Part shown: positions 1 to 64,000 of the stretch, in pieces | Layout of the letters: every line of letters starts with the position of its first letter | How positions within the stretch are numbered: position 1 is the first letter of the stretch | NCBI GenBank assembly: GCA_963668175.1 | Contig: OY764159.1 | Coordinates: 3,904,001 to 3,968,000, forward strand | Direction: 5' to 3' | Length of the DNA: 64,000 nucleotides | Origin: Syntrophales bacterium | GTDB lineage: Bacteria > Desulfobacterota > Syntrophia > Syntrophales > PHBD01 | Made by a program: the position numbers and the translations under genes | The notes under the pieces: generated by a model | Seen by the model: only the letters and a program-made list of their open reading frames with translations | What the model was told of the DNA's origin: nothing | Databases searched by the model: none

Positions 1-2
1 AT

Positions 3-497
3 GACGCCACCCGCCTCAAGGCGATCAGCAAACTGATGATCCGGGAGGGTTTGTTTCACTCGACGAAGGCCCTGTCTCCGGAAGGCGTGTCCGTCATCGA
101 GGTGGAAAGCCCGCCGGACAAGACCAATCTCGTGCGGCTGGACGACGCCTATGGACGCAAGGAAGAACCCTACGAGGGCCTCGATTCGGTCGTACCCATG
201 ACAGATGAATGCATCATGTTTACGGCACCAGAACTTGACCGGCCGCTCGTCTATCAAATTGCAGGCGTTACCATGGTCATCGAACGCCGCAATGATCTTG
301 CGGCATTGCGGACGCGCCCTTCGGGGGAAGTCATCCTGGTCCTTGACGGCGGCCTGGTGAGCAAGAACAATGATCCTATTCTGAGTTCGGGTGACGTGGT
401 CACGATCAGCACATTTTCCTATCTGGCCGACACATTCGCTTCGCCGCAAGGTATGTCGTTCATATCGTTCCGCCGGGAGCAGAATCAAGATGCGTAG
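3..497 (+). CDS. Cupin-domain protein (mannose-6-phosphate isomerase type II C-terminal-like), 5'-truncated by the window edge
   Basis: Frame is open from position 3. FHSTKAL..IEVESPPDKTNLVRLDDAYGR resembles the cupin IEVQ..DIVR.ED.YGR signature. Stop overlaps the next ATG at 490. Confidence 0.55.
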   Translation, partial: DATRLKAISKLMIREGLFHSTKALSPEGVSVIEVESPPDKTNLVRLDDAYGRKEEPYEGLDSVVPMTDECIMFTAPELDRPLVYQIAGVTMVIERRNDLAALRTRPSGEVILVLDGGLVSKNNDPILSSGDVVTISTFSYLADTFASPQGMSFISFRREQNQDA

Positions 498-2457
498 TGT
501 GCCGGCGTCCGGTTCTCCATGGCGCGTAGGACTTGTCCAGATCAACAACAGTTTTGCCGGCGCCTGTTATCTGCCGTATGCCGTAAGTCTTCTGCAGGCC
601 CACTTTCAGCTTCATTCGGGGAAAGCCGGCGCCTTCTCATTCCTCTTGCCGATTTATCGACGAATACCCGTGGATGACGCGATCCGGCACCTGGCCGGGG
701 CCGACATCGTCGCCATCAGCGTTTCGTCCTGGAACTTCAGGGCGTCGCTGGAAATCGCCAGGCGCCATAAGGAAATTCATCCCCAGGCGTTGATCATGCT
801 GGGCGGCCCGCACATCCCCGGCAACGCGGAACCGTTGCTCAGGGCCCATCCGTGGGTCGATCTTGTCTGTCACGGCGAAGGAGAGATCCCGTTTCTCAGG
901 ATATTGGATGCCTGGCCGGAACGCCAATGGGACGACATCCCTTCCATCAGTTATCTCGAAGGGGAGCGATTCGTCAGCCGGCCGGACGAGTCCCGCATCG
1001 CCGAACTGGATTCCGTGCCGTCGCCGTACCTCGCGGGCACATTCGAGCCGTTGCTGAGGGAAGATCGAGGGCACCAGTGGCTGGCCCTTTGGGAGACCAA
1101 TCGCGGCTGTCCCTTCTCCTGCTCTTACTGCGATTGGGGGGCCGCGACGCGATCGAAGTTGTATTGTTTCGGTCTGGAGCGGCTCAAGAAGGAAATCGGC
1201 TGGTTCGCCGAGCACCGGATCGAGTTTATCTTCTGTTGCGACGCCAATTTCGGCATCCTGCCGCGGGACCTCGACATTGTCAAAGCCGTGGCCGACGCGA
1301 AGAAGACGTCCGGATTTCCCCAGGCCCTGTCGGTGCAGAACACCAAAGACTCGGACCGTTCGTTCGAAATTCAGAAAGCCCTGGCCGAAGCGGGACTCAG
1401 CAAGGGGGTCAACCTGGCCATGCAGTCGATGCATCCGGAAACACTGGCCCTGATCGGCCGCCGCAACATCTCCCCGGACGTCTTTCAGGACCTGCAACAG
1501 CGGTACAACCGGGACCGGATCGAGACGTTCACGGACATCATCATCGGGCTGCCCGGGGAAACCTACACTTCCTTCACCTCGGGGGTCGAAAAGATCATCG
1601 GCAACGGCCAGCACAACAGGATCCAGTTCATCAATCTTTCCATTCTGCCCAATGCCCCCATGGCCGACCCGGCGTACCGGCAGATGCATGGCCTCATCTC
1701 GGCGGTATCGAAGATCATCAACATTCACGGAGCCCCTGCCGACTACGGCGACGGCATTTCCGAGACGCAGGAACTGGTGGTGGGAAGCAACGCCATGCCG
1801 AAGGAGGATTGGCGGCGGGCCAGGGTCTTCGCCTGGATGACATCCCTTCTCTACTTCGATAAAATCCTCCAGATTCCGATGATGCTCCTGAAGGCCGAGA
1901 CGGGTATCGATTGCGCCAGACAGATTGAAGCGTTCATGGATCTGCCCGCAGGAAAATTTCCCCTGCTGGAGGAACTGGCCCGGTTCTTCCGGGACGAGGC
2001 GGCGGCCATACAGGAGGGCGCGCCCGAGTTCTTCCATGCCCCCGACCGCTTGGGCATATACTGGCCTCACGACGAATATGCCTATATCCGTCTGAGCACC
2101 GAAGGTAAACTGGAGGCCTTCTACAGAGAGGCCCGCCAGCGGATGGCGGAACTGGCCGTGAGCGAAGGACACCCATGCCCGCCCTGGCTTCCTGATGCCA
2201 TCCGCCTTAACGGTATGTTGCTCAAACAGCCCTTTCACAGAGACGATATCACATTCCGATCCCAGTACGATCTCCTAGGCACCTGCGACACAATCCGCCG
2301 CACGGGCGGAGGCCGTCTTATACCGGGACCGGCTTCCTACGTGGTGAACCGTTCCTCCGAGCGATGGCAGGGATGGGAGGAATGGTCGCGCGAAGTCGTC
2401 TGGTACGGCAACAAGCGGGGGGCCTACCTCTATCATTTTTCCCGAGGGGAGCAATAG
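490..2457 (+). CDS. B12-binding-domain radical SAM protein
   Basis: N-terminal YLPY..LGGPH..GEGE B12-binding-like region and ETNRGCPFSCSYC (CxxxCxxC). ATG 490 overlaps the upstream stop, so it is preferred over the ORF-track start at 391. Confidence 0.85.
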   Translation: MRSVPASGSPWRVGLVQINNSFAGACYLPYAVSLLQAHFQLHSGKAGAFSFLLPIYRRIPVDDAIRHLAGADIVAISVSSWNFRASLEIARRHKEIHPQALIMLGGPHIPGNAEPLLRAHPWVDLVCHGEGEIPFLRILDAWPERQWDDIPSISYLEGERFVSRPDESRIAELDSVPSPYLAGTFEPLLREDRGHQWLALWETNRGCPFSCSYCDWGAATRSKLYCFGLERLKKEIGWFAEHRIEFIFCCDANFGILPRDLDIVKAVADAKKTSGFPQALSVQNTKDSDRSFEIQKALAEAGLSKGVNLAMQSMHPETLALIGRRNISPDVFQDLQQRYNRDRIETFTDIIIGLPGETYTSFTSGVEKIIGNGQHNRIQFINLSILPNAPMADPAYRQMHGLISAVSKIINIHGAPADYGDGISETQELVVGSNAMPKEDWRRARVFAWMTSLLYFDKILQIPMMLLKAETGIDCARQIEAFMDLPAGKFPLLEELARFFRDEAAAIQEGAPEFFHAPDRLGIYWPHDEYAYIRLSTEGKLEAFYREARQRMAELAVSEGHPCPPWLPDAIRLNGMLLKQPFHRDDITFRSQYDLLGTCDTIRRTGGGRLIPGPASYVVNRSSERWQGWEEWSREVVWYGNKRGAYLYHFSRGEQ

Positions 2458-2461
2458 ACGC

Positions 2462-3424
2462 ATGCGCTGTCGCCCGCTGGGCAGAACGGGTATCCAAGTC
2501 TCGGAGATAGGTTTCGGTTCCTGGGGCATCGGAGGGATCGTGCAGGATGCTACCGCCTACGGCCTTACCGACGACCGCATCTCGAAGCGGGCATTGGAGG
2601 CGGCCTTCGCTGCAGGCGTGACGTTTTACGACACGGCGGCCCTGTATGGCTACGGACACAGCGAGGAACTGATCGGCGAAACGCTCCATAAAGTGCGGGA
2701 CCGTATCGTGATTTCCACCAAAGCGGGTTACGTCAATTTCGGCGGGGCTCAGGATTTCTCGCCCAAGTATCTGCGTAAATCGCTGGAAGGAAGCCTGAGA
2801 CGCCTGCAGACCGATTATGTCGACGTCTTCCAGCTCCACGACCCGCCGATCGATCTTCTGGAGCGGGACGGTTCCATCATGGATGCCATGGAAACTTTGC
2901 GCTACGAAAACAAGATCCGCGTCATCGGCATCTCCACACGATCCCCGGCGGACAGCCTGGTCGCTGTAAACCGCCTGGGATTCCAATCCATCCAGGTCAA
3001 TTTCAACCTGGTGGACCAACGGGCGTTAGAGATAGGCCTGTATCCCGCCTGCCGGGAGCAAGGCGCGGGCATCATCGTCAGGACCCCTTTGTGCTTCGGC
3101 TTCCTGACAGGAAAGTATAGCGCCGGGGACAACTATGACGAAGGGGATCATCGCAGCCGCTGGAAGCCCGAGCAGATCAGTCTATGGGCCGAGGCCAACA
3201 AACTTTTTCAAACGGCATTGACTGATCGGGAGGGACAGAACAACGTGCACGTCGCGCTTCGTTACGTTCTGTCCTTCGAGGACGTTTCCACGACGATACC
3301 CGGCATGCTGACGGAAGAGCATGTCGCCGAAAACACAATGGCAAGCGATATGGGCCCACTGCCCCCCTCCGTCCTTGCCGCATTTGCGGACATTTACCGT
3401 AATCACAGTTTCTTTTGCCGATGA
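2462..3424 (+). CDS. Aldo/keto reductase
   Basis: LGRTGIQVSEIGFGSW, FYDTAALYGYGHSEELIG and SLRRLQTDYVDVFQLH are typical AKR motifs. Confidence 0.9.
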   Translation: MRCRPLGRTGIQVSEIGFGSWGIGGIVQDATAYGLTDDRISKRALEAAFAAGVTFYDTAALYGYGHSEELIGETLHKVRDRIVISTKAGYVNFGGAQDFSPKYLRKSLEGSLRRLQTDYVDVFQLHDPPIDLLERDGSIMDAMETLRYENKIRVIGISTRSPADSLVAVNRLGFQSIQVNFNLVDQRALEIGLYPACREQGAGIIVRTPLCFGFLTGKYSAGDNYDEGDHRSRWKPEQISLWAEANKLFQTALTDREGQNNVHVALRYVLSFEDVSTTIPGMLTEEHVAENTMASDMGPLPPSVLAAFADIYRNHSFFCR

Positions 3425-3487
3425 CGGACACAGGCAGGGACATCACCCGGGAAGGCCAAAAGAAATCGAATCAAAGGGAGAAAGTCC

Positions 3488-4978
3488 ATGAAATCTCTTT
3501 TACTGATTAACCCGCCCAATTCCGACCAGATACGCTCCCCCGGCTACTATTTGCTGCCCCTCGCTCTCCTGTATCTGGCCGGCTCTGCGAGGGAAGTGGC
3601 AGATGTTACGATCCTGGACCTGAATGTTGCAAAAAGTAAATTCTTCCGTTCGAAGAAGGAAGGGACATTTTCCTATACGGGCGCAGTGGAGGAGGAAATA
3701 GTCAGGCTCAGACCCGATTTCGTCGGCATAACCTGCCTTTTTTCGGCCCAGTTCGATATGATGATGCAAATCGCCGACGCCGTCAAGAGGGCCAACCCAT
3801 CCTCGACCGTCATCCTCGGGGGCATGCATCCGACAATTTTCCCGCATGAAATCCTGTCCAACTGTCCCAGCGTCGATGCCGTCGTCATCGGCGAAGGGGA
3901 AATCACTCTGAAGCAAATGCTCTCGCTCGACGGGGATCACTGGAATCGGATCGGCGGGCTTGCCTTCAGAAACAGCAAGAATGAAATCATCATCAACGAA
4001 AAAAAAGATTTCATCGAGGACCTCGACGCACTGGCGCCGGCAGCATACGACCTGTTCAACTTCGAGGACTACATGCTCGATTCCAGCGGATGGTACAACC
4101 CCAAGAAACTGTCCATCGGAACGTCTGCACCGATTCTGACGAGCAGGAGCTGCCCCTTCAAATGCAGTTTCTGCGGGATGAACCTGGTCATGGGAACCCG
4201 TTTCCGGTCGCGAAGCGCCGAGGAAGTCTTCAAGGAAATCGAATATCTCTATTCCGTCCACAACGTCCGATACTTCAACATTATGGACGACAATTTTACC
4301 CTCGATAAGAAGAGGATCAAGAAAATCTGCCGGTACATCATCGACAACAAGCTCGATATCTCCTTCGATATGCCGAACGGCATCATGACGGCGACCCTTG
4401 ACGACGACGTTATCGATGCCCTGGCCGAGGCCGGTTTTGCCTATTGCTTCCTTGCCATTGAGAGCGGTTCTGATTACATAAGAAACACCGTCATGCATAA
4501 ACAGCTTTCAAAGGAAACGATCTTCCGCGTCGTCAATTCTTTCCGGAGACATCCCGAAGTCCACCTGGCCGCCTTTTTCCTTATGGGCATGCCGGAGGAA
4601 ACAAAAGAAACGCTGGACGAAACCTACGACCTGATAGAAGCCCTGGATATCGATTCATTCAAAATGTCCGTGGCGACACCGTTTCCCGGAACCAAGCTTT
4701 TCAATCAGTGTCTGAAGGACGACCTGTTTCTCATAGACAAGAAAAAACTCGGTTCCCTCTGGCGGGACATCAACTGGTACCAGCGAATTCTCAACGTCGA
4801 CCCGCCTTTTTTCTTCAAGCCCTATGCCGTGGATATTCCGACCCTGGAAGAATATGTCCATAAATTTGAAGCTATCAGGCATCAGAAGCATCTGATCACC
4901 GTAAGCAAAGGAAGGCAGACCCTGAGCGTAACCCAGGCCGTGGCCGACTACCGGCGGAGCAACCCCGGCGCCCCATGA
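3488..4978 (+). CDS. B12-binding-domain radical SAM protein (class B methyltransferase-like)
   Basis: LLINPP..LPLALLYLA, LGGMHPT, GEGE, TSRSCPFKCSFC, DDNF, AIESGS, PFPGT; GGGAG RBS upstream. Confidence 0.9.
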   Translation: MKSLLLINPPNSDQIRSPGYYLLPLALLYLAGSAREVADVTILDLNVAKSKFFRSKKEGTFSYTGAVEEEIVRLRPDFVGITCLFSAQFDMMMQIADAVKRANPSSTVILGGMHPTIFPHEILSNCPSVDAVVIGEGEITLKQMLSLDGDHWNRIGGLAFRNSKNEIIINEKKDFIEDLDALAPAAYDLFNFEDYMLDSSGWYNPKKLSIGTSAPILTSRSCPFKCSFCGMNLVMGTRFRSRSAEEVFKEIEYLYSVHNVRYFNIMDDNFTLDKKRIKKICRYIIDNKLDISFDMPNGIMTATLDDDVIDALAEAGFAYCFLAIESGSDYIRNTVMHKQLSKETIFRVVNSFRRHPEVHLAAFFLMGMPEETKETLDETYDLIEALDIDSFKMSVATPFPGTKLFNQCLKDDLFLIDKKKLGSLWRDINWYQRILNVDPPFFFKPYAVDIPTLEEYVHKFEAIRHQKHLITVSKGRQTLSVTQAVADYRRSNPGAP

Positions 4979-5958
4979 CGATGGAAAAGCAAGACCGAAT
5001 TCAGAACGGCCTAGACCTTTCCTTTCTTCAGGGTAAGCACGTCCTGGTAACCGGCGGTACGGGATTCATCGGACGCGGTTTTGTAGAGGCGCTGCTGAAT
5101 TCCGGGGCCAAAATCAGGATCACGGTCCACGAACAACTCTCTCCGTTCGACAGGGACCGCATTGAAACTGTCTACGCCGATCTCACGGAGCAGGAGGATT
5201 GTATCGCTGCATGCAGCGGCATGGATGTCGTCATTCATGCCGCGGGCGGTGTAGGGAACGCCGGTAACATCCGGTCCAATCTGGTTGCGTCCCTGGCGGA
5301 TAACCTCGTCATGACCGTGAGGATGCTGGAGGCCGCGTCGGAACGCTGCGAAAAAATTCTTATCTTCTCAAGCGGTACGACCGGATACCCTCCTTACGAT
5401 TACCCCGTTCGCGAAGAGGACATGTGGACGGGTCCGCCGGCACCGGTGTACTTCGGATACGGCTGGATGCGGCGCTATTTCGAACTTTTCGGCGAATATG
5501 TCGGTTCCGTTTCCCCTCTTGAAGTCATGGTTTGCAGACCTACGGCTGTGTACGGCCGCCACGACCGTTCCGGCCACATCGTCCCGGCACTTGTCCATCG
5601 CGCTTTGTCCGGCGAAAACCCGCTGACGGTCTGGGGAAGCGGCAAGGAAGAGCGCGATTTCCTCCATGTTTCCGACCTGGTGCGCGGCTGTCTGTTGCTT
5701 CTCCGCCGCGACACGTCCGTAGGACCGATCAATATCGGATACGGAAAAACAACCACGGTTGCCGACGTGGCCCGGATCGTCATGGAGGCCGCCGGACGGC
5801 CGGAAACGGATATCGTCTTCGACGAAACCAAGCCGACCACGATACCGGTCAGAGCGGTCGATTGCTCCAAAGCAGGAGAACTGCTGGGATTCGCACCGTC
5901 AATCGACCTGGTTGCCGGCATCCGCGACCTCGTCCAGTGGTACAAAACACAGATCTAA
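4975..5958 (+). CDS. NAD(P)-dependent epimerase/reductase (extended SDR, GDP-fucose synthase-like)
   Basis: VTGGTGFIG Rossmann motif, HAAGGVG, VWGSGKEERDFLHVSD; ATGA overlap with the upstream gene. Confidence 0.85.
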   Translation: MTMEKQDRIQNGLDLSFLQGKHVLVTGGTGFIGRGFVEALLNSGAKIRITVHEQLSPFDRDRIETVYADLTEQEDCIAACSGMDVVIHAAGGVGNAGNIRSNLVASLADNLVMTVRMLEAASERCEKILIFSSGTTGYPPYDYPVREEDMWTGPPAPVYFGYGWMRRYFELFGEYVGSVSPLEVMVCRPTAVYGRHDRSGHIVPALVHRALSGENPLTVWGSGKEERDFLHVSDLVRGCLLLLRRDTSVGPINIGYGKTTTVADVARIVMEAAGRPETDIVFDETKPTTIPVRAVDCSKAGELLGFAPSIDLVAGIRDLVQWYKTQI

Positions 5959-5966
5959 GGCAACCC

Positions 5967-7175
5967 ATGACTTTCAGGATTCCCTTCGGCACGATTACCA
6001 TCACGGAAACGGCCAGGCGGCTCATTAGCGAAGCGCTCGATGCAGAACGCATCTCCAGTGGCAGCCTCGTCCGGCGGTTTGAGGACAAATTCGCCGAGCT
6101 TACAGGCGTCCGCGAAGCCGTGGCGCTGAGCAGCGGTACGGATGCGGATATTCTGGCACTCGCAGTCCTGCACGATTTCGGTGCGACACGGGGCGATGAA
6201 GTCATCGTTCCCGCCCTCTCGTTCGTTTCGACCGGCGGGGCGGTCATCCATGCCGGATTCAGACCCGTGTTCGTGGATATTGAACGAGAAACGCTCAACA
6301 TCGACCCGCAGCGCATCGAAGAGGCCATTACGCCCAGAACCAGGGCCATCATGCCCGTGCACCTGATGGGTAAGCCTGCGGACATGGACGCGATCAGTGC
6401 CATCGCCCGGCGTCACAACCTGGTCGTCGTGGAGGACGCGGCCGAGGCCCACGGAGCCCGATACCGCGGCAAACAGGCCGGATGCCTCGCCGATATGGGT
6501 GCTTTCAGTACGTATGTCGCCCACATCATCACGACCGGCGAAGGCGGCGTCGTAACGACCGACCGGGAAGACTATGCCGCCGTCCTTCGTTCACTGCGCT
6601 CGCACGGACGCGCCTGCGACTGCAAGCAATGCACACTCAATATCGCTTCCGCCTACTGTCCGAAGAGATTTTCCGGCGACGGCGGCGAAGACATCCGCTT
6701 TCAATTCGAACGCATCGGATATTCCTGCAAGATGAATGAGCTGGAAGCGGCCATAGGGCTTGGAGCCATGGAACGTTACCAGGAGATTTTAACCAAACGG
6801 CATGAGAATCTGATGCATGTCCTGACGAAATTCGATCGCTTTGCACCCTTCCTGGGGACCATCCGGGAAGAACCGCATGAGACGATCGGCCCCCATGCGA
6901 TACCGATGATCGTCGGCGAGGAAGCCCCTTTCTCCCGCGAGGAGTTCACTGCGTACCTTGAACAAAACGGCATAGAAACCCGGACGCTCTTCAGCTCCAT
7001 CCCTACCCAATGCAAGGGATTTTCTTTTCTGGGCTACCGCCCGGGCGACTTTCCGCAGGCGGAATACATCGGACGCAAGGCGATCCATATCGGCTGCCAC
7101 CAGGCGCTTGGTCTTTCCGATATGGACTACGTCCTTGACGTCATTGCGGCGTTTTTACGCTCGAAGAATCTTTGA
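5967..7175 (+). CDS. DegT/DnrJ-family PLP/PMP enzyme, E1 (RfbH/AscC)-like 3-dehydrase
   Basis: SSGTDA, GDEVIVPALSF, EDAAEAHGA. STYVAHIITTGEGG has His at the usual Lys position, followed by a GRACDCKQC..YC Cys cluster. ATG 5967 lies just after the upstream stop. Confidence 0.85.
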   Translation: MTFRIPFGTITITETARRLISEALDAERISSGSLVRRFEDKFAELTGVREAVALSSGTDADILALAVLHDFGATRGDEVIVPALSFVSTGGAVIHAGFRPVFVDIERETLNIDPQRIEEAITPRTRAIMPVHLMGKPADMDAISAIARRHNLVVVEDAAEAHGARYRGKQAGCLADMGAFSTYVAHIITTGEGGVVTTDREDYAAVLRSLRSHGRACDCKQCTLNIASAYCPKRFSGDGGEDIRFQFERIGYSCKMNELEAAIGLGAMERYQEILTKRHENLMHVLTKFDRFAPFLGTIREEPHETIGPHAIPMIVGEEAPFSREEFTAYLEQNGIETRTLFSSIPTQCKGFSFLGYRPGDFPQAEYIGRKAIHIGCHQALGLSDMDYVLDVIAAFLRSKNL

Positions 7176-8440
7176 ACAAGGCTTTATCTGGACAACCAAG
7201 GATGGGCAGAATGAAGAACACCCGTAAAATGCAACTCGCATCCGCCGACAAGGCAAAACCGCTGCAGGAATGGAGCAATCAGAAACGATGGAACCCTTTC
7301 AACAGCAATAAACTGCTCGCCCATGTGGACCGTTGGAAACATATCAAACGCGGACGGCCGATCCCTCCGCCCATTCTCGTGACCGTCGATCCTACCAACA
7401 AATGCAATTTCGGATGCGTCTGGTGCAATGCCGCCTATATCCGGAGGGAACGCAACAACAGTCTTTCGGAAAGGGCCCTGATGACTATCGCCGACTTCCT
7501 TCCCCGCTGGGGGGAGGGAAACGGAATGTACGAGCCCGGCGTCAAAGCCATTTGCGTGGCCGGTGGGGGAGAACCCTTCCTCAATGCAGCCACAGCGCCC
7601 TTTATAGACCGCGTGATCGACAACGGCATTGAAGTAGGCGTCGTTACCAACGGCAGCATCATGGAGCATTACGTAGATACATTGTCGCGCTGTACCTGGG
7701 TGGGCGTATCCGTCGACGCCGGCACAAGCAGGACGTTCGACATACTCAAGAATCTTTCCCCCAAGCAGGATACGTTTAAGAAAGTTCTCCACAATATTGC
7801 GACCGTAGCCGATTACGCCCGGAGGCACAAAAATAAACTGGGCTGGGCCCATCCTGCCTACGGTGTGAGTTACAAATACCTCCTCTACAAGGAGAACATC
7901 GGGGAAATCTACGAAGCCACGCGTCTTGCCAAAGAAATCGGCTGCAAGAACATCCATTTCCGGCCGGCCGGCACCCCCTGGGACCAGATCGCTGCGGGGA
8001 ACGAGATCACCTTTACGAAGGATGAGATAGGATTGTTTCAGGAACAGATCGCCAAGGCGATGGAACTGGACGGGCCGTCATTCGGCGTTTTTGGGATTAC
8101 CCATAAATTCAACGACCAGTTCGCCCGCTCGAACGAATTCAACGCCTGCTACGCCATTTTTATGACGGCGGTCTTCATGCCACCGAAAAAAACCGGAAAG
8201 CGGGAAGATACATTTGTCATGGGCCTTTGTTGCGACAGGAGGGGCGATAGCCGGCTTGAACTCCTGACGGACGAAGACGATGTACAGCTTATCGGAAGGG
8301 CCTGGGGCGGCAAGCGCCACTGGGAGATCCATGACGCCATAGACATCTGTAAGGACTGCCCCCGCTGCACTTACCAGCCGCACAACCAGATTTACGAACA
8401 GGTCATCCTCAACGACAGTATGACTTACAAATTCATCTAA
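7172..8440 (+). CDS. Radical SAM protein with C-terminal Cys-rich (SPASM/twitch-like) region
   Basis: DPTNKCNFGCVWC, GGGEP, VVTNGS, GVSVDAGT; C-terminal CY..CCD..CKDCPRC. Start is uncertain (TTG 7172 or ATG 7202/7211). Confidence 0.85.
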   Translation: MNKALSGQPRMGRMKNTRKMQLASADKAKPLQEWSNQKRWNPFNSNKLLAHVDRWKHIKRGRPIPPPILVTVDPTNKCNFGCVWCNAAYIRRERNNSLSERALMTIADFLPRWGEGNGMYEPGVKAICVAGGGEPFLNAATAPFIDRVIDNGIEVGVVTNGSIMEHYVDTLSRCTWVGVSVDAGTSRTFDILKNLSPKQDTFKKVLHNIATVADYARRHKNKLGWAHPAYGVSYKYLLYKENIGEIYEATRLAKEIGCKNIHFRPAGTPWDQIAAGNEITFTKDEIGLFQEQIAKAMELDGPSFGVFGITHKFNDQFARSNEFNACYAIFMTAVFMPPKKTGKREDTFVMGLCCDRRGDSRLELLTDEDDVQLIGRAWGGKRHWEIHDAIDICKDCPRCTYQPHNQIYEQVILNDSMTYKFI

Positions 8441-8463
8441 AACCGAGCTTCGCGGGATTGCCA

Positions 8464-9789
8464 ATGAATATATCCGTTATCGGACTTGGAAAGCTGGGAT
8501 TCTGTACGGCGGCCTGCTTCGCCGCCAAGGGCCACCGCATAGCCGCCTATGACACCAACCCGGAGATCCTCGCCGCCCTCAAAGAACGACGGAATCCCAT
8601 AGCGGAAACCGGGCTTGACTATTTATTAGCGAAAGCATGGCCGCATCTTGCCATCGCCGATAAGATAGAAACGGCTGTGGACCAATCGGAGATCACGCTG
8701 ATCATCGTTCCCACCCCAAGCCTGGCGGACGGCCGTTTCTCCAATGAGTACGTTGAGGCGGTTTTGCAGACGCTGTCGCCGGCGCTTAAACAAAAAAAGG
8801 GTTTTCACGTCGTCACCGTTGTATCGACGGTCATGCCGGGTACTTGCTCTAAGCATTTCATACCCTTGCTGGAGGAATGGACGGGAAAACGGTGCGGTGT
8901 CGATTTCGGCCTGGCCTACAACCCGGAATTCATTGCCCTGGGTTCGGTGATCAGGGATTTTCTCAATCCCGACATGGTCCTGATAGGCGCCTCGGACGAC
9001 AAGTCGGCCGCGATGCTTCATGAGCTTTATACGACGACCTGCGACAACCGCCCGGCCATTCGGACGATGTCCCTCACTAATGCCGAAATTACAAAACTCA
9101 GCCTGAACTGTTTCCTGACCTTAAAAATCAGCTTTGCCAATGAACTGGCATCGATCTGCGAGAAAATGGATGGTTCCGATATCGATGTCATCACCGCCGC
9201 CATCGGCTCCGACAGCCGGATCGGGGGCAAATATCTCAAGGCCGGACTCGGTTTCGGAGGTCCGTGTTTTCCCCGGGACAACCTGGCCTTCCAAAACTTC
9301 GCTAACAACATCGGCCGGCCGTACAGGATTGGTCCGGCGGTCATGGAGATCAACGACGATGTCGTTCACCGCTTGCTGGTCATGGTGAAAAAGGCCGCCC
9401 CGCCTGCTTCCAGAATCGCTGTCCTGGGCCTGGCTTATAAACCGGGTACACCTGTCGTCGAGCAGTCCCAACCGGTCATTCTGGTTAATGCGTTGCTCGG
9501 TGGAGGCTATGAGGTAGCGGTCCACGATCCCCAGGCGCTGCCGTCCGCCCGCGACATCCTTGACAGTCGAATCGATTGCTGCAGCGATCCCTACGACTGC
9601 GTCAAAAACGCGCGGCTCATCCTCCTCATGACCCCCTGGCCCGAATATGTTTCCATGGATTTTGATCGGGTCCGCGATCTGGCCGCACCCGATGCCGTGC
9701 TCATCGACTGCTGGCGCTCCCTCGACACGTGCCGGACAGTGGGAATGCGCATCATTCCCTTCGGGTATCCCGAAGCAAGGGAGATTTGA
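8464..9789 (+). CDS. UDP-glucose/GDP-mannose dehydrogenase family protein
   Basis: VIGLGKLG, IIVPTPS, STVMPGT, YNPEF, KISFANEL, GFGGPCFPRD (catalytic Cys), LGLAYKPGT. Confidence 0.92.
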   Translation: MNISVIGLGKLGFCTAACFAAKGHRIAAYDTNPEILAALKERRNPIAETGLDYLLAKAWPHLAIADKIETAVDQSEITLIIVPTPSLADGRFSNEYVEAVLQTLSPALKQKKGFHVVTVVSTVMPGTCSKHFIPLLEEWTGKRCGVDFGLAYNPEFIALGSVIRDFLNPDMVLIGASDDKSAAMLHELYTTTCDNRPAIRTMSLTNAEITKLSLNCFLTLKISFANELASICEKMDGSDIDVITAAIGSDSRIGGKYLKAGLGFGGPCFPRDNLAFQNFANNIGRPYRIGPAVMEINDDVVHRLLVMVKKAAPPASRIAVLGLAYKPGTPVVEQSQPVILVNALLGGGYEVAVHDPQALPSARDILDSRIDCCSDPYDCVKNARLILLMTPWPEYVSMDFDRVRDLAAPDAVLIDCWRSLDTCRTVGMRIIPFGYPEAREI

Positions 9790-9791
9790 GT

Positions 9792-10619
9792 ATGGGTCAG
9801 GAAATGCACAGCATCGAAGATGTCAGAAGCTATTGGGACAGCAGGCCGTGCAATATCCGTCATTCACGGCAGCAAGTTGGAACGGCCGAATATTTCAACG
9901 AAGTCGAGAAGCGGAAGTACTTTGTTGAGCCCCATATCGTCGATTTCGCCGACTTCGCCCGCTGGAAAGGCAAGAAAGTTCTGGAAATCGGCTGCGGGAT
10001 AGGCACGGACACCGTCAATTTCGCCCGGGCCGGAGCCTTGGTGACCGCAGTCGACCTGTCCAAGGAATCATTGGCCATCGCGCAAAAGAGGGCCGCCATC
10101 TTCGGATTAAACAATATCACTTTTTACTGTGCCGATGCGGAAAGACTGACTTCTGTGGTTCCGGTCGATGTCTACGACCTCGTGTATTCATTCGGCGTCA
10201 TCCATCATACGCCCCACCCTGAGGCCGTTATACGTGAGATCGGCAATTACATGGGACCCGACAGCATCTTTAAAATCATGGTATACAACCGCTTGTCATG
10301 GAAGGTTCTCTGGATACTCTTAAGCTACGGCAAAGGCGCCTTCTGGAAACTTGACGAATTGATAGCCCAAAATTCGGAAGCCCAGACCGGCTGTCCCGTA
10401 ACCTTCACCTATACAAGGCAGTCGGCCCGCAAGCTTTTGCACGGCTTCGCCGTTACCGATTGCCGCATCGACCACATCTTCCCATACCAGATATCCGAAT
10501 ACACGAACTACAGATATAAGAAGATCTGGTATTTCCGTTACATCCCTGCCCCGCTGTTCAGATGGATGGAGTCGCACTGGGGCTGGCATCTGTTGCTGAC
10601 GGCCAGGCGTCAGCAGTGA
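9792..10619 (+). CDS. Class I SAM-dependent methyltransferase
   Basis: VLEIGCGIG, VTAVDLS, YDLVYSFGVIHHTP; ATG 9792 follows the upstream stop. Confidence 0.9.
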   Translation: MGQEMHSIEDVRSYWDSRPCNIRHSRQQVGTAEYFNEVEKRKYFVEPHIVDFADFARWKGKKVLEIGCGIGTDTVNFARAGALVTAVDLSKESLAIAQKRAAIFGLNNITFYCADAERLTSVVPVDVYDLVYSFGVIHHTPHPEAVIREIGNYMGPDSIFKIMVYNRLSWKVLWILLSYGKGAFWKLDELIAQNSEAQTGCPVTFTYTRQSARKLLHGFAVTDCRIDHIFPYQISEYTNYRYKKIWYFRYIPAPLFRWMESHWGWHLLLTARRQQ

Positions 10620-10645
10620 ATCGTTAAGGCTGCAAACAAAAGACG

Positions 10646-12517
10646 ATGGAACAAAAACCGCTCGTATCGATTATCTGCACCTGTAAAAACGGCGCGAGGA
10701 CTATCCGTCGCTGCCTCGACAGTATCCTGGCCCAGGATTATCCGCATATTGAGATTATCGTTCAGGACGGCGTATCCACGGACGGCACCCTGGAAATACT
10801 GCACGGATATGGCGACAGGATCAAACTCGTTTCCGAACCCGATACCTGTTCATTCGACGGCTCTCTCAAAGCCATGAGGAGGTCCGCAGGCGATATCATC
10901 GGTTTTTGCCTCGCCGACGAGGAATATCTTCCTCACGCCGTTTCCTGGGCGGTCGATAACCTGAAAGCGCATCCCGATACCGGCGCCATCTATGGTGATT
11001 ACTACACAAGCGACATCGAGGGAAATATCATCTCGGCCAATACCGCACAACCTTTCACGCTAGAAGACTATATCTGCCACCGGGTCGTGCCGCCTTTCTG
11101 CTCCAGTTTCTTCAGGAAAGCGTGCATGGAGGCCGTCGGTCTTCACGACCACGAGTGGAGTTACGACTGCGGCGAGTTCGAAATCTGGACTAGGCTCGGG
11201 CTGAAGTACCCTATCCGATACGTCCCCGGCTTAATATCCAAGTTTGCGGAACATCATGGAGGGGGAACGAGTCAGACATCTCTGTACTATTCGCAGACAC
11301 CCGGTAGATACAGGATGCTGAATCTTCTGCTGGACGACCCCGCGACACCCGATCATATTCGTGTTTTAAAATCCGAAGCCTTTGCCGGGCTGCATCTGTG
11401 GATTGCAAACGCCTTCACCGGCATCCGGGTTTGGGAGGAAGCAAGGGAACAAGTATTAAAAGCCCTTGAGTTCGAACCCCAACCGGCGCAATTGGGCACG
11501 ATGCTCCAGGTGCTGGGCAAGCATGGCGTAGAGCTTCTCAGGGAGGGAAAGCCGCAGGACGCCTTGTCGTTCTTCGATATCTCTCTGGTCGCGCCGTTCC
11601 CGTACCTGCAATATTTCAGGGCCATTGCCCTGATGTCGCTTACGCGCTACACTGAGGCACAGGAGGCCGTTCAGGCAGAACTGGTTATTCAGCCCCATAA
11701 CCAGGATGTGATCAACATCGCCTCGACGATCGCCCGGCATCTTCCCAAAGAAAGAACTAGGATGGAGGAGGTCTCACGACCAACGAACGGTCAGGAAGAA
11801 TATCCGTTTTCCCGCTGGATAGATCGTATCGCCCGCGCCGAAAACAGGCTTTACTATCGCGATCAGACGCCGGCTTCCCTCCGGAATCTCTATCACACGG
11901 CGAAGCAGGTAAAACCGACCAAAATCGTCGAGCTTGGCACACTCTCGGGATTGTCCTTGCGGACGTGGCTGCTGGCCGCGGATCGGAATGCAAAGATACT
12001 GGCGGTCGATCTCTCCTTCAGGGCGCTTCACGATTCCGCGAAGATCATTCCCATAGATATTGAGCGGGTCATTCTCATCGAAAGAGATATTCTCGCCCTG
12101 AATCTCGCCGATCTCTGGAATCGCGAAGACAGGGTGCTCCTTTATATCGACGCGCATGATCTGCCCGACGTTCCCATCATGGAACATGTCCTGCAAAGCG
12201 GCATCCCGACCCTTCCCCCCGGAAGCATGGTCATGGTGGACGATCTCTGGTACAGCCCCGACACCTTGACGGAAGAAAATGCGGGACAGTTCTTCTCCGA
12301 TGTCGTCATCCATGAAATCGATCCCCTGCAATGCTTCGACGGTTACTATGCGTCTTACTGGAAAGGCGGATATTTCCTCGGTTTCATGGAGGTCGTTCCG
12401 CTTTTACAGTGGGTGAACGACCGTAAGATCGATTTGATTATCTCCCCCGGTGTCAAATCCGTGGCCTTCACCGTAGATAATGAAAAGTTTCCGTCTTCTT
12501 CTGAAGGACGGCGATGA
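10646..12517 (+). CDS. GT2 glycosyltransferase - TPR-like - class I methyltransferase fusion
   Basis: PLVSII..QDYPHIEIIVQDGVSTDGT (GT2), a central helical TPR-like segment, and C-terminal IVELGTLSGLS..LYIDAH..VMVDD (Methyltransf_24-like). Confidence 0.8.
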   Translation: MEQKPLVSIICTCKNGARTIRRCLDSILAQDYPHIEIIVQDGVSTDGTLEILHGYGDRIKLVSEPDTCSFDGSLKAMRRSAGDIIGFCLADEEYLPHAVSWAVDNLKAHPDTGAIYGDYYTSDIEGNIISANTAQPFTLEDYICHRVVPPFCSSFFRKACMEAVGLHDHEWSYDCGEFEIWTRLGLKYPIRYVPGLISKFAEHHGGGTSQTSLYYSQTPGRYRMLNLLLDDPATPDHIRVLKSEAFAGLHLWIANAFTGIRVWEEAREQVLKALEFEPQPAQLGTMLQVLGKHGVELLREGKPQDALSFFDISLVAPFPYLQYFRAIALMSLTRYTEAQEAVQAELVIQPHNQDVINIASTIARHLPKERTRMEEVSRPTNGQEEYPFSRWIDRIARAENRLYYRDQTPASLRNLYHTAKQVKPTKIVELGTLSGLSLRTWLLAADRNAKILAVDLSFRALHDSAKIIPIDIERVILIERDILALNLADLWNREDRVLLYIDAHDLPDVPIMEHVLQSGIPTLPPGSMVMVDDLWYSPDTLTEENAGQFFSDVVIHEIDPLQCFDGYYASYWKGGYFLGFMEVVPLLQWVNDRKIDLIISPGVKSVAFTVDNEKFPSSSEGRR

Positions 12518-12588
12518 CGGATCATATCTGCGCCCCGGGTGCGTATTCATCCAACCTGAGTTCATCCCGATTTGCATAAGATAACATC

Positions 12589-15500
12589 ATGATAACAGGC
12601 AAGATCGTCTATAATCCCGTTGGATTCTTTTCCGTTCACGGCGATCCCGATTCACCTGCGAACCGCGACGCGGAGGAAATGTGCCGTCTGGGCATTCATT
12701 TCTTCAATGCCGGCGCTTTGCAGGAATCGATCAACCACTTTATCCGGGCCGTCAATCTCAATCCCGCCATCAGCGGCGCGTACTACGCTATCGCCGTCTG
12801 TCTGGTCAAGGCCAATCAGTGGGACGAGGCGGAAACGTTCCTCAAGCATGAATTGAACCTGTCCGAGCCCCATCCCGGAGCGAGCAACCTCCTTGCTGAC
12901 CTTCGTCGCAAGAAACGTCCGGCGGCCGGAAAAGGCGAGACAGGGACGCTCACGATCTTCACGATACCCAAGGCCTTTGAGGGCCATATCGCGACCATCC
13001 AGATCAACGCCATCAAGAGCTGGCTGGAGCTGGAACCCAGGCCGCACATCATTCTCTTCGGCGACGAAAAAGGAACCGGAGAAATCGCCGGCCGGTTCGG
13101 CCTCAGGCACATCGCCCAGGTGAAAGCGAACGAATACGGAACGCCGCTCGTAAGCGAGATATTCGAGAAAGCCCAGGAAGAAGCCGTCTCTGAACTCATC
13201 GCCTACGTGAATACCGACATCATCCTGTTCCAGGACTTCGTATCCGGCCTGGCCAAAATTCCCCGGAACATAGGAACGTATCTCGTCGTGGGGAGGCGAT
13301 ACGACATCGGCATATGGGACACCCTCGATTTCACGGAACCCGGACTGCAGTCGTTGCTCATGGACCTTGTTCGTTCGGAGGGATTGCTCCACGCCAGTAC
13401 CGGGATCGACTATTTCGTTTTCAGCAACGGACTCTACAGTTACATCCCTCCTCTCGCTGTCGGGCGGACGGCGTGGGACAACTGGCTCATCTGGGGCGCT
13501 CGACGCTATGGCGCAAGGATCATCGATGCCACGGCCGCCATCACCGCCATCCACCAGGACCACGATTACAATCATTCCTCCGGCGGATTCCGTCAGATAT
13601 GGTTTGGGAAAGAGGCACAAATCAACCGCGATCTGGCAGGCGGCAACATCCTGACCATCAATGATGCCGAATTGTCGCTGACTGAAGATGGTCAGGTTGT
13701 GCCCCGCACTCCCGCGGACAACCTCCCCGAACCGGAGATCCGGGATTACATCGCCCTCAAGCTGACCCAGGCCAAAGGGGCCATGGAGAGAAATCTCTAT
13801 CGGCAGGCCAGCGATCTTCTGGAATATATCGACATTCATCTGAACGGCCAGGCAGCCCCGGAATCGCTCTCACTCCTCAAATCACTGATCTCGTATATCA
13901 GCGGCGATGACGCCAGAGGACGGGAATACCTGCATGTTGAGTTTGAACATTATCCCGGCAACGCCGATATTCAACCGTACGAGGGAATGCTGAAATCCGG
14001 CGGTTCCGTACCGGATACGGAATCGGTCCTTAAGCCGGGCTTTCTGCACATCCTCACCGGAATGATCCAGGCCAACCGAAGAAGCGAATCGCGCAGGGGC
14101 AATACGATCCTCTTCATCAACACCTACTACCCGGATTTCATCGACAGCCACTATCGGCGGAACCCCGGCCTATCCGATTCGTCGTATGATGTGCAGAAGA
14201 ACTCACTGGAGAATGCCTGTTTCGGCGACAGCGACTTCTATTCCCGCGGCATCGGGCAGGCCGGCTGGAAGGCCGACGATCTCATCGTCAACTGCCTGCC
14301 TCTGCAACAGGCCTGGGCTCGGGAAAACGGTTTCGCCTTCCAGAATTTTCTGGATATCGCCATTGAACAGGTGAGGCGCGTACAACCCGATGTCGTCTAC
14401 CTTCAGGACCTGACCTTGGCCAACGCAGCGTTTCTCGGAGCTATCCGTCCCCATGTAAAAATGATCGCCGGCCAGATCGGATCGAAGATTCCCGAACAGG
14501 CCCTTCTTTCGGAGTTCGATGTCATCTTCACCTCGTTCCCTCATTTCGTTGCACCTTTGCGGAAGAAGGGCTTGACGACCTACTACCAGCCCCTGGCCTT
14601 TCCGGAACATGTCCTGCGGCGTCCGGTGAGTGCGGAGCGCATGCATCCCGTCACTTTCGTAGGCAGTTTGGTCGGTTCCCACACCTGGCTCAAGGGAGCG
14701 GAACTCCTTCAAATCCTTTGCAGCAGCAATCTGCCCATTTCCCTCTGGGGTTACGGCATTGAGGATCATGCCGCCGATTCCCCTGTACGGGCGGCCTATC
14801 GTGGAGAGGCCTGGGGCGGCGATATGTTCGACATCTTCAGGCAATCGAAAATCACCGTCAACAGGCACGGGGAGATTGCCGAAAGCTTCGCCAACAACAT
14901 GCGCCTTTTCGAGGCCACGGGTTGCGGCGCTCTGCTGATCACCGATTATAAGGACAATCTCAACGACCTCTTAGAAATCGGCAAGGAAGTCGTGGCTTAC
15001 CGTTCCCCCGAGGAATGTGTAGCCCTTATCCGTTATTACCTGGCCCATCCCGAAGAAGGCGAAGCCATTGCCCGCGCCGGCCAGGCCAGGACACTTCGCG
15101 ACCACGCCTATGAGACCAAAATGGAGCAAACGGCGGATATCCTGCAAAGGCACCTCCGCTACGGGGAAGAGCGAGACCGCTACCCGGCTGTCGACCACTC
15201 CCGGATATCCTACGGCCATAGTCCCATTTCTCCCGAGGCGGTTACGACCCGAATGACATCGGCCTGGCGGGACGAAAAGATTCCCGAGAGACAGCGGGCT
15301 CTGGTGCAGGAGGAACTGGCGGCCATGTACAAGGGGAATGCGGCCGCCTCATTCCAATCCCTGGCGGATATCCTGAAACCCTACGCGGCGCCTCGAAGCG
15401 CCATACTGGAAATCGGCTGCGCCAGCGGATACGGATACGAAATACTCTCGTATCTGCTCAACCTGCCGCTACAATACACGGGCGTTGACTATTCGGAGGC

Positions 15501-15894
15501 CATGATCGCCATGGCGAAGGACTATTATCCCCGGGTCCGTTTCTTCGCGGCAGACGGTGCAAATCTATTCTTTGCCGACCGGCAATTCCCGATCGTCATC
15601 TCGTCCTGCATCCTGCTTCATACGCCAAACTATCGCGAGCATATCTTCGAGACGGTGCGTGTCGCCGACAAGTACGTGGTTGCCTACCGGACACCCGTAT
15701 GCCGGCGGTCGCCGACCCGCTATATGAAAAAGTATGCCTACGGCGTGGAAACCGTCGAGATCGCCTTCCAGGAGGCTGCCTTTATCAAGGAGTTTCAAGC
15801 GCAGGGCATGAAGCTTCTTGATCAGAGAATGTACAACGCCGATCCGGCCCAAGACAGTTATCAGGTGACTTATCTCTTTCAACGGATCCCATAA
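12589..15894 (+). CDS. Multidomain TPR / GT-A-like / GT-B (CgeB, Glyco_trans_1_2-like) / methyltransferase protein
   Basis: N-terminal TPR; IFTIPKAF..YVNTD..GRTAWDNW domain; NMRLFEATGCGALLITD..IARAGQARTLRDHAY (CgeB-like GT-B); C-terminal ILEIGCASG..YTGVDYS methyltransferase. Confidence 0.8.
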   Translation: MITGKIVYNPVGFFSVHGDPDSPANRDAEEMCRLGIHFFNAGALQESINHFIRAVNLNPAISGAYYAIAVCLVKANQWDEAETFLKHELNLSEPHPGASNLLADLRRKKRPAAGKGETGTLTIFTIPKAFEGHIATIQINAIKSWLELEPRPHIILFGDEKGTGEIAGRFGLRHIAQVKANEYGTPLVSEIFEKAQEEAVSELIAYVNTDIILFQDFVSGLAKIPRNIGTYLVVGRRYDIGIWDTLDFTEPGLQSLLMDLVRSEGLLHASTGIDYFVFSNGLYSYIPPLAVGRTAWDNWLIWGARRYGARIIDATAAITAIHQDHDYNHSSGGFRQIWFGKEAQINRDLAGGNILTINDAELSLTEDGQVVPRTPADNLPEPEIRDYIALKLTQAKGAMERNLYRQASDLLEYIDIHLNGQAAPESLSLLKSLISYISGDDARGREYLHVEFEHYPGNADIQPYEGMLKSGGSVPDTESVLKPGFLHILTGMIQANRRSESRRGNTILFINTYYPDFIDSHYRRNPGLSDSSYDVQKNSLENACFGDSDFYSRGIGQAGWKADDLIVNCLPLQQAWARENGFAFQNFLDIAIEQVRRVQPDVVYLQDLTLANAAFLGAIRPHVKMIAGQIGSKIPEQALLSEFDVIFTSFPHFVAPLRKKGLTTYYQPLAFPEHVLRRPVSAERMHPVTFVGSLVGSHTWLKGAELLQILCSSNLPISLWGYGIEDHAADSPVRAAYRGEAWGGDMFDIFRQSKITVNRHGEIAESFANNMRLFEATGCGALLITDYKDNLNDLLEIGKEVVAYRSPEECVALIRYYLAHPEEGEAIARAGQARTLRDHAYETKMEQTADILQRHLRYGEERDRYPAVDHSRISYGHSPISPEAVTTRMTSAWRDEKIPERQRALVQEELAAMYKGNAAASFQSLADILKPYAAPRSAILEIGCASGYGYEILSYLLNLPLQYTGVDYSEAMIAMAKDYYPRVRFFAADGANLFFADRQFPIVISSCILLHTPNYREHIFETVRVADKYVVAYRTPVCRRSPTRYMKKYAYGVETVEIAFQEAAFIKEFQAQGMKLLDQRMYNADPAQDSYQVTYLFQRIP

Positions 15895-15902
15895 GGAGCA
15901 TT

Positions 15903-16577
15903 ATGTTCTGGAATGACATCCTGCTTGTAACCGAACAGATTGAAAAATACGGTCTGAGAAAACCTTTCGTCGATCTGGGCGGGATGGAACGGCCATGCAT
16001 TGCCGATTACGACCTGACCATCATGACGGGCGACCAGAACGCCCGGTACGTATTCCTGAACCAGAGACCCTTCGACCACATCGACAATAGTTACACGATT
16101 CTGAACCCCGACAAGGGCGATCCGCTCATCGAGGATCTCCCGTACCATTACGCCAATACATTCGGAACGGCCTCTTGCCTGAACGTCCTCGAACACGTGC
16201 AGAACCCCTTTCGCGTCTTCTCCGCTCTCCATCAGATCATGAAGCGAAACAGTCTGCTTATTATCGAAACGGTCTTCTCGTTTCCCTATCACCCTTCGCC
16301 CCTGGATTACTGGCGCTATTCACCGGACTGCCTTCGTTACCTGAGCGAATTTGCCGGTTTCACCGTCCTGGAATGCGACTGGCGGATGACCATCCCGGCG
16401 GACAAAGGCATCCGCAATACAGCGCCCGGAGTTGACGAACCCCAGGAAATCCGCTCCGTGTATGTCACCCTGACAAAGGGAGCGTTTTCTGCGGCACCGG
16501 GAGCGAAATACCCGCTTCCCCGGCGTCTATCGACCAATGAAAAGGCCAATCAATATTTTGCGGGGGAAAGGTCATGA
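15903..16577 (+). CDS. Methyltransferase type 11-like protein
   Basis: CLNVLEHVQNP..FSFPYHPSPLDYWRYS motif; AGGAG RBS. Confidence 0.7.
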   Translation: MFWNDILLVTEQIEKYGLRKPFVDLGGMERPCIADYDLTIMTGDQNARYVFLNQRPFDHIDNSYTILNPDKGDPLIEDLPYHYANTFGTASCLNVLEHVQNPFRVFSALHQIMKRNSLLIIETVFSFPYHPSPLDYWRYSPDCLRYLSEFAGFTVLECDWRMTIPADKGIRNTAPGVDEPQEIRSVYVTLTKGAFSAAPGAKYPLPRRLSTNEKANQYFAGERS

Positions 16578-17572
16578 CCTTCAAAACGAAGCGTATTCTC
16601 ATCACCGGAGGATTAGGCTTTATCGGCACCAACCTGGCCATCCGCCTGGTCGAAGCCGGCGCCCTGGTAACGGTTGTGGACAGCCTGATCCCGGAATACG
16701 GGGGGAACCTCTGGAATATCGAACCGATCAAAGACAAGGTGAAGGTCAATATCTCCGACGTCAGGGACGAACATTCCATGAAGTATCTCGTTCAGGACCA
16801 TGACTATCTCTTTAACCTGGCGGGACAGACAAGCCATCTCGATTCCATGACCGATCCCTACGCCGATCTCGAAATCAACGCCCGTGCCCAGCTGTATATC
16901 CTTGAAGCATGCCGGAGACATAATCCCGGAATAAAGATTGTCTTTGCGAGCACCAGACAGCTGTATGGAAAGCCGGAGCACCTGCCGGTGGACGAACGCC
17001 ATCCCCTTCGTCCGATAGATGTCAACGGCATCAACAAGATGGCCGGGGAATGGTATCATCTGGTCTACAACAACGTGTACGGAATCCGCGCGTCCGTGCT
17101 GCGCCTCACCAACACCTACGGTCCGAGAATGCGGGTCAAGGACGCCCGACAGACCTTCCTCGGCATCTGGATTCGCCGCCTTGTCGAGGGAAAGACCATC
17201 CTGGTCTACGGGGACGGCAAGCAGGTCCGAGATTTCAATTACATCGACGATGTCGTCCAGGCACTCCTTCTGGCGGCGGCTTCCGAGGACGCCAACGGCG
17301 AAGTCTTCAACCTGGGCGCCGACGATCCGATCTCGCTGAAAGATACGGCAGACCTGTTGATAGCCATCAACGGCGGCGGAAGATATGATTTGACGCCTTT
17401 CCCGGAGGATAGGAAAGTCATCGACATCGGCGATTACTACGGCGACTACCGGAAGATTCGCAGCAGGCTTGGCTGGAAGCCCTCCGTCCCCCTCGCGGAA
17501 GGACTTCAAAAGACCATCGCCTACTACCGGGAACATTTCGCCCACTACTGGAATGCGGAGCAAGATGCCTGA
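16574..17572 (+). CDS. NAD-dependent sugar epimerase/dehydratase (extended SDR)
   Basis: [45 protein letters not shown] overlap. Confidence 0.9.
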
Positions 17573-18677
17573 ATTTATCCCCGTCGCCAATCCTCAGGCC
17601 CAGTTCGCTGTCCGGGAAGGGGTCATCCGCAAGGCGATAGACCGGGTATTGACTCGGGGACGTTATATCCTGGGGGAGGAAGTCGCGCGGTTTGAAGAGG
17701 AGTTTGCCTCGTTTCTGGGCGCGAACTTCTGCATCGGCGTCGCAAGCGGCACGGACGCCCTTATCCTGGCGCTTAAGGCCTGCGGTATAGGACCGGGGGA
17801 TGAAGTCGTCACGGTTTCCCATTCCGCCGTCGCTACCGTCGCCGCTATCGACCTGGCCGGAGCGATACCTGTCTTCGCCGATATCGAGCCGAAAACGCGA
17901 TGCATGAATCCGGAAGCGCTGCCCTATCTTATCTCCGACAAGACCCGGGCGATACTGCCCGTCCATATTTACGGCCAGCCGGCGGCCATGGATCAAATTC
18001 TCGCCGTTGCCCGGCGATTCAACCTCAAAATAATAGAAGACTGCGCACAAGCCCACGGGGCGGAAACAGACGGAAGGAAAGCGGGAACATGGGGAGATGC
18101 AGCGGCCTTCAGCTTCTATCCGACGAAAAACCTCGGTGCCCTAGGTGACGGCGGCGCCGTCGTCACCGACTCGCCGGCAATCGCCGCCCATGTCCGGGAA
18201 TTGAGGGAATACGGATGGCGGGAGCGGTACGTGAGTTCCGTCCCCGGCATGAATTCCCGCCTCGACGAAATCCAGGCGGCAATCCTCAGGGTGAAACTGC
18301 CGTTTCTTTCTCAGGACAACGGCAGGCGGCGGGAGATCGCTGGTATCTTCAATGAAGCGATCAAGGACACGGATATTACCGGACCTTTTCTCATTCCGGG
18401 CACAACCCACGCCATGCATCTCTACGTGGTCGAATGCGGACGCAGGAAATCTCTGCAGGATCACCTGCAGAAGGCCGGTGTCGGAACGGCCTGCCACTAT
18501 CCCTGCGCCATCCACCAGCAGCCGGCTTACCGCGATCGCATCCGCGGCTGCGACCGCCTTCAGCATACCGAACAATTCTACACACGGCTCCTGTCGCTGC
18601 CGATGTATCCGGAATTGACCGACGCCGAGGTGGAACATATCAGCGATACATTGAGAAAATGGAACGGACGGACCTAA
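17565..18677 (+). CDS. DegT/DnrJ/EryC1/StrS sugar aminotransferase
   Basis: [32 protein letters not shown] (PLP Lys present), [13 protein letters not shown] 17565 overlaps the upstream gene end. Confidence 0.92.
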
Positions 18678-20863
18678 TGCGGACCTACTGCACCTACTTC
18701 GACAGAAACTATCTCTTCAAGGCCGCAGCCTTGATCGATTCTTTGAATAGCCACGAAAAGCGTCCCTTTCAGATTCTCGCCGTCTGTCTCGATGAAATCT
18801 CGCGCACGATTCTCGAAAGAATGCATCTGCCGAACGTCGTCGCCGTCCCGATACACCTTCTTGAAGAACGCGACGAACCGCTTCTGGAAGCGAAGAAGAA
18901 CAGGAGTCTCGTCGAGTATTACTTCACGCTCACGCCGACAGTCATTCTCCGCCTCATGGAACGATTCACGCTCGAAGAGATCACCTACGTCGACGCCGAC
19001 CTTTATTTCTTTTCGTCACCCGATCCTATCTTTGATGAATTCGAAGGACACTCCGTCCTGATCCACGAACATCGTTTTTCTCCGCGGCACCGTCACCGGA
19101 TTATCTACGGAAAGTATAACGTCGGGCTCCTCTGTTTCCGCAACGACGAGAAGGGGCTCACTGTCCTGAAATGGTGGCGGGACCGCTGCATCGAGTGGTG
19201 TTACGCGAGACTGGAGGACGGTAAGTACGCCGATCAGCTCTACCTGGACGACTGGACGGAGAGATTTGAGGGTGTACGGGTCCTGGAGAACATCGGCGCC
19301 GGCGTCGCCCCGTGGAATCACGATCAGTATGTTTTCCGTCGGGACGGCGCGGGCGAAATCCTTGTCGGCGGCAAGCCCCTCATTTTCTATCACTATCACG
19401 CCCTGCTCATGATCAATCCCGACGTGATGGTGCTGGACAAGTTTCACGTCTACGCCATGGATGAAGAGATGCTGCCTCTTTTGTTTCGCCCTTACATCCA
19501 TGCCCTTTCCCACAGCGTCGAGGCGGTGAAAGTGATTCTGCGCGATTTCGATTTCGGATTCGATCGGCAGACGCCTATCCAGAGTACGACGTCATTTGCG
19601 GCCAGGAAATCATTCGTGGCTCAGTTGCCCGAGACAACCGTATTCCCCCAGAAAGAGATCGATCTAGACGATGATTGGCGAGGTTTCCTCGCCGTTCCGG
19701 CCATGATGGTCAACGTCGTCCTTCCGTCATCGCCGCCGAAGATTTCCATCGTTACGCCGTCTCTCAACAGCGGCCCCTTCATCGAGGAATGCATCGATTC
19801 GGTCCTCTCCCAGAAATATCCGAATCTGCAATTCGTCATCATGGACGGGGGCAGTGAGGACGATACGGTCCGGATCATCAGGAAATACGAAAAACATATC
19901 TCCTTCTGGCAGAGCCGGAAGGATGATGGAGGACCATATGCCGCCGTTGCCGAAGGCTACGGGCACACAGACGGCGAAATCATGACATGGCTCGATGCCT
20001 GCGACAAATTCCAGCCGAACGCCTTTACGACCGTTTCCAGCATCTTTTCTCAATATCCCGATATTCGCTGGATCACGGGGAGACCCAACGGTTTCGATGG
20101 AAGAGGCGGGAATTTATGGGCGACCCATCCCCTGCCCGTCTGGTCCCGCGAACTTATATTGAAGCGGCGAACAAACAATCCCCTGATTCAGCAGGCCGGT
20201 ACGTTTTGGAGACGCACTCTCTGGGACAGGGCCGGGGCCGCGCTGAATCGTGACATGACGTATGCGGCGGATTTTGATCTGTGGCTGCGCTTTTTCCGCT
20301 ACGCTCAGTTATATACCGTCGATGCGCTGTTGGCCGGCGTTCGCGCTTATTCTGAAAGGAATGCATTGCGCTTCCTTAATGAATATCTCGCCGAAGCGGA
20401 AAAACGGCTCGCAGGAGAAAGGGCTTTGAGGCAGCAGGAAGGCGATGATTCTATCGTGCCGGCCGCTCCCTTTATCATGGTTCACTGGGAACAGGGAAAC
20501 ACAGCCAAGACATTGAACGAAATGGGTGAGGATCTCTATCAGGCGGGGGATATCGACAAGGCCATGGCCGTATTCCGCCAGGCGGTGGATGAGAGTCGCG
20601 ACGCAGCGGCCGCCCACAACAACCTGGGGGTAATCTACTGGCAGAAGGGTGAAAAGGAGAAGGCGTTGCGGCACCTTGCAGCAGCCGTTGGAGAACCGCC
20701 CTCGTATAAGCCGGCTTTCATCAATTATTCCCGCATGTTGATATCTTTGAACCGTGCGAATGATGCCCGGTCGGTTTGCTCGGCTTACCTGCAAGAGCAC
20801 CCGAATGATAACGACATCATGAGCATCATCCGGGAGATCAATCCTCCCAATTTGGTTGAATAA
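18677..20863 (+). CDS. Dual glycosyltransferase (GT-A-like + GT2) with C-terminal TPRs
   Basis: YCTYFDRNY..TYVDADLYFF..YADQLYLDDW domain; KISIVTPSLN..MDGGSED GT2; C-terminal AHNNLGVIY TPRs; TAATG overlap at 18675-18679. Confidence 0.8.
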   Translation: MRTYCTYFDRNYLFKAAALIDSLNSHEKRPFQILAVCLDEISRTILERMHLPNVVAVPIHLLEERDEPLLEAKKNRSLVEYYFTLTPTVILRLMERFTLEEITYVDADLYFFSSPDPIFDEFEGHSVLIHEHRFSPRHRHRIIYGKYNVGLLCFRNDEKGLTVLKWWRDRCIEWCYARLEDGKYADQLYLDDWTERFEGVRVLENIGAGVAPWNHDQYVFRRDGAGEILVGGKPLIFYHYHALLMINPDVMVLDKFHVYAMDEEMLPLLFRPYIHALSHSVEAVKVILRDFDFGFDRQTPIQSTTSFAARKSFVAQLPETTVFPQKEIDLDDDWRGFLAVPAMMVNVVLPSSPPKISIVTPSLNSGPFIEECIDSVLSQKYPNLQFVIMDGGSEDDTVRIIRKYEKHISFWQSRKDDGGPYAAVAEGYGHTDGEIMTWLDACDKFQPNAFTTVSSIFSQYPDIRWITGRPNGFDGRGGNLWATHPLPVWSRELILKRRTNNPLIQQAGTFWRRTLWDRAGAALNRDMTYAADFDLWLRFFRYAQLYTVDALLAGVRAYSERNALRFLNEYLAEAEKRLAGERALRQQEGDDSIVPAAPFIMVHWEQGNTAKTLNEMGEDLYQAGDIDKAMAVFRQAVDESRDAAAAHNNLGVIYWQKGEKEKALRHLAAAVGEPPSYKPAFINYSRMLISLNRANDARSVCSAYLQEHPNDNDIMSIIREINPPNLVE

Positions 20864-20924
20864 CCCGCCGACATGTGATAATACTTAGCTTGTGTGATAC
20901 ACTCATCCGGAAAGGAGAAGACCT

Positions 20925-21419
20925 ATGGCCTTAATGGTCGGTAAAGATACACCGGTGAATGAGATTAACGAAGCGGAACTCGCCTACCAAGGCATTCAGC
21001 CGCTCATCAAGGCAAAGAAGGACGATCTGGCCATCATGGCCCTGGAAAAACTCCTGGAAAGATATCCGGACTTCGCCCTCGCCCATAACGATCTCGGGGT
21101 TCTTTATTTCAATCAGGGAGATAAGGACAAGGCACTCGATCATTACCGGAAAGCGGCGGAATTCCAGCCGAACAATATCACGATTCAAAAGAACCTGGCC
21201 AACTTTTACCACATCGAAAAGCAGCAGCTGCCGGAAGCCATGGAGATATATCTCAAGATTCTTAAGGCAAATCCGGAGGATATCGAAACGCTTCTTGCCA
21301 TCGGCGATGTCTGTATTGCCGTCGAAGAACTCGATAAGGCGAAGACGTTCTATAACCGGGTCCTGGAGATAGAACCCTGGAATTCAAAGGCGTGGCAGGT
21401 TCTCCAGGCGATCAAATAG
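20925..21419 (+). CDS. Stand-alone TPR protein
   Basis: About four TPRs (AHNDLGVLYF..ALDHYRKAAE; YNRVLEIEP); AAAGGAG RBS. Confidence 0.85.
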   Translation: MALMVGKDTPVNEINEAELAYQGIQPLIKAKKDDLAIMALEKLLERYPDFALAHNDLGVLYFNQGDKDKALDHYRKAAEFQPNNITIQKNLANFYHIEKQQLPEAMEIYLKILKANPEDIETLLAIGDVCIAVEELDKAKTFYNRVLEIEPWNSKAWQVLQAIK

Positions 21420-21580
21420 AGAATCCTTTCTCCTCCCACGTAGTCGTACCGGCGTGTCGATCCAGTCTGTTCCGCCTTTGATTTATTGTGGAACAAATTC
21501 GCGTTTCCCGTCTAACAACAAACCGGCCTTTGTACTGAAAGGGCAGACTCCCTTTCGTCCCCTATGCTCCTCATTCGATC

Positions 21581-22492
21581 ATGACGCGACCACAGATTTC
21601 CATTGTCACACCTTGCCTCAACGGTCTTCCTTTTCTCCCTCGAACCATTGAGAGTGTGATTTCCCGCCGTGATGCCGTCCACGCGGAATATATCGTGATC
21701 GACGGCGGTTCGTCAGACGGATCGATCGACTGCCTGAAAACGTATGCCGACCGGATCGATTACTGGTCATCCGAACCCGATTCGGGCATGTACGACGCCA
21801 TCGCCAAGGGGATAGAACGTTCCCAAGGAGAGATCGTGGGATGGCTCAACAGCGACGATCTCTATTTCCCCTGGACGCTTCCCATGGTGGTCGATATCTT
21901 CACCCGGTTCCCTGAGGTCGAATGGCTGTCAACCTTGACCTATGCGATTACCGACAGATCGGGCTATCCGGTATTCATGGGCAAACTGCCCGGCTTTTCA
22001 AGGGAAGCCTTCCTGGACGGCGTATACATGACTTCGGTCGGATCGTTCAATGCCCGTTCAGTAGGGTTCATCCAGCAGGAATCGACCTTCTGGCGGCGTC
22101 GCCTTTGGGACAGGGTCAACGCGGGATCGGTCATTCGCGAATATAAGTATGCCGGCGATTTCGCGCTATGGTGCCTCTTTATCTCAGTGACGCCATTGTT
22201 TGCGGTCCAGGCGCCCCTGGGCATGTTCCGGTCCCATGCGGCTCAGATCACGAAACAAAATATGTCTTCGTATCTTGAGGAAGCCGGCCGCTGCCTGCAG
22301 ACACTGCGTCAGCACTTCCGCTACGAAGGCACACATTTGGCCCCTCAAGCTCCCGCCGTATATGAAGGGTTCTATATCGAAAAGTCGAAAACCGCCGACG
22401 CGGAAGGCGATTGGGACATCGTAAAAAGAAATTTTTCCGTTCTTCCCGAATCGAACGAAAAGACCCTTATCACAAGTTTTCTCATCGGATAA
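21581..22492 (+). CDS. GT2 glycosyltransferase
   Basis: ISIVTPCLN, IDGGSSDGS, EPDSGMYDAIAKG, WLNSDD, IQQESTFWRR. Confidence 0.9.
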   Translation: MTRPQISIVTPCLNGLPFLPRTIESVISRRDAVHAEYIVIDGGSSDGSIDCLKTYADRIDYWSSEPDSGMYDAIAKGIERSQGEIVGWLNSDDLYFPWTLPMVVDIFTRFPEVEWLSTLTYAITDRSGYPVFMGKLPGFSREAFLDGVYMTSVGSFNARSVGFIQQESTFWRRRLWDRVNAGSVIREYKYAGDFALWCLFISVTPLFAVQAPLGMFRSHAAQITKQNMSSYLEEAGRCLQTLRQHFRYEGTHLAPQAPAVYEGFYIEKSKTADAEGDWDIVKRNFSVLPESNEKTLITSFLIG

Positions 22493-22511
22493 CCGACAAC
22501 CCTCCAGTCTG

Positions 22512-25166
22512 ATGTCCTCAAATCCCTTCCTTGTCTCCGCAATCGTTTCCACGTACAACGCCGAGCGGTTCATGGCCGGCTGCCTGGACGACCTCGAAGC
22601 CCAGACGATAGCCGACCGGCTGGAAATCATCGTGGTCGACAGCTGCTCGGAACAGAACGAAAGAAAGATCGTTGCAGCCTATCAGAAACGTTTTGCGAAT
22701 ATCCGCTATATCCGCACGGAGAAGCGCGAACGCCTCTATGCCGCGTGGAACAGGGGAATACGCGAGGCAGCGGGGCTGTATATTACAAACGCCAACACAG
22801 ACGACCGCCATTTCCCTCACGCCATGGAAGTCCAGGCGAAAGCCCTGGACGAGCACACGGAAGCAGGCATCGTCTATGCCAACATCCTCGTAACGGACCG
22901 GGTCGACGACATCCTGCAATGGCCCGCCCTCATCCGTGATAACGATACCATGACCGGAAGCAGGAAGGGCCGTTTGTTCACGTATCCCGATTTCTCTCTC
23001 CTCGGCGGCCTCACGGGGTCCAATTTCAGTCCCCAGCCCATGTGGCGGCGGTCTGTTCACGATGAAATCGGTTATTTCGATGAAAGCTATACCGTCGCCG
23101 GCGACTACGATTTCTTCTACCATACGGCCTGGCGATTCGGGGCGGTTCATATCCCCCAGCCGCTGGGGATGTATTTCGAGAATCTCGCAGGCATTGAAAA
23201 GACGAATAAGGATGCCACAATCAACGAATTTTCGCGGCTTCGCAACAAATATTATGCCATGATCCCGCTTTCGAAATTAATTCCAGGACTTGAGGAAGTC
23301 CCGGACGACCGCACCGGACAAGGCTATGCCTGGTGGAAGCTGGGGGATAACTGCCTGGCCGCCAGGCCCCGGCCTGAATTCCGGCTCGCCGCCGGTTTTT
23401 ACGGCAAAGCCTTGGCGGCCCTGGGCGAAAGGCCAAAGCTTATCCATAACCTCGCGGTGAGCCTCCTTGGCGACGGCAACAACCAGGAAGGATCGAAGTT
23501 CCTGGAAAAGGCAGCGGCAGTCCTCCCCGAATCCCGATTGCTTCTTGAAAAACAGAAGCTCTCCACAATGGACGCCCCGGACATCGGCATATACTTTCCT
23601 GCGGAAACCGATCAGGAGGTATTCGAAGACTATCCGGCGAAGAAGGCAGACGGTCCGGATCGTTCAGCAGAAAATGTGAAGGGGGAGACCGTCGCCGGTC
23701 TCCGAGGCAGAGCCAGAAGTTCTGCCGGGAGCATCCTGGAAGATGCCAAAGAAATGCAGCAGCAAGGTCAGTTCGATCGGGCCGTCCAGACCCTTCTGAC
23801 CGGTATTAAAACTTCACCGGCCGAAATTTCGCTCTATCACGGGCTGGCGGAAATGCTGATGGAGGCATCGCTCTTCTTCGACGCCCTCCATATCCTGCGC
23901 AACATGCCGACGGCGGCGGGCGACGTCAGGCGATGGGAACTTGCCGGGGCCTGCTGCAGAAGCGTCGCCCACCCTGCATCCGCAGCAATGCAGAGATCGA
24001 TTTCTCTTTGTATGATTGTCAAGAACGAGGCCGAGCGTCTCGGTCAATGCCTGTTGAGCGTCTATCCGCTCGTTCGGGAAATCGTCATCGTCGACACGGG
24101 TTCCACCGACCGGACCAAAGATATAGCGGCGGCCTTCGGGGCCCGCATTTACGACTTCCCCTGGGCGGACGATTTCTCGGCGGCGAGGAATTTTTCCATC
24201 TCTAAAGCCACAAGCGACTGGATCCTTGCTTTGGATGCCGACGAGGTTGTCGCCGAGAAAGACCTGCAGGCATTCAGGGAACTGACGGCATCGAGCACCC
24301 CGGAAACGGCTTACGATTTCGTGACGCGAAACTACATCGCCGATTTCAACACCCTCGGCTGGTCCCCGAATACGGGTGCATACGCCGCTGAAGAGGCCGG
24401 ATGCGGCTGGTTTCCCAGCACGAAGGTGAGATTGTTTCCCCGCCGGAAGGCGATCCGGTTCGAGTATCCCATCCATGAGATCGTTGAAAACAGCCTCAAG
24501 AGGGCAGGCATCGCCGTCAAGAACAGCGGCATTCCCATCCATCATTACGGCAAACTCAACAGGGGTCAAGACCTGGTGAAGGGCGAAACGTACTATCTTC
24601 TCGGCAGGAATAAACTTGCCGAGATGAAGGACAATCCGAAATTCATCGCCGAGCTTGCCATCCAGGGAAGCGGCCTGGGCCGCGACGATGAAGCCCTTGA
24701 CCTGTGGCGGCAGGTTGTCCGCCTTGAACCAGACAACGCCGATGCCCATATGAACATCAGCGCCCTCCTGATACGGCTGGGAAGGTATCGGGAGGCCCTG
24801 GAGGCGGCCAACCGGGCAAGGGATATCAATCCCCATTCCGGAGGCGTCCTGTATAATTGCGCCATTTGCGAATTCTTCTGCGACGATCTGGATGTGGCCA
24901 TCTCCTATCTGGACCGTTTGCTCCGACAAGTCCCGGAGTACGTCCCCGCCCTGGCCCTGCTGGCGGCAGCCTATATGCTTAAACAGAGGGGACCGGAGGG
25001 ACAGAAGACGCTCTCGACATTACATGAAAAAGGCATCGATTGGGTTCCCTATTTCGAGGAATTGATTAAGCGGCTGATCGCCGACGGTCGCCGCGAATAT
25101 GCCTCCTCTCTTGCGCAATGCGTGAATTCAGCAGGAGTCCGGCGGGACATCGATCATGCGACTTGA
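22512..25166 (+). CDS. GT2-TPR-GT2-TPR glycosyltransferase (protein O-glycosyltransferase-like)
   Basis: First GT2 VSAIVSTYN..NANTDDRH. Second GT2 ISLCMIVKNEA..DTGSTD..DDFSAARN..LDADE..IHE..HHYG, the type found in flagellin and peptide GTs. TPRs follow each domain. Confidence 0.85.
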   Translation: MSSNPFLVSAIVSTYNAERFMAGCLDDLEAQTIADRLEIIVVDSCSEQNERKIVAAYQKRFANIRYIRTEKRERLYAAWNRGIREAAGLYITNANTDDRHFPHAMEVQAKALDEHTEAGIVYANILVTDRVDDILQWPALIRDNDTMTGSRKGRLFTYPDFSLLGGLTGSNFSPQPMWRRSVHDEIGYFDESYTVAGDYDFFYHTAWRFGAVHIPQPLGMYFENLAGIEKTNKDATINEFSRLRNKYYAMIPLSKLIPGLEEVPDDRTGQGYAWWKLGDNCLAARPRPEFRLAAGFYGKALAALGERPKLIHNLAVSLLGDGNNQEGSKFLEKAAAVLPESRLLLEKQKLSTMDAPDIGIYFPAETDQEVFEDYPAKKADGPDRSAENVKGETVAGLRGRARSSAGSILEDAKEMQQQGQFDRAVQTLLTGIKTSPAEISLYHGLAEMLMEASLFFDALHILRNMPTAAGDVRRWELAGACCRSVAHPASAAMQRSISLCMIVKNEAERLGQCLLSVYPLVREIVIVDTGSTDRTKDIAAAFGARIYDFPWADDFSAARNFSISKATSDWILALDADEVVAEKDLQAFRELTASSTPETAYDFVTRNYIADFNTLGWSPNTGAYAAEEAGCGWFPSTKVRLFPRRKAIRFEYPIHEIVENSLKRAGIAVKNSGIPIHHYGKLNRGQDLVKGETYYLLGRNKLAEMKDNPKFIAELAIQGSGLGRDDEALDLWRQVVRLEPDNADAHMNISALLIRLGRYREALEAANRARDINPHSGGVLYNCAICEFFCDDLDVAISYLDRLLRQVPEYVPALALLAAAYMLKQRGPEGQKTLSTLHEKGIDWVPYFEELIKRLIADGRREYASSLAQCVNSAGVRRDIDHAT

Positions 25167-25196
25167 AACTATGAAGCATACCCCTGAAAAAAAGGC

Positions 25197-26270
25197 ATGA
25201 ACAGCTCGCTTCTTACTCTCTTTGCCGTACCGAAGGCCTTCACGGGAGACATGGCGTGGATCCAGGGCAACGCCATAGCAAGCTGGACCAAACTGAATCC
25301 CCGCCCCGATATCATCCTAATGGGGCAAGACCGGGGAACGGCCGAGATCGCCCGGGAGCTTGCCGTCGAACACGTCCCGGATATCGAGACCAGCGAATTC
25401 GGAACGCCGCTGATGCACTCCATTTTCCAGAAGGCGGAGGCGTGCACGAATACACCCTGGCTTGGCTATATCAACGCCGATTGCATGCTGCTCGCCGATT
25501 TCTCCCATGCCATGAAACTGCTGCAGAGCGAACTCGCGCGTCACGCCATTCCCGAATTTCTTCTAAGCAGCCAGCGGGTGGAAATCGATGTTCGGAAGTC
25601 CATCGATTTTTCCGCCTCCAATTGGCAGGCGGATATCGTGACCGAAGTGAACGAACGGGGCGTTCTCGACCACAAGACGGCCATCGAACTTTTTCTGTTC
25701 AGCAGGGGTCTCTTCAAGGACATACCGCCGTTTGCCATCGGCAGGCCCTGCTGGGACAACTGGATGGTCTGGTTTGCATGGCATAACAAAACGGCCGTTA
25801 TCGACGCGACGGAGGCGTTCCGGGTCGTCCACCAGTGCCACGACTACAGCCATGTTGCGGGCGGCTGGCGTAAAACAAGGCAGGGCGAGGAAGCGCAACG
25901 AAACGTCATCCTGGCCCAGGGACGGTTCATGTCTCTGGATATTGCCTGCACGCACGTTTTGAACACAACGGGTTTGTTCCCGGGCAGGACGCCCGACAGG
26001 GGCATGAGGGACACCCTGGTCAAAAGGAGATTGGAAAGGGGTCTGGAGGAATTCAACCGGGGACGCTACAGCGAAGCCCTCGACTATTTCGACGACGCCC
26101 TGTCCAGATCGGGCTCTTTGGCCGTTCAATCGGTCCACCTGGTCAGGGCGTTATGCCTGGACAAACTCGGCCTTCGCGAAGAGGCCGTAGCGGCGCTGAA
26201 GGATGAGCTTGCCTCCTTTCCCGACAACGTACAAGCCCTGCAATTCCTGGAAAAGTTGACGGAAGCCTGA
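25197..26270 (+). CDS. Uncharacterised GT-A-like domain + TPR (paralog of the N-terminal domain of 12589..15894)
   Basis: LFAVPKAF..GTPL..YINAD..GRPCWDNW..IDAT..HQCHDYSH aligns by eye with 12589; C-terminal TPR pair. Confidence 0.7.
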   Translation: MNSSLLTLFAVPKAFTGDMAWIQGNAIASWTKLNPRPDIILMGQDRGTAEIARELAVEHVPDIETSEFGTPLMHSIFQKAEACTNTPWLGYINADCMLLADFSHAMKLLQSELARHAIPEFLLSSQRVEIDVRKSIDFSASNWQADIVTEVNERGVLDHKTAIELFLFSRGLFKDIPPFAIGRPCWDNWMVWFAWHNKTAVIDATEAFRVVHQCHDYSHVAGGWRKTRQGEEAQRNVILAQGRFMSLDIACTHVLNTTGLFPGRTPDRGMRDTLVKRRLERGLEEFNRGRYSEALDYFDDALSRSGSLAVQSVHLVRALCLDKLGLREEAVAALKDELASFPDNVQALQFLEKLTEA

Positions 26271-26376
26271 AAAAGCGGGAGGACCGGGACATAGAACCTT
26301 TCGCCTCATGGGGCAATTCCAACGGAATGTTCCAGGAGAAGCTCCGTCGCAATAACCGCAGCCTCGCTGCCGCCCT

Positions 26377-28260
26377 TCAGTTTCCTTCAGCAACACACCT
26401 CCGAAGGCCGGCTATCATCTCGTCGATCACCTTTTCCCAGTCACCGGGGGCCGGTTGGCGAAACAGTCGCATCGTCGGGTACCACGGGCTGTCGTCCCTT
26501 TTCAGAAGCCATCGCCAATCCGGTGCATGCGGAAGCATCAGCCAGACGGACCTCCCCATTGCCCCCGCCAGGTGGGCCACTGCCGTGTCGACCGAAATGA
26601 CCAGATCGAGGTTCGCAAGCAACGCCGCCGTATCGGCAAAATCGTTCAGATCCTCCGTATAGTCGATTATCCTCCTGCCGTAAGTCCCACCGTTCAGCAC
26701 CTCCGCTGCCTTCCCTTTCTGCAAGCTGTAAAACAAGACTCGATCCGTATCGAGGAGCGGCACCAGCTTCTCCATCGGAATGGATCGGTTGCGGTCATTC
26801 TTGTGTTCCGGATTACCCGACCACACCAGGCCGACTCTGAAGCCGCCGCCGTCTGCAACGAGCCTTTCATGCCACGTTGCTTCCCCGACCTTGTCGGCGG
26901 CAAGATAAGGGATGCGATCGGGAATCGACGACAACTGTGTTTGAAAAACCATCGGCAGTGTCAGGAGCGGGCAGTGGCAATCGAAAACGGGAAGATCGTC
27001 TCCGCGGCGAATGACCCGTGCAGCGCCGTCCACGGTCTCGCAAAGGGTTACCAAACCCCCAGGCACTTCGACGATGACCTTGGCACCCGTCTTCGCCACA
27101 AGCGGAACATATCGAACAAACTGTATGGCATCCCCGTACCCCTGCTCCGCATGGAGCAGGATCGTTTTTCCCGCAATGTCGGAGCCGTCCCAGAGAGGCT
27201 GCGAAAAATGCCTCAGGTAGAGACGGTAATCCGCCTTCTCCCACCGCCATTCATACCGCTTCCATCCTTCACTAAACTCTCCCGCCAGCAAATAAACCAG
27301 CGATAGATTCCACTGTGCCTCGGGAATCGTGGGATTGATCTCCAGGGCCTTCTGATAACAGCCGATGGAGTTAGCCGTATCCCCCTTTTCCTTGAAGGCG
27401 ACACCCATATTGTTATAGGCCTCGAAATAATCGGGATCGATCCCAAGGGCCCTCCTGTAGGTCCCGATGGCCTCATCGTATCGACCCGATTCCCTCAGGA
27501 CGTTTCCGAGGTTATAACAGGCATCCAGGAAAAGCGGATCGATCCGCAGGGCCTCCCGATAGGAAGCTGCGGCCGCCTCGGCCCGCCCCGTCTCTTTGTA
27601 GAGATTCGCTATGTTATAATGGATCTCCGCATCGCCGTCTCTCAGCCTCAAGGCCTCCCGAAAGCTGGCCATGGCTTCCGCCATCTCTCCTTTGTCCCGC
27701 AGGGCGTTGCCCATGTTCTTGTAAAAATCCGCCGAGTCCGGGTTCAATTGGAGGGCTTTTTTAAAGCACTGAACGGCCCCTTCGAAATGGCCTTTGATCC
27801 TCAAGGCGTTTCCCAGGTTATTATAGCCCATGGCATTGTCGGGATCCCCTCCGATCGCCGTTTGGTAGCATTCGACGGCCTGATCGATCTCTCCGCAGGC
27901 CGTTAAGGCGACTCCCAGATTGTTGTGGATATCGGCATTGCCGGGGCAAAGCGCGGCGGCGCTCCGGTAACAGGCAACGGCCTCTTCATACCGCCCCTTT
28001 TCCTGGAAAGCATTGCCCATATTGAGATAGGCATCGGCATGGCCGGGATAGGAGTCAATCGTTCTCTGGAAATACTGGACGGCGAGATCGAATTCCCGGC
28101 GGTTATAAACGATGAGGCCGAGAAGATACAGACAGTCTGGATCGCCGGGCACGTTCTCCAATATCTTCAGACAGGCGGACCGGGCTTCTTCCAGGCGGCC
28201 TTCCCGGTAATCGATCAGGGCTGTCCGGATAGTCTCACGGATGGCATCCGACGTGTTCAC
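26377..28260 (-). CDS. TPR + GT-B (GT9-like, FlmG/FlbA-type architecture) glycosyltransferase
   Basis: About nine TPRs, then GWKRYEWRW, EQGYGDAIQF, DLVISVDTAVAHLAGAMG, DWRW..SPWYPTMRLFRQ. Confidence 0.85.
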   Translation of the reverse strand: MNTSDAIRETIRTALIDYREGRLEEARSACLKILENVPGDPDCLYLLGLIVYNRREFDLAVQYFQRTIDSYPGHADAYLNMGNAFQEKGRYEEAVACYRSAAALCPGNADIHNNLGVALTACGEIDQAVECYQTAIGGDPDNAMGYNNLGNALRIKGHFEGAVQCFKKALQLNPDSADFYKNMGNALRDKGEMAEAMASFREALRLRDGDAEIHYNIANLYKETGRAEAAAASYREALRIDPLFLDACYNLGNVLRESGRYDEAIGTYRRALGIDPDYFEAYNNMGVAFKEKGDTANSIGCYQKALEINPTIPEAQWNLSLVYLLAGEFSEGWKRYEWRWEKADYRLYLRHFSQPLWDGSDIAGKTILLHAEQGYGDAIQFVRYVPLVAKTGAKVIVEVPGGLVTLCETVDGAARVIRRGDDLPVFDCHCPLLTLPMVFQTQLSSIPDRIPYLAADKVGEATWHERLVADGGGFRVGLVWSGNPEHKNDRNRSIPMEKLVPLLDTDRVLFYSLQKGKAAEVLNGGTYGRRIIDYTEDLNDFADTAALLANLDLVISVDTAVAHLAGAMGRSVWLMLPHAPDWRWLLKRDDSPWYPTMRLFRQPAPGDWEKVIDEMIAGLRRCVAEGN

Positions 28261-28287
28261 ACCGTCTTCCCCCCGAGCGATACCTTC

Positions 28288-29376
28288 TCATGACAAAACG
28301 GCCGCGGCGATATCGCGTTCGTTTCCCTTAATCCATTCATACATATCCTCTAAGACCGACGTAGGCGACCGCTTGGGCTGCCAGCCGAATGTCCCGGACA
28401 CGTCCCCATTGTCGGTGATATAAATTCTTACGTCGTAAGGCCGGTCCGTCGGCTCGGAGGCCACCGCGACTTCATTACCGGTCACCTCCCTGCACAAGGC
28501 CGTCAGTTCAAGAAGGGATAACGTATTTTCAACCCCGCCGCCGGCATTGAAAATCCGGCCGTTTGCCTGATCCAGGTTTTCAAGCTGACGCCTGAGAAGA
28601 TCAAAAAGGTCGTCGATATGTAGGATGTCCCGTACCTGTTTCCCTTGTCCTCCGAACCCGATATACGCGAGCGGTTTTTTAAAATAATGGGCCGTCAGCC
28701 AGTAGGAGAGTACACCCTGTTCGGCTTTTCCGAATTGCCAGGGACCGGCCAGGAGGCCGATCCGGTTGATGATGCACCGGATGCCGTACATGGAAGCGTA
28801 TTCCTGAAGAATGAGTTCCGAACACAATTTGGTCGCACCGTACATGGACCTCGGACCTTCCAGAGGGAAACCCGAAGCGATTCCGGCAGGCGACCAGCCC
28901 GGTATCTTTTTCGCCTGTTTCCCACCCCAGATAAAGCGGGTTTCAGTTTCGACGACCTCCAGGCTGTTAATACGTTCGTAGGGATAGACGCGGCTGGTCG
29001 ACAGATAGATAACATCCGCCTGATGCTTCCTCGCCAGTTCGAGACAATGGATGGTTCCCGTCAAATTGCTGTGGATCAGATATTCGGGGCTTTCGTTATG
29101 GCCGGCCAGGACGGACGGTTCGGCGGAACAGTCGATGAGAAGGTCGATGGTCCGGCCAAGGTCCAGGTCTTCCCTGTTGCGGATGTCTCCATGGACGAAT
29201 TCGATATTCATTGATTTCAGACGAGGCAGGTTGAGTTCGGAACCTCTTCTTTTGAGATTGTCCAAGCAGATGACATGCAAGTCCGGGAATTCCTTTTTAA
29301 ACGAACAGGCGAGATTGCTGCCGACAAAACCGGCACCGCCCGTTATCAGCAGGGTTGCATAATTTCTTTTCGTCAT
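28288..29376 (-). CDS. NAD-dependent epimerase (CDP-paratose 2-epimerase/RfbE-like SDR)
   Basis: LITGGAGFVG, DNLKRRGS, YGATK, GKQVRDILHIDDL, FNAGGG. Confidence 0.8.
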   Translation of the reverse strand: MTKRNYATLLITGGAGFVGSNLACSFKKEFPDLHVICLDNLKRRGSELNLPRLKSMNIEFVHGDIRNREDLDLGRTIDLLIDCSAEPSVLAGHNESPEYLIHSNLTGTIHCLELARKHQADVIYLSTSRVYPYERINSLEVVETETRFIWGGKQAKKIPGWSPAGIASGFPLEGPRSMYGATKLCSELILQEYASMYGIRCIINRIGLLAGPWQFGKAEQGVLSYWLTAHYFKKPLAYIGFGGQGKQVRDILHIDDLFDLLRRQLENLDQANGRIFNAGGGVENTLSLLELTALCREVTGNEVAVASEPTDRPYDVRIYITDNGDVSGTFGWQPKRSPTSVLEDMYEWIKGNERDIAAAVLS

Positions 29377-30431
29377 GGCTGCACCACCGATTTCTGGGTT
29401 TCGTAAATCTCCTGCAGGATGGCGTCCAGGCTATAGGTCAGATGCCATTCGGGATAATGGCTTTGGAATTTCTCATTGCTGCTGATCCACCAGATGTGGT
29501 CTCCGGCCCTGGCCTGGTCCGCGTATTCATACCGCATCGCCTTGCCCGAAATCTTCCGGCACAAGTCAATCGCTTCCAGGACCGAGCAGTTGCAGAAACG
29601 TCCGCCGCCGATGTTATAGACCTCGCCGCAGCGCGGTTTCTGCGAGAAGATGAAGAAGGCCCGGACGAGGTCGCGGGCGTCGATATTGTCCCGGACCTGT
29701 TTGCCTTTATAGCCGTAGATGACGTATCGCCCGCCGGTGATGCAGCATCGCATGATATAAGACAAAAAGCCGTGCAGCCTGGTTCCTGAATGGGCCGCCC
29801 CCGTGAGGCAGCCGCCCCTGAAAACGGCGGTCTTAAGATGGAAGTATCTGCCGTATTCCTGAACGAGCAGGTCCGCAGACAGCTTGGAGACGCCGAACAG
29901 GCTGTGCATGCTCTGATCGACGGACATCGTTTCATCGATTCCCCGATGCCACGGATGAGGTTCTTCAAGTTCGTACCGCGTCTCTTTTTCGATAAACGGC
30001 AAACGGTTGGGCTGGTCGCCGTAAACTTTATTGGTGGAGGTATAGATGAAGACCGCATCCCCGGCATATTTACGGATGCTTTCCAACAGAATCAAGGTTC
30101 CTTGGGCATTGATGGAAAAGTCGGTCTGAGGATCGGATGCCGCCCAATCGTGGGACGGTTGTGCGGCCGCGTGGATGATCAGATCGAAACGGTTTTCCTG
30201 AAAGAGCCGGGCGACCGACGCCTCGTTCCTGATATCCATGTCCAGATGGCGATAACGGGGATACTCCTTTTTCAGGCGTTCGTTGTTCCAGGCCGTATCC
30301 CCTTCCGGCCCGAAGAAAAGTTTACGCATGTTGTTGTCGATGCCGACGACCTCGCGGCCCTGCTCGCTGAAGAACCTGACGGCTTCGGAACCGACCAGGC
30401 CCGCCGAACCAGTAACCAACACTTGCGACAT
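29373..30431 (-). CDS. NAD-dependent epimerase (RfbE-like SDR, FxxxK variant)
   Basis: VTGSAGLVG, HAAAQPSH, TSTNKVYGD, SLFGVSK, GKQVRD, YNIGGGR. Confidence 0.8.
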   Translation of the reverse strand: MSQVLVTGSAGLVGSEAVRFFSEQGREVVGIDNNMRKLFFGPEGDTAWNNERLKKEYPRYRHLDMDIRNEASVARLFQENRFDLIIHAAAQPSHDWAASDPQTDFSINAQGTLILLESIRKYAGDAVFIYTSTNKVYGDQPNRLPFIEKETRYELEEPHPWHRGIDETMSVDQSMHSLFGVSKLSADLLVQEYGRYFHLKTAVFRGGCLTGAAHSGTRLHGFLSYIMRCCITGGRYVIYGYKGKQVRDNIDARDLVRAFFIFSQKPRCGEVYNIGGGRFCNCSVLEAIDLCRKISGKAMRYEYADQARAGDHIWWISSNEKFQSHYPEWHLTYSLDAILQEIYETQKSVVQP

Positions 30432-30454
30432 GAATTGTGCCTCCGGAATATCCC

Positions 30455-33400
30455 CTATTTTGCCGCCTGCGATTTAAACAGCCAAAATTCGCGATTCGCC
30501 CGCATGACGGCCGCTTCCAGGTCGTCCTTGCCGAGATCCGCGGACCGGATGACCGTATGCTGCCCGCCGTCGTACATTTCCCATTCCTCGGTCAGCAGAT
30601 GTCCCCGTTCTTTCAGCATATCAAAATATTTCGTTCCGGGAAACGGTGTTGTGATGGAAAACTGAATCGTATCGGGATTCATCTCCTTGGCAAAGGCGAT
30701 GGTCCTTTCGATGGTTTCGCGATTCTCTCCGGGCAAACCGAAGGTGAAGGTCAAATGCGTCAGCACGTTCAATTCCCGGCACCATTGAACGGCGGCCCGC
30801 ACGCGGGCAAGATCGAGACCTTTTTCCGCCGCATCGACGAGGGATTGATCGCCCGATTCCACCCCGAGCTTGATACCCACCAATCCCGCCTCTTTCATGG
30901 CTTTCAGCATATCGTAATCCATGGTGTCGGCCCGGGCCATAATCCCCCAGGGAAGGTTGAGGCCCTGTCTGCGCATTTCCCGGCAGAGTGTGAGAACCCT
31001 CTCTTTACCGATGTTGAACGTGTCGTCGTCAAAATAGAATGAATTGAATCCGAACTCGTCGACGACCTGCCTGATCTCCCGGACGACCGCTTCGGGATCG
31101 CGAACCCGGTATTTTCTGTTGCCGTAAAGAACCTGCGGCCATGCGCAATATATGCAGCCAAACGGGCATCCGCGGCTTGCATGAAGCTGCAGACTCGGAT
31201 AGGTCATGCCGGCAAAGAGGTCGTTGTATTTGTAAATCGGCAGCATCAGCCTCTCCGGAACCGGCAGCGTATCAAGGTCGATCGGGTCGGTCCTGCCGTT
31301 ATCGACGATACGGCCATTCGAATCCCTGCAAAACAACCCCTTAACACCACTGTAATCTTCGTCTTTCAGCAGACATTCGATCAATTCCAGGGAAGGTATT
31401 TCATACTCCCCGCAGATGACAAAATCGACCAGGGGATTCTCTCCCAGGATATGAACCCCCTGAACGGTTGCGTGGGCTCCCGCCCAGATCACCTTCACCC
31501 GGGGCAGGCGCTCGCGAATTTTAAGAAGCCATAACGTATCGACGACGTAGGAGGCCGTGGCCGTTTCCATGAAGACGATATCCGGTCCATAGCCCGCCAC
31601 CCGTTCGATGAATTCCGAGTCGGTCAGTTCCTCCGCAATCGCATCGACGACGACATGGCCGATCCCTTTTTCACTGAGAAGGGAAGAGAGATAACCCAGG
31701 AAAAAAGGATAGGGCATATAACCGGTGATATCCATATTATCCACGTACGGCGCCGTGTATGGCCACCGGGACCCGGCCCGTACGCCCCGCCTCCGCCCGA
31801 CCGTCCAGGGCGGATTCAGGAGCATGATCCTCTGCTCCGCCCTGTAGGGCGATTGCTCCTCCTCGCGGCGGATACGCCGCAGGCTTACGGCAATCATATC
31901 GTAGACGAGGGACTTCATATTGAAGATGCGATTGAGACGGTCCATAACGGCAATAATGAAATGCAGATCGGCATCGGCCGATATACCCATGGCGGCCAAC
32001 CCACGGTTGATATCGGATTCGTCGCACAGGACTTCATTTAAGCGCTCATTGAATTCGGCAAGCGTCCTTTCCAGATCGTTCGGAAAGAGCACCGATATGA
32101 GATCGGCGAGGTCCGCCGCCAATCCTTTCCGGATGGCATCCTTGGCGCGGGCCTTGATATTGCGGGCATTCATCAGGAAAAAGAAGAGGGTGACATAGGC
32201 GGCCTTCAGGGTCTCTCTATGGGAGGCCCCGGGCGAATCGATGCAGAGCCGGTTAAGGTCTTTTAAGACAGTCCTTATGCAGCCGAGGAAACTGGGATAG
32301 AGCAACGCGTATTGCTTGCGATTGATCAGGTCCGCCAAGTCGGCGATATTCTCCTCGACGCCGTTGATGCTTTTCTCCAGAAGGGCCGCTAAATTCCCGA
32401 AGGATCCTTTCGCCTCGTAAACCGCCTTTCGCCAGTTATAACATGTATCGACCACGGTCCGGAGGGTATCGGTGCGGCTGTGATAGCAGACGGCCTCGGG
32501 CACGTAGCGCGTTTTATAACCTTTCGACAGAAGCAGTTTGGAGATATAGACGTCCTCCGTGTTGGTCTTGAGGATATCCCAGTACCCGCCCGCTTCTTTC
32601 AGGGCTTTGACGGCAAAGACCGTATTGCTGCCGAAGAGGATAACATCGTCCAGACACTTGTCGCCGTGATCCTGGGGCATCCGGACCTGCCGCCAGCGGT
32701 CGACAACCGTCACCGTATTCTTTTCGATGAGTCTGCCGCCGACCCCGGCAATGCCCTCCCGGTCAAAAGCGAGCATCAGCCTCTCCAGCCAGAACGGATC
32801 GGGAACGGCATCGGTGTCCACCGTTGCGAGAAACGCCCCCTTGGCTGTATGGAGGGCCGTGTTCCTTGCCGCGGCGAGCCCCTTGTTTCCGTCATGGGAT
32901 ACAATAACCACGGGATACTTCTCGGCGATGGAGATTGAGCGGTCTGTGGAACCGTCATCGATGATCAGGATCTCCTCAATGGGATAGCTTTGTGCGAGGA
33001 TACCGTCAAGGGCTGCGGCAATGTACTTTTCGACATTATAACAGGGCAGATAGAAAGTGACGGAACGGCGGGGGCAGGTTCTTTCCAGTTCCGCGATGCG
33101 TTGTGTAATGGATTCTTCGCCCGGACGCCGGCTGGCCATTTGCTTAAGCAGAGCGACCTCCGAATAACGGAGCCCCAGCCGGCCGTAAAGCTTCTGCAAG
33201 GCCCGGTATGCCGGATCGAAATCAGGATCTGCGGCAATGGCTTGTCGGTAGTTGCGTATGGCCCATTCATGGAGACCTAAATCATGCAGAATGTCCGCAT
33301 GGGCGGTCAGACCTTCGGCGACCGCCCCTCTTCCGATCCGCTGTTCCGCCGCGCGGTACGCCGCCAGGAAGCCGTCGATCTCTTTTTGATGGCAGGAAGT

Positions 33401-33502
33401 GAAGCAGTCGTCATGGATCATCATACGGATGCCGTCTTGTGAATATTGCGGCCGCTTTTCTGCATGCTGCTTGTTCTTTCCAGCCGCGGAGATACTTATC
33501 AA
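30455..33502 (-). CDS. TPR - GT2 - B12-binding radical SAM (HpnJ-like) fusion
   Basis: TPR; YLPCYN..IDDGSTD..GLAAARN..VDTD GT2; LLNPP..RAGSRWP..YPFFLGY; ASRGCPFGCIYCAWPQ, FDDDTF, GVESG. Start may be ATG 33424 rather than TTG 33502. Confidence 0.85.
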   Translation of the reverse strand: MISISAAGKNKQHAEKRPQYSQDGIRMMIHDDCFTSCHQKEIDGFLAAYRAAEQRIGRGAVAEGLTAHADILHDLGLHEWAIRNYRQAIAADPDFDPAYRALQKLYGRLGLRYSEVALLKQMASRRPGEESITQRIAELERTCPRRSVTFYLPCYNVEKYIAAALDGILAQSYPIEEILIIDDGSTDRSISIAEKYPVVIVSHDGNKGLAAARNTALHTAKGAFLATVDTDAVPDPFWLERLMLAFDREGIAGVGGRLIEKNTVTVVDRWRQVRMPQDHGDKCLDDVILFGSNTVFAVKALKEAGGYWDILKTNTEDVYISKLLLSKGYKTRYVPEAVCYHSRTDTLRTVVDTCYNWRKAVYEAKGSFGNLAALLEKSINGVEENIADLADLINRKQYALLYPSFLGCIRTVLKDLNRLCIDSPGASHRETLKAAYVTLFFFLMNARNIKARAKDAIRKGLAADLADLISVLFPNDLERTLAEFNERLNEVLCDESDINRGLAAMGISADADLHFIIAVMDRLNRIFNMKSLVYDMIAVSLRRIRREEEQSPYRAEQRIMLLNPPWTVGRRRGVRAGSRWPYTAPYVDNMDITGYMPYPFFLGYLSSLLSEKGIGHVVVDAIAEELTDSEFIERVAGYGPDIVFMETATASYVVDTLWLLKIRERLPRVKVIWAGAHATVQGVHILGENPLVDFVICGEYEIPSLELIECLLKDEDYSGVKGLFCRDSNGRIVDNGRTDPIDLDTLPVPERLMLPIYKYNDLFAGMTYPSLQLHASRGCPFGCIYCAWPQVLYGNRKYRVRDPEAVVREIRQVVDEFGFNSFYFDDDTFNIGKERVLTLCREMRRQGLNLPWGIMARADTMDYDMLKAMKEAGLVGIKLGVESGDQSLVDAAEKGLDLARVRAAVQWCRELNVLTHLTFTFGLPGENRETIERTIAFAKEMNPDTIQFSITTPFPGTKYFDMLKERGHLLTEEWEMYDGGQHTVIRSADLGKDDLEAAVMRANREFWLFKSQAAK

Positions 33503-34650
33503 GCCAGGATGGCGTAAAAACGCTTTCCCGTCTCCTGCCAGGTCATTCTTCGCAGGTCTTCACCCGCACGTTCGCCGATCTTCCGCAGGGCATCCCTGTG
33601 ATGGTAGGCCCAATCCAGTTTCGCGACCGCTTCCTCCAGGTCCGGTTCATCCCAGGTGGCGACATTCTGTTCGTTATTGGCAATCGTGATGCTTCTCAGA
33701 TTCGCCAGTTTCAGACAGTTGTCGTCCGTCATAACATCCTTATGACCGCTTGAAAAGGAGGCGATGACGGGCTTCCCGCAGGCCATGTACTCCATCATGA
33801 CCAGGTTGGTTCCCCCTTCGCACCGGTTCGGAAACAGACCGATGTCCGTATTTTTATAGAGGCGCGGCATCATGATATTCGGGTACAGCGGCAGCGTGAT
33901 GACCCGGCCGATGTCGATGCCGTTGTCGCCGAGTATTTGGTTGATCAATGCTATGTAATCGTCCGCCGCCGGCGAAAACCGGATATGGGGGGAAGCAGCC
34001 ATCGTATGCATGCTCGCCGGCCACTGATTGAACCAGCTGTTGACCAGAACGGTGTCCTTGTAGCGGTCCTGCAGAACTTTGTAAGCGCGGATGACGATGT
34101 CCTGCCCTTTCCTCAATTCGAATTTGCCGCCGGAAAAGACGACAAAGTGATCCCGTAGATACTCTTTCTCATTATAAAGAGGGTTGAAGATCGTCGGGTC
34201 GATGCCCTGGATGACCGTGGTCACATGCCGAAGACCGTAGCTTCTTAAAACTTCCTCGCACCAACCGGAACCGGTAACCACCGTATCGAAGAACTTGACG
34301 CTGTTTTCGATGTACGAAGCGGACAGGATGTTGTTCTCGAAGAACGTGTAACCGACGTTGTTCGTGCCTCGCAGGCGGGGATAGTTGGAAGACCCGGTGA
34401 TGTTGTTGATGGCCTGGAGTACGGGATAATCGACTTCCAGGGGTTGACCGGAAGTGATCCACTGCTGCTCCCGGTCGGATACGAGCGTCCGCTGAAGAAG
34501 CCGAAAGTCCAGTTCGTCCCCTATGGCGTTCATATCGAAGCCCTCGGTGACGAGGCGGACTTCGGTTATTCTCGACAATTCCTTGACGATATACTTCCCG
34601 CAAACGCCCCAACCGTGAAAGCTTCCCGTGGGAAGAGCAGCAAGAATCAT
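33499..34650 (-). CDS. GT4-like (GT-B) glycosyltransferase
   Basis: FSGGKFELRKGQD, FPNRCEGGTNLVMMEYMACGKPVIAS. Confidence 0.85.
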   Translation of the reverse strand: MILAALPTGSFHGWGVCGKYIVKELSRITEVRLVTEGFDMNAIGDELDFRLLQRTLVSDREQQWITSGQPLEVDYPVLQAINNITGSSNYPRLRGTNNVGYTFFENNILSASYIENSVKFFDTVVTGSGWCEEVLRSYGLRHVTTVIQGIDPTIFNPLYNEKEYLRDHFVVFSGGKFELRKGQDIVIRAYKVLQDRYKDTVLVNSWFNQWPASMHTMAASPHIRFSPAADDYIALINQILGDNGIDIGRVITLPLYPNIMMPRLYKNTDIGLFPNRCEGGTNLVMMEYMACGKPVIASFSSGHKDVMTDDNCLKLANLRSITIANNEQNVATWDEPDLEEAVAKLDWAYHHRDALRKIGERAGEDLRRMTWQETGKRFYAILA

Positions 34651-34686
34651 AAGGCACCCGGTTCAGTTATGGATGACGGTTTAGTG

Positions 34687-35394
34687 CTAAGCATCCTTCT
34701 TCTCCGCAACGATAATATACTGGAACGTGAAAAACATGCCGGCTTCCTCCCTCGAAACGTTGCGAATGAGCACCTTGCCGTAATCCAGGTCTTTAGGCCA
34801 TTCCTCATCGTCGATCCGGCCCTGTATCACGCTTGTGCAAGCGAGAATCCGGAATCCTCCGCACTCGAACATCCTCTGTATCTCAGGAAGCGTGAAAAAC
34901 CTGATATGGGTCGCATCGAGAAGCCCGAACGGGGTGTATGTCCACTTGCCTCCGATCAGGTTCAGGACAACCGAGAGATTCTGGACATTCGGGACGCTGG
35001 CAATGATCCTGCCCGCCGTCTTCAGGCGATCGCGCAGGAAGTTAAGGACCTTCCAAGGGTCGTAGAGGTGCTCCAAAACGTCGTTGCAGATAATGAGATC
35101 GAATGTTCCTCCGGGGAGATCGGCGTCATCCGGCATCATTTTTTCGATATCGCCGCAAATCACGCGGTCCAGGCATGCCCGGGCCTTTTCTGCGGCGCCG
35201 TCGTCGATTTCCACACCTACATACATGACCCCCGGATATTTCTGTTTGATAGCGCGGCCCGTGGCGCCGGCGGCACAGCCGATCTCCAAAACCCTTTCCG
35301 GCGGCCGTTCGATCAGGGCGATGACTTCCATCCGGGGTTGGTCGTCATATTTCTGTGCGTGATCCAGTTTCAAGGGTGTGTAGTAATCGTTCAT
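34687..35394 (-). CDS. Class I SAM-dependent methyltransferase
   Basis: VLEIGCAAG, FDLIICNDVLEHLYDPW, GLLDATHIRFFT; ATG 35394 has an AGGA RBS upstream. Confidence 0.9.
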   Translation of the reverse strand: MNDYYTPLKLDHAQKYDDQPRMEVIALIERPPERVLEIGCAAGATGRAIKQKYPGVMYVGVEIDDGAAEKARACLDRVICGDIEKMMPDDADLPGGTFDLIICNDVLEHLYDPWKVLNFLRDRLKTAGRIIASVPNVQNLSVVLNLIGGKWTYTPFGLLDATHIRFFTLPEIQRMFECGGFRILACTSVIQGRIDDEEWPKDLDYGKVLIRNVSREEAGMFFTFQYIIVAEKKDA

Positions 35395-35456
35395 CGCTGT
35401 CGTTTCCTGTTTTCCTATATCCGGGTTGTCCAAACTGCGGCAGGACGTCCCTAATA

Positions 35457-36986
35457 TCACGTTTGATAGCGCAAGGCCTCCCGGAAATATTGCATGTGTT
35501 TGTCAAAACGTCCCTGCTGCAGATAGACCGTGGCCAGATTGTGATAAGCCGCTGTATGATCGAAACGGAGGTCAATGGTCCGCAGGTAGCATCGGACGGC
35601 CTTTCCCAGATCGCCCGTTTCCTGGAACGCGTTGCCTAGATTGAAGTAGGCATCGGCGTAACCCGGATCGAGATCAATGGCCGTCTGATAAGCGGCGATC
35701 GCCTGCCCGATTTCCCCTCGCTCCCGCAAGGCAATGCCGAGGTTGTTATACACGCGGGCATCGGGATATCCCATCTCCAGCGCCTTTCTGTAACAGAGGA
35801 TCGCCTGATCGATCTGTCCGGTTCTCGACAAGAGTATCCCGAACTCGAGATAGGATGCCGCATCGGCCGTCCCCTGTTCCAGGGCGTCGCGGTCGCGGGC
35901 TATCGTCTCAAGCTCCTGGTCGGCTTTTCCGCGTCTTATGTCGTACTCCCGAATGCATTTTCTGCTGCGCTCGTTTGGAGCGGCAAGGATCTTCGAAATC
36001 ATATCAGCAACGCGATGGCCATACGTATGCTTGGTCAGGACTTCCCGCCGGCCGGCTTGAGCTATCCGTTCCCGCTCTTCCTCATGCTTCAGATAGTATT
36101 CCGCCAGGGCCATCATTTCGTCATCCGAACGGTAGTAGACCAGATGCTCCCTATCGGCAAACAAGTCCTCCAGGCCGCTTCCCGATATGCTGTCGGTAAG
36201 GAGCAGACTCCCCGTCGCCATCGCTTCGAAGATTCTCATATTGATTTCACTCACCGTCGAGACATTGAAGACAATCTTCGATTCCGAATAGACCTCGGCC
36301 ATACGCTCTCCGAAACAGCGCTCGTAATGCACATCGAAGCGTGTCCGCAATTTTCCGATCATCTCTTCGCGCTTCGGATTCAAGGTGCCGACAAAGCCGA
36401 TGTCGTAACGCTTGGTATCCGATTTCCTGTTGTGGATCTCCGGGTCGCAAGCGTGGGGCAGCCAGTATACGTTTTCCGCACCCGCCCGCCTGTACCTTTC
36501 CACTTCGGCCTTTTGGGAGACAAAGACATGGTCGAAGTGTTTTGCCATCTCGATTTTGAGTTCCGGGAGATACTGGGGGTCCAGAAGAAAGCAGGCCGTA
36601 GGACAGGGCAGGGTCTTCAGTCCCGCCATCAAGAACCAGTAAAAATTATCGGTCCAGAAAAACAGGTCCGGCATCCAGGGGAGTCTGCGCAAAACGTCGT
36701 CGAGTTCCGGTTTGTCGTAGGGTATATCGGCATGGACCTTGTTGTCGGGAAAGACATCCGCGTCATCGCCGTCTCCGACAGGCAAAAAATTCAAAGACGC
36801 ATAGACGGACCTGGGAAGATCGGGACCATAGGTAATCAGATCATGATCCCGGCGCAGGACCTTCTCGTAAAAGGACCCGTGCGCCGATGTCGACGTCTCG
36901 GGAATGAAGGTCCGGGCGAATAATACCTTCAAACGCGCCGTACCGTTTTTTCCGTTAAGCAGAGCGGCTTTCTCATTTGGGTTCAT
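35457..36986 (-). CDS. CgeB-like GT-B (Glyco_trans_1_2) with C-terminal TPRs
   Basis: WLPHACDP, DIGFVG, NMRIFEAMATGSLLLTD, IAQAGRREVLTKHTY; four TPRs. Confidence 0.85.
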   Translation of the reverse strand: MNPNEKAALLNGKNGTARLKVLFARTFIPETSTSAHGSFYEKVLRRDHDLITYGPDLPRSVYASLNFLPVGDGDDADVFPDNKVHADIPYDKPELDDVLRRLPWMPDLFFWTDNFYWFLMAGLKTLPCPTACFLLDPQYLPELKIEMAKHFDHVFVSQKAEVERYRRAGAENVYWLPHACDPEIHNRKSDTKRYDIGFVGTLNPKREEMIGKLRTRFDVHYERCFGERMAEVYSESKIVFNVSTVSEINMRIFEAMATGSLLLTDSISGSGLEDLFADREHLVYYRSDDEMMALAEYYLKHEEERERIAQAGRREVLTKHTYGHRVADMISKILAAPNERSRKCIREYDIRRGKADQELETIARDRDALEQGTADAASYLEFGILLSRTGQIDQAILCYRKALEMGYPDARVYNNLGIALRERGEIGQAIAAYQTAIDLDPGYADAYFNLGNAFQETGDLGKAVRCYLRTIDLRFDHTAAYHNLATVYLQQGRFDKHMQYFREALRYQT

Positions 36987-38013
36987 AAAAGGTTCTTCCC
37001 AATCGGTCCAGAAGATACATCGCCCTTTTTTCGGTCAAATGAAACCTGATCAAATGATCGAGGCCCTGTTCGATGATCCGGTCGGCCTCTATCCGTCCTT
37101 CCAGGACCGTATCGATGGCTTCGAGCATTTCGTCGAGCGTTGCAAAACGGATGATATGCTTTCCCTGCTCAAAATCATTGGGGATAAACAGCGGCATTTT
37201 CTGGGCGATATGGACGGCCTGGCACGCGGCATTTTCCCAAAAACGGAACGTATCATAGCCATCGCCGCGCAGACTCAAAACGACCCGGCATTTCTGGATG
37301 TTCCTGTAATAATCCTGGCGGTTCAGCCTGCCGTCGGGTGATGGATTGTTCGCAGAAGGGACGGCAGATGTCTGGAGCAGACAGTCGGGATATCGCCGGG
37401 ACAGGATATCCAGAATGCCGCCCCGGCTTTCGCCGTGAAAGAATTCCCGGTCGCTCCCCAAAAATCCCACAGAGTAGACTTTTTCCTGATCCCGGAACGA
37501 TTGGATCCATTCCCACAGTTCCCTGGGCAGGGCCATCGGCAGCGGGATGGAATATTCCGAGCCGTCCGTCTCTCTCCTGCAAACCGCGTACGGTCCGGGC
37601 GGGATGTAAAAGGGGTAATCCTCTCCATCCACGAGGACCAGGCCCGGCGGTAACGGATAAGATTCATCCTGAAACAGGGGGATGGTCCGTATTCCTCCGA
37701 AACCTATCTGTGCATAGACGTCGTTCACTTCCCTCAGGACCTTCAAGGTCAAGCGGGAATCGCAAATGACATACTGGAAATAACGATTTCTCACTTTTTG
37801 CAGGATATCGTCCCTATCGATGGTCCCTTCGTCGGGAGGGAACATATTGGGACAAAGCTGGTCATCCGGGGCAATGCCGAAAAGTTCACCCCGATAAAGG
37901 CTGTCTTTCCGGGGATAATCGACGACGCTCGGCCCCAGCAGCTTCCGCAAACCATGCATGAGAAGATCCGGGACGTAATTCGGATAAGGATGGGTCAAAA
38001 ACAGGATATTCAA
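36973..38013 (-). CDS. Putative GT-B glycosyltransferase
   Basis: LSLRGDGYDTFRFWENAAC..IPNDF..G..HL..FH C-terminal GT-B motif; TTG start overlaps the upstream stop. Confidence 0.65.
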   Translation of the reverse strand: MNILFLTHPYPNYVPDLLMHGLRKLLGPSVVDYPRKDSLYRGELFGIAPDDQLCPNMFPPDEGTIDRDDILQKVRNRYFQYVICDSRLTLKVLREVNDVYAQIGFGGIRTIPLFQDESYPLPPGLVLVDGEDYPFYIPPGPYAVCRRETDGSEYSIPLPMALPRELWEWIQSFRDQEKVYSVGFLGSDREFFHGESRGGILDILSRRYPDCLLQTSAVPSANNPSPDGRLNRQDYYRNIQKCRVVLSLRGDGYDTFRFWENAACQAVHIAQKMPLFIPNDFEQGKHIIRFATLDEMLEAIDTVLEGRIEADRIIEQGLDHLIRFHLTEKRAMYLLDRLGRTFYEPK

Positions 38014-39458
38014 TGTATGTCTCGCATATCGATTGTCGGTTTTCTGCAGATGAAGGCCCAGTATTCTTCCGCGCCGGCCGGTGAATCAAAATTGAGATTG
38101 ATCGCTTCAAGCAGCATGAATCCCGCCCGGCCGATAAGGGAGGCCCACATTTCTTTGCTCATGATACTGTAATGGTTGATGTTCGATTCATGACGGCCCG
38201 TCGTGCCGGGAGCCGGCATTTCCAGATAGAGATACCCCCCGGAATCCAGTACCCGGAAGAATTCCGACAGGGTGAAGAAGGGAAACAGGCTGTGTTCGAT
38301 ACAGTGCCTGACCCAGACGAAGTCGAACGACCCATCGGGAAACATGAGGAATGACTGGTCCATTTTGAGGACGTGGTGGTCGCGGGCGCGGCACACCTTG
38401 ATATCCTCATCGCTGATGGTGATACCCGTCGCCCGATGTCCTTTTTCGCGAAACAGATCGAGGGCCACACCCGGTCCGCATCCCACATCCAGTATTCTCG
38501 CCGGAGCCGTCAGGGAATAGCGGCCGAAGAATTCGTTCACCATCTGAACCGTGATCTGTGTATGTTCGACCGTGACGGGTTCCGCATAGGATTGTTCCTG
38601 AACTCTGGCGATAAAATCGAGCAGCCTTTCCACGCCTATCGCCGGGAATACATCGGGATCCGTGCGTTTCCCGGGCGACGGGTCCGCCGGCTGAACAGGT
38701 TTGGGCCTTACCGAGGCATCTGCCCCGTCAATAACCCTCCGCCACTTCTGAACGAACTTATCCCGGTTGGAAAGGAGGATGTCGTTCCGATACAACGTCC
38801 GCCCAAAATAATGAATGGGCGTGTCGCCCTCGGATTGGGATATGCCCCAGTGGTGTTCGAAATCGGTCACCGGCACCGCATAACAGGCGAGTCCCGCCCT
38901 TTTCAACTGCAATCCCATATCCCACTCTTCGAAGAAACACGGGCTGTATCGGACATCGAACGTCAATCCGTTCTCCAGGAACCTCTCCAGATGGATGGCG
39001 AAAAAGAAACCGGAAACACCGTCGCAGGATATCGGCTCCGCGAAGTTCCCCTTCTGAAAGTAGCGGATGTCGCAGAGATGCCGATAATCGATCCACGACC
39101 CCTGCGGGCCCACAATCACCGCCCGGTCCAGCGAGAAGAGGTACTTTTCCAGTTCGGGAATGGCGGCGGGTCCGATTTTGAGGTCGGAATTCATGATGTA
39201 GACCGCCTTGCCTTCCGCCATATCGATGCCCATATTCCACGACCTGCTCACCCCGGCGTTCAGATTGTTGAAACAATACTTGTCGATCCGGGGATGGTCT
39301 TTCAAGGCTTCATAAACCTCCCGGCTGTTGAAAATGCAGATGACCTCCCCCGACACGGCTTCCAGGTCTGTAAGAAGGGTCCGGATGTTATACGGGCTGT
39401 GGGGCGAGAAATCGATGATGGGAATGACGACGCTTCTTGGTATTTGTTCAGACTGCAA
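38010..39458 (-). CDS. GT2-like - methyltransferase fusion
   Basis: NAGVSRSWNMG..MNSD..VSGFFFA..FEEWD (GT2-like); ILDVGCGPG..FDFVWVRHCIEHS (MTase); GAGGTG RBS before the TTG start. Confidence 0.8.
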   Translation of the reverse strand: MQSEQIPRSVVIPIIDFSPHSPYNIRTLLTDLEAVSGEVICIFNSREVYEALKDHPRIDKYCFNNLNAGVSRSWNMGIDMAEGKAVYIMNSDLKIGPAAIPELEKYLFSLDRAVIVGPQGSWIDYRHLCDIRYFQKGNFAEPISCDGVSGFFFAIHLERFLENGLTFDVRYSPCFFEEWDMGLQLKRAGLACYAVPVTDFEHHWGISQSEGDTPIHYFGRTLYRNDILLSNRDKFVQKWRRVIDGADASVRPKPVQPADPSPGKRTDPDVFPAIGVERLLDFIARVQEQSYAEPVTVEHTQITVQMVNEFFGRYSLTAPARILDVGCGPGVALDLFREKGHRATGITISDEDIKVCRARDHHVLKMDQSFLMFPDGSFDFVWVRHCIEHSLFPFFTLSEFFRVLDSGGYLYLEMPAPGTTGRHESNINHYSIMSKEMWASLIGRAGFMLLEAINLNFDSPAGAEEYWAFICRKPTIDMRDIH

Positions 39459-39564
39459 AAAACACCTCGCGGAAGAAGATTATTTTAGCCCCTCTTTGCC
39501 CTGATCCCTATAACGGCGGAAGCCTGAGACCGGCCGGTTCGGATCTGTATGCAAAAGCTATCAA

Positions 39565-39580
39565 AGCAAGTTGCATGCCG
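39565..39580 (-). promoter_or_regulatory. Putative sigma54 (-24/-12) promoter for the 39458->26377 glycosylation block
   Basis: Minus strand CGGCATGCAACTTGCT fits GG-N10-GC, is intergenic, and lies about 105 nt upstream of the start codon. Confidence 0.7.
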
Positions 39581-39690
39581 CAGATGGAATTATAACCGGC
39601 ATATAACACGTTTTCGCTTTTTTCACATCATGATAGACGTTTCCAAAAGACCGGGCGCCAAGCCTCCTGCCGACTCAGCTTTGGCTGTTC

Positions 39691-41193
39691 CTATCGGCCC
39701 CGAGACGGCACGGCCAGCTCCGCGGCCACCTCCCCCATTACCGTATCCCACGCTCCAGGCTCTCCCTGACGAAACAACCGCATCGTCGGATACCACGGAC
39801 TGTCTCCCCGTCCCAGCATCCAGCGCCAATCCGGGGCATACGGCAGAAGCGTCCAGACAGCCTTCCCCATCGCTCCCGCCAAATGAACCACCGCCGTGTC
39901 CACAGATATCACCAAATCCAGGTTCCCGACCAGCCCCGCCGTATCGCTGAAATCATTCAACTCGCCCGTGTAATCCAATAACGCCATCCCCTCAGGTGCC
40001 TCCTTCGACTCCCCGGACGCCTCACCCTTCTGCAAACTGTAAAAACGCACTCCCGACACTTTCCCCAACGGACCATACTGCAAAAGCTTCAGCGTCCGGT
40101 AGCGATCCTTCTTGTGCGTCGGTCGACCTGCCCAGGACAATCCTACCTTCAGCCCAGGGCCGTCTCCGGTCAACCGCTCACGCCAATAGCGCAAAGACTC
40201 TTCCGTCCCCCTGATATACGGCACCTCCCCCGGTATCGTCGCAAGTTCCGTCCCGAACATCCCAGGCAAACTCATTATCGGGCATCGATAATCGTACGGC
40301 GGAAGAACCTCGCCTCGCCCATATACCGCCGATATCCCCTCAACCCCCGACAGCAGACGGACCAGCTCCTTCTGGCACTCCACCAACACCTCCGCCCCGC
40401 GATACGACAACTGCCGCGCGTAACGGATGAACTGGATCGTATCCCCGAAGCCCTGCTCCGTATAAACCAGTATCCGCTTCCCTGCTAAATCCTCACCTCG
40501 CCACTCCTGACCGCCGAGATCACGCTTCGCGAAAATCTCCCGCATCTCCCGGCGCCACTCATACTCCTTCCAGCCTTCCGCAAAATTACCCGTCAAAAGC
40601 AGCGCCAAAGACAAATTCCAGTGCGCCTCCGCAAAACCCGGCTTTAATCCGATAGCACGACGGAAATAGGGTATGGCCGCAGCGTCTTCATTATAAGCAT
40701 CCTGCAGGGCATTCCCGTAATTGTAATGGGCTTCGGCCATATTAGGGTCTATGGCGGCGGCCTTTTCATAATGCGCAAGGGCCTCTTGGAACAGCTTCTT
40801 CTCCTTGAACGCGTTGCCCAGGTTATAGAAAGCCCCGGCATCGTCTCCTTTTCCCGCAATGATCTCCCGGAAGCACGAGATGGCTTCGTCGATCCGGCCT
40901 TCCGCGAGGAGAGAATTCCCGAGATTGCCGTATATATCGGCATTTCCTGGCTTATAGATAAGCGCTTTTCGCGAATAGGCGACGGCTTCAGCAAAATTCT
41001 TCTTCTGATAAAAGAGCGCCCCCAAAAGCTGCAAGGCATCGGCGTGCTCCGGTTCATCCTCGAGAATAGCCTTGTAGGCTTCTTCGGCCTGATCGAGTCT
41101 GCCGTCCAGGTGATAGGCAAGGGCCTTTCGCATGCCGTCGAGACCGCCATGCCGGCTGGAGACATTCGCATATTTGGGATAATCATCGTCCAT
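39691..41193 (-). CDS. TPR + GT9-like glycosyltransferase (copy 4)
   Basis: About five TPRs, EQGFGDTIQF, DLVISVDT, DWRW..SPWYP. Confidence 0.85.
   Translation of the reverse strand: MDDDYPKYANVSSRHGGLDGMRKALAYHLDGRLDQAEEAYKAILEDEPEHADALQLLGALFYQKKNFAEAVAYSRKALIYKPGNADIYGNLGNSLLAEGRIDEAISCFREIIAGKGDDAGAFYNLGNAFKEKKLFQEALAHYEKAAAIDPNMAEAHYNYGNALQDAYNEDAAAIPYFRRAIGLKPGFAEAHWNLSLALLLTGNFAEGWKEYEWRREMREIFAKRDLGGQEWRGEDLAGKRILVYTEQGFGDTIQFIRYARQLSYRGAEVLVECQKELVRLLSGVEGISAVYGRGEVLPPYDYRCPIMSLPGMFGTELATIPGEVPYIRGTEESLRYWRERLTGDGPGLKVGLSWAGRPTHKKDRYRTLKLLQYGPLGKVSGVRFYSLQKGEASGESKEAPEGMALLDYTGELNDFSDTAGLVGNLDLVISVDTAVVHLAGAMGKAVWTLLPYAPDWRWMLGRGDSPWYPTMRLFRQGEPGAWDTVMGEVAAELAVPSRGR
39713..40662. repeat. 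GT-module repeat, 950 bp, near-identical to 45941..46890; its first 800 bp also match 43567..44366
   Basis: Direct comparison at offsets 6228 and 3854; the ORF track shows the same shadow ORFs at these offsets. Confidence 0.95.
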
Positions 41194-43549
41194 GCGTCAC
41201 CTTGACGAGTTCCCGGCGGATGCGTTCAACGACATCCCCCCACTGCCCCTGTTCGGTCTGGCGGAACAACCTCATCGTCGGATACCAGGGGCTGTCGTCC
41301 CGATCCAGCATCCAGCGCCAGTCCGGCGAACGCATCAACATCGTCCAGACGGGCTTGCCCATTGCACCCGCCAGATGCGCTGTGGCCGTGTCGACGGAGA
41401 TCGTCAAATCGAGGTTCTCGATCAGGGCGGCCGTATCGGCAAAATCCCGGATATCTTCGGTGTAATCGACGATCGTCATCCCGGCCGGCGCATCTTTTAT
41501 CTGGCCGGACGCCTCTCCTTTCTGAACGCTGTAGAACGTGACGCCCCGTATCGAAAAAAGGGGCAGAAAATCCTTCAGCAGGCATGATTTGATGGCGGGA
41601 TGCGTACCGCCCCAGACCAGCCCCGCCCTTACCGTACCGTCGCCTCCGGCAAGTCTTTCCCGCCATGTTTTTGCTAAATCGGCATCCGCCTTGATATAGG
41701 GGACATCGACGGGCAACGTATCCAGAGACGTATCGAACATCATAGGAAGCGACAAGAGGGGGATATGGACGTCATAATGCGGCAGGGCCTCTCCGCGCAA
41801 AACGATTTTTCGCACGCCCTTAACCCCTCTGAAAATCGTCTGCAGTTCCTTTTGACAATGGACGATCGCATCCGCGCCCAGATCGGCAACCATGCGGACA
41901 TACCGGACAAAATGAATCGCGTCCCCGAAACCCTGTTCCGTATAGATCAGGATAGTCTTGCCTTTTATATCGGAACCGTCCCAAAGCGGTTTCTCATAGT
42001 CGTAAACCAGGGCGACATCCGGTAGTTTCTTTCTCCATTCGTATTTCTTCCATCCTTCCCGGAAATTTCCTGCAAAAAGATAGTTGAGGGACATATTGAA
42101 ATGGGCCTCGGCGTAATCGGGCTTCATGGCCACCGACGTTTGAAAGGACCGGAGGGCCTCGTCAAACAACCCCAAAAATTGGAGGACATTCCCGAGATTG
42201 GTGTAGGCCTCCGCCTTCCCCGGCTGAAGTTCGATCACCTTCTCGAAGTGCGCCTTCGCCTCCTCGAACCGCTCCTGCTCCTGGAGGGCCAGGCCCATGT
42301 TGTTATAGGCCTCCGCGTACCCGGGGTTGAGCTCTATCGCCTTCCGGTAATACCCCACCGCCTCCTCAAAGCACCGCTTCTCCTTGTACGCATTCCCAAG
42401 ATTGTAATAGCCCTTCTCCCCCTCCGGGTCGAGGCGCACAACCTCACGGTAGCACAAAACCGCGTCGTCCAGACGGCCCTGCTCGCGAAACACGTTCCCC
42501 AAATTGAACAGCGCCCCCACGTACTCCCCGTCCAGCTTCAACACGCCCTGGTAATACGCCACCGCCTCATCCAAAATCCCCTTGTCACGCAACGCATTCG
42601 CCAAATTGTACTGCGCCAAAACCACTCGACCGTCTACCCGAACCGCCTCACGATACTGCTCGATCGCCTCATCCAACATCCCGCGCGACTGCAACAGCAA
42701 TCCCAGATTGTTCCGGGCCTCCACAAACTCCGGCTTCAATGCCACTGCCTTGCGATACAAAAACATCGCTTCATCATTCCGCCCCTGGCTCTGATACGCA
42801 AAACCAAGGTTATGGCATGCCCGCGCATTCCCCGGTTCGCGTCCCAATACCTCCAAAAAACACGAAACGGCCTCCTCGCAGGCACCACGATCCTGCAGCA
42901 ATACACCCAGACCGTTCCAGGCATCCAGGTATCCGCCGTCCAGCGCCAATGCCTTCCGGTATGCAGCCGCAGCCTCATCAAGAAGCCCCTGCTCCCGCAA
43001 TGCAACTCCCAGCTGATACGGCACCACCGCCACACCCGGAAGCAATGCCTCCGCACGCCGGTAACTCGCAACCGCCTCCGCAAGAAGACCCAGCTCCCGC
43101 AGTGCATTCCCCAGATTATAATGCGCCTCGCCGTATCCTTCGTTCAGTTCCAACGCCCGGCGGTAACACGATAACGCCTGCTCAATCCTCCCCGTCTCCT
43201 TCAAGGCGATACCCAGGCTGTTGTATATCTCCGCATTCCCCTCGTCACGGCGTAAGGCCTCCTGATAACAGGATATCGCCTTTTCCAGATGCCCCGAATC
43301 GTAATAGATGTTCCCCAGCGTATGGTACGCTCCCCCGTTCCCGGGAGCGACGGATACAACCCGCTCGAAGTATACGGCTGCCGCTCCGTAGTCCCCCTCC
43401 TGATAGCGTATCCAGCCCAATAGCTCCAAGGCCCGCGTATCGTCCGGGCGCTCCTCTAAAACCGCCCCGTACAGGCGCGCCGCCTCCGTTAACCGTCCGG
43501 ACCGCTGATGCTCCACGGCCTCTTGCATTGTCTCTTCCAGATTCATCAT
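41183..43549 (-). CDS. Long TPR + GT9-like glycosyltransferase (copy 3, divergent GT domain)
   Basis: About 14 TPRs, nearly identical to those of 43551..45923; distinct GT domain EQGFGDAIHF..DLTISVDT..DWRW. Confidence 0.85.
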   Translation of the reverse strand: MMNLEETMQEAVEHQRSGRLTEAARLYGAVLEERPDDTRALELLGWIRYQEGDYGAAAVYFERVVSVAPGNGGAYHTLGNIYYDSGHLEKAISCYQEALRRDEGNAEIYNSLGIALKETGRIEQALSCYRRALELNEGYGEAHYNLGNALRELGLLAEAVASYRRAEALLPGVAVVPYQLGVALREQGLLDEAAAAYRKALALDGGYLDAWNGLGVLLQDRGACEEAVSCFLEVLGREPGNARACHNLGFAYQSQGRNDEAMFLYRKAVALKPEFVEARNNLGLLLQSRGMLDEAIEQYREAVRVDGRVVLAQYNLANALRDKGILDEAVAYYQGVLKLDGEYVGALFNLGNVFREQGRLDDAVLCYREVVRLDPEGEKGYYNLGNAYKEKRCFEEAVGYYRKAIELNPGYAEAYNNMGLALQEQERFEEAKAHFEKVIELQPGKAEAYTNLGNVLQFLGLFDEALRSFQTSVAMKPDYAEAHFNMSLNYLFAGNFREGWKKYEWRKKLPDVALVYDYEKPLWDGSDIKGKTILIYTEQGFGDAIHFVRYVRMVADLGADAIVHCQKELQTIFRGVKGVRKIVLRGEALPHYDVHIPLLSLPMMFDTSLDTLPVDVPYIKADADLAKTWRERLAGGDGTVRAGLVWGGTHPAIKSCLLKDFLPLFSIRGVTFYSVQKGEASGQIKDAPAGMTIVDYTEDIRDFADTAALIENLDLTISVDTATAHLAGAMGKPVWTMLMRSPDWRWMLDRDDSPWYPTMRLFRQTEQGQWGDVVERIRRELVKVTHGR

Positions 43550-44366
43550 CCTAGCTCGGATAGGCAGCCAGCTCCGCCGCCACCTCCCCCATTACCGTAT
43601 CCCACGCTCCAGGCTCTCCCTGACGAAACAACCGCATCGTCGGATACCACGGACTGTCTCCCCGTCCCAGCATCCAGCGCCAATCCGGAGCATACGGCAG
43701 AAGCGTCCAGACAGCCTTCCCCATCGCTCCCGCCAAATGAACCACCGCCGTGTCCACAGATATCACCAAATCCAGGTTCCCGACCAGCCCCGCCGTATCG
43801 CTGAAATCATTCAACTCGCCCGTGTAATCCAATAACGCCATCCCCTCAGGTGCCTCCTTCGACTCCCCGGACGCCTCACCCTTCTGCAAACTGTAAAAAC
43901 GCACTCCCGACACTTTCCCCAACGGACCATACTGCAAAAGCTTCAGCGTCCGGTACACATCCTTCTTGTGCGTCGGTCGACCTGCCCAGGACAATCCTAC
44001 CTTCAGCCCGGGTCCCTCTCCGGTCAACCGCTCACGCCAATAGCGCAAAGACTCTTCCGTCCCCCTGATATACGGCACCTCCCCCGGTATCGTCGCAAGC
44101 TCCGTCCCGAACATCCCTGGCAAACTCATTATCGGGCATCGATAATCGTACGGCGGAAGAACCTCGCCTCGCCCATATACCGCCGATATCCCCTCAACCC
44201 CCGACAGCAGACGGACCAGCTCCTTCTGGCACTCCACCAACACCTCCGCCCCGAGATACGACAACTGCCGCGCATAGCGGATGAACTGGATCGTATCCCC
44301 GAAGCCCTGCTCCGTATAAACCAGTATCCGCTTCCCTGCTAAATCCTCACCTCGCCACTCCTGACC
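42308..44366. repeat. Direct repeat unit 1 (2059 bp; TPR module + gene junction + GT module)
   Basis: Near-identical to 44682..46740 (offset 2374), with about a dozen substitutions seen by eye. Confidence 0.95.
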
Positions 44367-45923
44367 ATCTTGGACATACGTCCCGGCGACGTCGGCGACC
44401 TTTCTCCGCCATTCGTATTCCTTCCACCCTCTCTGTAAATCGCCCGAGAGCAGAACGGTCAGGGACATGTTGAAATGGGCCTCGGCCAGGTCGGGCTGTA
44501 TTTCCACGGCCCGCTCAAAGGATTTGACGGCTTCATCGAAACGTCCCATGGATTGGAGGACATTCCCGAGATTGGTGTAGGCCTCCGCCTTCCCCGGATG
44601 GCGTTCGATCACCTTCTCGAACTGCGCCTTCGCCTCCTCGAATGCTTCACGTTCCTGAAAGAGCAGTCCCAACTCGTGGCGGGCCTCCGCGTACCCGGGG
44701 TTGAGCTCTATCGCCTTCCGGTAATAGCCCACCGCCTCCTCAAAGCACCGCTTCTCCTTGTACGCATTCCCAAGATTGTAATAGCCCTTCTCCCCCTCCG
44801 GGTCGAGGCGCACAACCTCACGATAACACAAAACCGCATCGTCCAAACGGCCCTGCTCGCGAAACACGTTCCCCAAATTGAACAGCGCCCCCACGTACTC
44901 CCCGTCCAGCTTCAACACGCCCTGGTAATACGCCACCGCCTCATCCAAAATCCCCTTGTCACGCAACGCATTCGCCAAATTGTACTGCGCCAAAACCACT
45001 CGACCGTCTACCCGAACCGCCTCACGATACTGCTCGATCGCCTCATCCAACATCCCGCGCGACTGCAACAGCAATCCCAGGTTGTTCCGGGCCTCCACAA
45101 ACTCCGGCTTCAATGCCACTGCCTTGCGATACAACAACATCGCTTCATCATTCCGCCCCTGGCTCTGATACGCAAAACCAAGGTTATGGCATGCCCGCGC
45201 ATTCCCCGGTTCGCGTCTCAATACCTCCAAAAAACACGAAACGGCCTCCTCGCAGGCACCACGATCCTGCAGCAATACACCCAGACCGTTCCAGGCATCC
45301 AGGTATCCGCCGTCCAGCGCCAATGCCTTCCGGTATGCAGCCGCAGCCTCATCAAGAAGCCCCTGCTCCCGCAATGCAACTCCCAGCTGATACGGCACCA
45401 CCGCCACACCCGGAAGCAATGCCTCCGCACGCCGGTAACTCGCAACCGCCTCCGCAAGAAGACCCAGCTCCCGCAGCGCATTCCCCAGATTATAATGCGC
45501 CTCGCCGTATCCTTCGTTCAGTTCCAACGCCCGGCGGTAACACGATAACGCCTGCTCAATCCTCCCCGTCTCCTTCAAGGCGATACCCAGGCTGTTGTAT
45601 ATCTCCGCATTCCCCTCGTCACAGCGCAAGGCCTCCTGATAACAGGATATCGCCTTTTCCAGATGCCCCGAATCGTAATAGATGTTCCCCAGCGTATGGT
45701 ACGCTCCCCCGTTCCCGGGAGCGACGGATACAACCCGCTCGAAGTATGCGGCTGCCGCTCCGTAGTCCCCCTCCTGATAGCGTATCCAGCCCAATAGCTC
45801 CAAGGCCCGCGTATCGTCCGGGCGCTCCTCTAAAACCGCCCCGTACAGGCGCGCCGCCTCCGTTAACCGTCCGGACCGCTGATGCTCCACGGCCTCTTGC
45901 ATTGTCTCTTCCAGATTCATCAT
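43551..45923 (-). CDS. Long TPR + GT9-like glycosyltransferase (copy 2)
   Basis: TPR module shared with 41183..43549; GT module shared with 45925..47805. Confidence 0.85.
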   Translation of the reverse strand: MMNLEETMQEAVEHQRSGRLTEAARLYGAVLEERPDDTRALELLGWIRYQEGDYGAAAAYFERVVSVAPGNGGAYHTLGNIYYDSGHLEKAISCYQEALRCDEGNAEIYNSLGIALKETGRIEQALSCYRRALELNEGYGEAHYNLGNALRELGLLAEAVASYRRAEALLPGVAVVPYQLGVALREQGLLDEAAAAYRKALALDGGYLDAWNGLGVLLQDRGACEEAVSCFLEVLRREPGNARACHNLGFAYQSQGRNDEAMLLYRKAVALKPEFVEARNNLGLLLQSRGMLDEAIEQYREAVRVDGRVVLAQYNLANALRDKGILDEAVAYYQGVLKLDGEYVGALFNLGNVFREQGRLDDAVLCYREVVRLDPEGEKGYYNLGNAYKEKRCFEEAVGYYRKAIELNPGYAEARHELGLLFQEREAFEEAKAQFEKVIERHPGKAEAYTNLGNVLQSMGRFDEAVKSFERAVEIQPDLAEAHFNMSLTVLLSGDLQRGWKEYEWRRKVADVAGTYVQDGQEWRGEDLAGKRILVYTEQGFGDTIQFIRYARQLSYLGAEVLVECQKELVRLLSGVEGISAVYGRGEVLPPYDYRCPIMSLPGMFGTELATIPGEVPYIRGTEESLRYWRERLTGEGPGLKVGLSWAGRPTHKKDVYRTLKLLQYGPLGKVSGVRFYSLQKGEASGESKEAPEGMALLDYTGELNDFSDTAGLVGNLDLVISVDTAVVHLAGAMGKAVWTLLPYAPDWRWMLGRGDSPWYPTMRLFRQGEPGAWDTVMGEVAAELAAYPS

Positions 45924-46740
45924 CCTAGCTCGGATAGGCAGCCAGCTCCGCCGCCACCTCCCCCATTACCGTATCCCACGCTCCAGGCTCTCCCTGACGA
46001 AACAACCGCATCGTCGGATACCACGGACTGTCTCCCCGTCCCAGCATCCAGCGCCAATCCGGAGCATACGGCAGAAGCGTCCAGACAGCCTTCCCCATCG
46101 CTCCCGCCAAATGAACCACCGCCGTGTCCACAGATATCACCAAATCCAGGTTCCCGACCAGCCCCGCCGTATCGCTGAAATCATTCAACTCGCCCGTGTA
46201 ATCCAATAACGCCATCCCCTCAGGTGCCTCCTTCGACTCCCCGGACGCCTCACCCTTCTGCAAACTGTAAAAACGCACTCCCGACACTTTCCCCAACGGA
46301 CCATACTGCAAAAGCTTCAGCGTCCGGTACACATCCTTCTTGTGCGTCGGTCGACCTGCCCAGGACAATCCTACCTTCAGCCCGGGTCCCTCTCCGGTCA
46401 ACCGCTCACGCCAATAGCGCAAAGACTCTTCCGTCCCCCTGATATACGGCACCTCCCCCGGTATCGTCGCAAGCTCCGTCCCGAACATCCCTGGCAAACT
46501 CATTATCGGGCATCGATAATCGTACGGCGGAAGAACCTCGCCTCGCCCATATACCGCCGATATCCCCTCAACCCCCGACAGCAGACGGACCAGCTCCTTC
46601 TGGCACTCCACCAACACCTCCGCCCCGAGATACGACAACTGCCGCGCATAACGGATGAACTGGATCGTATCCCCGAAGCCCTGCTCCGTATAAACCAGTA
46701 TCCGCTTCCCTGCTAAATCCTCACCTCGCCACTCCTGACC
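44682..46740. repeat. Direct repeat unit 2 (2059 bp)
   Basis: Near-identical to 42308..44366. Confidence 0.95.
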
Positions 46741-47805
46741 GCCGAGATCACGCTTCGCGAAAATCTCCCGCATCTCCCGGCGCCACTCATACTCCTTCCA
46801 GCCTTCCGCAAAATTACCCGTCAAAAGCAGCGCCAAAGACAAATTCCAGTGCGCCTCCGCAAAACCCGGCTTTAATCCGATAGCACGACGATAGAAACGG
46901 ATGGCTTCCGGGCAATCCAATGTATCGTACAGGGACACGCCCATGTTGTTAAGGGCATCGGTATGGTCCGGATTGACCTCCAGGGCCCGGCCGGTATATC
47001 GGATCGCCCCTTCCAAATCTTGGCTGCCGTAAGCCATAACACCCAGGCTGTAATAGGCATCGGCGATAGAGGGATCAATCCGTAAAGCCTGCCAGTAGGC
47101 CGCGGCGGCGTTTTCAACATCGCTTTCCTCCCGGAAGACATTCCCCAGATTGTTATAAGCGGCGGCGTAGCAGGGGCTGATCTTGAGGGCCGTTTCGTAG
47201 CAGATCCTGGCTTCGGCAAGTTCTCCCCGTTCCTGCAGAAGCGTTCCCGTATTATTGAAGGCCTCTGCAAAATCGGGCTTTAACTCGATGGCCTTGCGGA
47301 AACAGGTGAGGGCTTCGTCCGGCCGGTTTTTCTCTTTCATGACGTTCCCCAGGTTGTTGTAGGCCTCCGGAAACGCCGCCCGGCATCCTATGGCCTTTTG
47401 ATAGCATGAAAGAGCCGCATCGAGATCACCGACCTCCTGAAAAACGACGCCTAAATTATAATGAAGCTCGCAATCGGTCGGATCGAGAGACAACCCCCGT
47501 CGATAGCTGGCAATGGCGGCATCTGGCCGGCCTGCACCTTTGTAGCTGTTCCCCAGATTCTTGTAGGCATCCACCCGTTTCGGGTCGAGGTTGATTGCGG
47601 CCTCTGTATTCACGATGGCCCTGTCGTACCGTCCTGTTTCATAATCCAGAAGCCCCATCAGGTACAGGACATCGATGTGATAAGGTTCGGTCTCCAGAAT
47701 GCTTCGGTACAGCATCTCGGCTTCCGCAAGCCTTCCCGCCCGGTGATGCTCCAAGGCGTTCACAATCATATCATCCGTTACAGCATTAGCCATTTTACCG
47801 TTCAC
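45925..47805 (-). CDS. TPR + GT9-like glycosyltransferase (copy 1, first gene after flaF)
   Basis: About nine TPRs plus the shared GT module; start GTG 47805 or ATG 47793. Confidence 0.85.
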   Translation of the reverse strand: MNGKMANAVTDDMIVNALEHHRAGRLAEAEMLYRSILETEPYHIDVLYLMGLLDYETGRYDRAIVNTEAAINLDPKRVDAYKNLGNSYKGAGRPDAAIASYRRGLSLDPTDCELHYNLGVVFQEVGDLDAALSCYQKAIGCRAAFPEAYNNLGNVMKEKNRPDEALTCFRKAIELKPDFAEAFNNTGTLLQERGELAEARICYETALKISPCYAAAYNNLGNVFREESDVENAAAAYWQALRIDPSIADAYYSLGVMAYGSQDLEGAIRYTGRALEVNPDHTDALNNMGVSLYDTLDCPEAIRFYRRAIGLKPGFAEAHWNLSLALLLTGNFAEGWKEYEWRREMREIFAKRDLGGQEWRGEDLAGKRILVYTEQGFGDTIQFIRYARQLSYLGAEVLVECQKELVRLLSGVEGISAVYGRGEVLPPYDYRCPIMSLPGMFGTELATIPGEVPYIRGTEESLRYWRERLTGEGPGLKVGLSWAGRPTHKKDVYRTLKLLQYGPLGKVSGVRFYSLQKGEASGESKEAPEGMALLDYTGELNDFSDTAGLVGNLDLVISVDTAVVHLAGAMGKAVWTLLPYAPDWRWMLGRGDSPWYPTMRLFRQGEPGAWDTVMGEVAAELAAYPS

Positions 47806-48112
47806 CAGACCTTCCGGAAAGGAGAGAATCTTAAAATGTCTCCGGTCAATGCAATCAATATACGATTAGCGATAGTTATCAGATGACGGTCTTTTTTTCG
47901 ACCACAAAACCCGATTGGAAGGACCGATCTCAAACACATTTCTTTGAAATGAAGATCGCCATGTTTAATATTCCGAATTAGTGGAAATGAAGGAATGTCT
48001 TTCTGAGGTAAGATCTTTACCGGCGCATCAAAAAGAAAAACCCCAAGAGCCTTCACGGCGGATGGGGTCGAGATCGTTTTTGACGTCATAAAAATCGGGA
48101 CGCCTCCGGCGC

Positions 48113-48496
48113 CTATTCATCGCTGGGCGAACCCCGGAGTCCGGCGGCAATATTGAGATTTGCATTGATGATGAACGTCAATTTTTCGGCTGCGGGAAAT
48201 GCCATGACATCGAATATCCGTTTGTCGATAAAAACACTTAACCTAAGGATATCCTGCCGTAATTCCTTCGGCAGAGGATTCTCCGGCGAAGACAGCTCCC
48301 CTTGAAAAAGACTCCAGATCAGCTGGTTGTATTTGAGCGCCTCCTGCAGTCGCTCTTTGCGATCAGGCGCATCCCAGTTATCCTGGCAATCCTTAAGCAG
48401 CATGGCTGCTTTGGTCAGAACCGCAGCTTCAAGCTCACGCCCCGTCAAAGTGTCCATTTGAGCTTTTTGGTATGCGTTCATCGGGGTTGCGTTCAT
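48113..48496 (-). CDS. flaF: Flagellar biosynthesis regulator FlaF
   Basis: AY..TGRELEAAVL..EALKYNQLIWS....L...ENPLPKELR..I..LS.FI matches the FlaF pattern; adjacent to flbT; AGGAGG RBS. Confidence 0.85.
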   Translation of the reverse strand: MNATPMNAYQKAQMDTLTGRELEAAVLTKAAMLLKDCQDNWDAPDRKERLQEALKYNQLIWSLFQGELSSPENPLPKELRQDILRLSVFIDKRIFDVMAFPAAEKLTFIINANLNIAAGLRGSPSDE

Positions 48497-48878
48497 TGCT
48501 CAGCAAAACCTCCTGTTCATAATTTATCAATTTTTTTGAATACTTCAACGCCAGATAGTACTCGTTGCCGATAATGGAATCGCTTATCTTATCCACATAC
48601 GGTCGCACACTCGGTGCCGCCTGCACGACATCGCGAGCAAAACCCCAGTAAAGATCGTGATATCTTGCCAAGTTTTCTTTGTCAATATACATCATCTGGA
48701 CAACAAAGTAAATCCTTTTACATGGCGACGTTGCGTCTCTTTCCTGCAGGATATCTTTCTCCCGAAGCACCGTGACATTGTTTTCCACGTAAAGACTGCA
48801 TTTCGTATTGCCGTTCGTAATGACGGCCGAGCCAAGAAGTAATTTTTCGTGCGGTTTGAGATTGATCTTGAGTGCCAT
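48435..48878 (-). CDS. flbT: Flagellin translation regulator FlbT
   Basis: MALKINLKPHEK....AVI.NG......ENNV.VLREKDIL....ATSPCKRIYF.VQMMY..YY.ALK..KKLI.YE matches the FlbT pattern. Confidence 0.9.
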   Translation of the reverse strand: MALKINLKPHEKLLLGSAVITNGNTKCSLYVENNVTVLREKDILQERDATSPCKRIYFVVQMMYIDKENLARYHDLYWGFARDVVQAAPSVRPYVDKISDSIIGNEYYLALKYSKKLINYEQEVLLSNERNPDERIPKSSNGHFDGA

Positions 48879-49013
48879 GAATGGTCAAATTCCCGTCTGT
48901 AGTCGCTCTTTTCCCCACTTGTATTGATTTATCGATGTCTTCCCTTGCGGACGAACCTTTACGTCTTTTTTTGCGGTCGCCGCAGTCACGATCGGTTTCC
49001 GGTTATTTTGCCC

Positions 49014-49511
49014 TTATTTAGGTGCAATAATCAGGCCGGATTCGGAAGCTGTCTTCTCCTCCGTACCATCCTGTTGCTGGGCCGTCGCCCCGGAATCCTT
49101 TTCCTCATCAGCCCGACTATTCTCAGTCCCGTTTTTATCGGGCGGAATGGTCAGGTGATCAATCTCCCTTCTCAAAGCCGCAAAGCTTTTGAGCATCTGC
49201 ACTCTTTCTTTGCTGCCCTCAAGAAAAGGGGGGTAGTTTTTGATGATTTCTTCCGGCTGCCCCTTTGTCCTGATCGGAACCTCTTCGGCCTTATTTTCGG
49301 CGGCATTGGGCTTCGTCATGTCTACAGCTTTCTCGCTGATACTCAGCTTGACGCCTTCGTTTTTGGCCGATTCCGGAGACGTGCCGTTTTTAAGAGCAAC
49401 CGTATCTTCCGCAACGGCATCCCTTTTGGCCGTTCCCCGAGCATCCGGAGACGAATAAACCCGGGTATATTCATATGAAGGGCTCGCATCATTAATTTTG
49501 CCGATAGCCAT
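49014..49511 (-). CDS. Hypothetical protein between flagellin and flbT
   Basis: 165-aa ORF with AAGAGG RBS, co-oriented with its neighbours; ordered core IIKNYPPF..ERVQMLKSFAALRREIDHLTIPP. Confidence 0.7.
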   Translation of the reverse strand: MAIGKINDASPSYEYTRVYSSPDARGTAKRDAVAEDTVALKNGTSPESAKNEGVKLSISEKAVDMTKPNAAENKAEEVPIRTKGQPEEIIKNYPPFLEGSKERVQMLKSFAALRREIDHLTIPPDKNGTENSRADEEKDSGATAQQQDGTEEKTASESGLIIAPK

Positions 49512-49530
49512 CGTCGTCTGCCTCTTATTG

Positions 49531-49563
49531 AAAGGCGGGAGGAAGCATTTGCTCCCCCCCGCC
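49531..49563 (-). terminator. Intrinsic terminator / stem-loop after flagellin
   Basis: Minus strand GGCGGGGGGGAGC-AAAT-GCTTCCTCCCGCC-TTT forms a 13-bp stem with two G-U pairs and a short U tail, 35 nt after the flagellin stop. Confidence 0.75.
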
Positions 49564-49598
49564 GTCGATTAGCGTCTATCTTGACTACGTATCATCTA

Positions 49599-50432
49599 CT
49601 AGAACAGTTTCAGAATCGACTGGGCGGCCTGAGATGCCAGACTCAGAGAGGTGATGCCAAGGGATTGACGGGTCTGCAGCATCAGCATGTTCGCCGATTC
49701 CTCGTTCATATCGGCCAGCGTGAGGTTATCGGAACCAGTCTGTTCGACATTGATGACGTTCGTCGTGAAAGTCTGCCGTGTCGTAACGACGTTAAGGTTT
49801 GACGCAAGGCTCGAAGCCTGGGTTCGTAAGTTCGTCGTTGCCGTCGTGAGGAACGTAAGGGCTGTTTCCATAACGGCATTGGTCGTCGTGGCCCAGTTTG
49901 AGATCTGGGCTGCGAAGCTCAAGCTCAGGTTGGCCAGGGTTCTCGCTTCAAAACCGGCGATATCGAGTTTGGCAGATCCGTCTTCGTTGAACTTAACGGT
50001 CAGCGTCGTCGTGGAGGCAAGGAGGTTCGTGCCCTTATAACTCGAGTCTTTAGCCAGGGATGTGATCTGACTCATGATCGTATCGAACTGCGTTGCGTAA
50101 GACGCTCTGGATGCCGTATCAGCCGTGGCAAGGGCCGAGTTGGCAATACCTTGCGCCTGCTGGATCAAAGTCAGGAGGCGATCAATACCTTCACTGGCCG
50201 CCTTGACTGTCTGGACAGCTTCCGACATACCGTCCTTTCTCAGGGAAAGGTCGCTGGCACGCTGCAAATGGGATTTGGATGCAAAATAGTTGACGGGGTC
50301 GTCGACGGCGGTGTTGACTTTCTTACCCGAGGCCAGTCTTGTTTGGGTTCGGTTCAAGAGGTCCAGGGTATCCTGTAGAGAAACCAGGTTGCTACGCATT
50401 CCGGTGGTTAACGAAATATCATTAACTGACAT
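49599..50432 (-). CDS. fliC: Flagellin (277 aa, alphaproteobacterial-like termini)
   Basis: N-terminus NLVSLQ.T..LL.RTQ.RLASGKKVN.A.DDP..YF; C-terminus ADMNEESANML.LQTRQ.LG..SLSLA.QA.QSILKLF; AAGGAG RBS. Confidence 0.95.
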   Translation of the reverse strand: MSVNDISLTTGMRSNLVSLQDTLDLLNRTQTRLASGKKVNTAVDDPVNYFASKSHLQRASDLSLRKDGMSEAVQTVKAASEGIDRLLTLIQQAQGIANSALATADTASRASYATQFDTIMSQITSLAKDSSYKGTNLLASTTTLTVKFNEDGSAKLDIAGFEARTLANLSLSFAAQISNWATTTNAVMETALTFLTTATTNLRTQASSLASNLNVVTTRQTFTTNVINVEQTGSDNLTLADMNEESANMLMLQTRQSLGITSLSLASQAAQSILKLF

Positions 50433-50584
50433 TGTATATCTCCTTTTCTAGGTTTTTATCCCTTGGTATTCTTCCAAAGGTCTTTGTTATATTAAATTAA
50501 ATGGTTACTTTAACTGCTGGATGTTACCGAAACTTCCTTACCGCTTACTCGATACACCTCCTTTCTTCAACGGCTTTATTACTG

Positions 50585-50611
50585 TTATCGGTTTTCCTGC
50601 GACAAACTTTA
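50585..50611 (-). promoter_or_regulatory. sigma28 (FliA) promoter of flagellin
   Basis: Minus strand TAAAGTTT-GTCGCAGGAAA-ACCGATAA equals TAAA-N15-(A)CCGATAA. Confidence 0.85.
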
Positions 50612-50650
50612 GCATTTTCTTTGCTTAAGATTGATCTTTATCCCTTTTCC

Positions 50651-52123
50651 TCACTTAATATAATCCAGGATCGTCAAGCTGCCTATTTTGGAAGCAATCG
50701 TATAGGTGGCCTCCAGGGCCGTTTGCTTCATTTTATAATCTGCAATCATCGCGGTCATATCCGTGTCTTCGATGTTCGACTTCAAATCGGCGATTTTATT
50801 GGACAGAACAGTATAACTGTCTTTCCAGGTTTTCAGAGACTGCTCTTTGAAGCCGAGTTTGGTGATGATTGTATTGATATTGGTCTGATCGGATTGGAGA
50901 TTCGCGACATATTTATCGACTTCGGTCGTATTCCCGCTCAGGATCGCCTGTTTCAGGCTTTTGAGGTTGGTCAAGAGGTCTTCGTAGGCTGTGTCGCCGG
51001 GGACATTGCAGCTGATGGTTCTGCCTTGACCTATATCGATACTCAGACTATCGCTATTTCCGTGATAGAAACCCGGTGCTTTGGCATCGACGCTGAACAT
51101 GTCGTTAACGGCGAAGGTTCCCGCCGTGAAATTGAGGCTGACGCCGTTCGTCAGATTGACCGTTCCTCCGGCGGGCACGGTCCCTCCGGCCGTCCATGTC
51201 TTGCCGCTGTCCGTGGAATAACTATAGGTGGCAACCCCCAATCCCCCGGCCCCTGTGATCTTAACATTATAGGTCTTATTCGTACTGCCCGTATAGGGTC
51301 CCGTCCCTGAAGTGACGGTTCCGGCATAGGTATTGCCTGTAGCTGCAACAGCCGGTTCGATTGCGGCAGAGGTGAAAGCATGAACGGTGAATTGGTCCCC
51401 GGTCGTAAGCCCGGTCGTACCGTCGTTGATGAAGGTCAAATTCAGCCCCCCGTCTGCATCGGCACTGTCTGTAAGTTTAATCGTACCCGATACGGGAACG
51501 GTCGATGTAGTTCCCCATGTGGCACCGCCGTCCGACGAAATCCGGTATGTCGCCGTTCCCAAGGCACCCCCATTGACGATCTGCACCAGATAATCCTTGT
51601 CGGCATCCTCGGTAAAAACGCCCCCTGCCACCGTCCGGCCGTTAAAGGCGTGGCCTCCGGCGTCGATTGTGGGGTCCGTTACATCCGTAAACGGCTTGGT
51701 TCCGGTCATCGAACCTGAAAAAAGATAGCGATTGTCCAATTTTGAATTGGCACTGGCTATGATGGCCTCCATGATTTGCTGGACCGACTCGGCCAAGGCA
51801 GCATTCTCGCTGGCGCTGCCGTTTGTAAAGCCAGCGCCGATATTCGTCGCCTGGCTGACCAGATCGTTTACATCCTCCAGGCATGTTTCGGTCATCGACG
51901 CCCAGGTATTGGCGTTGGCGATATTGGTCTGATATTGCTCGATCGAAGACAGCGATGACCGATAGTTGAGAATCTTGCCCATGCCGACGGGATCGTCCGA
52001 CGGCCGGTTGACTTTCTTCTCGGAAGATATCTGTTCCAGGTCCTTGGCATTGGCCAGTTCGACCTTGATCAAGCTGCTCATGAGCATACTGAAGCGCATT
52101 TGTTCCGAGACACGTGTAATCAT
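50651..52123 (-). CDS. flgL: Flagellar hook-associated protein 3
   Basis: QISSEKKVNRPSDDPV, ANSKLDNRYLFSGS.T.TKPF, C-terminal SNIEDTD....LTILDYI; follows flgK. Confidence 0.92.
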   Translation of the reverse strand: MITRVSEQMRFSMLMSSLIKVELANAKDLEQISSEKKVNRPSDDPVGMGKILNYRSSLSSIEQYQTNIANANTWASMTETCLEDVNDLVSQATNIGAGFTNGSASENAALAESVQQIMEAIIASANSKLDNRYLFSGSMTGTKPFTDVTDPTIDAGGHAFNGRTVAGGVFTEDADKDYLVQIVNGGALGTATYRISSDGGATWGTTSTVPVSGTIKLTDSADADGGLNLTFINDGTTGLTTGDQFTVHAFTSAAIEPAVAATGNTYAGTVTSGTGPYTGSTNKTYNVKITGAGGLGVATYSYSTDSGKTWTAGGTVPAGGTVNLTNGVSLNFTAGTFAVNDMFSVDAKAPGFYHGNSDSLSIDIGQGRTISCNVPGDTAYEDLLTNLKSLKQAILSGNTTEVDKYVANLQSDQTNINTIITKLGFKEQSLKTWKDSYTVLSNKIADLKSNIEDTDMTAMIADYKMKQTALEATYTIASKIGSLTILDYIK

Positions 52124-52141
52124 AGCTACTCTCTCCGCTAA

Positions 52142-53830
52142 TCACTGGATAATGTTCATCAAAGTGTCCATCATTTCATTAAGAACGGTACTTAATCTCG
52201 CTGCCGCCGTATAACCTTGCTGATATTTCGTCAGGGTCATCATCTCCTCGTCGAGGGAAACGCCGGATATCTGTTCCCGCTGGGTATTCATAGATGTGAG
52301 CAACGCCGTCTGGTGTGTGGAACTGCTGCTGGCCGTCGAAACATCCTGCCCCAGACCGCTTACGAAGGCGCTGTAGTATTCGCCCATGGTTGCGGTCCCG
52401 TTCATAACCGTCGTGTCGGCCCCCAGGGCGCTGATAAGCGCTGCGTTTTTACCGTCTGCATTGACGGTCGACGAGGCAGCAATCGTGGAAGGATCGTTGG
52501 ATATGGTTGAATTCACTACAAGATTGGCAGAAGAACTGTGTACTCTGACCAGGAACTGATCCCCCGCCGCAAAAGTTCCGGCCGTAAAGGACATTGTCGC
52601 ACCGGAACCCAATGTGATCGTGGCGGCCGTCGTCTGTGTTGCGCCCCAGGTCGTTCCACCATCGGTCGATATCTGGTAAGTCGCCGCCCCTATGGCGCCT
52701 CCGGCTACGATTCTGACAAGGTAATTGGTGGCGCTGTTGCCCGTATAGGTTCCTCCGGACGTGGCCGTACCGGCGTAGGTGTTCTGCCCATAGGCGTAAG
52801 GGGAATCGATCGCAATATTATTCGTCGCCGTGGCACCGGTGATCTGGAAAAAGTCGCCGCCGACATTCCCGTTGACGTCGTATCCCGCTTTGCTCTGCGT
52901 GTTGACGGTGTTAACCAGGCGCGTCGTCAGACTGTCCAGGCTGTCAAGATAACCCGCAATCGTCGAATCGCGCAACGTGAGGAGGGAACCAAGCGTGCCC
53001 TTGGTAACGGTATTGTTGATTACGGACGAGTCCGCCTGATAGACGATATCGTAATACCCGCTGTTGGTCGTATTGCCTTTTACGTCCAACAGATAAGTCT
53101 TTCCTCCTTCGACCAGCGGCTTTCCGTCGGCGAGGAAAATATTCATCTGCCCGGTACTGTCTTCCGTGAATTGAACATTGATTTGCTTGCTCAGATCCTC
53201 CATGAGGAGCATCCGCTGGTCCCGCAGATCGCTGGCGTTGCCGTTGTCCTGTTCCACAATGGCTATTTGACCATTCAAGTCGGCAATTTTCTTGATGTCG
53301 TCATTAACCGTGGTGATGGCTGTCTTTATATTGGCATTGGCATCCTGCTGAATGCTCTTCAGGCTCTTTGCCGTCTGGCTGATCGCAGTAGCGAGATTCT
53401 GACCGGCATCGGCAACGGCCTGTTGGTTGACGAGACTGGTCGGATCCTGCGACAAATTCGACCATGCATCCCAGAACTCTCCCAGCATGGAGCTGATTCC
53501 GGTGCCGGAGCTTTCGTTGATGATGGTTTCAATGTTATTCAGATAGGATGATGTGGTATCCGTAAAGCCGATGTTACTGTATTGGCCGATGATCTGTGCA
53601 TCGAGGTATATATTGGACATCCGCTGGATATCCGTCATCTTGACGCTGGTCTGGCCGACGTCGGCAGCCGTGGATCCCTTTACGGATGAGGGCGTGAACA
53701 TCGCCCGCAGTCGCGTATAGCCTTCCGTATCGACATTCGCGATATTCGAGCCCGTAACGTTGATAGCGGCCAGATTGGCCAGCAAAGCATCCTTGGCCGT
53801 GTTCCATGCACTGTTGATACCTGCAACCAT
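52142..53830 (-). CDS. flgK: Flagellar hook-associated protein 1
   Basis: NVTGSNIANVDTEGYTR, DLRDQR..L, SGVSLDEEM..L.KYQ.GY.AAAR. Confidence 0.95.
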   Translation of the reverse strand: MVAGINSAWNTAKDALLANLAAINVTGSNIANVDTEGYTRLRAMFTPSSVKGSTAADVGQTSVKMTDIQRMSNIYLDAQIIGQYSNIGFTDTTSSYLNNIETIINESSGTGISSMLGEFWDAWSNLSQDPTSLVNQQAVADAGQNLATAISQTAKSLKSIQQDANANIKTAITTVNDDIKKIADLNGQIAIVEQDNGNASDLRDQRMLLMEDLSKQINVQFTEDSTGQMNIFLADGKPLVEGGKTYLLDVKGNTTNSGYYDIVYQADSSVINNTVTKGTLGSLLTLRDSTIAGYLDSLDSLTTRLVNTVNTQSKAGYDVNGNVGGDFFQITGATATNNIAIDSPYAYGQNTYAGTATSGGTYTGNSATNYLVRIVAGGAIGAATYQISTDGGTTWGATQTTAATITLGSGATMSFTAGTFAAGDQFLVRVHSSSANLVVNSTISNDPSTIAASSTVNADGKNAALISALGADTTVMNGTATMGEYYSAFVSGLGQDVSTASSSSTHQTALLTSMNTQREQISGVSLDEEMMTLTKYQQGYTAAARLSTVLNEMMDTLMNIIQ

Positions 53831-53833
53831 GAT

Positions 53834-54391
53834 TTATCCCTCCGCGTTCAGGAATCTTCCGTTCGGGTTCAGCGTCGCCATCTTGCCTTCGCCGGAGTAA
53901 GTATTGCCGGCAAAGATGATGCTGTGCAGGAAATTGATGGATCCGACGATGGATTGAAGCGATATGCTCATAAATTCCATATTGTTGCGGTTTGTTCGGT
54001 TGATATCCGCAACCAGCTTGCTAAGGATGGACTGGCAGGCCTTTAAGGCCCTTTTTCTTTCATCGTCGGCGTAGGTGCAAAGCAACGTCATATGGATGTC
54101 GTTGCCCGTATAGCCGACCATCCTGGCGATCTTTTTCGAGGTGTTCATCTTCACCTCTTCGAGCATTTTCGCCTTTAAAATAACCGTTTCCTTTTTCGTA
54201 TTGCTGGCAATCAGTTCATCGACGGAAGATTTCTTCAGAACGTCCTTCTCGGCCAGCACGGTCTCGCGCAATTCGCGATAAACATCGATTTCCTGACGGA
54301 GGGTCACCAACAGCGCATCGAAAAGCGCCGTCAGTTCCGTTTCCTGCCCGAGATTTTCGGTGTTCTGAATTTCTTGGCCTGCATTCAACAT
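53834..54391 (-). CDS. flgN: Flagellar export chaperone FlgN
   Basis: Helical protein between flgM and flgK ending N..N....TY...G; ATG 54391 with GAGGAG RBS. Confidence 0.75.
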   Translation of the reverse strand: MLNAGQEIQNTENLGQETELTALFDALLVTLRQEIDVYRELRETVLAEKDVLKKSSVDELIASNTKKETVILKAKMLEEVKMNTSKKIARMVGYTGNDIHMTLLCTYADDERKRALKACQSILSKLVADINRTNRNNMEFMSISLQSIVGSINFLHSIIFAGNTYSGEGKMATLNPNGRFLNAEG

Positions 54392-54424
54392 ACGCTGCTC
54401 CTCACATGATTTTTGATCATGTAA

Positions 54425-54440
54425 TGAAAAACTCATGCCA
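54425..54440 (-). promoter_or_regulatory. Possible sigma54 promoter for flgN-flgK-flgL (non-canonical -12)
   Basis: Minus strand TGGCATGAGTTTTTCA has a good -24 element but TC instead of GC at -12; suitably placed upstream of the flgN RBS. Confidence 0.45.
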
Positions 54441-54642
54441 ATCATGCAAAAATATGAGCGCCCTCAGCAAAGACAAATAATCATCTAATATCATTCTGTT
54501 ACAAATTTGTTTCTGTGGCCGCAAATCAAACTTCATGATCGTGCCCGTTAAACCTTATCCAAAAATACATGTAGATGGGAGAATTTTGCTGGCTGGAGAG
54601 AATAAGACGGCATATTTTGCCGGAAGGATTCGGTATCGACGG

Positions 54643-54942
54643 TTAAGCAAAAATGTCCAGCAGCGATTCACTCACCATCTTCTCCGCGATCTTCTCTCCG
54701 CTGACATTGTAGGTACCTTCGTTGATCTGTTTCTTGATTTGCTGAACCTTATCTTCCCGAACATCCGGAATGTTATCCAAGGCTTTTTTGATCTGATTGA
54801 AATCCTTAACATCGCTGGAAAGTTCAATCTTTTCGTTTTGCGGGAATGCACCGCCCGTCTTGGTCTCTTTTTTTATATTATCGGCAGTCCGGTAGGCATC
54901 GACCAGATTTGCAGTTGTTTCATTGGTATTGGAAACTTTCAT
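54643..54942 (-). CDS. flgM: Anti-sigma28 factor FlgM
   Basis: KIELS..PDVREDKV..IK.QI..GTY.V..EKIAEKM; ATG 54942. Confidence 0.92.
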   Translation of the reverse strand: MKVSNTNETTANLVDAYRTADNIKKETKTGGAFPQNEKIELSSDVKDFNQIKKALDNIPDVREDKVQQIKKQINEGTYNVSGEKIAEKMVSESLLDIFA

Positions 54943-54974
54943 GATTTGCTGTCTCCACATGGGATTTACTGATC

Positions 54975-55002
54975 TTATCGGCAAATCCGGCCCGTAACTT
55001 TA
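54975..55002 (-). promoter_or_regulatory. sigma28 promoter of flgM
   Basis: Minus strand TAAA-N16-GCCGATAA (TAAAGTTACGGGCCGGATTTGCCGATAA). Confidence 0.8.
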
Positions 55003-55015
55003 ATAAATATTTGTA

Positions 55016-55354
55016 TTACCGGACAGAACTGCCCGGATGCGACTTCGTGAACTGATCGTAGAGAACCTTCTGCAAACCCAGACCCTTATGGGTTCTGGCC
55101 ACATCGTCGGCGATCTGCCGGTCCATCAGCATATTGATTGTATCTCTCCCCGGATTGCTTTTCAGGAGGCCGCTCTGGGGGATGGTGTTACGCATTGTTT
55201 TAAGCATGTTATAAACCAGGAGAGATTCAAAATCGGCACAGGCTTTTTTCAGGCGTTTCTTTTCTTCTGCGCTTTTCTTATCGGACGCCTGTTCACGGGC
55301 CGTCCTGCCCGGCCCTGCATCCTGGTTTTGACTTACAGCATTGATTTCATTCAT
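55016..55354 (-). CDS. flgJ: Short FlgJ (rod-binding domain only)
   Basis: LKKACADFESLLV..MLKTMR.T.P.SG..M.D.QIA..GLGL...LY.Q; follows flgI; no muramidase domain. Confidence 0.85.
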   Translation of the reverse strand: MNEINAVSQNQDAGPGRTAREQASDKKSAEEKKRLKKACADFESLLVYNMLKTMRNTIPQSGLLKSNPGRDTINMLMDRQIADDVARTHKGLGLQKVLYDQFTKSHPGSSVR

Positions 55355-55366
55355 AATTAATAATTT

Positions 55367-56542
55367 TCAGATGACCCTTAAGTCCGCCTGCAGGGCCCCG
55401 GCGGCCTTGATGGTCTGCATGATCGTGATGAGATCGCGGGGCGTAACACCGATGGCGTTGAGGGCCCGCACGACGTCCTGGATCGTGACGCCCCTCGGGA
55501 CAAGCATCAACTGTCTTTTGGTCTCTTCCTGAGAAATGGTTGTCTCTTTCGTCACGACCGTTTGACCTCCCGGAGCGACAATGGTTTCATCCTGACCAGT
55601 AATCGGTGTTCTCCCCCGCGGAGGTCTCGGAGCGAACGGCAACGGCTGAGACACTTTCGATTCTTCCTTGATCTGGATACTCAAATTTCCATGGGAAACG
55701 GCAACGGTTGATATGCGGACATTTTCGCCCATCACGACCGTACCCGTCTTTTCGTTCATGACCACAACAGCCACCGAATCCACCGGACAGTCGAGATTCT
55801 CGATGACGGAAACCAGTTGGACAACGTTGCCGTTATACGGTTCCTTCACATGAACGACGATCGAGGATGAATCGATTAAATCGGCATCGATCCCGGACAC
55901 TGCTTTCCGAATGATCGAGGAAAGGCGGCTTGCCGTTGTGAAATCCGGCTGATTCAGATTGACGGTAAAAGAACGGAGACGGTCGAAGGCGTATTTCAGC
56001 TCTTTTTCGACAAAAGCCCCGCCGGCTATCCGGCCCACACTGGTATGGTTCACCGTGGACGTACCTGCCGCCCCTGCCGCCAGATAACCGCCGAGGATGA
56101 TATTCCCCTGAGCCACGGCATAAATCTCGCCATCGGCACCGCGAAGGGGGGTCATCAGCAACGTTCCCCCCTGGAGACTCTTGGCGTCGCCCAGAGAAGA
56201 AACGACCACGTCAATTTTAGATCCGATCTTCGCAAATGGAGGCAGAGAGGCCGTCACGATGACCGCCGCCGTATTGTTCGCTTTAAGGACCTTGTCTTTC
56301 ATCGCCAGGCCCTGCCTGCTCAACATATTGGCAATGGAGGCATCGGTGAAACCGTTCTTGATGTTGTCGCCTGTGCCGGCAAGACCGACGACGAGGCCGT
56401 AGCCGATTAATTGGTTGTCACGGACGCCGCTGATATTGGCTATGTCCTTGACCCGGGCTGCGTAGGCGCCGACCGGCACCAGCATCATGATACACGCGAA
56501 TGCCGCCGCAATCTTGATTATCCCATTCCTCTTCACAATCAT
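55367..56542 (-). CDS. flgI: Flagellar P-ring protein
   Basis: RVKDIA..GVRDNQLIGYGLVVGL.GTGD, GDAKSLQGGTLL.TPL, LNAIGVTPRDLI.I.Q.IKAAGAL. Confidence 0.97.
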   Translation of the reverse strand: MIVKRNGIIKIAAAFACIMMLVPVGAYAARVKDIANISGVRDNQLIGYGLVVGLAGTGDNIKNGFTDASIANMLSRQGLAMKDKVLKANNTAAVIVTASLPPFAKIGSKIDVVVSSLGDAKSLQGGTLLMTPLRGADGEIYAVAQGNIILGGYLAAGAAGTSTVNHTSVGRIAGGAFVEKELKYAFDRLRSFTVNLNQPDFTTASRLSSIIRKAVSGIDADLIDSSSIVVHVKEPYNGNVVQLVSVIENLDCPVDSVAVVVMNEKTGTVVMGENVRISTVAVSHGNLSIQIKEESKVSQPLPFAPRPPRGRTPITGQDETIVAPGGQTVVTKETTISQEETKRQLMLVPRGVTIQDVVRALNAIGVTPRDLITIMQTIKAAGALQADLRVI

Positions 56543-56558
56543 TACCTCACTTCAGCAT

Positions 56559-57341
56559 TTAGAAGGGCCACACCCAGTCGATGATCCTGGTGAGCCAACC
56601 CGGTTTCATCTTGTCGTTGACCGTGCCCTGACCGGTATAGAAGATTTTCGCATCGGCGATGTACTTCGACTGTACCGTATTGTCGAAAGCGATATCGTCG
56701 GGCCTGATGATACCGGTGATGATCAGGTACTGATCCTCTGCATTCACGGTCACCTGCCTTTTGCCTTCGATGATCAGGTTGCCGTTATCCAGAACATGGA
56801 TAACCCTGGCCGTCATGCTCGCCTTCAACAACGTATCGCGGTTGGTATCCCCCTTGCCTGTCAGTTTGTTGACATTCGACCCGCCCATCTGCAGGCCGAG
56901 GTTATTGCTGCTGGCCAGGATGGCCGGATTAAGTCCCAGTACGCCCCGCAAACCGTCCGAAAGGGGATTTTTCAGATATGCTTCCAATACATCGGAGTTC
57001 AATCCCAAAAGGCTGTCTATCTTTGCCAGGGTATTCGAATTCTTTTCCGTTTCCGTTTTTGCCTTGTTCTGGCCTGTCGAAACCTCGGAAATGACGATGG
57101 TTACCAAGTCGTCGACGTATTTTGCCTTATTGTCCGTATAGAGCATATTGCTGTTTTTCGCTCCGTTCCAGATCGATCCGGCCGCCGGTTGTATCTTCGG
57201 TACCGGAGGCGCAACGACGACCTCCCTCTTGACCTCGGGCTGCGTCGCACAACCCGCAAAAACCAGAGCGAACAAGAGACCCAGTCCCGAATGCGTCAGG
57301 ACCGTCGTAAGCGAACTGCGGCGATTCCTATGTTGAAACAT
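56559..57341 (-). CDS. flgH: Flagellar L-ring lipoprotein
   Basis: Lipobox FAGC, D.KA..VDD.VTI.I.E, VL.NGNL.IEG, GIIRP.DI..N.V.S..IADA; ATG 57341 with GAGGAG RBS. Confidence 0.95.
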   Translation of the reverse strand: MFQHRNRRSSLTTVLTHSGLGLLFALVFAGCATQPEVKREVVVAPPVPKIQPAAGSIWNGAKNSNMLYTDNKAKYVDDLVTIVISEVSTGQNKAKTETEKNSNTLAKIDSLLGLNSDVLEAYLKNPLSDGLRGVLGLNPAILASSNNLGLQMGGSNVNKLTGKGDTNRDTLLKASMTARVIHVLDNGNLIIEGKRQVTVNAEDQYLIITGIIRPDDIAFDNTVQSKYIADAKIFYTGQGTVNDKMKPGWLTRIIDWVWPF

Positions 57342-57352
57342 GACCCTGCTCC

Positions 57353-58093
57353 TCAAAATTCCACCCCGACAAGCGATTCTCCCAAAACCCTCGCGTAAAT
57401 CGTTTTTCGGGACGATATATTCTTGACCCTGATTATGGACCCCTGCATACCGTCTTCTTCCGACAGGCCCAAGGCTGCAATCTGCATAGGTCCCGTATCG
57501 AGGACGATCTTCACCATCTTCCCCCTCTTGACCATAACGGGCTCTTTCAGCATGTTACGGGTGATCTCCACATTCGGACGGATGGACATACCCATTCTCT
57601 TTCCTACAACCTCGCCCAGTTCCGAAACAACGTTCAACGGAATCTGCTTGAACCACTTTTTTACAAGCTGTACGTCTTCGATCTTGATGATCCGATCCCT
57701 GTTCAACACCTTTTCGCTGACGACGACTTCCCGGGCCACTTCCATGACGAGCCGGATCGGCTCCTCCCGGATCAGATAGCCGCGATTGTAGAATCGAATC
57801 GCAAACAGTCCGTCCCCGATGAACCCGTCGTTAAGTTTCGTTACGACCTCGTGGGTGATCCTGTCCCCGGTGATATCCAGAGCGTTGAGCTTCATTGGGT
57901 AAACGATTCGGAGTTCGCCTTTCGGCCAGGGCATATTGGCTTCGATGTGGCTCTGCATGATGGCCTTGATTTTGCCCTCATCGTACCGAACAGTCTCCGA
58001 AGCCTGGAGATTCGTACCGGCAAACAACACGGCCGCAACGATCAATGCCGGGATATGCCATCCGATCCATTTTTTAAGGCTGTAAACGGCCAT
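57353..58093 (-). CDS. flgA: P-ring formation chaperone FlgA
   Basis: Signal peptide; C-terminal SAF-like P.MVKRG..V.I..G...EDG..G..IRVKN..S; lies between flgG and flgH. Confidence 0.9.
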   Translation of the reverse strand: MAVYSLKKWIGWHIPALIVAAVLFAGTNLQASETVRYDEGKIKAIMQSHIEANMPWPKGELRIVYPMKLNALDITGDRITHEVVTKLNDGFIGDGLFAIRFYNRGYLIREEPIRLVMEVAREVVVSEKVLNRDRIIKIEDVQLVKKWFKQIPLNVVSELGEVVGKRMGMSIRPNVEITRNMLKEPVMVKRGKMVKIVLDTGPMQIAALGLSEEDGMQGSIIRVKNISSRKTIYARVLGESLVGVEF

Positions 58094-58098
58094 GAGAA

Positions 58099-58884
58099 TT
58101 ACCTCTTTAAATTGTTGATGATCGACAGCATATTATCCGCCGTCTGAATCGCTTTGGAATTGATCTCGTATGCCCGTTGCCCCGTGATCATTTTAACCAT
58201 TTCATCGATAACGCTGACATTCGACTGTTCCAGGTTATACTGGCTGACGGTGCCGCGCGAATCCGAATTCGGATATCCGACGACGGGATCTCCGGAACCG
58301 TCCGTTTTTCCGTAAAGGTTACGTCCCAGGCTGTTAAGACCTGACGGGTTGATGAACTGGGCGATTTCCAGACGTCCCGTACTGATGACTGTCCCCGTAC
58401 TGTCGGAGGCCGTCCAGGTCCCGTCCTTTTGGAGCGTAAACGTCACCGTCTTGGGATCAATGGTGATGGACGGTATGAGCTGCAGTCCGTCCTGATTCAC
58501 AACGAGGCCGTCTTTGTTGGGCCTGAAATTGCCGGCCCGGGTGTAAACGGTATTGCCGTTTCCGTCGTCGACCTGGAAGAATCCGTCTCCTTCGATGGCC
58601 CAGTCAAATTGATTGGCGGTGCCTACGTAATCGCCTTGGCTGAAGATCTTCTGGGTCCCGGCGGGCCTTGACCCCATGCCGATTTCCATGCCGGTGGGAA
58701 GCGCCGTGCCCGCCGCCGAGAGGGCGCCGGCCGTCGCATAGACCTGGTACATGAGATCCTGAAAATTCGCCCTCGATTTCTTGAAGCCGATCGTACTTAC
58801 ATTGGCGAGATTGTTCGCCACGACGTCCTGATCGATCTGCTGGGCTTGCATGCCCGTTGCCGCCGTCCACAGGGACCTTATCAT
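58099..58884 (-). CDS. flgG: Flagellar distal rod protein
   Basis: MIRSLWTAATGM.AQQ...DV.ANNLANV.T.GFKK.RA.FQDL.YQ; LEQSNV....EMV.MI..QRAYE.NSK. Confidence 0.97.
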   Translation of the reverse strand: MIRSLWTAATGMQAQQIDQDVVANNLANVSTIGFKKSRANFQDLMYQVYATAGALSAAGTALPTGMEIGMGSRPAGTQKIFSQGDYVGTANQFDWAIEGDGFFQVDDGNGNTVYTRAGNFRPNKDGLVVNQDGLQLIPSITIDPKTVTFTLQKDGTWTASDSTGTVISTGRLEIAQFINPSGLNSLGRNLYGKTDGSGDPVVGYPNSDSRGTVSQYNLEQSNVSVIDEMVKMITGQRAYEINSKAIQTADNMLSIINNLKR

Positions 58885-58903
58885 GATACGCCTCCTTTTA
58901 CCT

Positions 58904-59620
58904 CTAAGCCGTCAGTCTGCCGACGCGGCTGGTCGATAGTTTATCCATATCCTGCATGGTGAGAATGACCTTCTGATACGTTTCAAAAGAACGCTGAAGG
59001 TCGATCATGTCGATCATTTCCTTGGTGGCCTGAACATTCGATACTTCCAGGTGTCCGGACAGGATCACCGGATTCTCGACCGCCTTCATCCTTGCGCTGC
59101 CGGGGTCTTTAAACAGGCCCGCCCCCTGTTTGACGAGGGCCTTCTTATCGTCAAACGCGACGACTTTCAGCCGGCCGACTTCAACGCCGTCGACCTCCAC
59201 GACACCTTGGTCGTTGATCTTGACCTTGCTCCCCGTGATGACGATGGCCCCCCCGTCACCCATCACTTCCTCACCCGAGGAGGTAACCAGCTTGCCGTCG
59301 GATGTGACGGTGAAATCGCCCTTCCTCGTATAGACGATGTCCCCCCTGGTCTGGACGGCGAAAAAACCATCGCCGTGGATGGCCACGTCGAGCGGATTTC
59401 CCGTCTTCTGAATGGCGCCTTGGGAATAATCGATGGACAGCAGGGGTGTATGCACGGGAACCTGATCCGATCCGGGCTTCGGCGTTTGACTGATGTAATA
59501 GTACAGATGTTCGGTCTTGAATCCCGACGTCGTGACATTCGCAATGTTGTTCGACACGCGATCAAGCTGTTCTATGTTACGAACGCACAATTTTCCGACA
59601 TCGGTTACGTCATAGGACAT
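58904..59620 (-). CDS. flgF: Flagellar rod protein FlgF
   Basis: SNNIANV.TSGFK, TGNPLDVAI.GDGFF, YTR.G.F, LEVSNV..EM..MI..QRSFE; immediately upstream of flgG. Confidence 0.9.
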   Translation of the reverse strand: MSYDVTDVGKLCVRNIEQLDRVSNNIANVTTSGFKTEHLYYYISQTPKPGSDQVPVHTPLLSIDYSQGAIQKTGNPLDVAIHGDGFFAVQTRGDIVYTRKGDFTVTSDGKLVTSSGEEVMGDGGAIVITGSKVKINDQGVVEVDGVEVGRLKVVAFDDKKALVKQGAGLFKDPGSARMKAVENPVILSGHLEVSNVQATKEMIDMIDLQRSFETYQKVILTMQDMDKLSTSRVGRLTA

Positions 59621-59658
59621 GGTCTGCCGCTCCGGATAGTCATTTATTGGACCATCGA

Positions 59659-59674
59659 AGCAAGTTACATGCCA
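59659..59674 (-). promoter_or_regulatory. sigma54 promoter of the flgF operon
   Basis: Minus strand TGGCATGTAACTTGCT closely matches TGGCAC-N5-TTGCW. Confidence 0.85.
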
Positions 59675-59928
59675 TCCGCATATCTCACGTCAGAACCTAT
59701 GTATTATCATCTCGATATTAAAGAGGATTTACTTATGAGAGATCCGTGAGACCGGGCACATCCTGACCGTTTCTGAGGGATATTTTGGGCCTGATCGGCG
59801 AAGATGGGAGCCGTTCGATTTTAACGGCGGCACCGCCTCTGCCGCATCTGTCGCCGGTTACAGCGACCAAGGGCAGAAGAATGGAGGGTGAAAGACGGCG
59901 GAAAATTTTTCCCGTTCGAGGGAAACGC

Positions 59929-60222
59929 TTACCCCGATTGCTTTTCCTGCCATTGCGAATTCAGGGTATAAACAAAGGCGAGGATTTCGGCGATCGCATG
60001 GTATAGTTCCACGGGTATCTGCTCGTCTAAATCGAGCTTGCTCAGCACCTGGACGAGATTCGGATCACTTTTAATCGGAATGTTGTGTTGTTTCGCCAGT
60101 TCGATAATTCTCTCGGCAAGGAGCCCTTCCCCCTTGGCGGTGACCCTGGGAGCCGAATCCTTGCGATTGTCGTATTCGATGGCCGCAGCCATCGGCAGAC
60201 GTTTCTTATCTTCTTTCTTCAT
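59929..60222 (-). CDS. FlhB C-terminal-like (EscU/YscU/HrcU family) small protein
   Basis: A.A..Y....SAPRV.AKG.G..AE.II..A..H.IPI..D..LV..L.KL.L...IP..LY.A.AEILAF.Y. Confidence 0.9.
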   Translation of the reverse strand: MKKEDKKRLPMAAAIEYDNRKDSAPRVTAKGEGLLAERIIELAKQHNIPIKSDPNLVQVLSKLDLDEQIPVELYHAIAEILAFVYTLNSQWQEKQSG

Positions 60223-60243
60223 CGGATAAGTCCGGAATTCAAA

Positions 60244-61479
60244 TCAGGCAATAACATGGACGGCGTGCTCCGCATAAAAATTCTGCCCGCTGATATACTG
60301 ATGCTTCTCCTCGGCAATGCTCTTTTCCAGACTGCAGGAGAGAAAATCGATCTTGTAACCCTGTGCGGCAAGGCTGTTCTCCAGGAAAGGAAGCTGCGCT
60401 GCGGCAAAAGCGCGAACCGGTTCCGTTTCGCACTTCATGGTACAGTTGATTCTTTTCTCACGAATATTCGCATCCACCATGACGCTGCCGATGGCATCCA
60501 TGTCCAGGAAGAAGACGACCCGGTACGCTCTGCCCGCAGGGTCTTTTTTTTCCGCATCCCGGTCTTTCTCGATGTAGACTTCCGCCATGCGAATCCCGCC
60601 CTGCAACTGAAAGGGTATTTGCAGCATGAAACGATTGTCGCTTTCCTGCAAAAGGACGTTGACGACCTGCTGCGACTCCAGGGACTTAACCGCGCGGCCG
60701 GCGAAGTCGCCCAGGCGGTTCAATTGCTGCAGGACTTTCTCGTCTTTAACAGCGCCTTTCTCGAAGAGCCGTTCGATATCGTCCGATAATCTCATCAACT
60801 GCCCTTTGAGGTTGTCGGCGGCGGCCTTCACCCTGCCGGCATCGTCCGGTGCCGCCGTCTCCGACTCCCCTTTGCTGACGGCTGTTCCGGCTCTGTTCTC
60901 TTTCACCTGCTCCTTGACGATCTTCATGAGATTATTTTCCAGAACGAGGCCCAGCTTGGATATATAGTCTTTCACGAAATCGGGTTCGCTGGTGCTCGAC
61001 TGGGTGAAGACAATCTCCTGAAAGCTTTTAAGAAGGATTTTGAGGTCTTCTTTGTTCAGGTTCCGGGAAAGATCGTCCCACATCTGAGGCGTCAGGACCT
61101 CCCGAGACTCCGTGATTACCGTCTTCAGTGCATCGGGGTTGGATCTATGCAGCAGCAGATACTCCTTCAGGGGCTGCATTTCTTTCAGCCGTCCGGCCTC
61201 CGCCTGATCCTGGGAGAGAACGCGAAGAACGACCTTGGGCTGAATCTGATCGACTTTGACGGCGATCTTCTCCCCTTCTGTCAGAGGAATTTCAGAATCG
61301 GCTGTGATACGCTGGTTCTTCATGACCAGAACGACTTTCTGGCTGTCAAGCTTCTCCCCTACAAGGGCATCGATGACTTCCCCTTTGGTAAACAGCGAGG
61401 CAAGTTCTTTGATCTTAAAATTCTCAATCGCTTGGCTCAGCGGCTGGGACGAGATATCAGTGAGATTAATGAATGGCAT
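60244..61479 (-). CDS. FliK-like hook-length control domain protein
   Basis: C-terminal V.F.LDM.AIG.V.V......I..........L..L...L...GY (FliK-C-like); paired with the FlhB-C gene. Confidence 0.7.
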   Translation of the reverse strand: MPFINLTDISSQPLSQAIENFKIKELASLFTKGEVIDALVGEKLDSQKVVLVMKNQRITADSEIPLTEGEKIAVKVDQIQPKVVLRVLSQDQAEAGRLKEMQPLKEYLLLHRSNPDALKTVITESREVLTPQMWDDLSRNLNKEDLKILLKSFQEIVFTQSSTSEPDFVKDYISKLGLVLENNLMKIVKEQVKENRAGTAVSKGESETAAPDDAGRVKAAADNLKGQLMRLSDDIERLFEKGAVKDEKVLQQLNRLGDFAGRAVKSLESQQVVNVLLQESDNRFMLQIPFQLQGGIRMAEVYIEKDRDAEKKDPAGRAYRVVFFLDMDAIGSVMVDANIREKRINCTMKCETEPVRAFAAAQLPFLENSLAAQGYKIDFLSCSLEKSIAEEKHQYISGQNFYAEHAVHVIA

Positions 61480-61562
61480 GATTCAGAGGACCCTATGGAG
61501 CGGGCCTGGACTTCGACCCGTCAAAACCGCTTCTGAATATGAAACCGATCGGCACCTGCAGA

Positions 61563-62042
61563 TTAGCGGCTGCTCTCCCTTTTTAGGGCAAGGTCGACGA
61601 TCAATTCAATTTCGCCTTCCGCCAGGCCGGATACCCGCGAGATCTCCGCATTACTCAATCCCTGTTTGGAGAGACGTACAACATCGCCGTAAACATTTTC
61701 CGGAACGGGAGGATGATTCTCTTTTGCGGCCTGGTTCTTTCTGAGTTTCTCGATTTGCTCTTCCGATTGACCTATCAGGCCTCGGATAACCTTTTCCTTG
61801 GCATCGAGGGTTGCAGAAATATCCTTTAGAACTTCCCGGCCGTCTTCCAGTGCTTGCAGGAAATGGGTGCCGAATACCTGCGACTCGTCAAGCAATCGCC
61901 GGAACTCGTTCAGGGATTTGTCGTCAAGCCTCTTGATGGGTTGCCGGACATTTTTACGGATGACCCAGAGGAGGAAAAGAACTGCGAGGCACAGGATAAT
62001 ATCGGCAACAATCTGGAGGATGAGTAGTGTCTGGATATCCAT
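61563..62042 (-). CDS. Membrane-anchored coiled-coil protein (DUF2802/SwrB-like)
   Basis: N-terminal TM helix, coiled coil, C-terminal Y..V.RL..QG.S..EI....GL..GEIELI..L. Confidence 0.7.
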   Translation of the reverse strand: MDIQTLLILQIVADIILCLAVLFLLWVIRKNVRQPIKRLDDKSLNEFRRLLDESQVFGTHFLQALEDGREVLKDISATLDAKEKVIRGLIGQSEEQIEKLRKNQAAKENHPPVPENVYGDVVRLSKQGLSNAEISRVSGLAEGEIELIVDLALKRESSR

Positions 62043-62146
62043 GATGAAATCAACAGTGTCGATGGGTGAGAAGAGATCGCCGGCAGTGGGTTTGATCGGG
62101 GACTGGATCGAAGTTCATTATGTATCGCCCGAGCAAAGGCGAAGCT

Positions 62147-62467
62147 TCAGGCCTTGATATCAATGATGGACCCTTCGTCGGACAAAAGTTCCGTCGTCCC
62201 TTTGGTTTTATCCGTGTCCTGGCGACCGTCCCTTTTGCGTTTTCCCATCTCCCTCTGTTCGCCCCGACCTCCTTCTTTCTCCGTGATCTTGGTTCCCCTG
62301 GCCTCTTCCGCATCCGTGATCTTTTCCCGCAGCAGTTTCTGCTCCTCATTCAACTTCAAGTCGAAATACCGCTGCTGAATGTCGGCGTGTTGCTGCTGTG
62401 TTTGCTGAACCTTTTCAGCAGGATACGCTTGCGTAATCACCTGCTGCATGTCGATCGCCCTGACCAT
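62147..62467 (-). CDS. Small flagellar-region hypothetical protein
   Basis: MVRAIDMQ..Q-rich..GSIIDIKA; GGAG/AAGGA RBS before ATG 62467. Confidence 0.7.
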   Translation of the reverse strand: MVRAIDMQQVITQAYPAEKVQQTQQQHADIQQRYFDLKLNEEQKLLREKITDAEEARGTKITEKEGGRGEQREMGKRKRDGRQDTDKTKGTTELLSDEGSIIDIKA

Positions 62468-62536
62468 ATCCTTGTCTCCATGAAATGCCGGCTTATAGAT
62501 GGATAATCGACCTGATTCAAACGATTCTTTAATGCT

Positions 62537-62564
62537 ATTTTGCCTTATGGTCACGTAATGTCAA
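62537..62564 (-). promoter_or_regulatory. Possible sigma70-type promoter
   Basis: Minus strand TTGACA-N16-CAAAAT in an AT-rich intergenic gap. Confidence 0.35.
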
Positions 62565-62597
62565 GAAATTTTATTACTATCGCACGGTGTTTAACCG

Positions 62598-63167
62598 TTA
62601 CAGGACCTCCATTTTTGTAAAGTTGACCTCCGTCACCGTCCCCGCTCCCAGGAGAGTATTCAACCGATCGCTGATCTCCTTTTTCAGCTTGTGACTCTCT
62701 TCCGTAGATTTCCACCAATCGGTCGCCGTTCCCTTTGCGGCGACGTAGATGATATTACGGATGTCTACCCGCTTATCCATGTCCGCACCGGCCCGTTTGG
62801 GGGCAATCTGCAAGGCGACATCGCATACCAGAATTCTGAGATTTCCCTTGTTGTCTTTGACGCTGATCATGAAATCGTTGAGATTCACGACCGTCGGTGT
62901 TCTGGCGAGCCGGGCTTCGGCTTCCATCCTCTCCCTGGCCGCCGCCTTCTCTTTTTGGTCCTTGATCCACAGGAACGTCCCCAAGACGGAAAGGCTGATC
63001 GCCAGGATCGTCACCCCGAGAAGCGTCAAGAGAAGAAATTGCCTGCTTGTATACCAGCGGGCGGGTTTCTCCTGTAAATCGGATGCCTCTTTTTCGACGT
63101 CTGCGACCTCCTCTACCGTGGTTGCTTCCAAGTCGGTGAGGAGATCAAGCTTTACCTTCTCAATCAT
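62598..63167 (-). CDS. fliL: FliL-family basal body-associated protein
   Basis: TM helix followed by L.DF.I..........IR..I..........LK.EI..RLN..LG.G.V.EV.FT; downstream of fliA. Confidence 0.7.
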   Translation of the reverse strand: MIEKVKLDLLTDLEATTVEEVADVEKEASDLQEKPARWYTSRQFLLLTLLGVTILAISLSVLGTFLWIKDQKEKAAARERMEAEARLARTPTVVNLNDFMISVKDNKGNLRILVCDVALQIAPKRAGADMDKRVDIRNIIYVAAKGTATDWWKSTEESHKLKKEISDRLNTLLGAGTVTEVNFTKMEVL

Positions 63168-63288
63168 GGAGATTCTCTTCTTGGCGGCAGAACCTGACCA
63201 GATTTCTCATGCCCGGTCAACAATGGCGGAAAATGAAATGTTCGAAATGATAGGCCTGATCGGCTGCCTAATTTACCGATGCCCCATG

Positions 63289-63999
63289 TTATCTCAGGTC
63301 CTTGACTGTGGCGCGTAACCGGATGACCGCCTGGGCATGGACCTGACATACCCGCGACTCCGTGAGATCCAGCACGGCGCCGATTTCCTTCATGGTCAGT
63401 TCTTCATAATAGTACAAAGACAGGACGAGCCTTTCCTTGGCGGGAAGTCCGTCGATGGCCTGTTTCAGTTTTTCCTTCAGTTCCCTGTTCGAAAGAAGAC
63501 CGAAGGGGTTGTCCCTTTGAATGCTCTCGAGAACGTCATGCTGCCCGTGGGTTTCCATATATTCGGGCGGAAGGTCTTCGCTGTTGATGAGCGACACCCC
63601 CCTCGCTTCATCGAGAATCCTGAAATACTCCTCCAGATCGATGCCCAAAAGCGCGGCCACTTCTTCATCTTCGGGCGGTCTCCCCAGTTGCTTTTCCAGC
63701 GTGCTGTACGCCTTTTCGAGCATGCTGTCCTTGCCGCGAGTCGATCGGGGCACCCAGTCCCGCATCCTCAATTCATCCAGGATGGCTCCCCTGATCCGGA
63801 ATCTCGCATAGGTCTCGAACTGGACGTTACGGCTCTCGTCATATTTGCTCAGGGCCGACATCAGACCGATGACGCCGACGTGAACGAGGTCTTCCTTGTC
63901 CGCAGCATGAATGGGAAGTTTCGCCGTTACCCGACCGACAATGCTTTTTACGAGCGGCGTATACTTCAAAACCAGTTCATCGCGATTCTTCTTATCCAC
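63289..63999 (-). CDS. fliA: RNA polymerase sigma28 FliA (start may lie beyond the window)
   Basis: Y.PLVK.IV, DLV.VG.IGL, FETYA.FRIRGAILDELR..DW.PRS.R, LSLYYYEELTMKEIG.VL.LTESRVCQ.H. Confidence 0.97.
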   Translation of the reverse strand: MDKKNRDELVLKYTPLVKSIVGRVTAKLPIHAADKEDLVHVGVIGLMSALSKYDESRNVQFETYARFRIRGAILDELRMRDWVPRSTRGKDSMLEKAYSTLEKQLGRPPEDEEVAALLGIDLEEYFRILDEARGVSLINSEDLPPEYMETHGQHDVLESIQRDNPFGLLSNRELKEKLKQAIDGLPAKERLVLSLYYYEELTMKEIGAVLDLTESRVCQVHAQAVIRLRATVKDLR

Positions 64000-64000
64000 G

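Follow-up and report, generated by a model that had tools for sequence, protein, structure and literature searches.

A block of soluble enzymes, about 56 kb long, adjoins the sole flagellin gene of this genome, and its most likely role is to make unusual sugars and place them on flagellin inside the cell. We interpret it as a flagellin O-glycosylation island that probably operates in three stages, all of them cytoplasmic. The window (the whole 64,000-nucleotide stretch that was analyzed) does not contain all of it. The original prediction was of an island of about 48 kb starting at position 1, and this left boundary was wrong. The plus-strand block begins at genome position 3,896,116, directly after uvrA and 7,885 bases to the left of window position 1. 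Therefore, the island is 55,690 bp long. The extension contributes nine more plus-strand genes: gmd-like, fcl, an NTP-transferase, a GHMP kinase, a B12-binding radical-SAM enzyme, PfpI, ThDP E1 alpha, ThDP E1 beta, and a cupin. Beyond them the left flank is housekeeping (uvrA, two surA-like genes, and mfd), with no export genes there; looking left of position 1 had been proposed as a check. Within positions 1 to 47805, the predicted count of 32 genes holds (31 are complete, and the cupin gene is represented by its 3' end).

Domains were called with Pfam and NCBIfam. As predicted, the window had no match to wzx, wzy, an ABC exporter, an initiating (lipid-carrier) transferase, or the NeuB family of Pse/Leg synthases. 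A hydrophobic-segment scan found no membrane-spanning protein among the 31 island proteins and 8 tested extension proteins. None had a run of hydrophobic segments, whereas a Wzx-like control had 20, and the window proteins each had at most one hydrophobic stretch, a marginal one.

The flagellin, flbT, and flaF genes lie where they had been placed (Pfam):

49599..50432 (-): flagellin, 277 aa, the only flagellin gene in the genome
49014..49511 (-): conserved 165-aa ORF between flagellin and flbT, no family match
48113..48878 (-): flbT (48435-48878) and flaF (48113-48496)
50585..50611 (-): sigma-28-type promoter-like site, TAAA-N15-ACCGATAA, upstream of flagellin

The flagellin had been described as Thr/Ser rich. 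It is (25.6 % Ser+Thr), but this is not special, because the proportion is 14-27 % in 12 related flagellins, also where such neighboring genes are absent. The window has one other sigma-28-type match (54975-55002), and two matches were reached in 4 of 100 shuffles. The window scan found no such site ahead of either island block. The spacer between flaF and the first FlmG-like gene has no motif conserved between this genome and G002, a genome from a sister genus.

Five TPR proteins of the island are full-length homologues of Caulobacter FlmG, a proven O-glycosyltransferase of flagellin, and four of them are encoded in tandem after flagellin-flbT-flaF:

45925..47805 (-): FlmG-like, adjoining flaF
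43551..45923 (-): FlmG-like, chimeric, a mosaic of its two neighbors
41183..43549 (-): FlmG-like, long TPR array, transferase domain of a separate type; orthologous to the third G002 copy
39691..41193 (-): FlmG-like, short TPR array; transferase-domain DNA 98.7 % identical to that of 45925-47805
26377..28260 (-): fifth FlmG-like gene, TPR plus GT9-like GT-B domain

Caulobacter FlmG (L008:8230-10020, located via a published primer) was used as a BLASTP query. It matched 26377-28260 with an E of 1e-39 (27 % identity over 511 residues spanning both domains) and 45925-47805 with an E of 3e-36. The gene order in Caulobacter, flmH-flmG-orf-flaF-flagellins, is the same neighborhood as in this island. 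However, the island proteins form a sister clade of FlmG and are not orthologues, their transferase domains being 23-28 % identical to that of FlmG. The C-terminal domain of 45925-47805 was modeled with a pLDDT of 94.4 as a GT9-like GT-B fold. Its top Foldseek matches in the PDB were the GT9 protein 3tov (E 1.7e-8, TMq 0.59), WaaC, WaaF, and the protein heptosyltransferase TibC. Pre-computed annotation places PF01075 on most homologues among the 120 listed. Across 30 homologues, 63 columns are conserved to at least 90 %, and all five paralogues retain them, with four conservative changes in 41183-43549. Three tandem copies share a transferase domain that is 98.4-99.9 % identical, each on a different TPR array. 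The chimera matches 41183-43549 at 97-100 % identity over its gene bases 1-1200, and 45925-47805 at 99-100 % identity from about base 1595 onward.

The available text of PMC7591256 reports that the TPR part of FlmG binds flagellins and that the GT part is required for glycosylation. In the portions available of that paper and of bioRxiv 10.1101/2022.03.25.485807, Pse (Caulobacter) or Leg (Brevundimonas) is the only donor of characterized FlmG enzymes, and the transferase domain sets the donor. It is possible, although we think it unlikely, that the island enzymes also attach a Pse/Leg-type acid, made by a distant nonulosonate locus, and that the other island transferases extend that sugar. The model for this is the flagellin heptasaccharide of Aeromonas hydrophila AH-3, which is linked through a Pse derivative (PMC3958885, in the part available). 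Two NeuB and five CMP-transferase genes of this genome lie in a locus of their own, with NeuB 330 kb away, and Caulobacter Pse genes are scattered, far from flagellin (PMC7591256, available portion). However, the nonulosonate locus here includes a dedicated Wzx-like flippase and three GT2 genes but no TPR or FlmG-like gene, and no Maf was found. The FlmG-like domains of the window also keep the GT9 nucleotide-sugar motif D-T...H, which Caulobacter FlmG lacks, and their closest solved folds are ADP-heptose enzymes. The separate flippase, the lack of a TPR or FlmG-like gene in that locus, and the motif difference make a non-nonulosonate donor plausible from the sequences. If the donor were nonulosonate after all, the glycan would not be "unlike Pse/Leg," as had been predicted.

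The remaining glycosyltransferases, listed here together with a TPR-only protein, are soluble and often fused to other modules:

10646..12517 (+): GT2, weak TPR, and Methyltransf_24 (CmcI-like) fusion (Pfam)
12589..15894 (+): 1101-aa fusion of TPR, domain X (Pfam-less GT-A), GT-B (Glyco_trans_1_2), and class-I methyltransferase
18434..20863 (+): weak GT8-like N terminus, then GT2 and TPR; start probably near 18680
20925..21419 (+): TPR-only protein, 164 aa (Pfam), 65 % identical to a homologue in the G002 island
21581..22492 (+): GT2 glycosyltransferase (Pfam)
22512..25166 (+): 884 aa, two GT2 domains plus TPR (Pfam/NCBIfam)
25197..26270 (+): domain X (GT-A fold, glycosyltransferase-like, no Pfam family) plus C-terminal TPR
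30455..33502 (-): 1015-aa fusion of weak TPR, GT2, and B12 radical-SAM (top match HpnJ, TIGR03471, 266 bits, below the cut-off of 577.6)
33499..34650 (-): GT1-type glycosyltransferase (Pfam)
35457..36986 (-): GT-B (DUF3880 plus Glyco_trans_1_2) with TPR (Pfam)
36973..38013 (-): GT-B (Glyco_trans_1_2) (Pfam)
38010..39458 (-): GT2 plus class-I methyltransferase fusion (Pfam)

The estimate of about 19 GT domains was fair. Positions 1-47805 have 18 supported domains (seven GT2, four GT1-type GT-B, five FlmG/GT9-like, and two Pfam-less GT-A) and one weak GT8-like match below the cut-off (E 0.002). The two Pfam-less domains are domain X. The model of 25197-26270 (pLDDT 95.1) matches K4CP (2z86) with a Z of 15.9, and residues 118-458 of 12589-15894 are 35 % identical to it, which supports domain X as a glycosyltransferase-like GT-A family with two members in the island. 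TPR matches occur at E <= 1e-3 in 13 of the 31 proteins, and above the Pfam cut-off in 10. The TPR matches, the FlmG homology, the lack of membrane proteins, and the lack of export genes to the left all favor the predicted cytoplasmic path, independent of a lipid carrier and aimed at flagellin.

The sugar-making and tailoring genes are mostly on the plus strand:

1..497 (+): cupin (227 aa), with the 3' end of its gene inside the window and the start in the left extension; weakly similar to the PMI end of GMP_PMI (E 9e-6)
490..2457 (+): B12-binding radical-SAM, KedN5-like C-methyltransferase subfamily (NF033712 at 274 bits against a cut-off of 700; CPFSCSYC); the longest ORF begins at 391, and the ATG at 490 overlaps the stop codon of the cupin gene
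2462..3424 (+): aldo-keto reductase, candidate sugar ketoreductase (PF00248, E 2e-53)
3488..4978 (+): B12-binding radical-SAM enzyme (Pfam/NCBIfam)
4975..5958 (+): SDR, top NCBIfam match GDP-L-fucose synthase-like, far below cut-off
5955..7175 (+): ColD/E1-type PMP-dependent NDP-4-keto-6-deoxyhexose 3-dehydratase
7172..8440 (+): radical-SAM without a B12 domain, weak matches to BlsE decarboxylase and MoaA
8458..9789 (+): NDP-sugar 6-dehydrogenase (TIGR03026, 330 bits, above cut-off)
9729..10619 (+): class-I SAM methyltransferase (Pfam)
15903..16577 (+): small methyltransferase-like protein (PF13489, 31.8 bits)
16574..17572 (+): SDR, NDP-hexose 4,6-dehydratase type (Pfam/NCBIfam)
17469..18677 (+): DegT-family sugar aminotransferase, Lys kept (Pfam/NCBIfam; alignment with its paralogue)
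28288..29376 (-): SDR of a recurrent radical-SAM + SDR + SDR cassette
29373..30431 (-): second SDR of the same cassette
34687..35460 (-): class-I methyltransferase (Pfam)

The predicted tally of four SDRs, one aldo-keto reductase, one NDP-sugar dehydrogenase, six class-I methyltransferase domains, and four radical-SAM proteins was borne out. The methyltransferase domains are 9729-10619, 15903-16577, 34687-35460, and the C termini of 10646-12517, 12589-15894, and 38010-39458. CxxxCxxC is present in all four radical-SAM proteins, of which three are B12 binding (391-2457 as the longest ORF, 3488-4978, and 30455-33502) and 7172-8440 is not. The left extension raises these totals to five and four. 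NCBIfam matches of the tailoring enzymes are all below curated cut-offs, except for the NDP-sugar dehydrogenase. Two DegT enzymes had been predicted, and both belong to the family, but only one is an aminotransferase. We rejected that assignment for 5955-7175 because it has full-length matches to E1 (3bcx) and ColD (2gms/3gr9), and His replaces the Schiff-base Lys (HIITTGEGG aligns with the K of 17469-18677). The predicted "deoxygenated" glycan gains support from this 3-dehydratase. Family membership of the six class-I methyltransferases and four B12 radical-SAM proteins suggests that it would also be methylated.

The proposed synteny check found related FlmG-like loci. G002 has flagellin-orfX-flbT-flaF, four tandem FlmG-like genes, homologues of 38010-39458 down to 33499-34650, and a fifth FlmG-like gene. 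It also has homologues of 25197-26270, 22512-25166, and 20925-21419. On metagenome contig L028, FlmG-like genes and the 30455-33502/SDR/SDR cassette are beside flagellin-flbT. A B12 radical-SAM gene is in all three loci. In the DNA retrieved for 12 FlbT-bearing relatives, FlmG-like genes follow flaF in 1 (G002), with 5 contigs too short to tell.

According to the available part of PMC4753412, O-antigens are the best-known source of sugars such as 3,6-dideoxyhexoses and yersiniose. Therefore, the plus-strand block could feed another glycoconjugate. All or part of the island, especially this block, might serve a lipid-linked polysaccharide (O-antigen, capsule, or EPS) with initiation and export encoded elsewhere, its adjacency to flagellin being incidental. 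We consider this improbable. Its gmd, fcl, 3-dehydratase, ThDP branching pair, and many GT2/GT1 genes do resemble O-antigen and antibiotic-sugar clusters (PMC4753412, same part), and sugar genes common to flagellin and LPS are on record for several species (PMC3958885, available part). A Wzx/Wzy/Bac_transf locus is at 4.536-4.552 Mb. In the genome, Bac_transf is at a single place (4,536,019), Wzx-like genes occur at three (4,124,016, 4,271,728, and 4,551,639), and Wzy_C at two (4,549,070 and 1,244,597). However, 172 kb separate the island from the closest gene for a flippase, polymerase, or initiating transferase. The 55.7 kb of the island encode none of these and no ABC exporter or membrane protein. 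Furthermore, plus-strand transferases carry TPR (10646-12517, 12589-15894, 18434-20863, 22512-25166, and 25197-26270), and three plus-strand genes (20925-21419, 22512-25166, and 25197-26270) travel with FlmG-like genes in G002.

There is a similarly small chance that the TPR-transferases make up a general system for O-glycosylating proteins in the cytoplasm, whose several targets might include other flagellar or surface proteins, with flagellin as at most one client: four differing TPR arrays face one flagellin gene, two more TPR-GT9-like genes are elsewhere in the genome, and the clade is very large (>7,000 members in many phyla, some in groups without an obvious flagellar role), but the position right after flagellin-flbT-flaF is kept here and in G002, as is that beside flagellin-flbT in L028, and the only relatives characterized so far work on flagellins.

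Our preferred reading is flagellin O-glycosylation in the cytoplasm, in which every substrate, the succession of steps, flagellin as the target, and the existence of the glycan itself are inferred. In the first stage, the plus-strand operon would produce and tailor nucleotide sugars. The GHMP kinase and nucleotidyltransferase would activate a sugar, and the 4,6-dehydratases and ColD/E1-type 3-dehydratase would yield 3,6-dideoxy-4-keto intermediates. The ThDP E1 alpha/beta pair might add a two-carbon branch, as has reportedly been proposed for AviB1/AviB2. The aldo-keto and SDR reductases, aminotransferase, and 6-dehydrogenase would diversify the sugars, with B12-dependent radical-SAM enzymes methylating unactivated carbons and class-I methyltransferases methylating O or N atoms. 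In the second stage, the five FlmG-type enzymes would start glycosylation by transferring the initial sugars to Ser/Thr residues of the one flagellin, the TPR array holding flagellin and the GT9-like GT-B domain holding the donor. In the third, about 13 more soluble GT domains, many fused to TPR, methyltransferase, or radical-SAM modules, would lengthen and tailor the protein-bound glycans prior to export of flagellin through the flagellar type III channel. The homology to FlmG is a new link between the island and flagellin.

Scans of 52 window ORFs against Pfam and 34 against NCBIfam placed 31 complete genes in the island beside flagellin, flbT, and flaF. They run on the + strand from 391 to 26270 and on the − strand from 47805 down to 26377 (genes are named here by their window coordinates). 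The island had been predicted to start at position 1. That boundary had to be moved: in the 20 kb that we examined left of the window, on a single contig of 4,567,304 bp, the + strand block begins at genome position 3,896,116. With this left extension, the island is 55,690 bp long and has 40 genes. The presence of wzx, wzy, or wzm-wzt genes just upstream had been named as the finding that would speak for an LPS or capsule locus. We found uvrA, two surA-like genes, and mfd there instead, and therefore this objection does not apply. Past the flagellin gene are, in order, flgL, flgK, flgN, flgI, flgH, flgA, flgG, flgF, a fliK-like gene, fliL, and a sigma factor gene. The whole genome has one flagellin gene, plus flgL.

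Features of the island and of its flagellin end.
Left extension, + strand: gmd-like 4,6-dehydratase
Left extension, + strand: GDP-L-fucose-synthase-like reductase (459 bits against a cut-off of 500)
Left extension, + strand: mannose-1-P guanylyltransferase/HddC-like nucleotidyltransferase (147 bits, far under the cut-off of 300)
Left extension, + strand: HddA-like GHMP kinase (139 bits, far under the cut-off of 600)
Left extension, + strand: fifth radical-SAM enzyme, B12 type
Left extension, + strand: PfpI/DJ-1 protein
Left extension, + strand: ThDP E1 alpha/beta pair
1-497, + strand: 3' end of a cupin gene, which starts in the left extension and runs into the window
12940-13962, + strand: domain X, a GT-A domain without a Pfam match (fold model and structure search)
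25197-26012, + strand: domain X (fold model and structure search)
26377-28260, 39691-41193, 41183-43549, 43551-45923, and 45925-47805, − strand: FlmG-like proteins
48113-48496, − strand: flaF (Pfam scan)
48435-48878, − strand: flbT (Pfam scan)
49599-50432, − strand: flagellin, 277 aa (Pfam scan)

The enzyme counts made from the sequence of the window held up. There are six class I methyltransferase domains, four radical-SAM proteins (three with B12-binding domains, all four with CxxxCxxC), two DegT enzymes, four SDRs, one aldo-keto reductase, and one NDP-sugar dehydrogenase, which is the sole tailoring enzyme over a curated NCBIfam cut-off. Glycosyltransferase domains comprise seven of GT2, four GT-B domains of GT1 type, five FlmG/GT9-like domains, and two GT-A domains without a Pfam match. 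The predicted "about 19" was a fair count, because these 18 supported domains are joined by one weak one, a sub-threshold GT8-like match (E 0.002) in the N terminus of 18434-20863. TPR matches at E ≤ 1e-3 occur in 13 of the 31 proteins, 10 of them over Pfam cut-offs. NCBIfam matches to MamA were rejected as evidence for magnetosome proteins, being TPR-repeat matches. Between flagellin and flbT is a low-complexity ORF of 165 aa (49014-49511, − strand) that has no family in Pfam or NCBIfam and whose ESM Atlas neighbors are all unnamed clusters. Its homologue in a relative from a sister genus of the same family (G002) is at the equivalent position and 38% identical.

All-against-all BLASTP revealed that five island proteins are built alike, from a TPR array and a C-terminal domain of ~300 residues that Pfam does not match. 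These FlmG-like proteins are 500 to 790 aa long, with TPR arrays of differing length and no run of hydrophobic segments. We retrieved flmG of Caulobacter vibrioides through the gene-specific part of a primer in the supplement of the FlmG paper. FlmG matched 26377-28260 (E 1e-39, 27% identity over 511 residues, spanning both domains) and 45925-47805 (E 3e-36). The Caulobacter locus has the order flmH-flmG-orf-flaF-flagellins, and the island FlmG-like genes are likewise beside flaF and flagellin. FlmG is described as having TPRs at residues 1 to 313, which bind flagellins, and a GT-B domain at 309 to 596, with CMP-Pse or CMP-Leg as the donor for transfer to Ser/Thr (PMC7591256; bioRxiv 10.1101/2022.03.25.485807).

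The Pfam GT9 model (PF01075) reached 19.1 bits on the FlmG-like domain, under the gathering cut-off of 22, and covered residues 225 to 259 only. PDB sequences gave nothing beyond a chance ribosomal-protein match (E 0.41), and so a fold search was used instead. With an AlphaFold model of the C-terminal domain (pLDDT 94.4), the top Foldseek ranks in the PDB were GT9 enzymes (3tov, 2h1h, 1psw, and 4rap; E 1.7e-8 to 4e-6, TMq 0.53 to 0.61). The matches include WaaC, WaaF, and the protein heptosyltransferase TibC. These GT9 enzymes (2h1h, 1psw, and 4rap) are the best structural matches, and their D-T...H-L-A-G-A motif is kept in the FlmG-like domain. TibC glycosylates protein in the cytoplasm. GT9 heptosyltransferases take ADP- or GDP-heptose as the donor; candidate genes for such a sugar are the HddA-like and HddC-like ones of the left extension, both scoring far under their cut-offs. 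To our knowledge, GT9 enzymes do not carry TPR arrays. In a large protein collection, at least 7,327 of 8,000 scored candidates matched the FlmG-like domain at E ≤ 0.001; among the 120 matches listed, which span many phyla, most have TPRs and PF01075 in pre-computed annotation. Many homologues of 45925-47805 are ~1000 aa long and, by a duplicated consensus, contain the whole TPR plus GT9-like unit twice.

Sixty-three columns are at least 90% conserved in 30 homologues. All five paralogues keep them, with four conservative changes in 41183-43549. Many of the columns differ in Caulobacter FlmG, the D-T...H motif among them; FlmG also sits on a long separate branch, with 23 to 28% transferase-domain identity to the island proteins. 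Because of these deviations and this branch, we class the island proteins, on sequence, as FlmG homologues in a sister clade and not as orthologues. A predicted complex of flagellin with the TPR residues 1 to 335 of 45925-47805 gave an ipSAE of 0.00 in two runs, made without controls. Maf (MptE-like/MAF_flag10, PF01973) had no match in the whole genome (completeness 100%).

A lipid-linked route, in which the glycan would be built on a carrier and exported, is unlikely here. The sugar-synthesis and transferase genes adjoin flagellin without a break, and there are no lipid-carrier or export genes among them. In a hydropathy scan, the 31 island proteins and eight tested extension proteins each had at most one marginal hydrophobic stretch, whereas a control Wzx-like protein from the same genome had 20. 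The whole genome has a Bac_transf gene at 4,536,019 only, Wzx-like genes at 4,124,016, 4,271,728, and 4,551,639 (plus a fourth match under the cut-off), and Wzy_C genes at 4,549,070 and 1,244,597; 172 kb separate the island end from the closest of these. We consider it likely that the island glycosylates flagellin in the cytoplasm, and we have much less confidence in any particular sugar structure. Ser/Thr richness of the flagellin was rejected as a marker of glycosylation because flagellins without FlmG neighbors are equally rich.

The donor sugars might be Pse or Leg, as for FlmG. NeuB matches over the cut-off are at 4,290,365 and 4,310,954; a third match, at 70,388, is weak. The first two belong to a locus of at least 58 kb (4,264,000-4,322,000, all − strand), whose NeuB and CMP-transferase genes are 330 kb from the island. 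It encodes two NeuB proteins, five CMP-transferases, aminotransferases, three asparagine-synthase-like amidotransferases, an amidase fusion, two B12 radical-SAM enzymes, one SPASM radical-SAM enzyme, three GT2 enzymes, and a Wzx-like flippase. We found no TPR or FlmG-like protein in it, and it is probably a nonulosonate-rich surface-polysaccharide locus. This locus has its own flippase, yet its CMP-nonulosonates could reach the FlmG-like enzymes, by analogy with Caulobacter, where Pse genes are scattered. The original prediction of a glycan unlike Pse/Leg is thus kept as a possibility.

Genes for other sugars are present in the island itself. The DegT-type protein 5955-7175 has full-length matches to E1 (3bcx, E 2.4e-53), ColD (2gms, E 6e-49), and 3gr9, and it scored 253 bits against the curated RfbH model NF011936, under the cut-off of 423. 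In its motif HIITTGEGG, His takes the place of the Schiff-base Lys of perosamine synthetase and of the paralogue 17469-18677. This replacement, the signature of PMP-dependent 3-dehydratases, supports a 3,6-dideoxy sugar. The ThDP pair is of the enzyme type proposed for the two-carbon branch of the avilamycin and paulomycin octoses, and YerE adds such a branch for yersiniose (PMC4753412). A colitose-like or yersiniose-like branched dideoxy sugar is a reasonable guess, because the 3-dehydratase is accompanied by the gmd-like and fcl-like enzymes, a split ThDP E1, and AKR and SDR reductases; the branch step is assigned by domain type alone. We identified no E3-type reductase in the island. Compared with the ColD (colitose), E1 (ascarylose), YerE, and AviB1/AviB2 systems, the island has a 4,6-dehydratase, a His-type PMP 3-dehydratase, an fcl-like reductase, split ThDP E1 alpha and beta subunits, and ketoreductases. 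However, its context is protein glycosylation, not O-antigen or antibiotic synthesis.

Judged by family matches, the B12 radical-SAM enzymes would act as C-methyltransferases. The best family for 490-2457 is KedN5 (274 bits against a cut-off of 700), and the other B12 radical-SAM enzymes have a mixed set of matches. KedN5, GenK/GenD1 (gentamicin C-methylation), and HpnJ are B12 radical-SAM enzymes that tailor sugars and lipids. A B12-binding domain and a radical-SAM core with CxxxCxxC are common to all of these and the island enzymes. Unlike HpnJ, the HpnJ-like domain of the island is fused to a GT2 domain, in 30455-33502 (− strand; best family HpnJ, 266 bits against a cut-off of 577.6). Fusions of GT2 with B12 radical-SAM occur in ~65 protein clusters from Nitrospirota, Brocadia, Armatimonadota, Phycisphaerae, and others, under generic names only and some with extra GT1 or methyltransferase domains. 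The nearest metagenome relatives of 30455-33502 are 87% and 75% identical to it. Its radical-SAM part adjoins homologues of the SDRs 29373-30431 and 28288-29376 in 13 to 14 of 79 metagenome loci, most of which have no flagellar genes in view.

Three further proteins (10646-12517, 12589-15894, and 38010-39458) are fusions of a transferase with a methyltransferase. Domain X occupies residues 118 to 458 of 12589-15894 and residues 1 to 272 of 25197-26270, and the two copies are 35% identical. Its family has 709 proteins at E ≤ 1e-5, all named "hypothetical," with ~290 residues devoid of any Pfam domain; hosts include Chloroflexota, cyanobacteria, and Armatimonadota. The model (pLDDT 95.1) has a GT-A fold. 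The best Foldseek matches were heparosan synthase, the chondroitin polymerase K4CP, the fucosyltransferase WrtF, TarP, and SpsA (E ~1e-6), and a search independent of Foldseek returned GT-A enzymes at all top ranks, with K4CP at Z 15.9 (rmsd 3.2 over 207 residues). Y91, N93, D95, H212, and H215 are among the residues that do not vary in the family (Y-x-N-x-D and H-x-x-H).

We then compared the island with relatives. FlbT is present in 12 of 40. In all 12, we read 3.7 to 60 kb of DNA around FlbT (five contigs were 6 kb or shorter), and the arrangement was found in the sister-genus relative only, whose flagellin is 81% identical. There, four FlmG-like genes in tandem come after flagellin, the homologue of 49014-49511, flbT, and flaF; then follow homologues of five − strand genes and one more FlmG-like gene, the fifth. 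Next come an SDR gene, a GT-B gene, and a B12 radical-SAM gene, and then homologues of three + strand genes on the other strand. The 60 kb read contained no homologue of 391-18677, the left extension, or 28288-33502. A metagenome contig (L028) has FlmG-like genes, the cassette of 30455-33502 and its two SDRs, and five other homologues beside flagellin and flbT.

The paralogues form a mosaic. In three of them, 39691-41193, 43551-45923, and 45925-47805, the last 800 to 950 bases are 98.4 to 99.9% identical. The middle one of these three is a chimera: over its first 1200 bases it is 97 to 100% identical to 41183-43549, and from base ~1595 onward it is 99 to 100% identical to 45925-47805. In the sister-genus relative, the five transferase domains are 48 to 53% identical among themselves, and two of them pair with 41183-43549 (support 96/98) and 26377-28260 (95/98). 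The five paralogues are therefore older than the split of the two genera, and in the studied genome a single transferase domain has since been placed on three TPR arrays that differ from one another. The tandem order of the repeats is that of the single-contig assembly; short-read contigs break inside the repeats, and none spans them. Window positions 40000-48000, over the tandem TPR genes, have a strong negative + strand GC skew (−0.17 to −0.31), which is probably due to a G-rich coding strand in the repeats.

In a sample of 301 genomes from the class (one order, 24 families), a transferase-domain match at E ≤ 1e-15 was found in 17, with seven copies in the studied genome (five in the island), five in the sister-genus relative, two in each of two genomes, and one in the rest. 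The TPR-GT9-like genes outside the island are at 1,709,546-1,710,454 (− strand) and 2,288,290-2,289,207 (+ strand), in ORFs of 607 and 622 aa, with 47 to 48% identity in the transferase domain.

A sigma-28-type site, TAAA-N15-ACCGATAA, is upstream of flagellin at 50585-50611. A second promoter-like site of this type, TAAAGTTA-N-GCCGATAA, is upstream of the flgN region (54975-55002, − strand). The sigma-28-type consensus scan found no site before either island block, and the one sigma-54-like match (59660) is no more than chance would give. The convergent junction (26000-26700) showed no promoter or terminator consensus, and the spacers between flaF and the FlmG-like genes have no evident motif in common between the studied genome and its sister-genus relative.

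Flagellin glycosylation islands are well known. In most known cases, the flagellin glycan is a nonulosonic acid or a short oligosaccharide, made by an island of 10 to 20 genes. Among those reviewed, the island of Pseudomonas aeruginosa PAK, with 14 genes, makes glycans of up to 11 sugars, and Aeromonas hydrophila AH-3 puts a Pse-linked heptasaccharide on flagellin (PMC3958885). Like these, the island described here is polymorphic, is beside flagellin, and combines sugar-synthesis with transferase genes, as would suit stepwise assembly of Ser/Thr-linked oligosaccharides in the cytoplasm. However, it is about three times larger, with 40 genes and 18 to 19 transferase domains. It also has five radical-SAM enzymes and transferases fused to tailoring domains, and its initiating enzymes would be of the FlmG type, not Maf or the Pseudomonas transferases. 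One match to a Rickettsia genome paper aside, a literature search found no report of radical-SAM enzymes in a flagellin glycosylation locus and no TPR-heptosyltransferase acting on flagellin except FlmG. What sets this island apart is the size, the five radical-SAM enzymes, the transferase-tailoring fusions, and the five module-shuffled FlmG-type paralogues for one flagellin.

Compared with FlmG of Caulobacter crescentus and Brevundimonas subvibrioides, the two genera from which the FlmG papers describe such enzymes, the island proteins are alike in having TPRs and a GT-B domain of ~290 residues, in similarity through both parts, in the flaF/flagellin neighborhood, and in being soluble. In contrast to one enzyme for six flagellins in the FlmG systems, the island has five paralogues for one flagellin. 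It also has one transferase domain on three TPR arrays and a natural chimera; the Caulobacter group built such TPR/transferase swaps by hand to change donor specificity (PMC7591256; bioRxiv 10.1101/2022.03.25.485807).

A more elaborate reading, which we put forward tentatively and think rather unlikely as a whole, is that the one flagellin receives several exotic glycans, each started by a different FlmG-type enzyme, with recent gene conversion having reshuffled the TPR and transferase modules of these enzymes. Among the sugars would be 3,6-dideoxy, C-branched, and radical-SAM C-methylated ones. Some of the radical chemistry would take place on the protein-bound glycan, through the transferase-radical-SAM and transferase-methyltransferase fusions, for example, the HpnJ-like 30455-33502. 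If this is true, the island would be a natural version of the Caulobacter domain-swap experiment and would make the first radical-SAM-tailored protein glycan. Such a glycan, if real, would bring B12-radical-SAM sugar chemistry, known from antibiotics and lipids, into protein glycosylation.

Glycans on flagellin affect how filaments assemble, recognition by phages and the immune system, and surface chemistry. The island offers a compact set of putative soluble, protein-directed glycosyltransferases, including the domain X family and the family of GT2-B12-radical-SAM fusions. Its FlmG-like paralogues may serve as a natural test of how acceptor and donor specificity depend on the TPR and transferase modules. 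The island may also yield rare sugars (branched, deoxy, and C-methyl), which could be read by mass spectrometry of one small protein.

What the first reader, a model, noticed from the sequence alone, without database searches (positions are those of the whole stretch)
30455..33502. TPR-GT2-HpnJ-like radical SAM fusion: possible sugar transfer then radical remodelling on a protein-linked glycan
Seen: one ORF with TPR, GT2 (from about 33064) and a B12 radical-SAM domain (from about 31830) containing RAGSRWP..YPFFLGY and SRGCPFGCIYCAWPQ..G..YR.R. From memory, these motifs resemble HpnJ (GAGSR; RGC..CTFCLWPQ..G..YR.R). Established: in hopanoid tailoring the GT2 HpnI adds GlcNAc and HpnJ is required for ring contraction to the cyclitol ether. 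No hopanoid genes are in the window. Inference: the same logic is fused here and aimed at flagellin, which could give a carbocyclic or otherwise radical-modified glycan. This is the best candidate for new chemistry in the window.
Basis: partly seen in the sequence, partly recalled or inferred. Interest (0 to 1): 0.8.

Follow-up and report, generated by a model that had tools for sequence, protein, structure and literature searches.

The report
Sugar transferase fused to radical enzyme
One large enzyme encoded beside the flagellum genes joins a sugar-attaching part to a vitamin-B12-type radical part that is the closest relative of, but not the same as, the hopanoid enzyme HpnJ, which points to an undescribed chemical edit of a surface sugar.

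Summary
Window 30455..33502 (-) is one open frame (probable start M26) with a weak TPR-like N-terminus, a GT2 domain, a 200-residue helical connector and a B12-binding radical SAM domain. The fusion is real: 67 of the 120 listed relatives carry both GT2 and radical SAM domains.

It is not HpnJ. It scores 266-269 bits against a cut-off of 577.6, while true HpnJ scores 791-840. The complete genome has no squalene-hopene cyclase.

The domain belongs to a large unnamed family. In my trees this family is sister to HpnJ (UFBoot 99 / SH-aLRT 97; 86 after adding methylases). It shares AGSR[WY], CxxxCxxC-x-WPQ and [FY]FDDDTF with HpnJ.

New here: the radical SAM part recurs with a GT2, fused or adjacent in either order, and with two CDP-tyvelose-2-epimerase-like SDRs across phyla.

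A flagellin target is plausible for this island, which is all soluble, flagellin-adjacent and syntenic in one relative. It does not hold for the family as a whole. Ring contraction, C-methylation and AprD4-like dehydration all remain open.

This scan had already noted the family on other DNA.

The parts
30455..33502 (-). Whole ORF of the fusion protein (1015 codons from TTG; probable true start ATG at 33427 = M26, giving about 990 aa; stop at 30455-30457)
   Evidence: residues 1-29 disordered in the model; relatives align from residue 24-27
33077..33412 (-). N-terminal TPR-like helical repeat (residues 31-142, seven helices)
   Evidence: Pfam TPR_11 at 70-110, E 5.1e-5, 23.3 bits, below the cut-off of 26.8; helices 31-36, 39-57, 61-75, 78-91, 96-109, 112-125, 130-142 in the model
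32468..33070 (-). GT2 (GT-A fold) glycosyltransferase domain, residues 145-345; invariant D183, D187, D231, E316, D317 in 42 fused relatives
   Evidence: PF00535 E 1.4e-30; best NCBIfam model MftF at 110 bits; invariant columns of A1; VIA-align Z 20-23 to GT-A transferases (6p61, WrtF, TarS/TarP, K4CP) over 145-361
31844..32464 (-). All-helical connector, residues 347-553, with no known family
   Evidence: ten helices in the model; 0 NCBIfam families; no Pfam hit; ESM Atlas best score 0.85, below the useful level
31283..31837 (-). Cobalamin-type Rossmann domain, residues 556-740. It has a long beta1-alpha1 loop carrying NPPW..R.GVRAGSRWP and YxPFPFF. S651, G675 and G698-E699 are conserved
   Evidence: PF02310 37.5 bits, above the cut-off of 32.1; invariant columns; motif comparison read against the motif definitions in PMC9204698
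30458..31282 (-). Radical SAM core, residues 741-1015: C779-x3-C783-x2-C786-x-W788-P-Q, Y823-F-D-D-D-T-F, GVESG
   Evidence: PF04055 E 3.5e-22; invariant Cys triad; AprD4 6fd2 aligned over 555-1015 with Z 34.5, rmsd 2.8, 424 residues
29373..30431 (-). SDR-A, an extended SDR. It starts 21 nt after the fusion gene's stop, behind a GGAGG. It is a conserved partner of the radical SAM family
   Evidence: PF01370 E 2.1e-39; best PDB matches are CDP-tyvelose 2-epimerases 9rl0/1orr at 131/128 bits; 55-65% identical orthologues beside the radical SAM gene in 9 loci; spacer sequence
28288..29376 (-). SDR-B, a second extended SDR that overlaps SDR-A by 4 nt. It keeps the T/Y/K catalytic triad but has TSR in place of TyvE's TNK
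   Evidence: PF01370 E 1.6e-36; 9rl0 171 bits and 1orr 150 bits, with alignment; 49-55% identical orthologues in 7 loci; TyvE residues from PMC13098431
33499..39458 (-). Upstream genes on the same strand: GT4 (33499-34650, overlaps the fusion ORF), class I methyltransferase (34687-35460), GT1-like+TPR (35457-36986), GT1-like (36973-38013), GT2+methyltransferase (38010-39458)
   Evidence: Pfam; tight spacing or overlaps in the ORF table
49599..50432 (-). Flagellin (277 aa, 25.6% Ser+Thr), the candidate acceptor. It lies 16 kb from the fusion gene, at the edge of the glycosylation island
   Evidence: PF00669 E 2.8e-12; composition; a 53% identical flagellin lies about 8 kb from the 52% identical fusion gene in L009

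Best explanation
The gene encodes a soluble bifunctional glycan-tailoring enzyme. Its GT2 domain transfers a hexose, whose nucleotide-sugar donor is probably adjusted by the two co-transcribed TyvE-like SDRs. The cobalamin-type radical SAM domain, tethered through a rigid helical connector, then abstracts a hydrogen from a ring carbon of that same sugar and remodels it.

In this genome the product most likely ends up in the O-glycan of flagellin. The short N-terminal TPR-like repeat may serve to dock on the protein or on a partner transferase.

I rate non-methylating ring chemistry of the HpnJ or AprD4 type (ring contraction to a carbocycle, or elimination) slightly above C-methylation.

Shown: the architecture; its conservation; the sister relation to HpnJ; the recurring GT2 and SDR partnership; the soluble, flagellin-adjacent context.

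Inferred: the order of the steps, the acceptor, the role of cobalamin, and the chemistry.
For: (1) Architecture. The domains and a well-packed full-length model are in hand (pLDDT 90.5, pTM 0.90).

(2) Coupling of GT2 and the radical SAM domain by fusion and by neighbourhood.
- 67 of the 120 listed relatives carry both domains.
- A homologue of this GT2 domain lies in 26 of 79 family loci, 24 of them within 3 kb.
- It occurs in both orders, with the gap between the two matches as small as 2-25 nt in L087, L069 and L037, and split by SDR-B in L074.

(3) SDR partners.
- SDR-A orthologues at 55-65% identity lie beside the radical SAM gene in 9 loci.
- SDR-B orthologues at 49-55% identity lie there in 7 loci.
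- These loci come from a deltaproteobacterial MAG, a Desulfobacter MAG and Nitrospirae, Gamma- and Alphaproteobacteria and Acidobacteria MAGs.
- Both SDRs are closest to CDP-tyvelose 2-epimerase.

(4) Relation to HpnJ.
- HpnJ is the best named model for all 20 of 20 family members scanned.
- (HpnJ + family) has UFBoot 99 / SH-aLRT 97 in the careful tree of 56 rows.
- AGSR[WY], C-x-WPQ and [FY]FDDDTF are shared with HpnJ and absent from BchE and 7 paralogues.
- HpnJ is genetically required for converting a GT2-attached glucosamine into a cyclitol ether (passages of PMC9204698, PMC13459092 and PMC9092360).

(5) Sugar-ring precedent. The nearest solved structure is AprD4, a radical SAM enzyme acting on a glycoside's sugar ring (107 bits; Z 34.5 with 424 of 453 residues aligned).

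(6) Flagellin context.
- None of the 31 ORFs scanned in the island (391-47805) has a convincing membrane helix.
- No flippase, ABC exporter or polyprenyl-phosphate transferase was found.
- Many of these genes are TPR-glycosyltransferases.
- Flagellin and the flagellar genes follow directly.
- L009 keeps flagellin about 8 kb from its 52% identical fusion gene.
- FlmG shows that a TPR domain can recruit flagellin to a cytoplasmic transferase (PMC7591256 passages).
Against: - No biochemical datum exists for any member, and HpnJ's own reaction rests on a knockout only.
- Mean identity to HpnJ is 28.9%, against 26.0-26.4% to BchE and paralogues. One own paralogue gives a higher BLAST score (197 bits) than any HpnJ (at most 186).
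- Support for the sister grouping fell to SH-aLRT 86 when MgmA and a very long paralogue were added.
- Fom3, MoeK5, GenK, AprD4, Cds and PtmC could not be placed in the tree.
- The SDR pair accompanies only a subset of the family. Clustering finds SDR-A in 10 and SDR-B in 6 of 79 loci. 53 of 79 loci show no homologue of this GT2 at E<1e-6.
- Flagellin adjacency holds for the window and G003 only. In G001 and G005 the flagellin genes lie far from the module, in G004 they are on other contigs, and G002 has no flagellin match.
- The TPR call is below Pfam's threshold.
- The loci were chosen through radical SAM motifs and ranked by similarity to a fused query, so the neighbour frequencies are biased.
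Confidence: 0.5

Rival explanations
1. The radical SAM domain is a cobalamin-dependent C-methyltransferase that methylates an unactivated carbon of the sugar installed by the GT2 domain, in the manner of GenK, MoeK5 or TokK. The result is a C-methyl branched sugar.
For: - Most characterised class B enzymes are methylases (passages of PMC9204698 and of the BchE preprint).
- The cobalamin motifs are kept: S651, G675, G698-E699.
- The Trp one residue after the Cys triad (C-x3-C-x2-C-x-W788) matches the TokK/ThnK/CysS signature described in PMC9204698.
- In that paper's network, HpnJ co-localises with the C-methylases Fom3 and MoeK5 at a stringent threshold.
Against: - Named methylase models score well below the non-methylases. 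Sden_1168 140, PhpK 125, HpnR 92, MgmA 88 and KedN5 51 bits, against HpnJ 269 and BchE 201.
- Five true MgmA methylases group with paralogues, away from the family.
- The same Trp is present in HpnJ, so it does not discriminate.
- The island already holds at least seven class I methyltransferase domains and a KedN5-like C-methylase. This is neutral.
Confidence: 0.3
2. AprD4/AprD3-like deoxygenation. The radical SAM domain is a radical 1,2-diol dehydratase that turns a sugar diol into a keto-deoxy sugar. One SDR reduces it and the other epimerises it, giving a deoxyhexose without the E1/E3 system.
For: - AprD4 is the closest solved protein by sequence (6fd2, 107.5 bits).
- It is also closest by fold: Foldseek E 1.6e-20, TM 0.79-0.80; VIA-align Z 34.5, five units above the next entry, covering 424 of 453 residues.
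- Two SDRs related to enzymes of the CDP-3,6-dideoxyhexose branch are conserved partners.
- SDR-B has TSR where TyvE has its specificity-determining TNK, so it need not be a 2-epimerase.
Against: - The AprD4 model scores 125-128 bits against a cut-off of 500, matches the core only, and lies below HpnJ and BchE.
- The family keeps the cobalamin-binding motifs. AprD4, by contrast, is labelled an 'unrelated' enzyme in the network legend of PMC12931638; that it does not use cobalamin is my recollection.
- The SDR pair is absent from most family loci.
- That AprD3 is an SDR of this kind is my recollection and was not checked.
Confidence: 0.15
3. The acceptor is not flagellin. It is another glycoconjugate, such as a polysaccharide, glycolipid or other glycoprotein, as in most other members of the family.
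For: - Family loci carry ABC-2 permeases (13 of 79), ABC ATPases (6), and many GT4/GT2 and further radical SAM genes.
- Members occur in archaea (annotated as Woesearchaeota, Pacearchaeota and Methanosarcinales), which by general knowledge lack bacterial flagellin.
- The module is not flagellin-adjacent in G001 and G005. In G004 the flagellin genes lie on other contigs. G002 has no flagellin match.
- L084 holds a bare SDR-A/radical SAM/GT2 module between housekeeping genes.
Against: - In this window the 31 island ORFs scanned lack membrane, export and lipid-carrier functions.
- The island abuts flagellin, FlgL, FlgK and FlgN.
- The nearest genome-resolved relative keeps the flagellin linkage.
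- 30 relatives of the same family or order lack the gene. This fits a variable flagellar glycosylation island.
Confidence: 0.35
4. It is a genuine HpnJ working on hopanoids, or the fusion is an assembly or sequencing artefact.
For: HpnJ is the top-scoring named model.
Against: - It scores 266-269 bits against a cut-off of 577.6. Twelve true HpnJ score 791-840 bits, and no complete protein falls in between.
- There is no squalene-hopene cyclase in the 100%-complete single-contig genome.
- None of 5 other module-bearing genomes has a true HpnJ.
- The fusion is conserved in 66 other protein clusters, is modelled as one compact body, and is reproduced without differences in contigs of two runs.
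Confidence: 0.01

Closest known systems
HpnJ (NCBIfam TIGR03471), the hopanoid-associated class B radical SAM protein, working after the GT2 HpnI (and the deacetylase HpnK)
   Same: - Best-scoring named family, and sister clade in my trees.
- Shares the AGSR[WY] loop motif, C-x3-C-x2-C-x-WPQ and [FY]FDDDTF.
- Partnered with a GT2 that precedes it.
- Presumed to act on a sugar already attached to its aglycone.
   Different: - 29% mean identity; 266 bits against a cut-off of 577.6.
- No hopanoid pathway in the genome.
- The GT2 domain is not HpnI-like, and no deacetylase is in view.
- Fused into one polypeptide with a 200-residue connector and a TPR-like head.
- SDR partners; glycan context rather than lipid context.
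AprD4 (PDB 6fd2) with the reductase AprD3, apramycin C3' deoxygenation
   Same: - Closest solved structure over the whole 460-residue domain (Z 34.5).
- A radical SAM enzyme acting on a sugar ring of a glycoside.
- Works with a nicotinamide-dependent partner.
   Different: - 24% identity; the NCBIfam AprD4 model scores 125-128 bits against a cut-off of 500.
- The family here keeps the cobalamin-binding motifs.
- Not an aminoglycoside cluster.
Calditol synthase Cds (Sulfolobus) and PtmC/PctE (pactamycin)
   Same: Radical SAM enzymes proposed to contract a hexose, already attached by a glycosyltransferase, into a cyclopentitol (PMC13459092 and PMC9092360 passages).
   Different: The sequence relation is untested, because I could not obtain their sequences. 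Their substrates are lipid or polyketide.
FlmG of Caulobacter (TPR N-terminal domain + glycosyltransferase)
   Same: A cytoplasmic flagellin O-glycosylation enzyme whose TPR domain binds flagellin. The island here is full of TPR-transferase fusions beside flagellin.
   Different: FlmG has a GT-B domain, a long TPR array and no radical SAM part. The target's TPR-like region is short and below Pfam's threshold.
BchE (TIGR02026), anaerobic Mg-protoporphyrin monomethyl ester cyclase
   Same: Second-best named model (198-201 bits). A non-methylating class B enzyme. Several database records label relatives of the target with this name.
   Different: Cut-off of 481 not met. Separate clade. Lacks the AGSR, WPQ and DDDTF motifs. 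That database label is a mis-annotation for this family.

Membership tests
HpnJ (TIGR03471 equivalog) | Score at or above the curated cut-off of 577.6 bits | tested here: not met
   266.4 bits (full protein), 269.5 (domain), 269.4 (genome search). Twelve true HpnJ score 790.9-839.8.
HpnJ (TIGR03471 equivalog) | Hopanoid pathway present (squalene-hopene cyclase in the genome) | tested here: not met
   TIGR01507: 0 matches at E<=1e-5 in the 100%-complete single-contig genome.
HpnJ (TIGR03471 equivalog) | Falls inside the HpnJ clade in a tree | tested here: not met
   The HpnJ clade (12 rows, 100/100) excludes it. The target sits in a separate clade of 34 rows (98/96) that is sister to HpnJ (99/97).
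HpnJ (TIGR03471 equivalog) | Catalyses ring contraction of a glycosidically bound hexosamine | not testable with these tools
   This needs biochemistry. Even for HpnJ only a knockout phenotype exists.
Cobalamin-dependent (class B) radical SAM enzymes | CxxxCxxC cluster motif and a radical SAM core | tested here: met
   C779, C783 and C786 are invariant in 42 of 42 fused and 20 of 20 domain sequences. PF04055 E 3.5e-22.
Cobalamin-dependent (class B) radical SAM enzymes | N-terminal B12-binding Rossmann domain with the downstream Ser, beta4 Gly and Gly-Glu motifs | tested here: met
   PF02310 37.5 bits, above 32.1. S651, G675 and G698-E699 are invariant. Their positions were read against the motif definitions in PMC9204698. 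Assigning them to structural elements is my inference from the model's secondary structure.
Cobalamin-dependent (class B) radical SAM enzymes | Actually binds and uses cobalamin | not testable with these tools
   The fold neighbour AprD4 is labelled an 'unrelated' enzyme in the B12-dependent radical SAM network of PMC12931638; that it works without cobalamin is my recollection. So the fold alone does not settle this.
AprD4 family diol-dehydratase (NF033070) | Score at or above the cut-off of 500 bits | tested here: not met
   125.4-127.8 bits, core region only. The fold likeness is high (Z 34.5), but a shared fold shows no function.
BchE (TIGR02026) | Score at or above the cut-off of 481.35 bits | tested here: not met
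   197.9-201 bits. It forms a separate clade.
GT2 glycosyltransferase (PF00535) | Pfam gathering score, and conserved nucleotide-sugar and metal-binding aspartates | tested here: met
   106.9 bits, above 23.3. D183, D187, D231, E316 and D317 are invariant and D229 nearly so. GT-A fold matches at Z 20-23.
HpnI-type GT2 | Match to a hopanoid-associated GT2 model | tested here: not met
   The GT2 domain alone gives 25 NCBIfam hits, led by MftF (110 bits). HpnI is not listed, and HpnB scores only 17.5 bits. It is 22-24% identical to the GT2 genes beside true hpnJ.
TPR repeat proteins | Pfam TPR model above the gathering score | tested here: not met
   TPR_11 scores 23.3 bits, below 26.8. The model shows seven antiparallel helices at 31-142, so 'TPR-like' is fair but 'TPR' is not established.
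Flagellin glycosylation island | Adjacent to flagellin; enzymes cytoplasmic, without lipid-carrier or export machinery | tested here: met
   Flagellin lies at 49599-50432, followed by FlgL, FlgK and FlgN. The 31 island ORFs scanned have no convincing membrane helix and no export or priming families.
Flagellin glycosylation island | Flagellin carries the glycan made by these genes | not testable with these tools
   This needs glycoproteomics. The TPR-flagellin complex prediction could not be run.
CDP-tyvelose 2-epimerase-like SDR (neighbour SDR-B) | Catalytic Thr/Tyr/Lys triad and the TNK specificity segment | tested here: inconclusive
   The triad is kept (T, YxxxK), but TNK reads TSR in the alignment to 9rl0. 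N125 is essential in TaTyvE (PMC13098431).

The most novel reading that the evidence does not exclude
The HpnJ-sister family performs HpnJ/Cds-type radical ring contraction outside lipids. The GT2 partner attaches a hexose, and the radical SAM domain converts it in place into an ether-linked carbocyclic (cyclopentitol-type) unit. Such a unit would be resistant to acid and to glycosidases. Flagellin here, and polysaccharides or glycolipids of many uncultured bacterial and archaeal phyla, would then carry pseudo-sugars that mass-based glycomics cannot see, because the change is mass-neutral.
Probability: 0.22. Interest if true: 0.85.

Novelty: new variant of a known kind. Interest (0 to 1): 0.6.

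Why it matters
Class B radical SAM enzymes that do not methylate are few and poorly understood: OxsB, BchE, HpnJ, PbsB and the ladderane enzyme. HpnJ itself has never been reconstituted.

This family is large. One search found more than 1800 hits among 8000 candidates, and every one of the 120 listed reached at least 430 bits. It spans many phyla and both prokaryotic domains. It is hard-wired to a glycosyltransferase by fusion in two orientations. That wiring says what kind of substrate to offer it: a freshly glycosylated acceptor.

The soluble fused form in a cultivable-looking, complete genome is a more tractable entry point than membrane-associated HpnJ. So is the compact four-gene module (fusion gene, two SDRs, and flagellin as a possible acceptor). 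Either could settle what this branch of radical SAM chemistry does to sugars.

If the product is a carbocycle or another rearranged sugar, it would add a new building block to bacterial protein glycans. It would also explain a recurrent, unannotated feature of surface-glycan loci in uncultured microbes.

Tried and rejected
- **TPR-flagellin binding.** The complex-prediction job (residues 26-360 of the fusion against flagellin) never got into the queue. Binding is untested.
- **Expression.** No RNA holder was listed. X8 raw reads laid 0 reads with about 4% of the run read, which is no test.
- **Cds, PtmC, Fom3, MoeK5, GenK, AprD4.** I had no route to their sequences. The Cds paper PMC6305003 is not held.
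- **HpnR as an outgroup.** 0 of 1 and 0 of 101 genomes matched. The control genomes did not ring either, so this shows nothing.
- **MgmA.** Not found in 5 archaeal MAGs that carry the family. It was then found in 8 of 41 genomes of one phylum and used in the tree.
- **Connector domain.** No Pfam or NCBIfam family. ESM Atlas best score 0.85. It was not folded alone, so 'no known fold' is not claimed.
- **Promoter and terminator scan of 26000-41500.** No excess over shuffles: 4 against 9.1, and 18 against 15.8.
- **Literature.** Four searches found no relevant paper:
  - 'flagellin glycosylation' + 'radical SAM': 2 unrelated papers.
  - 'radical SAM' + 'glycosylation island' + 'flagellin': 1 unrelated paper.
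  - 'cobalamin-dependent radical SAM' + glycosyltransferase + fusion + polysaccharide: 0.
  - 'B12-binding radical SAM' + glycosyltransferase + O-antigen: 0.
  - Subscription journals are not covered.
- **True HpnJ/hopanoid reading and frameshift artefact.** Both rejected.
- **ORF picking in L048.** It failed (wrong-strand ORFs), so L048 was left out of the Pfam neighbour annotation.

Full report
**What is there.** Window 30455..33502 (minus strand) is a single open frame of 1015 codons counted from a TTG.
- The first in-frame ATG is at 33427 (M26).
- Residues 1-29 are disordered in the structure model, and relatives align only from residue 24-27. The protein is therefore probably about 990 residues long.
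- Pfam finds GT2 (151-297, E 1.4e-30), a B12-binding domain (602-704, 37.5 bits, cut-off 32.1) and a radical SAM core (776-938, E 3.5e-22).
- The TPR call (70-110) is weak: 23.3 bits, below the cut-off of 26.8.
- An AlphaFold2 model built on 42 fused relatives is confident and compact (mean pLDDT 90.5, pTM 0.90). It shows seven helices (31-142), a GT-A domain (148-345), an all-helical connector (347-549) and the two-part radical SAM module (559-1014).

**The fusion is real.**
- Of the 120 best relatives listed for the full protein, 67 carry both PF00535 and PF04055. This is my count from the table and includes the window's own entry.
- They come from many assemblies, at 35-87% identity. Some carry an extra GT1/GT4 or methyltransferase domain.
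- Logan contigs of two runs of one sample span the 3048 bases with no difference and no gap. That sample may be the genome's source, so this is weak independent support.

**It is not HpnJ.**
- The HpnJ model TIGR03471 is the best named match, but at 266-269 bits against a curated cut-off of 577.6.
- In 151 genomes of one alphaproteobacterial class, 12 have a match over the cut-off (791-840 bits). Every other complete match is at or below 220 bits. One 170-residue fragment at a contig end scores 276.
- The window's genome is one contig and 100% complete. It has 21 B12-type radical SAM matches, none over the cut-off, and no squalene-hopene cyclase.
- Five other genomes that carry the module also lack a true HpnJ.

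**What the radical SAM domain is.**
- Searched alone, it finds more than 1800 proteins at E<=0.001 among 8000 candidates. The 120 listed are 44-77% identical and mostly stand-alone proteins of about 485 residues.
- None of them is named HpnJ. Several are labelled BchE or YgiQ.
- Genome loci place the family in MAGs annotated as Omnitrophota, Desulfobacter, Verrucomicrobiae, Planctomycetes, Armatimonadota, Acidobacteria, Proteobacteria, Woesearchaeota, Pacearchaeota and Methanosarcinales.

**The trees.** I built a tree from the target plus these rows:

| Group | Rows used |
|---|---|
| Fused relatives | 14 of 41 |
| Stand-alone members | 19 of 22 loci I picked for taxonomic spread |
| True HpnJ | 12 |
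| True BchE | 3 |
| Own paralogues | 7 of 20 |

- The family is one clade (UFBoot 98 / SH-aLRT 96) and HpnJ is another (100/100).
- The two are joined against BchE and the paralogues (99/97) in the careful IQ-TREE run. The quick run gave 97.
- After adding five true MgmA methylases and the window's KedN5-like paralogue, which is a very long branch, the grouping persisted at SH-aLRT 86. MgmA fell among the paralogues.

**The relation to HpnJ is distant.**
- Mean identity of the family is 28.9% to HpnJ, 26.4% to BchE and 26.0% to paralogues.
- One own paralogue out-scores every HpnJ in BLAST.
- Three motifs are shared by the family and HpnJ only: AGSR[WY] in the long loop after the first strand, C-x3-C-x2-C-x-WPQ, and [FY]FDDDTF.
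- Read against the motif catalogue of Bridwell-Rabb et al. (PMC9204698, passages), the family keeps the downstream Ser (S651), the beta4 Gly (G675) and the Gly-Glu pair (G698-E699).
- It also keeps the Trp one residue after the Cys triad, which in TokK stacks between the cluster and cobalamin. Cobalamin binding is therefore likely. HpnJ has that Trp too.

**Partners.**
- The two genes directly downstream (SDR-A 29373-30431, SDR-B 28288-29376; 21-nt spacer with GGAGG, then a 4-nt overlap) are extended SDRs.
- Their best solved relatives are the CDP-tyvelose 2-epimerases 9rl0 and 1orr.
- SDR-B keeps the Thr/Tyr/Lys triad but has TSR where TaTyvE has its essential TNK.
- Orthologues of SDR-A (55-65% identity, 9 loci) and SDR-B (49-55%, 7 loci) lie beside the family's radical SAM gene in distant lineages, whatever the GT2 arrangement:
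  - fused (L009-L011);
  - separate (L045, L048);
  - split by SDR-B (L074);
  - GT2 directly upstream of the radical SAM gene, about 300 nt apart (L077);
  - reversed order (L084).
- A homologue of this GT2 domain occurs in 26 of 79 loci, 24 of them within 3 kb, on either side of the radical SAM gene. In L087, L069 and L037 the GT2 match begins only 2-25 nt after the radical SAM match.
- De novo clustering of 1038 ORFs from the 79 loci shows the wider neighbourhood: ABC-2 permease (13 loci), SPASM or other radical SAM genes (11, 5, 5, 4), GT4/GT1 (9, 6, 5), GT2 (8, 5) and ABC ATPase (6).
- L084 holds a bare SDR-A/radical SAM/GT2 module between cysS and an NMT1-like gene. L077 holds a compact six-gene cluster.
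- The loci were found through radical SAM motifs and ranked against a fused query. These frequencies are therefore biased and are not family-wide rates.

**Structure neighbours.**
- By sequence the closest solved chain is AprD4 (6fd2, 107.5 bits, core only), then MgmA 9ccb, TokK, CysS and TsrM.
- By fold, AprD4 is first with Foldseek (E 1.6e-20, TM 0.79-0.80).
- It is also first with VIA-align: Z 34.5, rmsd 2.8, 424 of 453 residues, model 555-1015. The next are CysS 29.1, MgmA 28.4, OxsB 27.3 and TsrM 26.2.
- AprD4 is a 1,2-diol dehydratase acting on the sugar ring of paromamine. That makes a dehydratase-plus-reductase logic with the SDRs a real rival.

**Context in this genome.**
- The 31 ORFs I scanned between 391 and 47805 encode GT2, GT4 and GT1-like transferases (many fused to TPR arrays), class I methyltransferases, SDRs, DegT aminotransferases, a UDP-sugar dehydrogenase and three further radical SAM proteins.
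- None has a convincing transmembrane segment. The four windows just above threshold (1.63-1.78) include two at N-terminal NAD-binding strands.
- No flippase, polymerase, ABC exporter or polyprenyl-phosphate transferase family appears.
- The island ends at a 277-residue flagellin with 25.6% Ser+Thr. FlgL, FlgK, FlgN, FlgI/H/A/G/F, FliK, FliL and a FliA-type sigma factor follow.
- This is the pattern of cytoplasmic flagellin O-glycosylation. FlmG shows that a TPR domain can recruit flagellin to a transferase (PMC7591256, passages).
- In the deltaproteobacterial MAG locus L009, the 52% identical fusion gene, both SDRs, the GT4 and TPR proteins lie about 8 kb from a 53% identical flagellin.
- The link is not general. 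In G001 and G005 the flagellin genes lie far from the module. In G004 they are on other contigs. G002 has no flagellin match.
- None of 30 relatives (8 of the same family, 22 of the same order) has an orthologue. They have only paralogues at about 30% identity to the radical SAM part. The gene is therefore accessory, as glycosylation-island genes usually are.

**How it most likely works.** A common NDP-hexose is adjusted by SDR-A/B. The GT2 domain transfers it to the growing glycan on flagellin. The tethered radical SAM domain cleaves SAM, abstracts a ring hydrogen of that sugar and remodels it. The architecture, the partnerships and the context are shown. The order of steps, the acceptor and the chemistry are inferred.

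My odds for the chemistry:
- non-methylating remodelling, about 0.45 (of which ring contraction is about 0.22 and AprD4-like elimination about 0.15);
- C-methylation, about 0.30;
- something else, the rest.

My odds that flagellin is the acceptor here are about 0.55.

**Literature.**
- HpnJ's role rests on a Burkholderia knockout, and no enzymology exists (PMC9204698, PMC13459092, PMC9092360; passages).
- In a published similarity network, HpnJ co-localises with the C-methylases Fom3 and MoeK5 (PMC9204698). Closeness to HpnJ therefore does not exclude methylation.
- Cds and PtmC are proposed to do the same hexose-to-cyclopentitol contraction after a transferase has attached the sugar.
- Four searches found no paper on a GT2/B12-radical-SAM fusion or on radical SAM enzymes in flagellin glycosylation. 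Subscription journals are not covered.

**Earlier notes of this scan.** They report the same HpnJ-sister family with a glycosyltransferase partner on other DNA: an Omnitrophota fusion, anaerobe glycan operons and an archaeal N-glycosylation island. They agree with what I found independently here.

Noticed in passing
window 41183-43549 (-) and 43551-45923 (-): Tandem paralogues of 788 and 790 aa, 79% identical overall. The N-terminal ~410 residues (TPR array) are almost identical and the C-terminal ~370 residues are much more diverged. This suggests recent duplication or gene conversion of the TPR half. The stretch has a strongly negative GC skew, about -0.30.
   Followed up: partly
window 391-2457, 3488-4978, 7172-8440 (+): Three more radical SAM genes lie in the same island. 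One is a KedN5-like B12 C-methyltransferase relative (274 bits, cut-off 700). One is a B12 type scoring about equally on Sden_1168, BchE and HpnJ (157-170 bits). One is a non-B12 type with weak maturase and viperin hits. Earlier scan notes describe the operon running over the window's left edge.
   Followed up: partly
L084:8916-13501 (alphaproteobacterial MAG): A minimal module of SDR-A, radical SAM, GT2 and an unknown 382-aa ORF sits between cysteinyl-tRNA synthetase and an NMT1-like gene, with no other glycan genes in view. It is a candidate for the smallest self-sufficient form of the system.
   Followed up: partly
window 47806-49598: A 1.8-kb stretch between the last TPR gene and flagellin holds only two overlapping ORFs on opposite strands, with no Pfam hit. 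GC drops to about 0.50 and the AT skew changes sign here.
   Followed up: no
G000, whole genome: The HpnJ model finds 21 B12-type radical SAM matches at E<=1e-10 in a 4.57-Mb genome. Two of them lie just upstream of or inside the window's left part.
   Followed up: no
L045:13549-15153: In the Desulfobacter MAG locus, the module is followed by a radical SAM protein fused to a C-terminal TPR array, then another GT2 and another radical SAM gene. Radical-SAM/TPR fusions in glycan loci may be a recurring theme.
   Followed up: no
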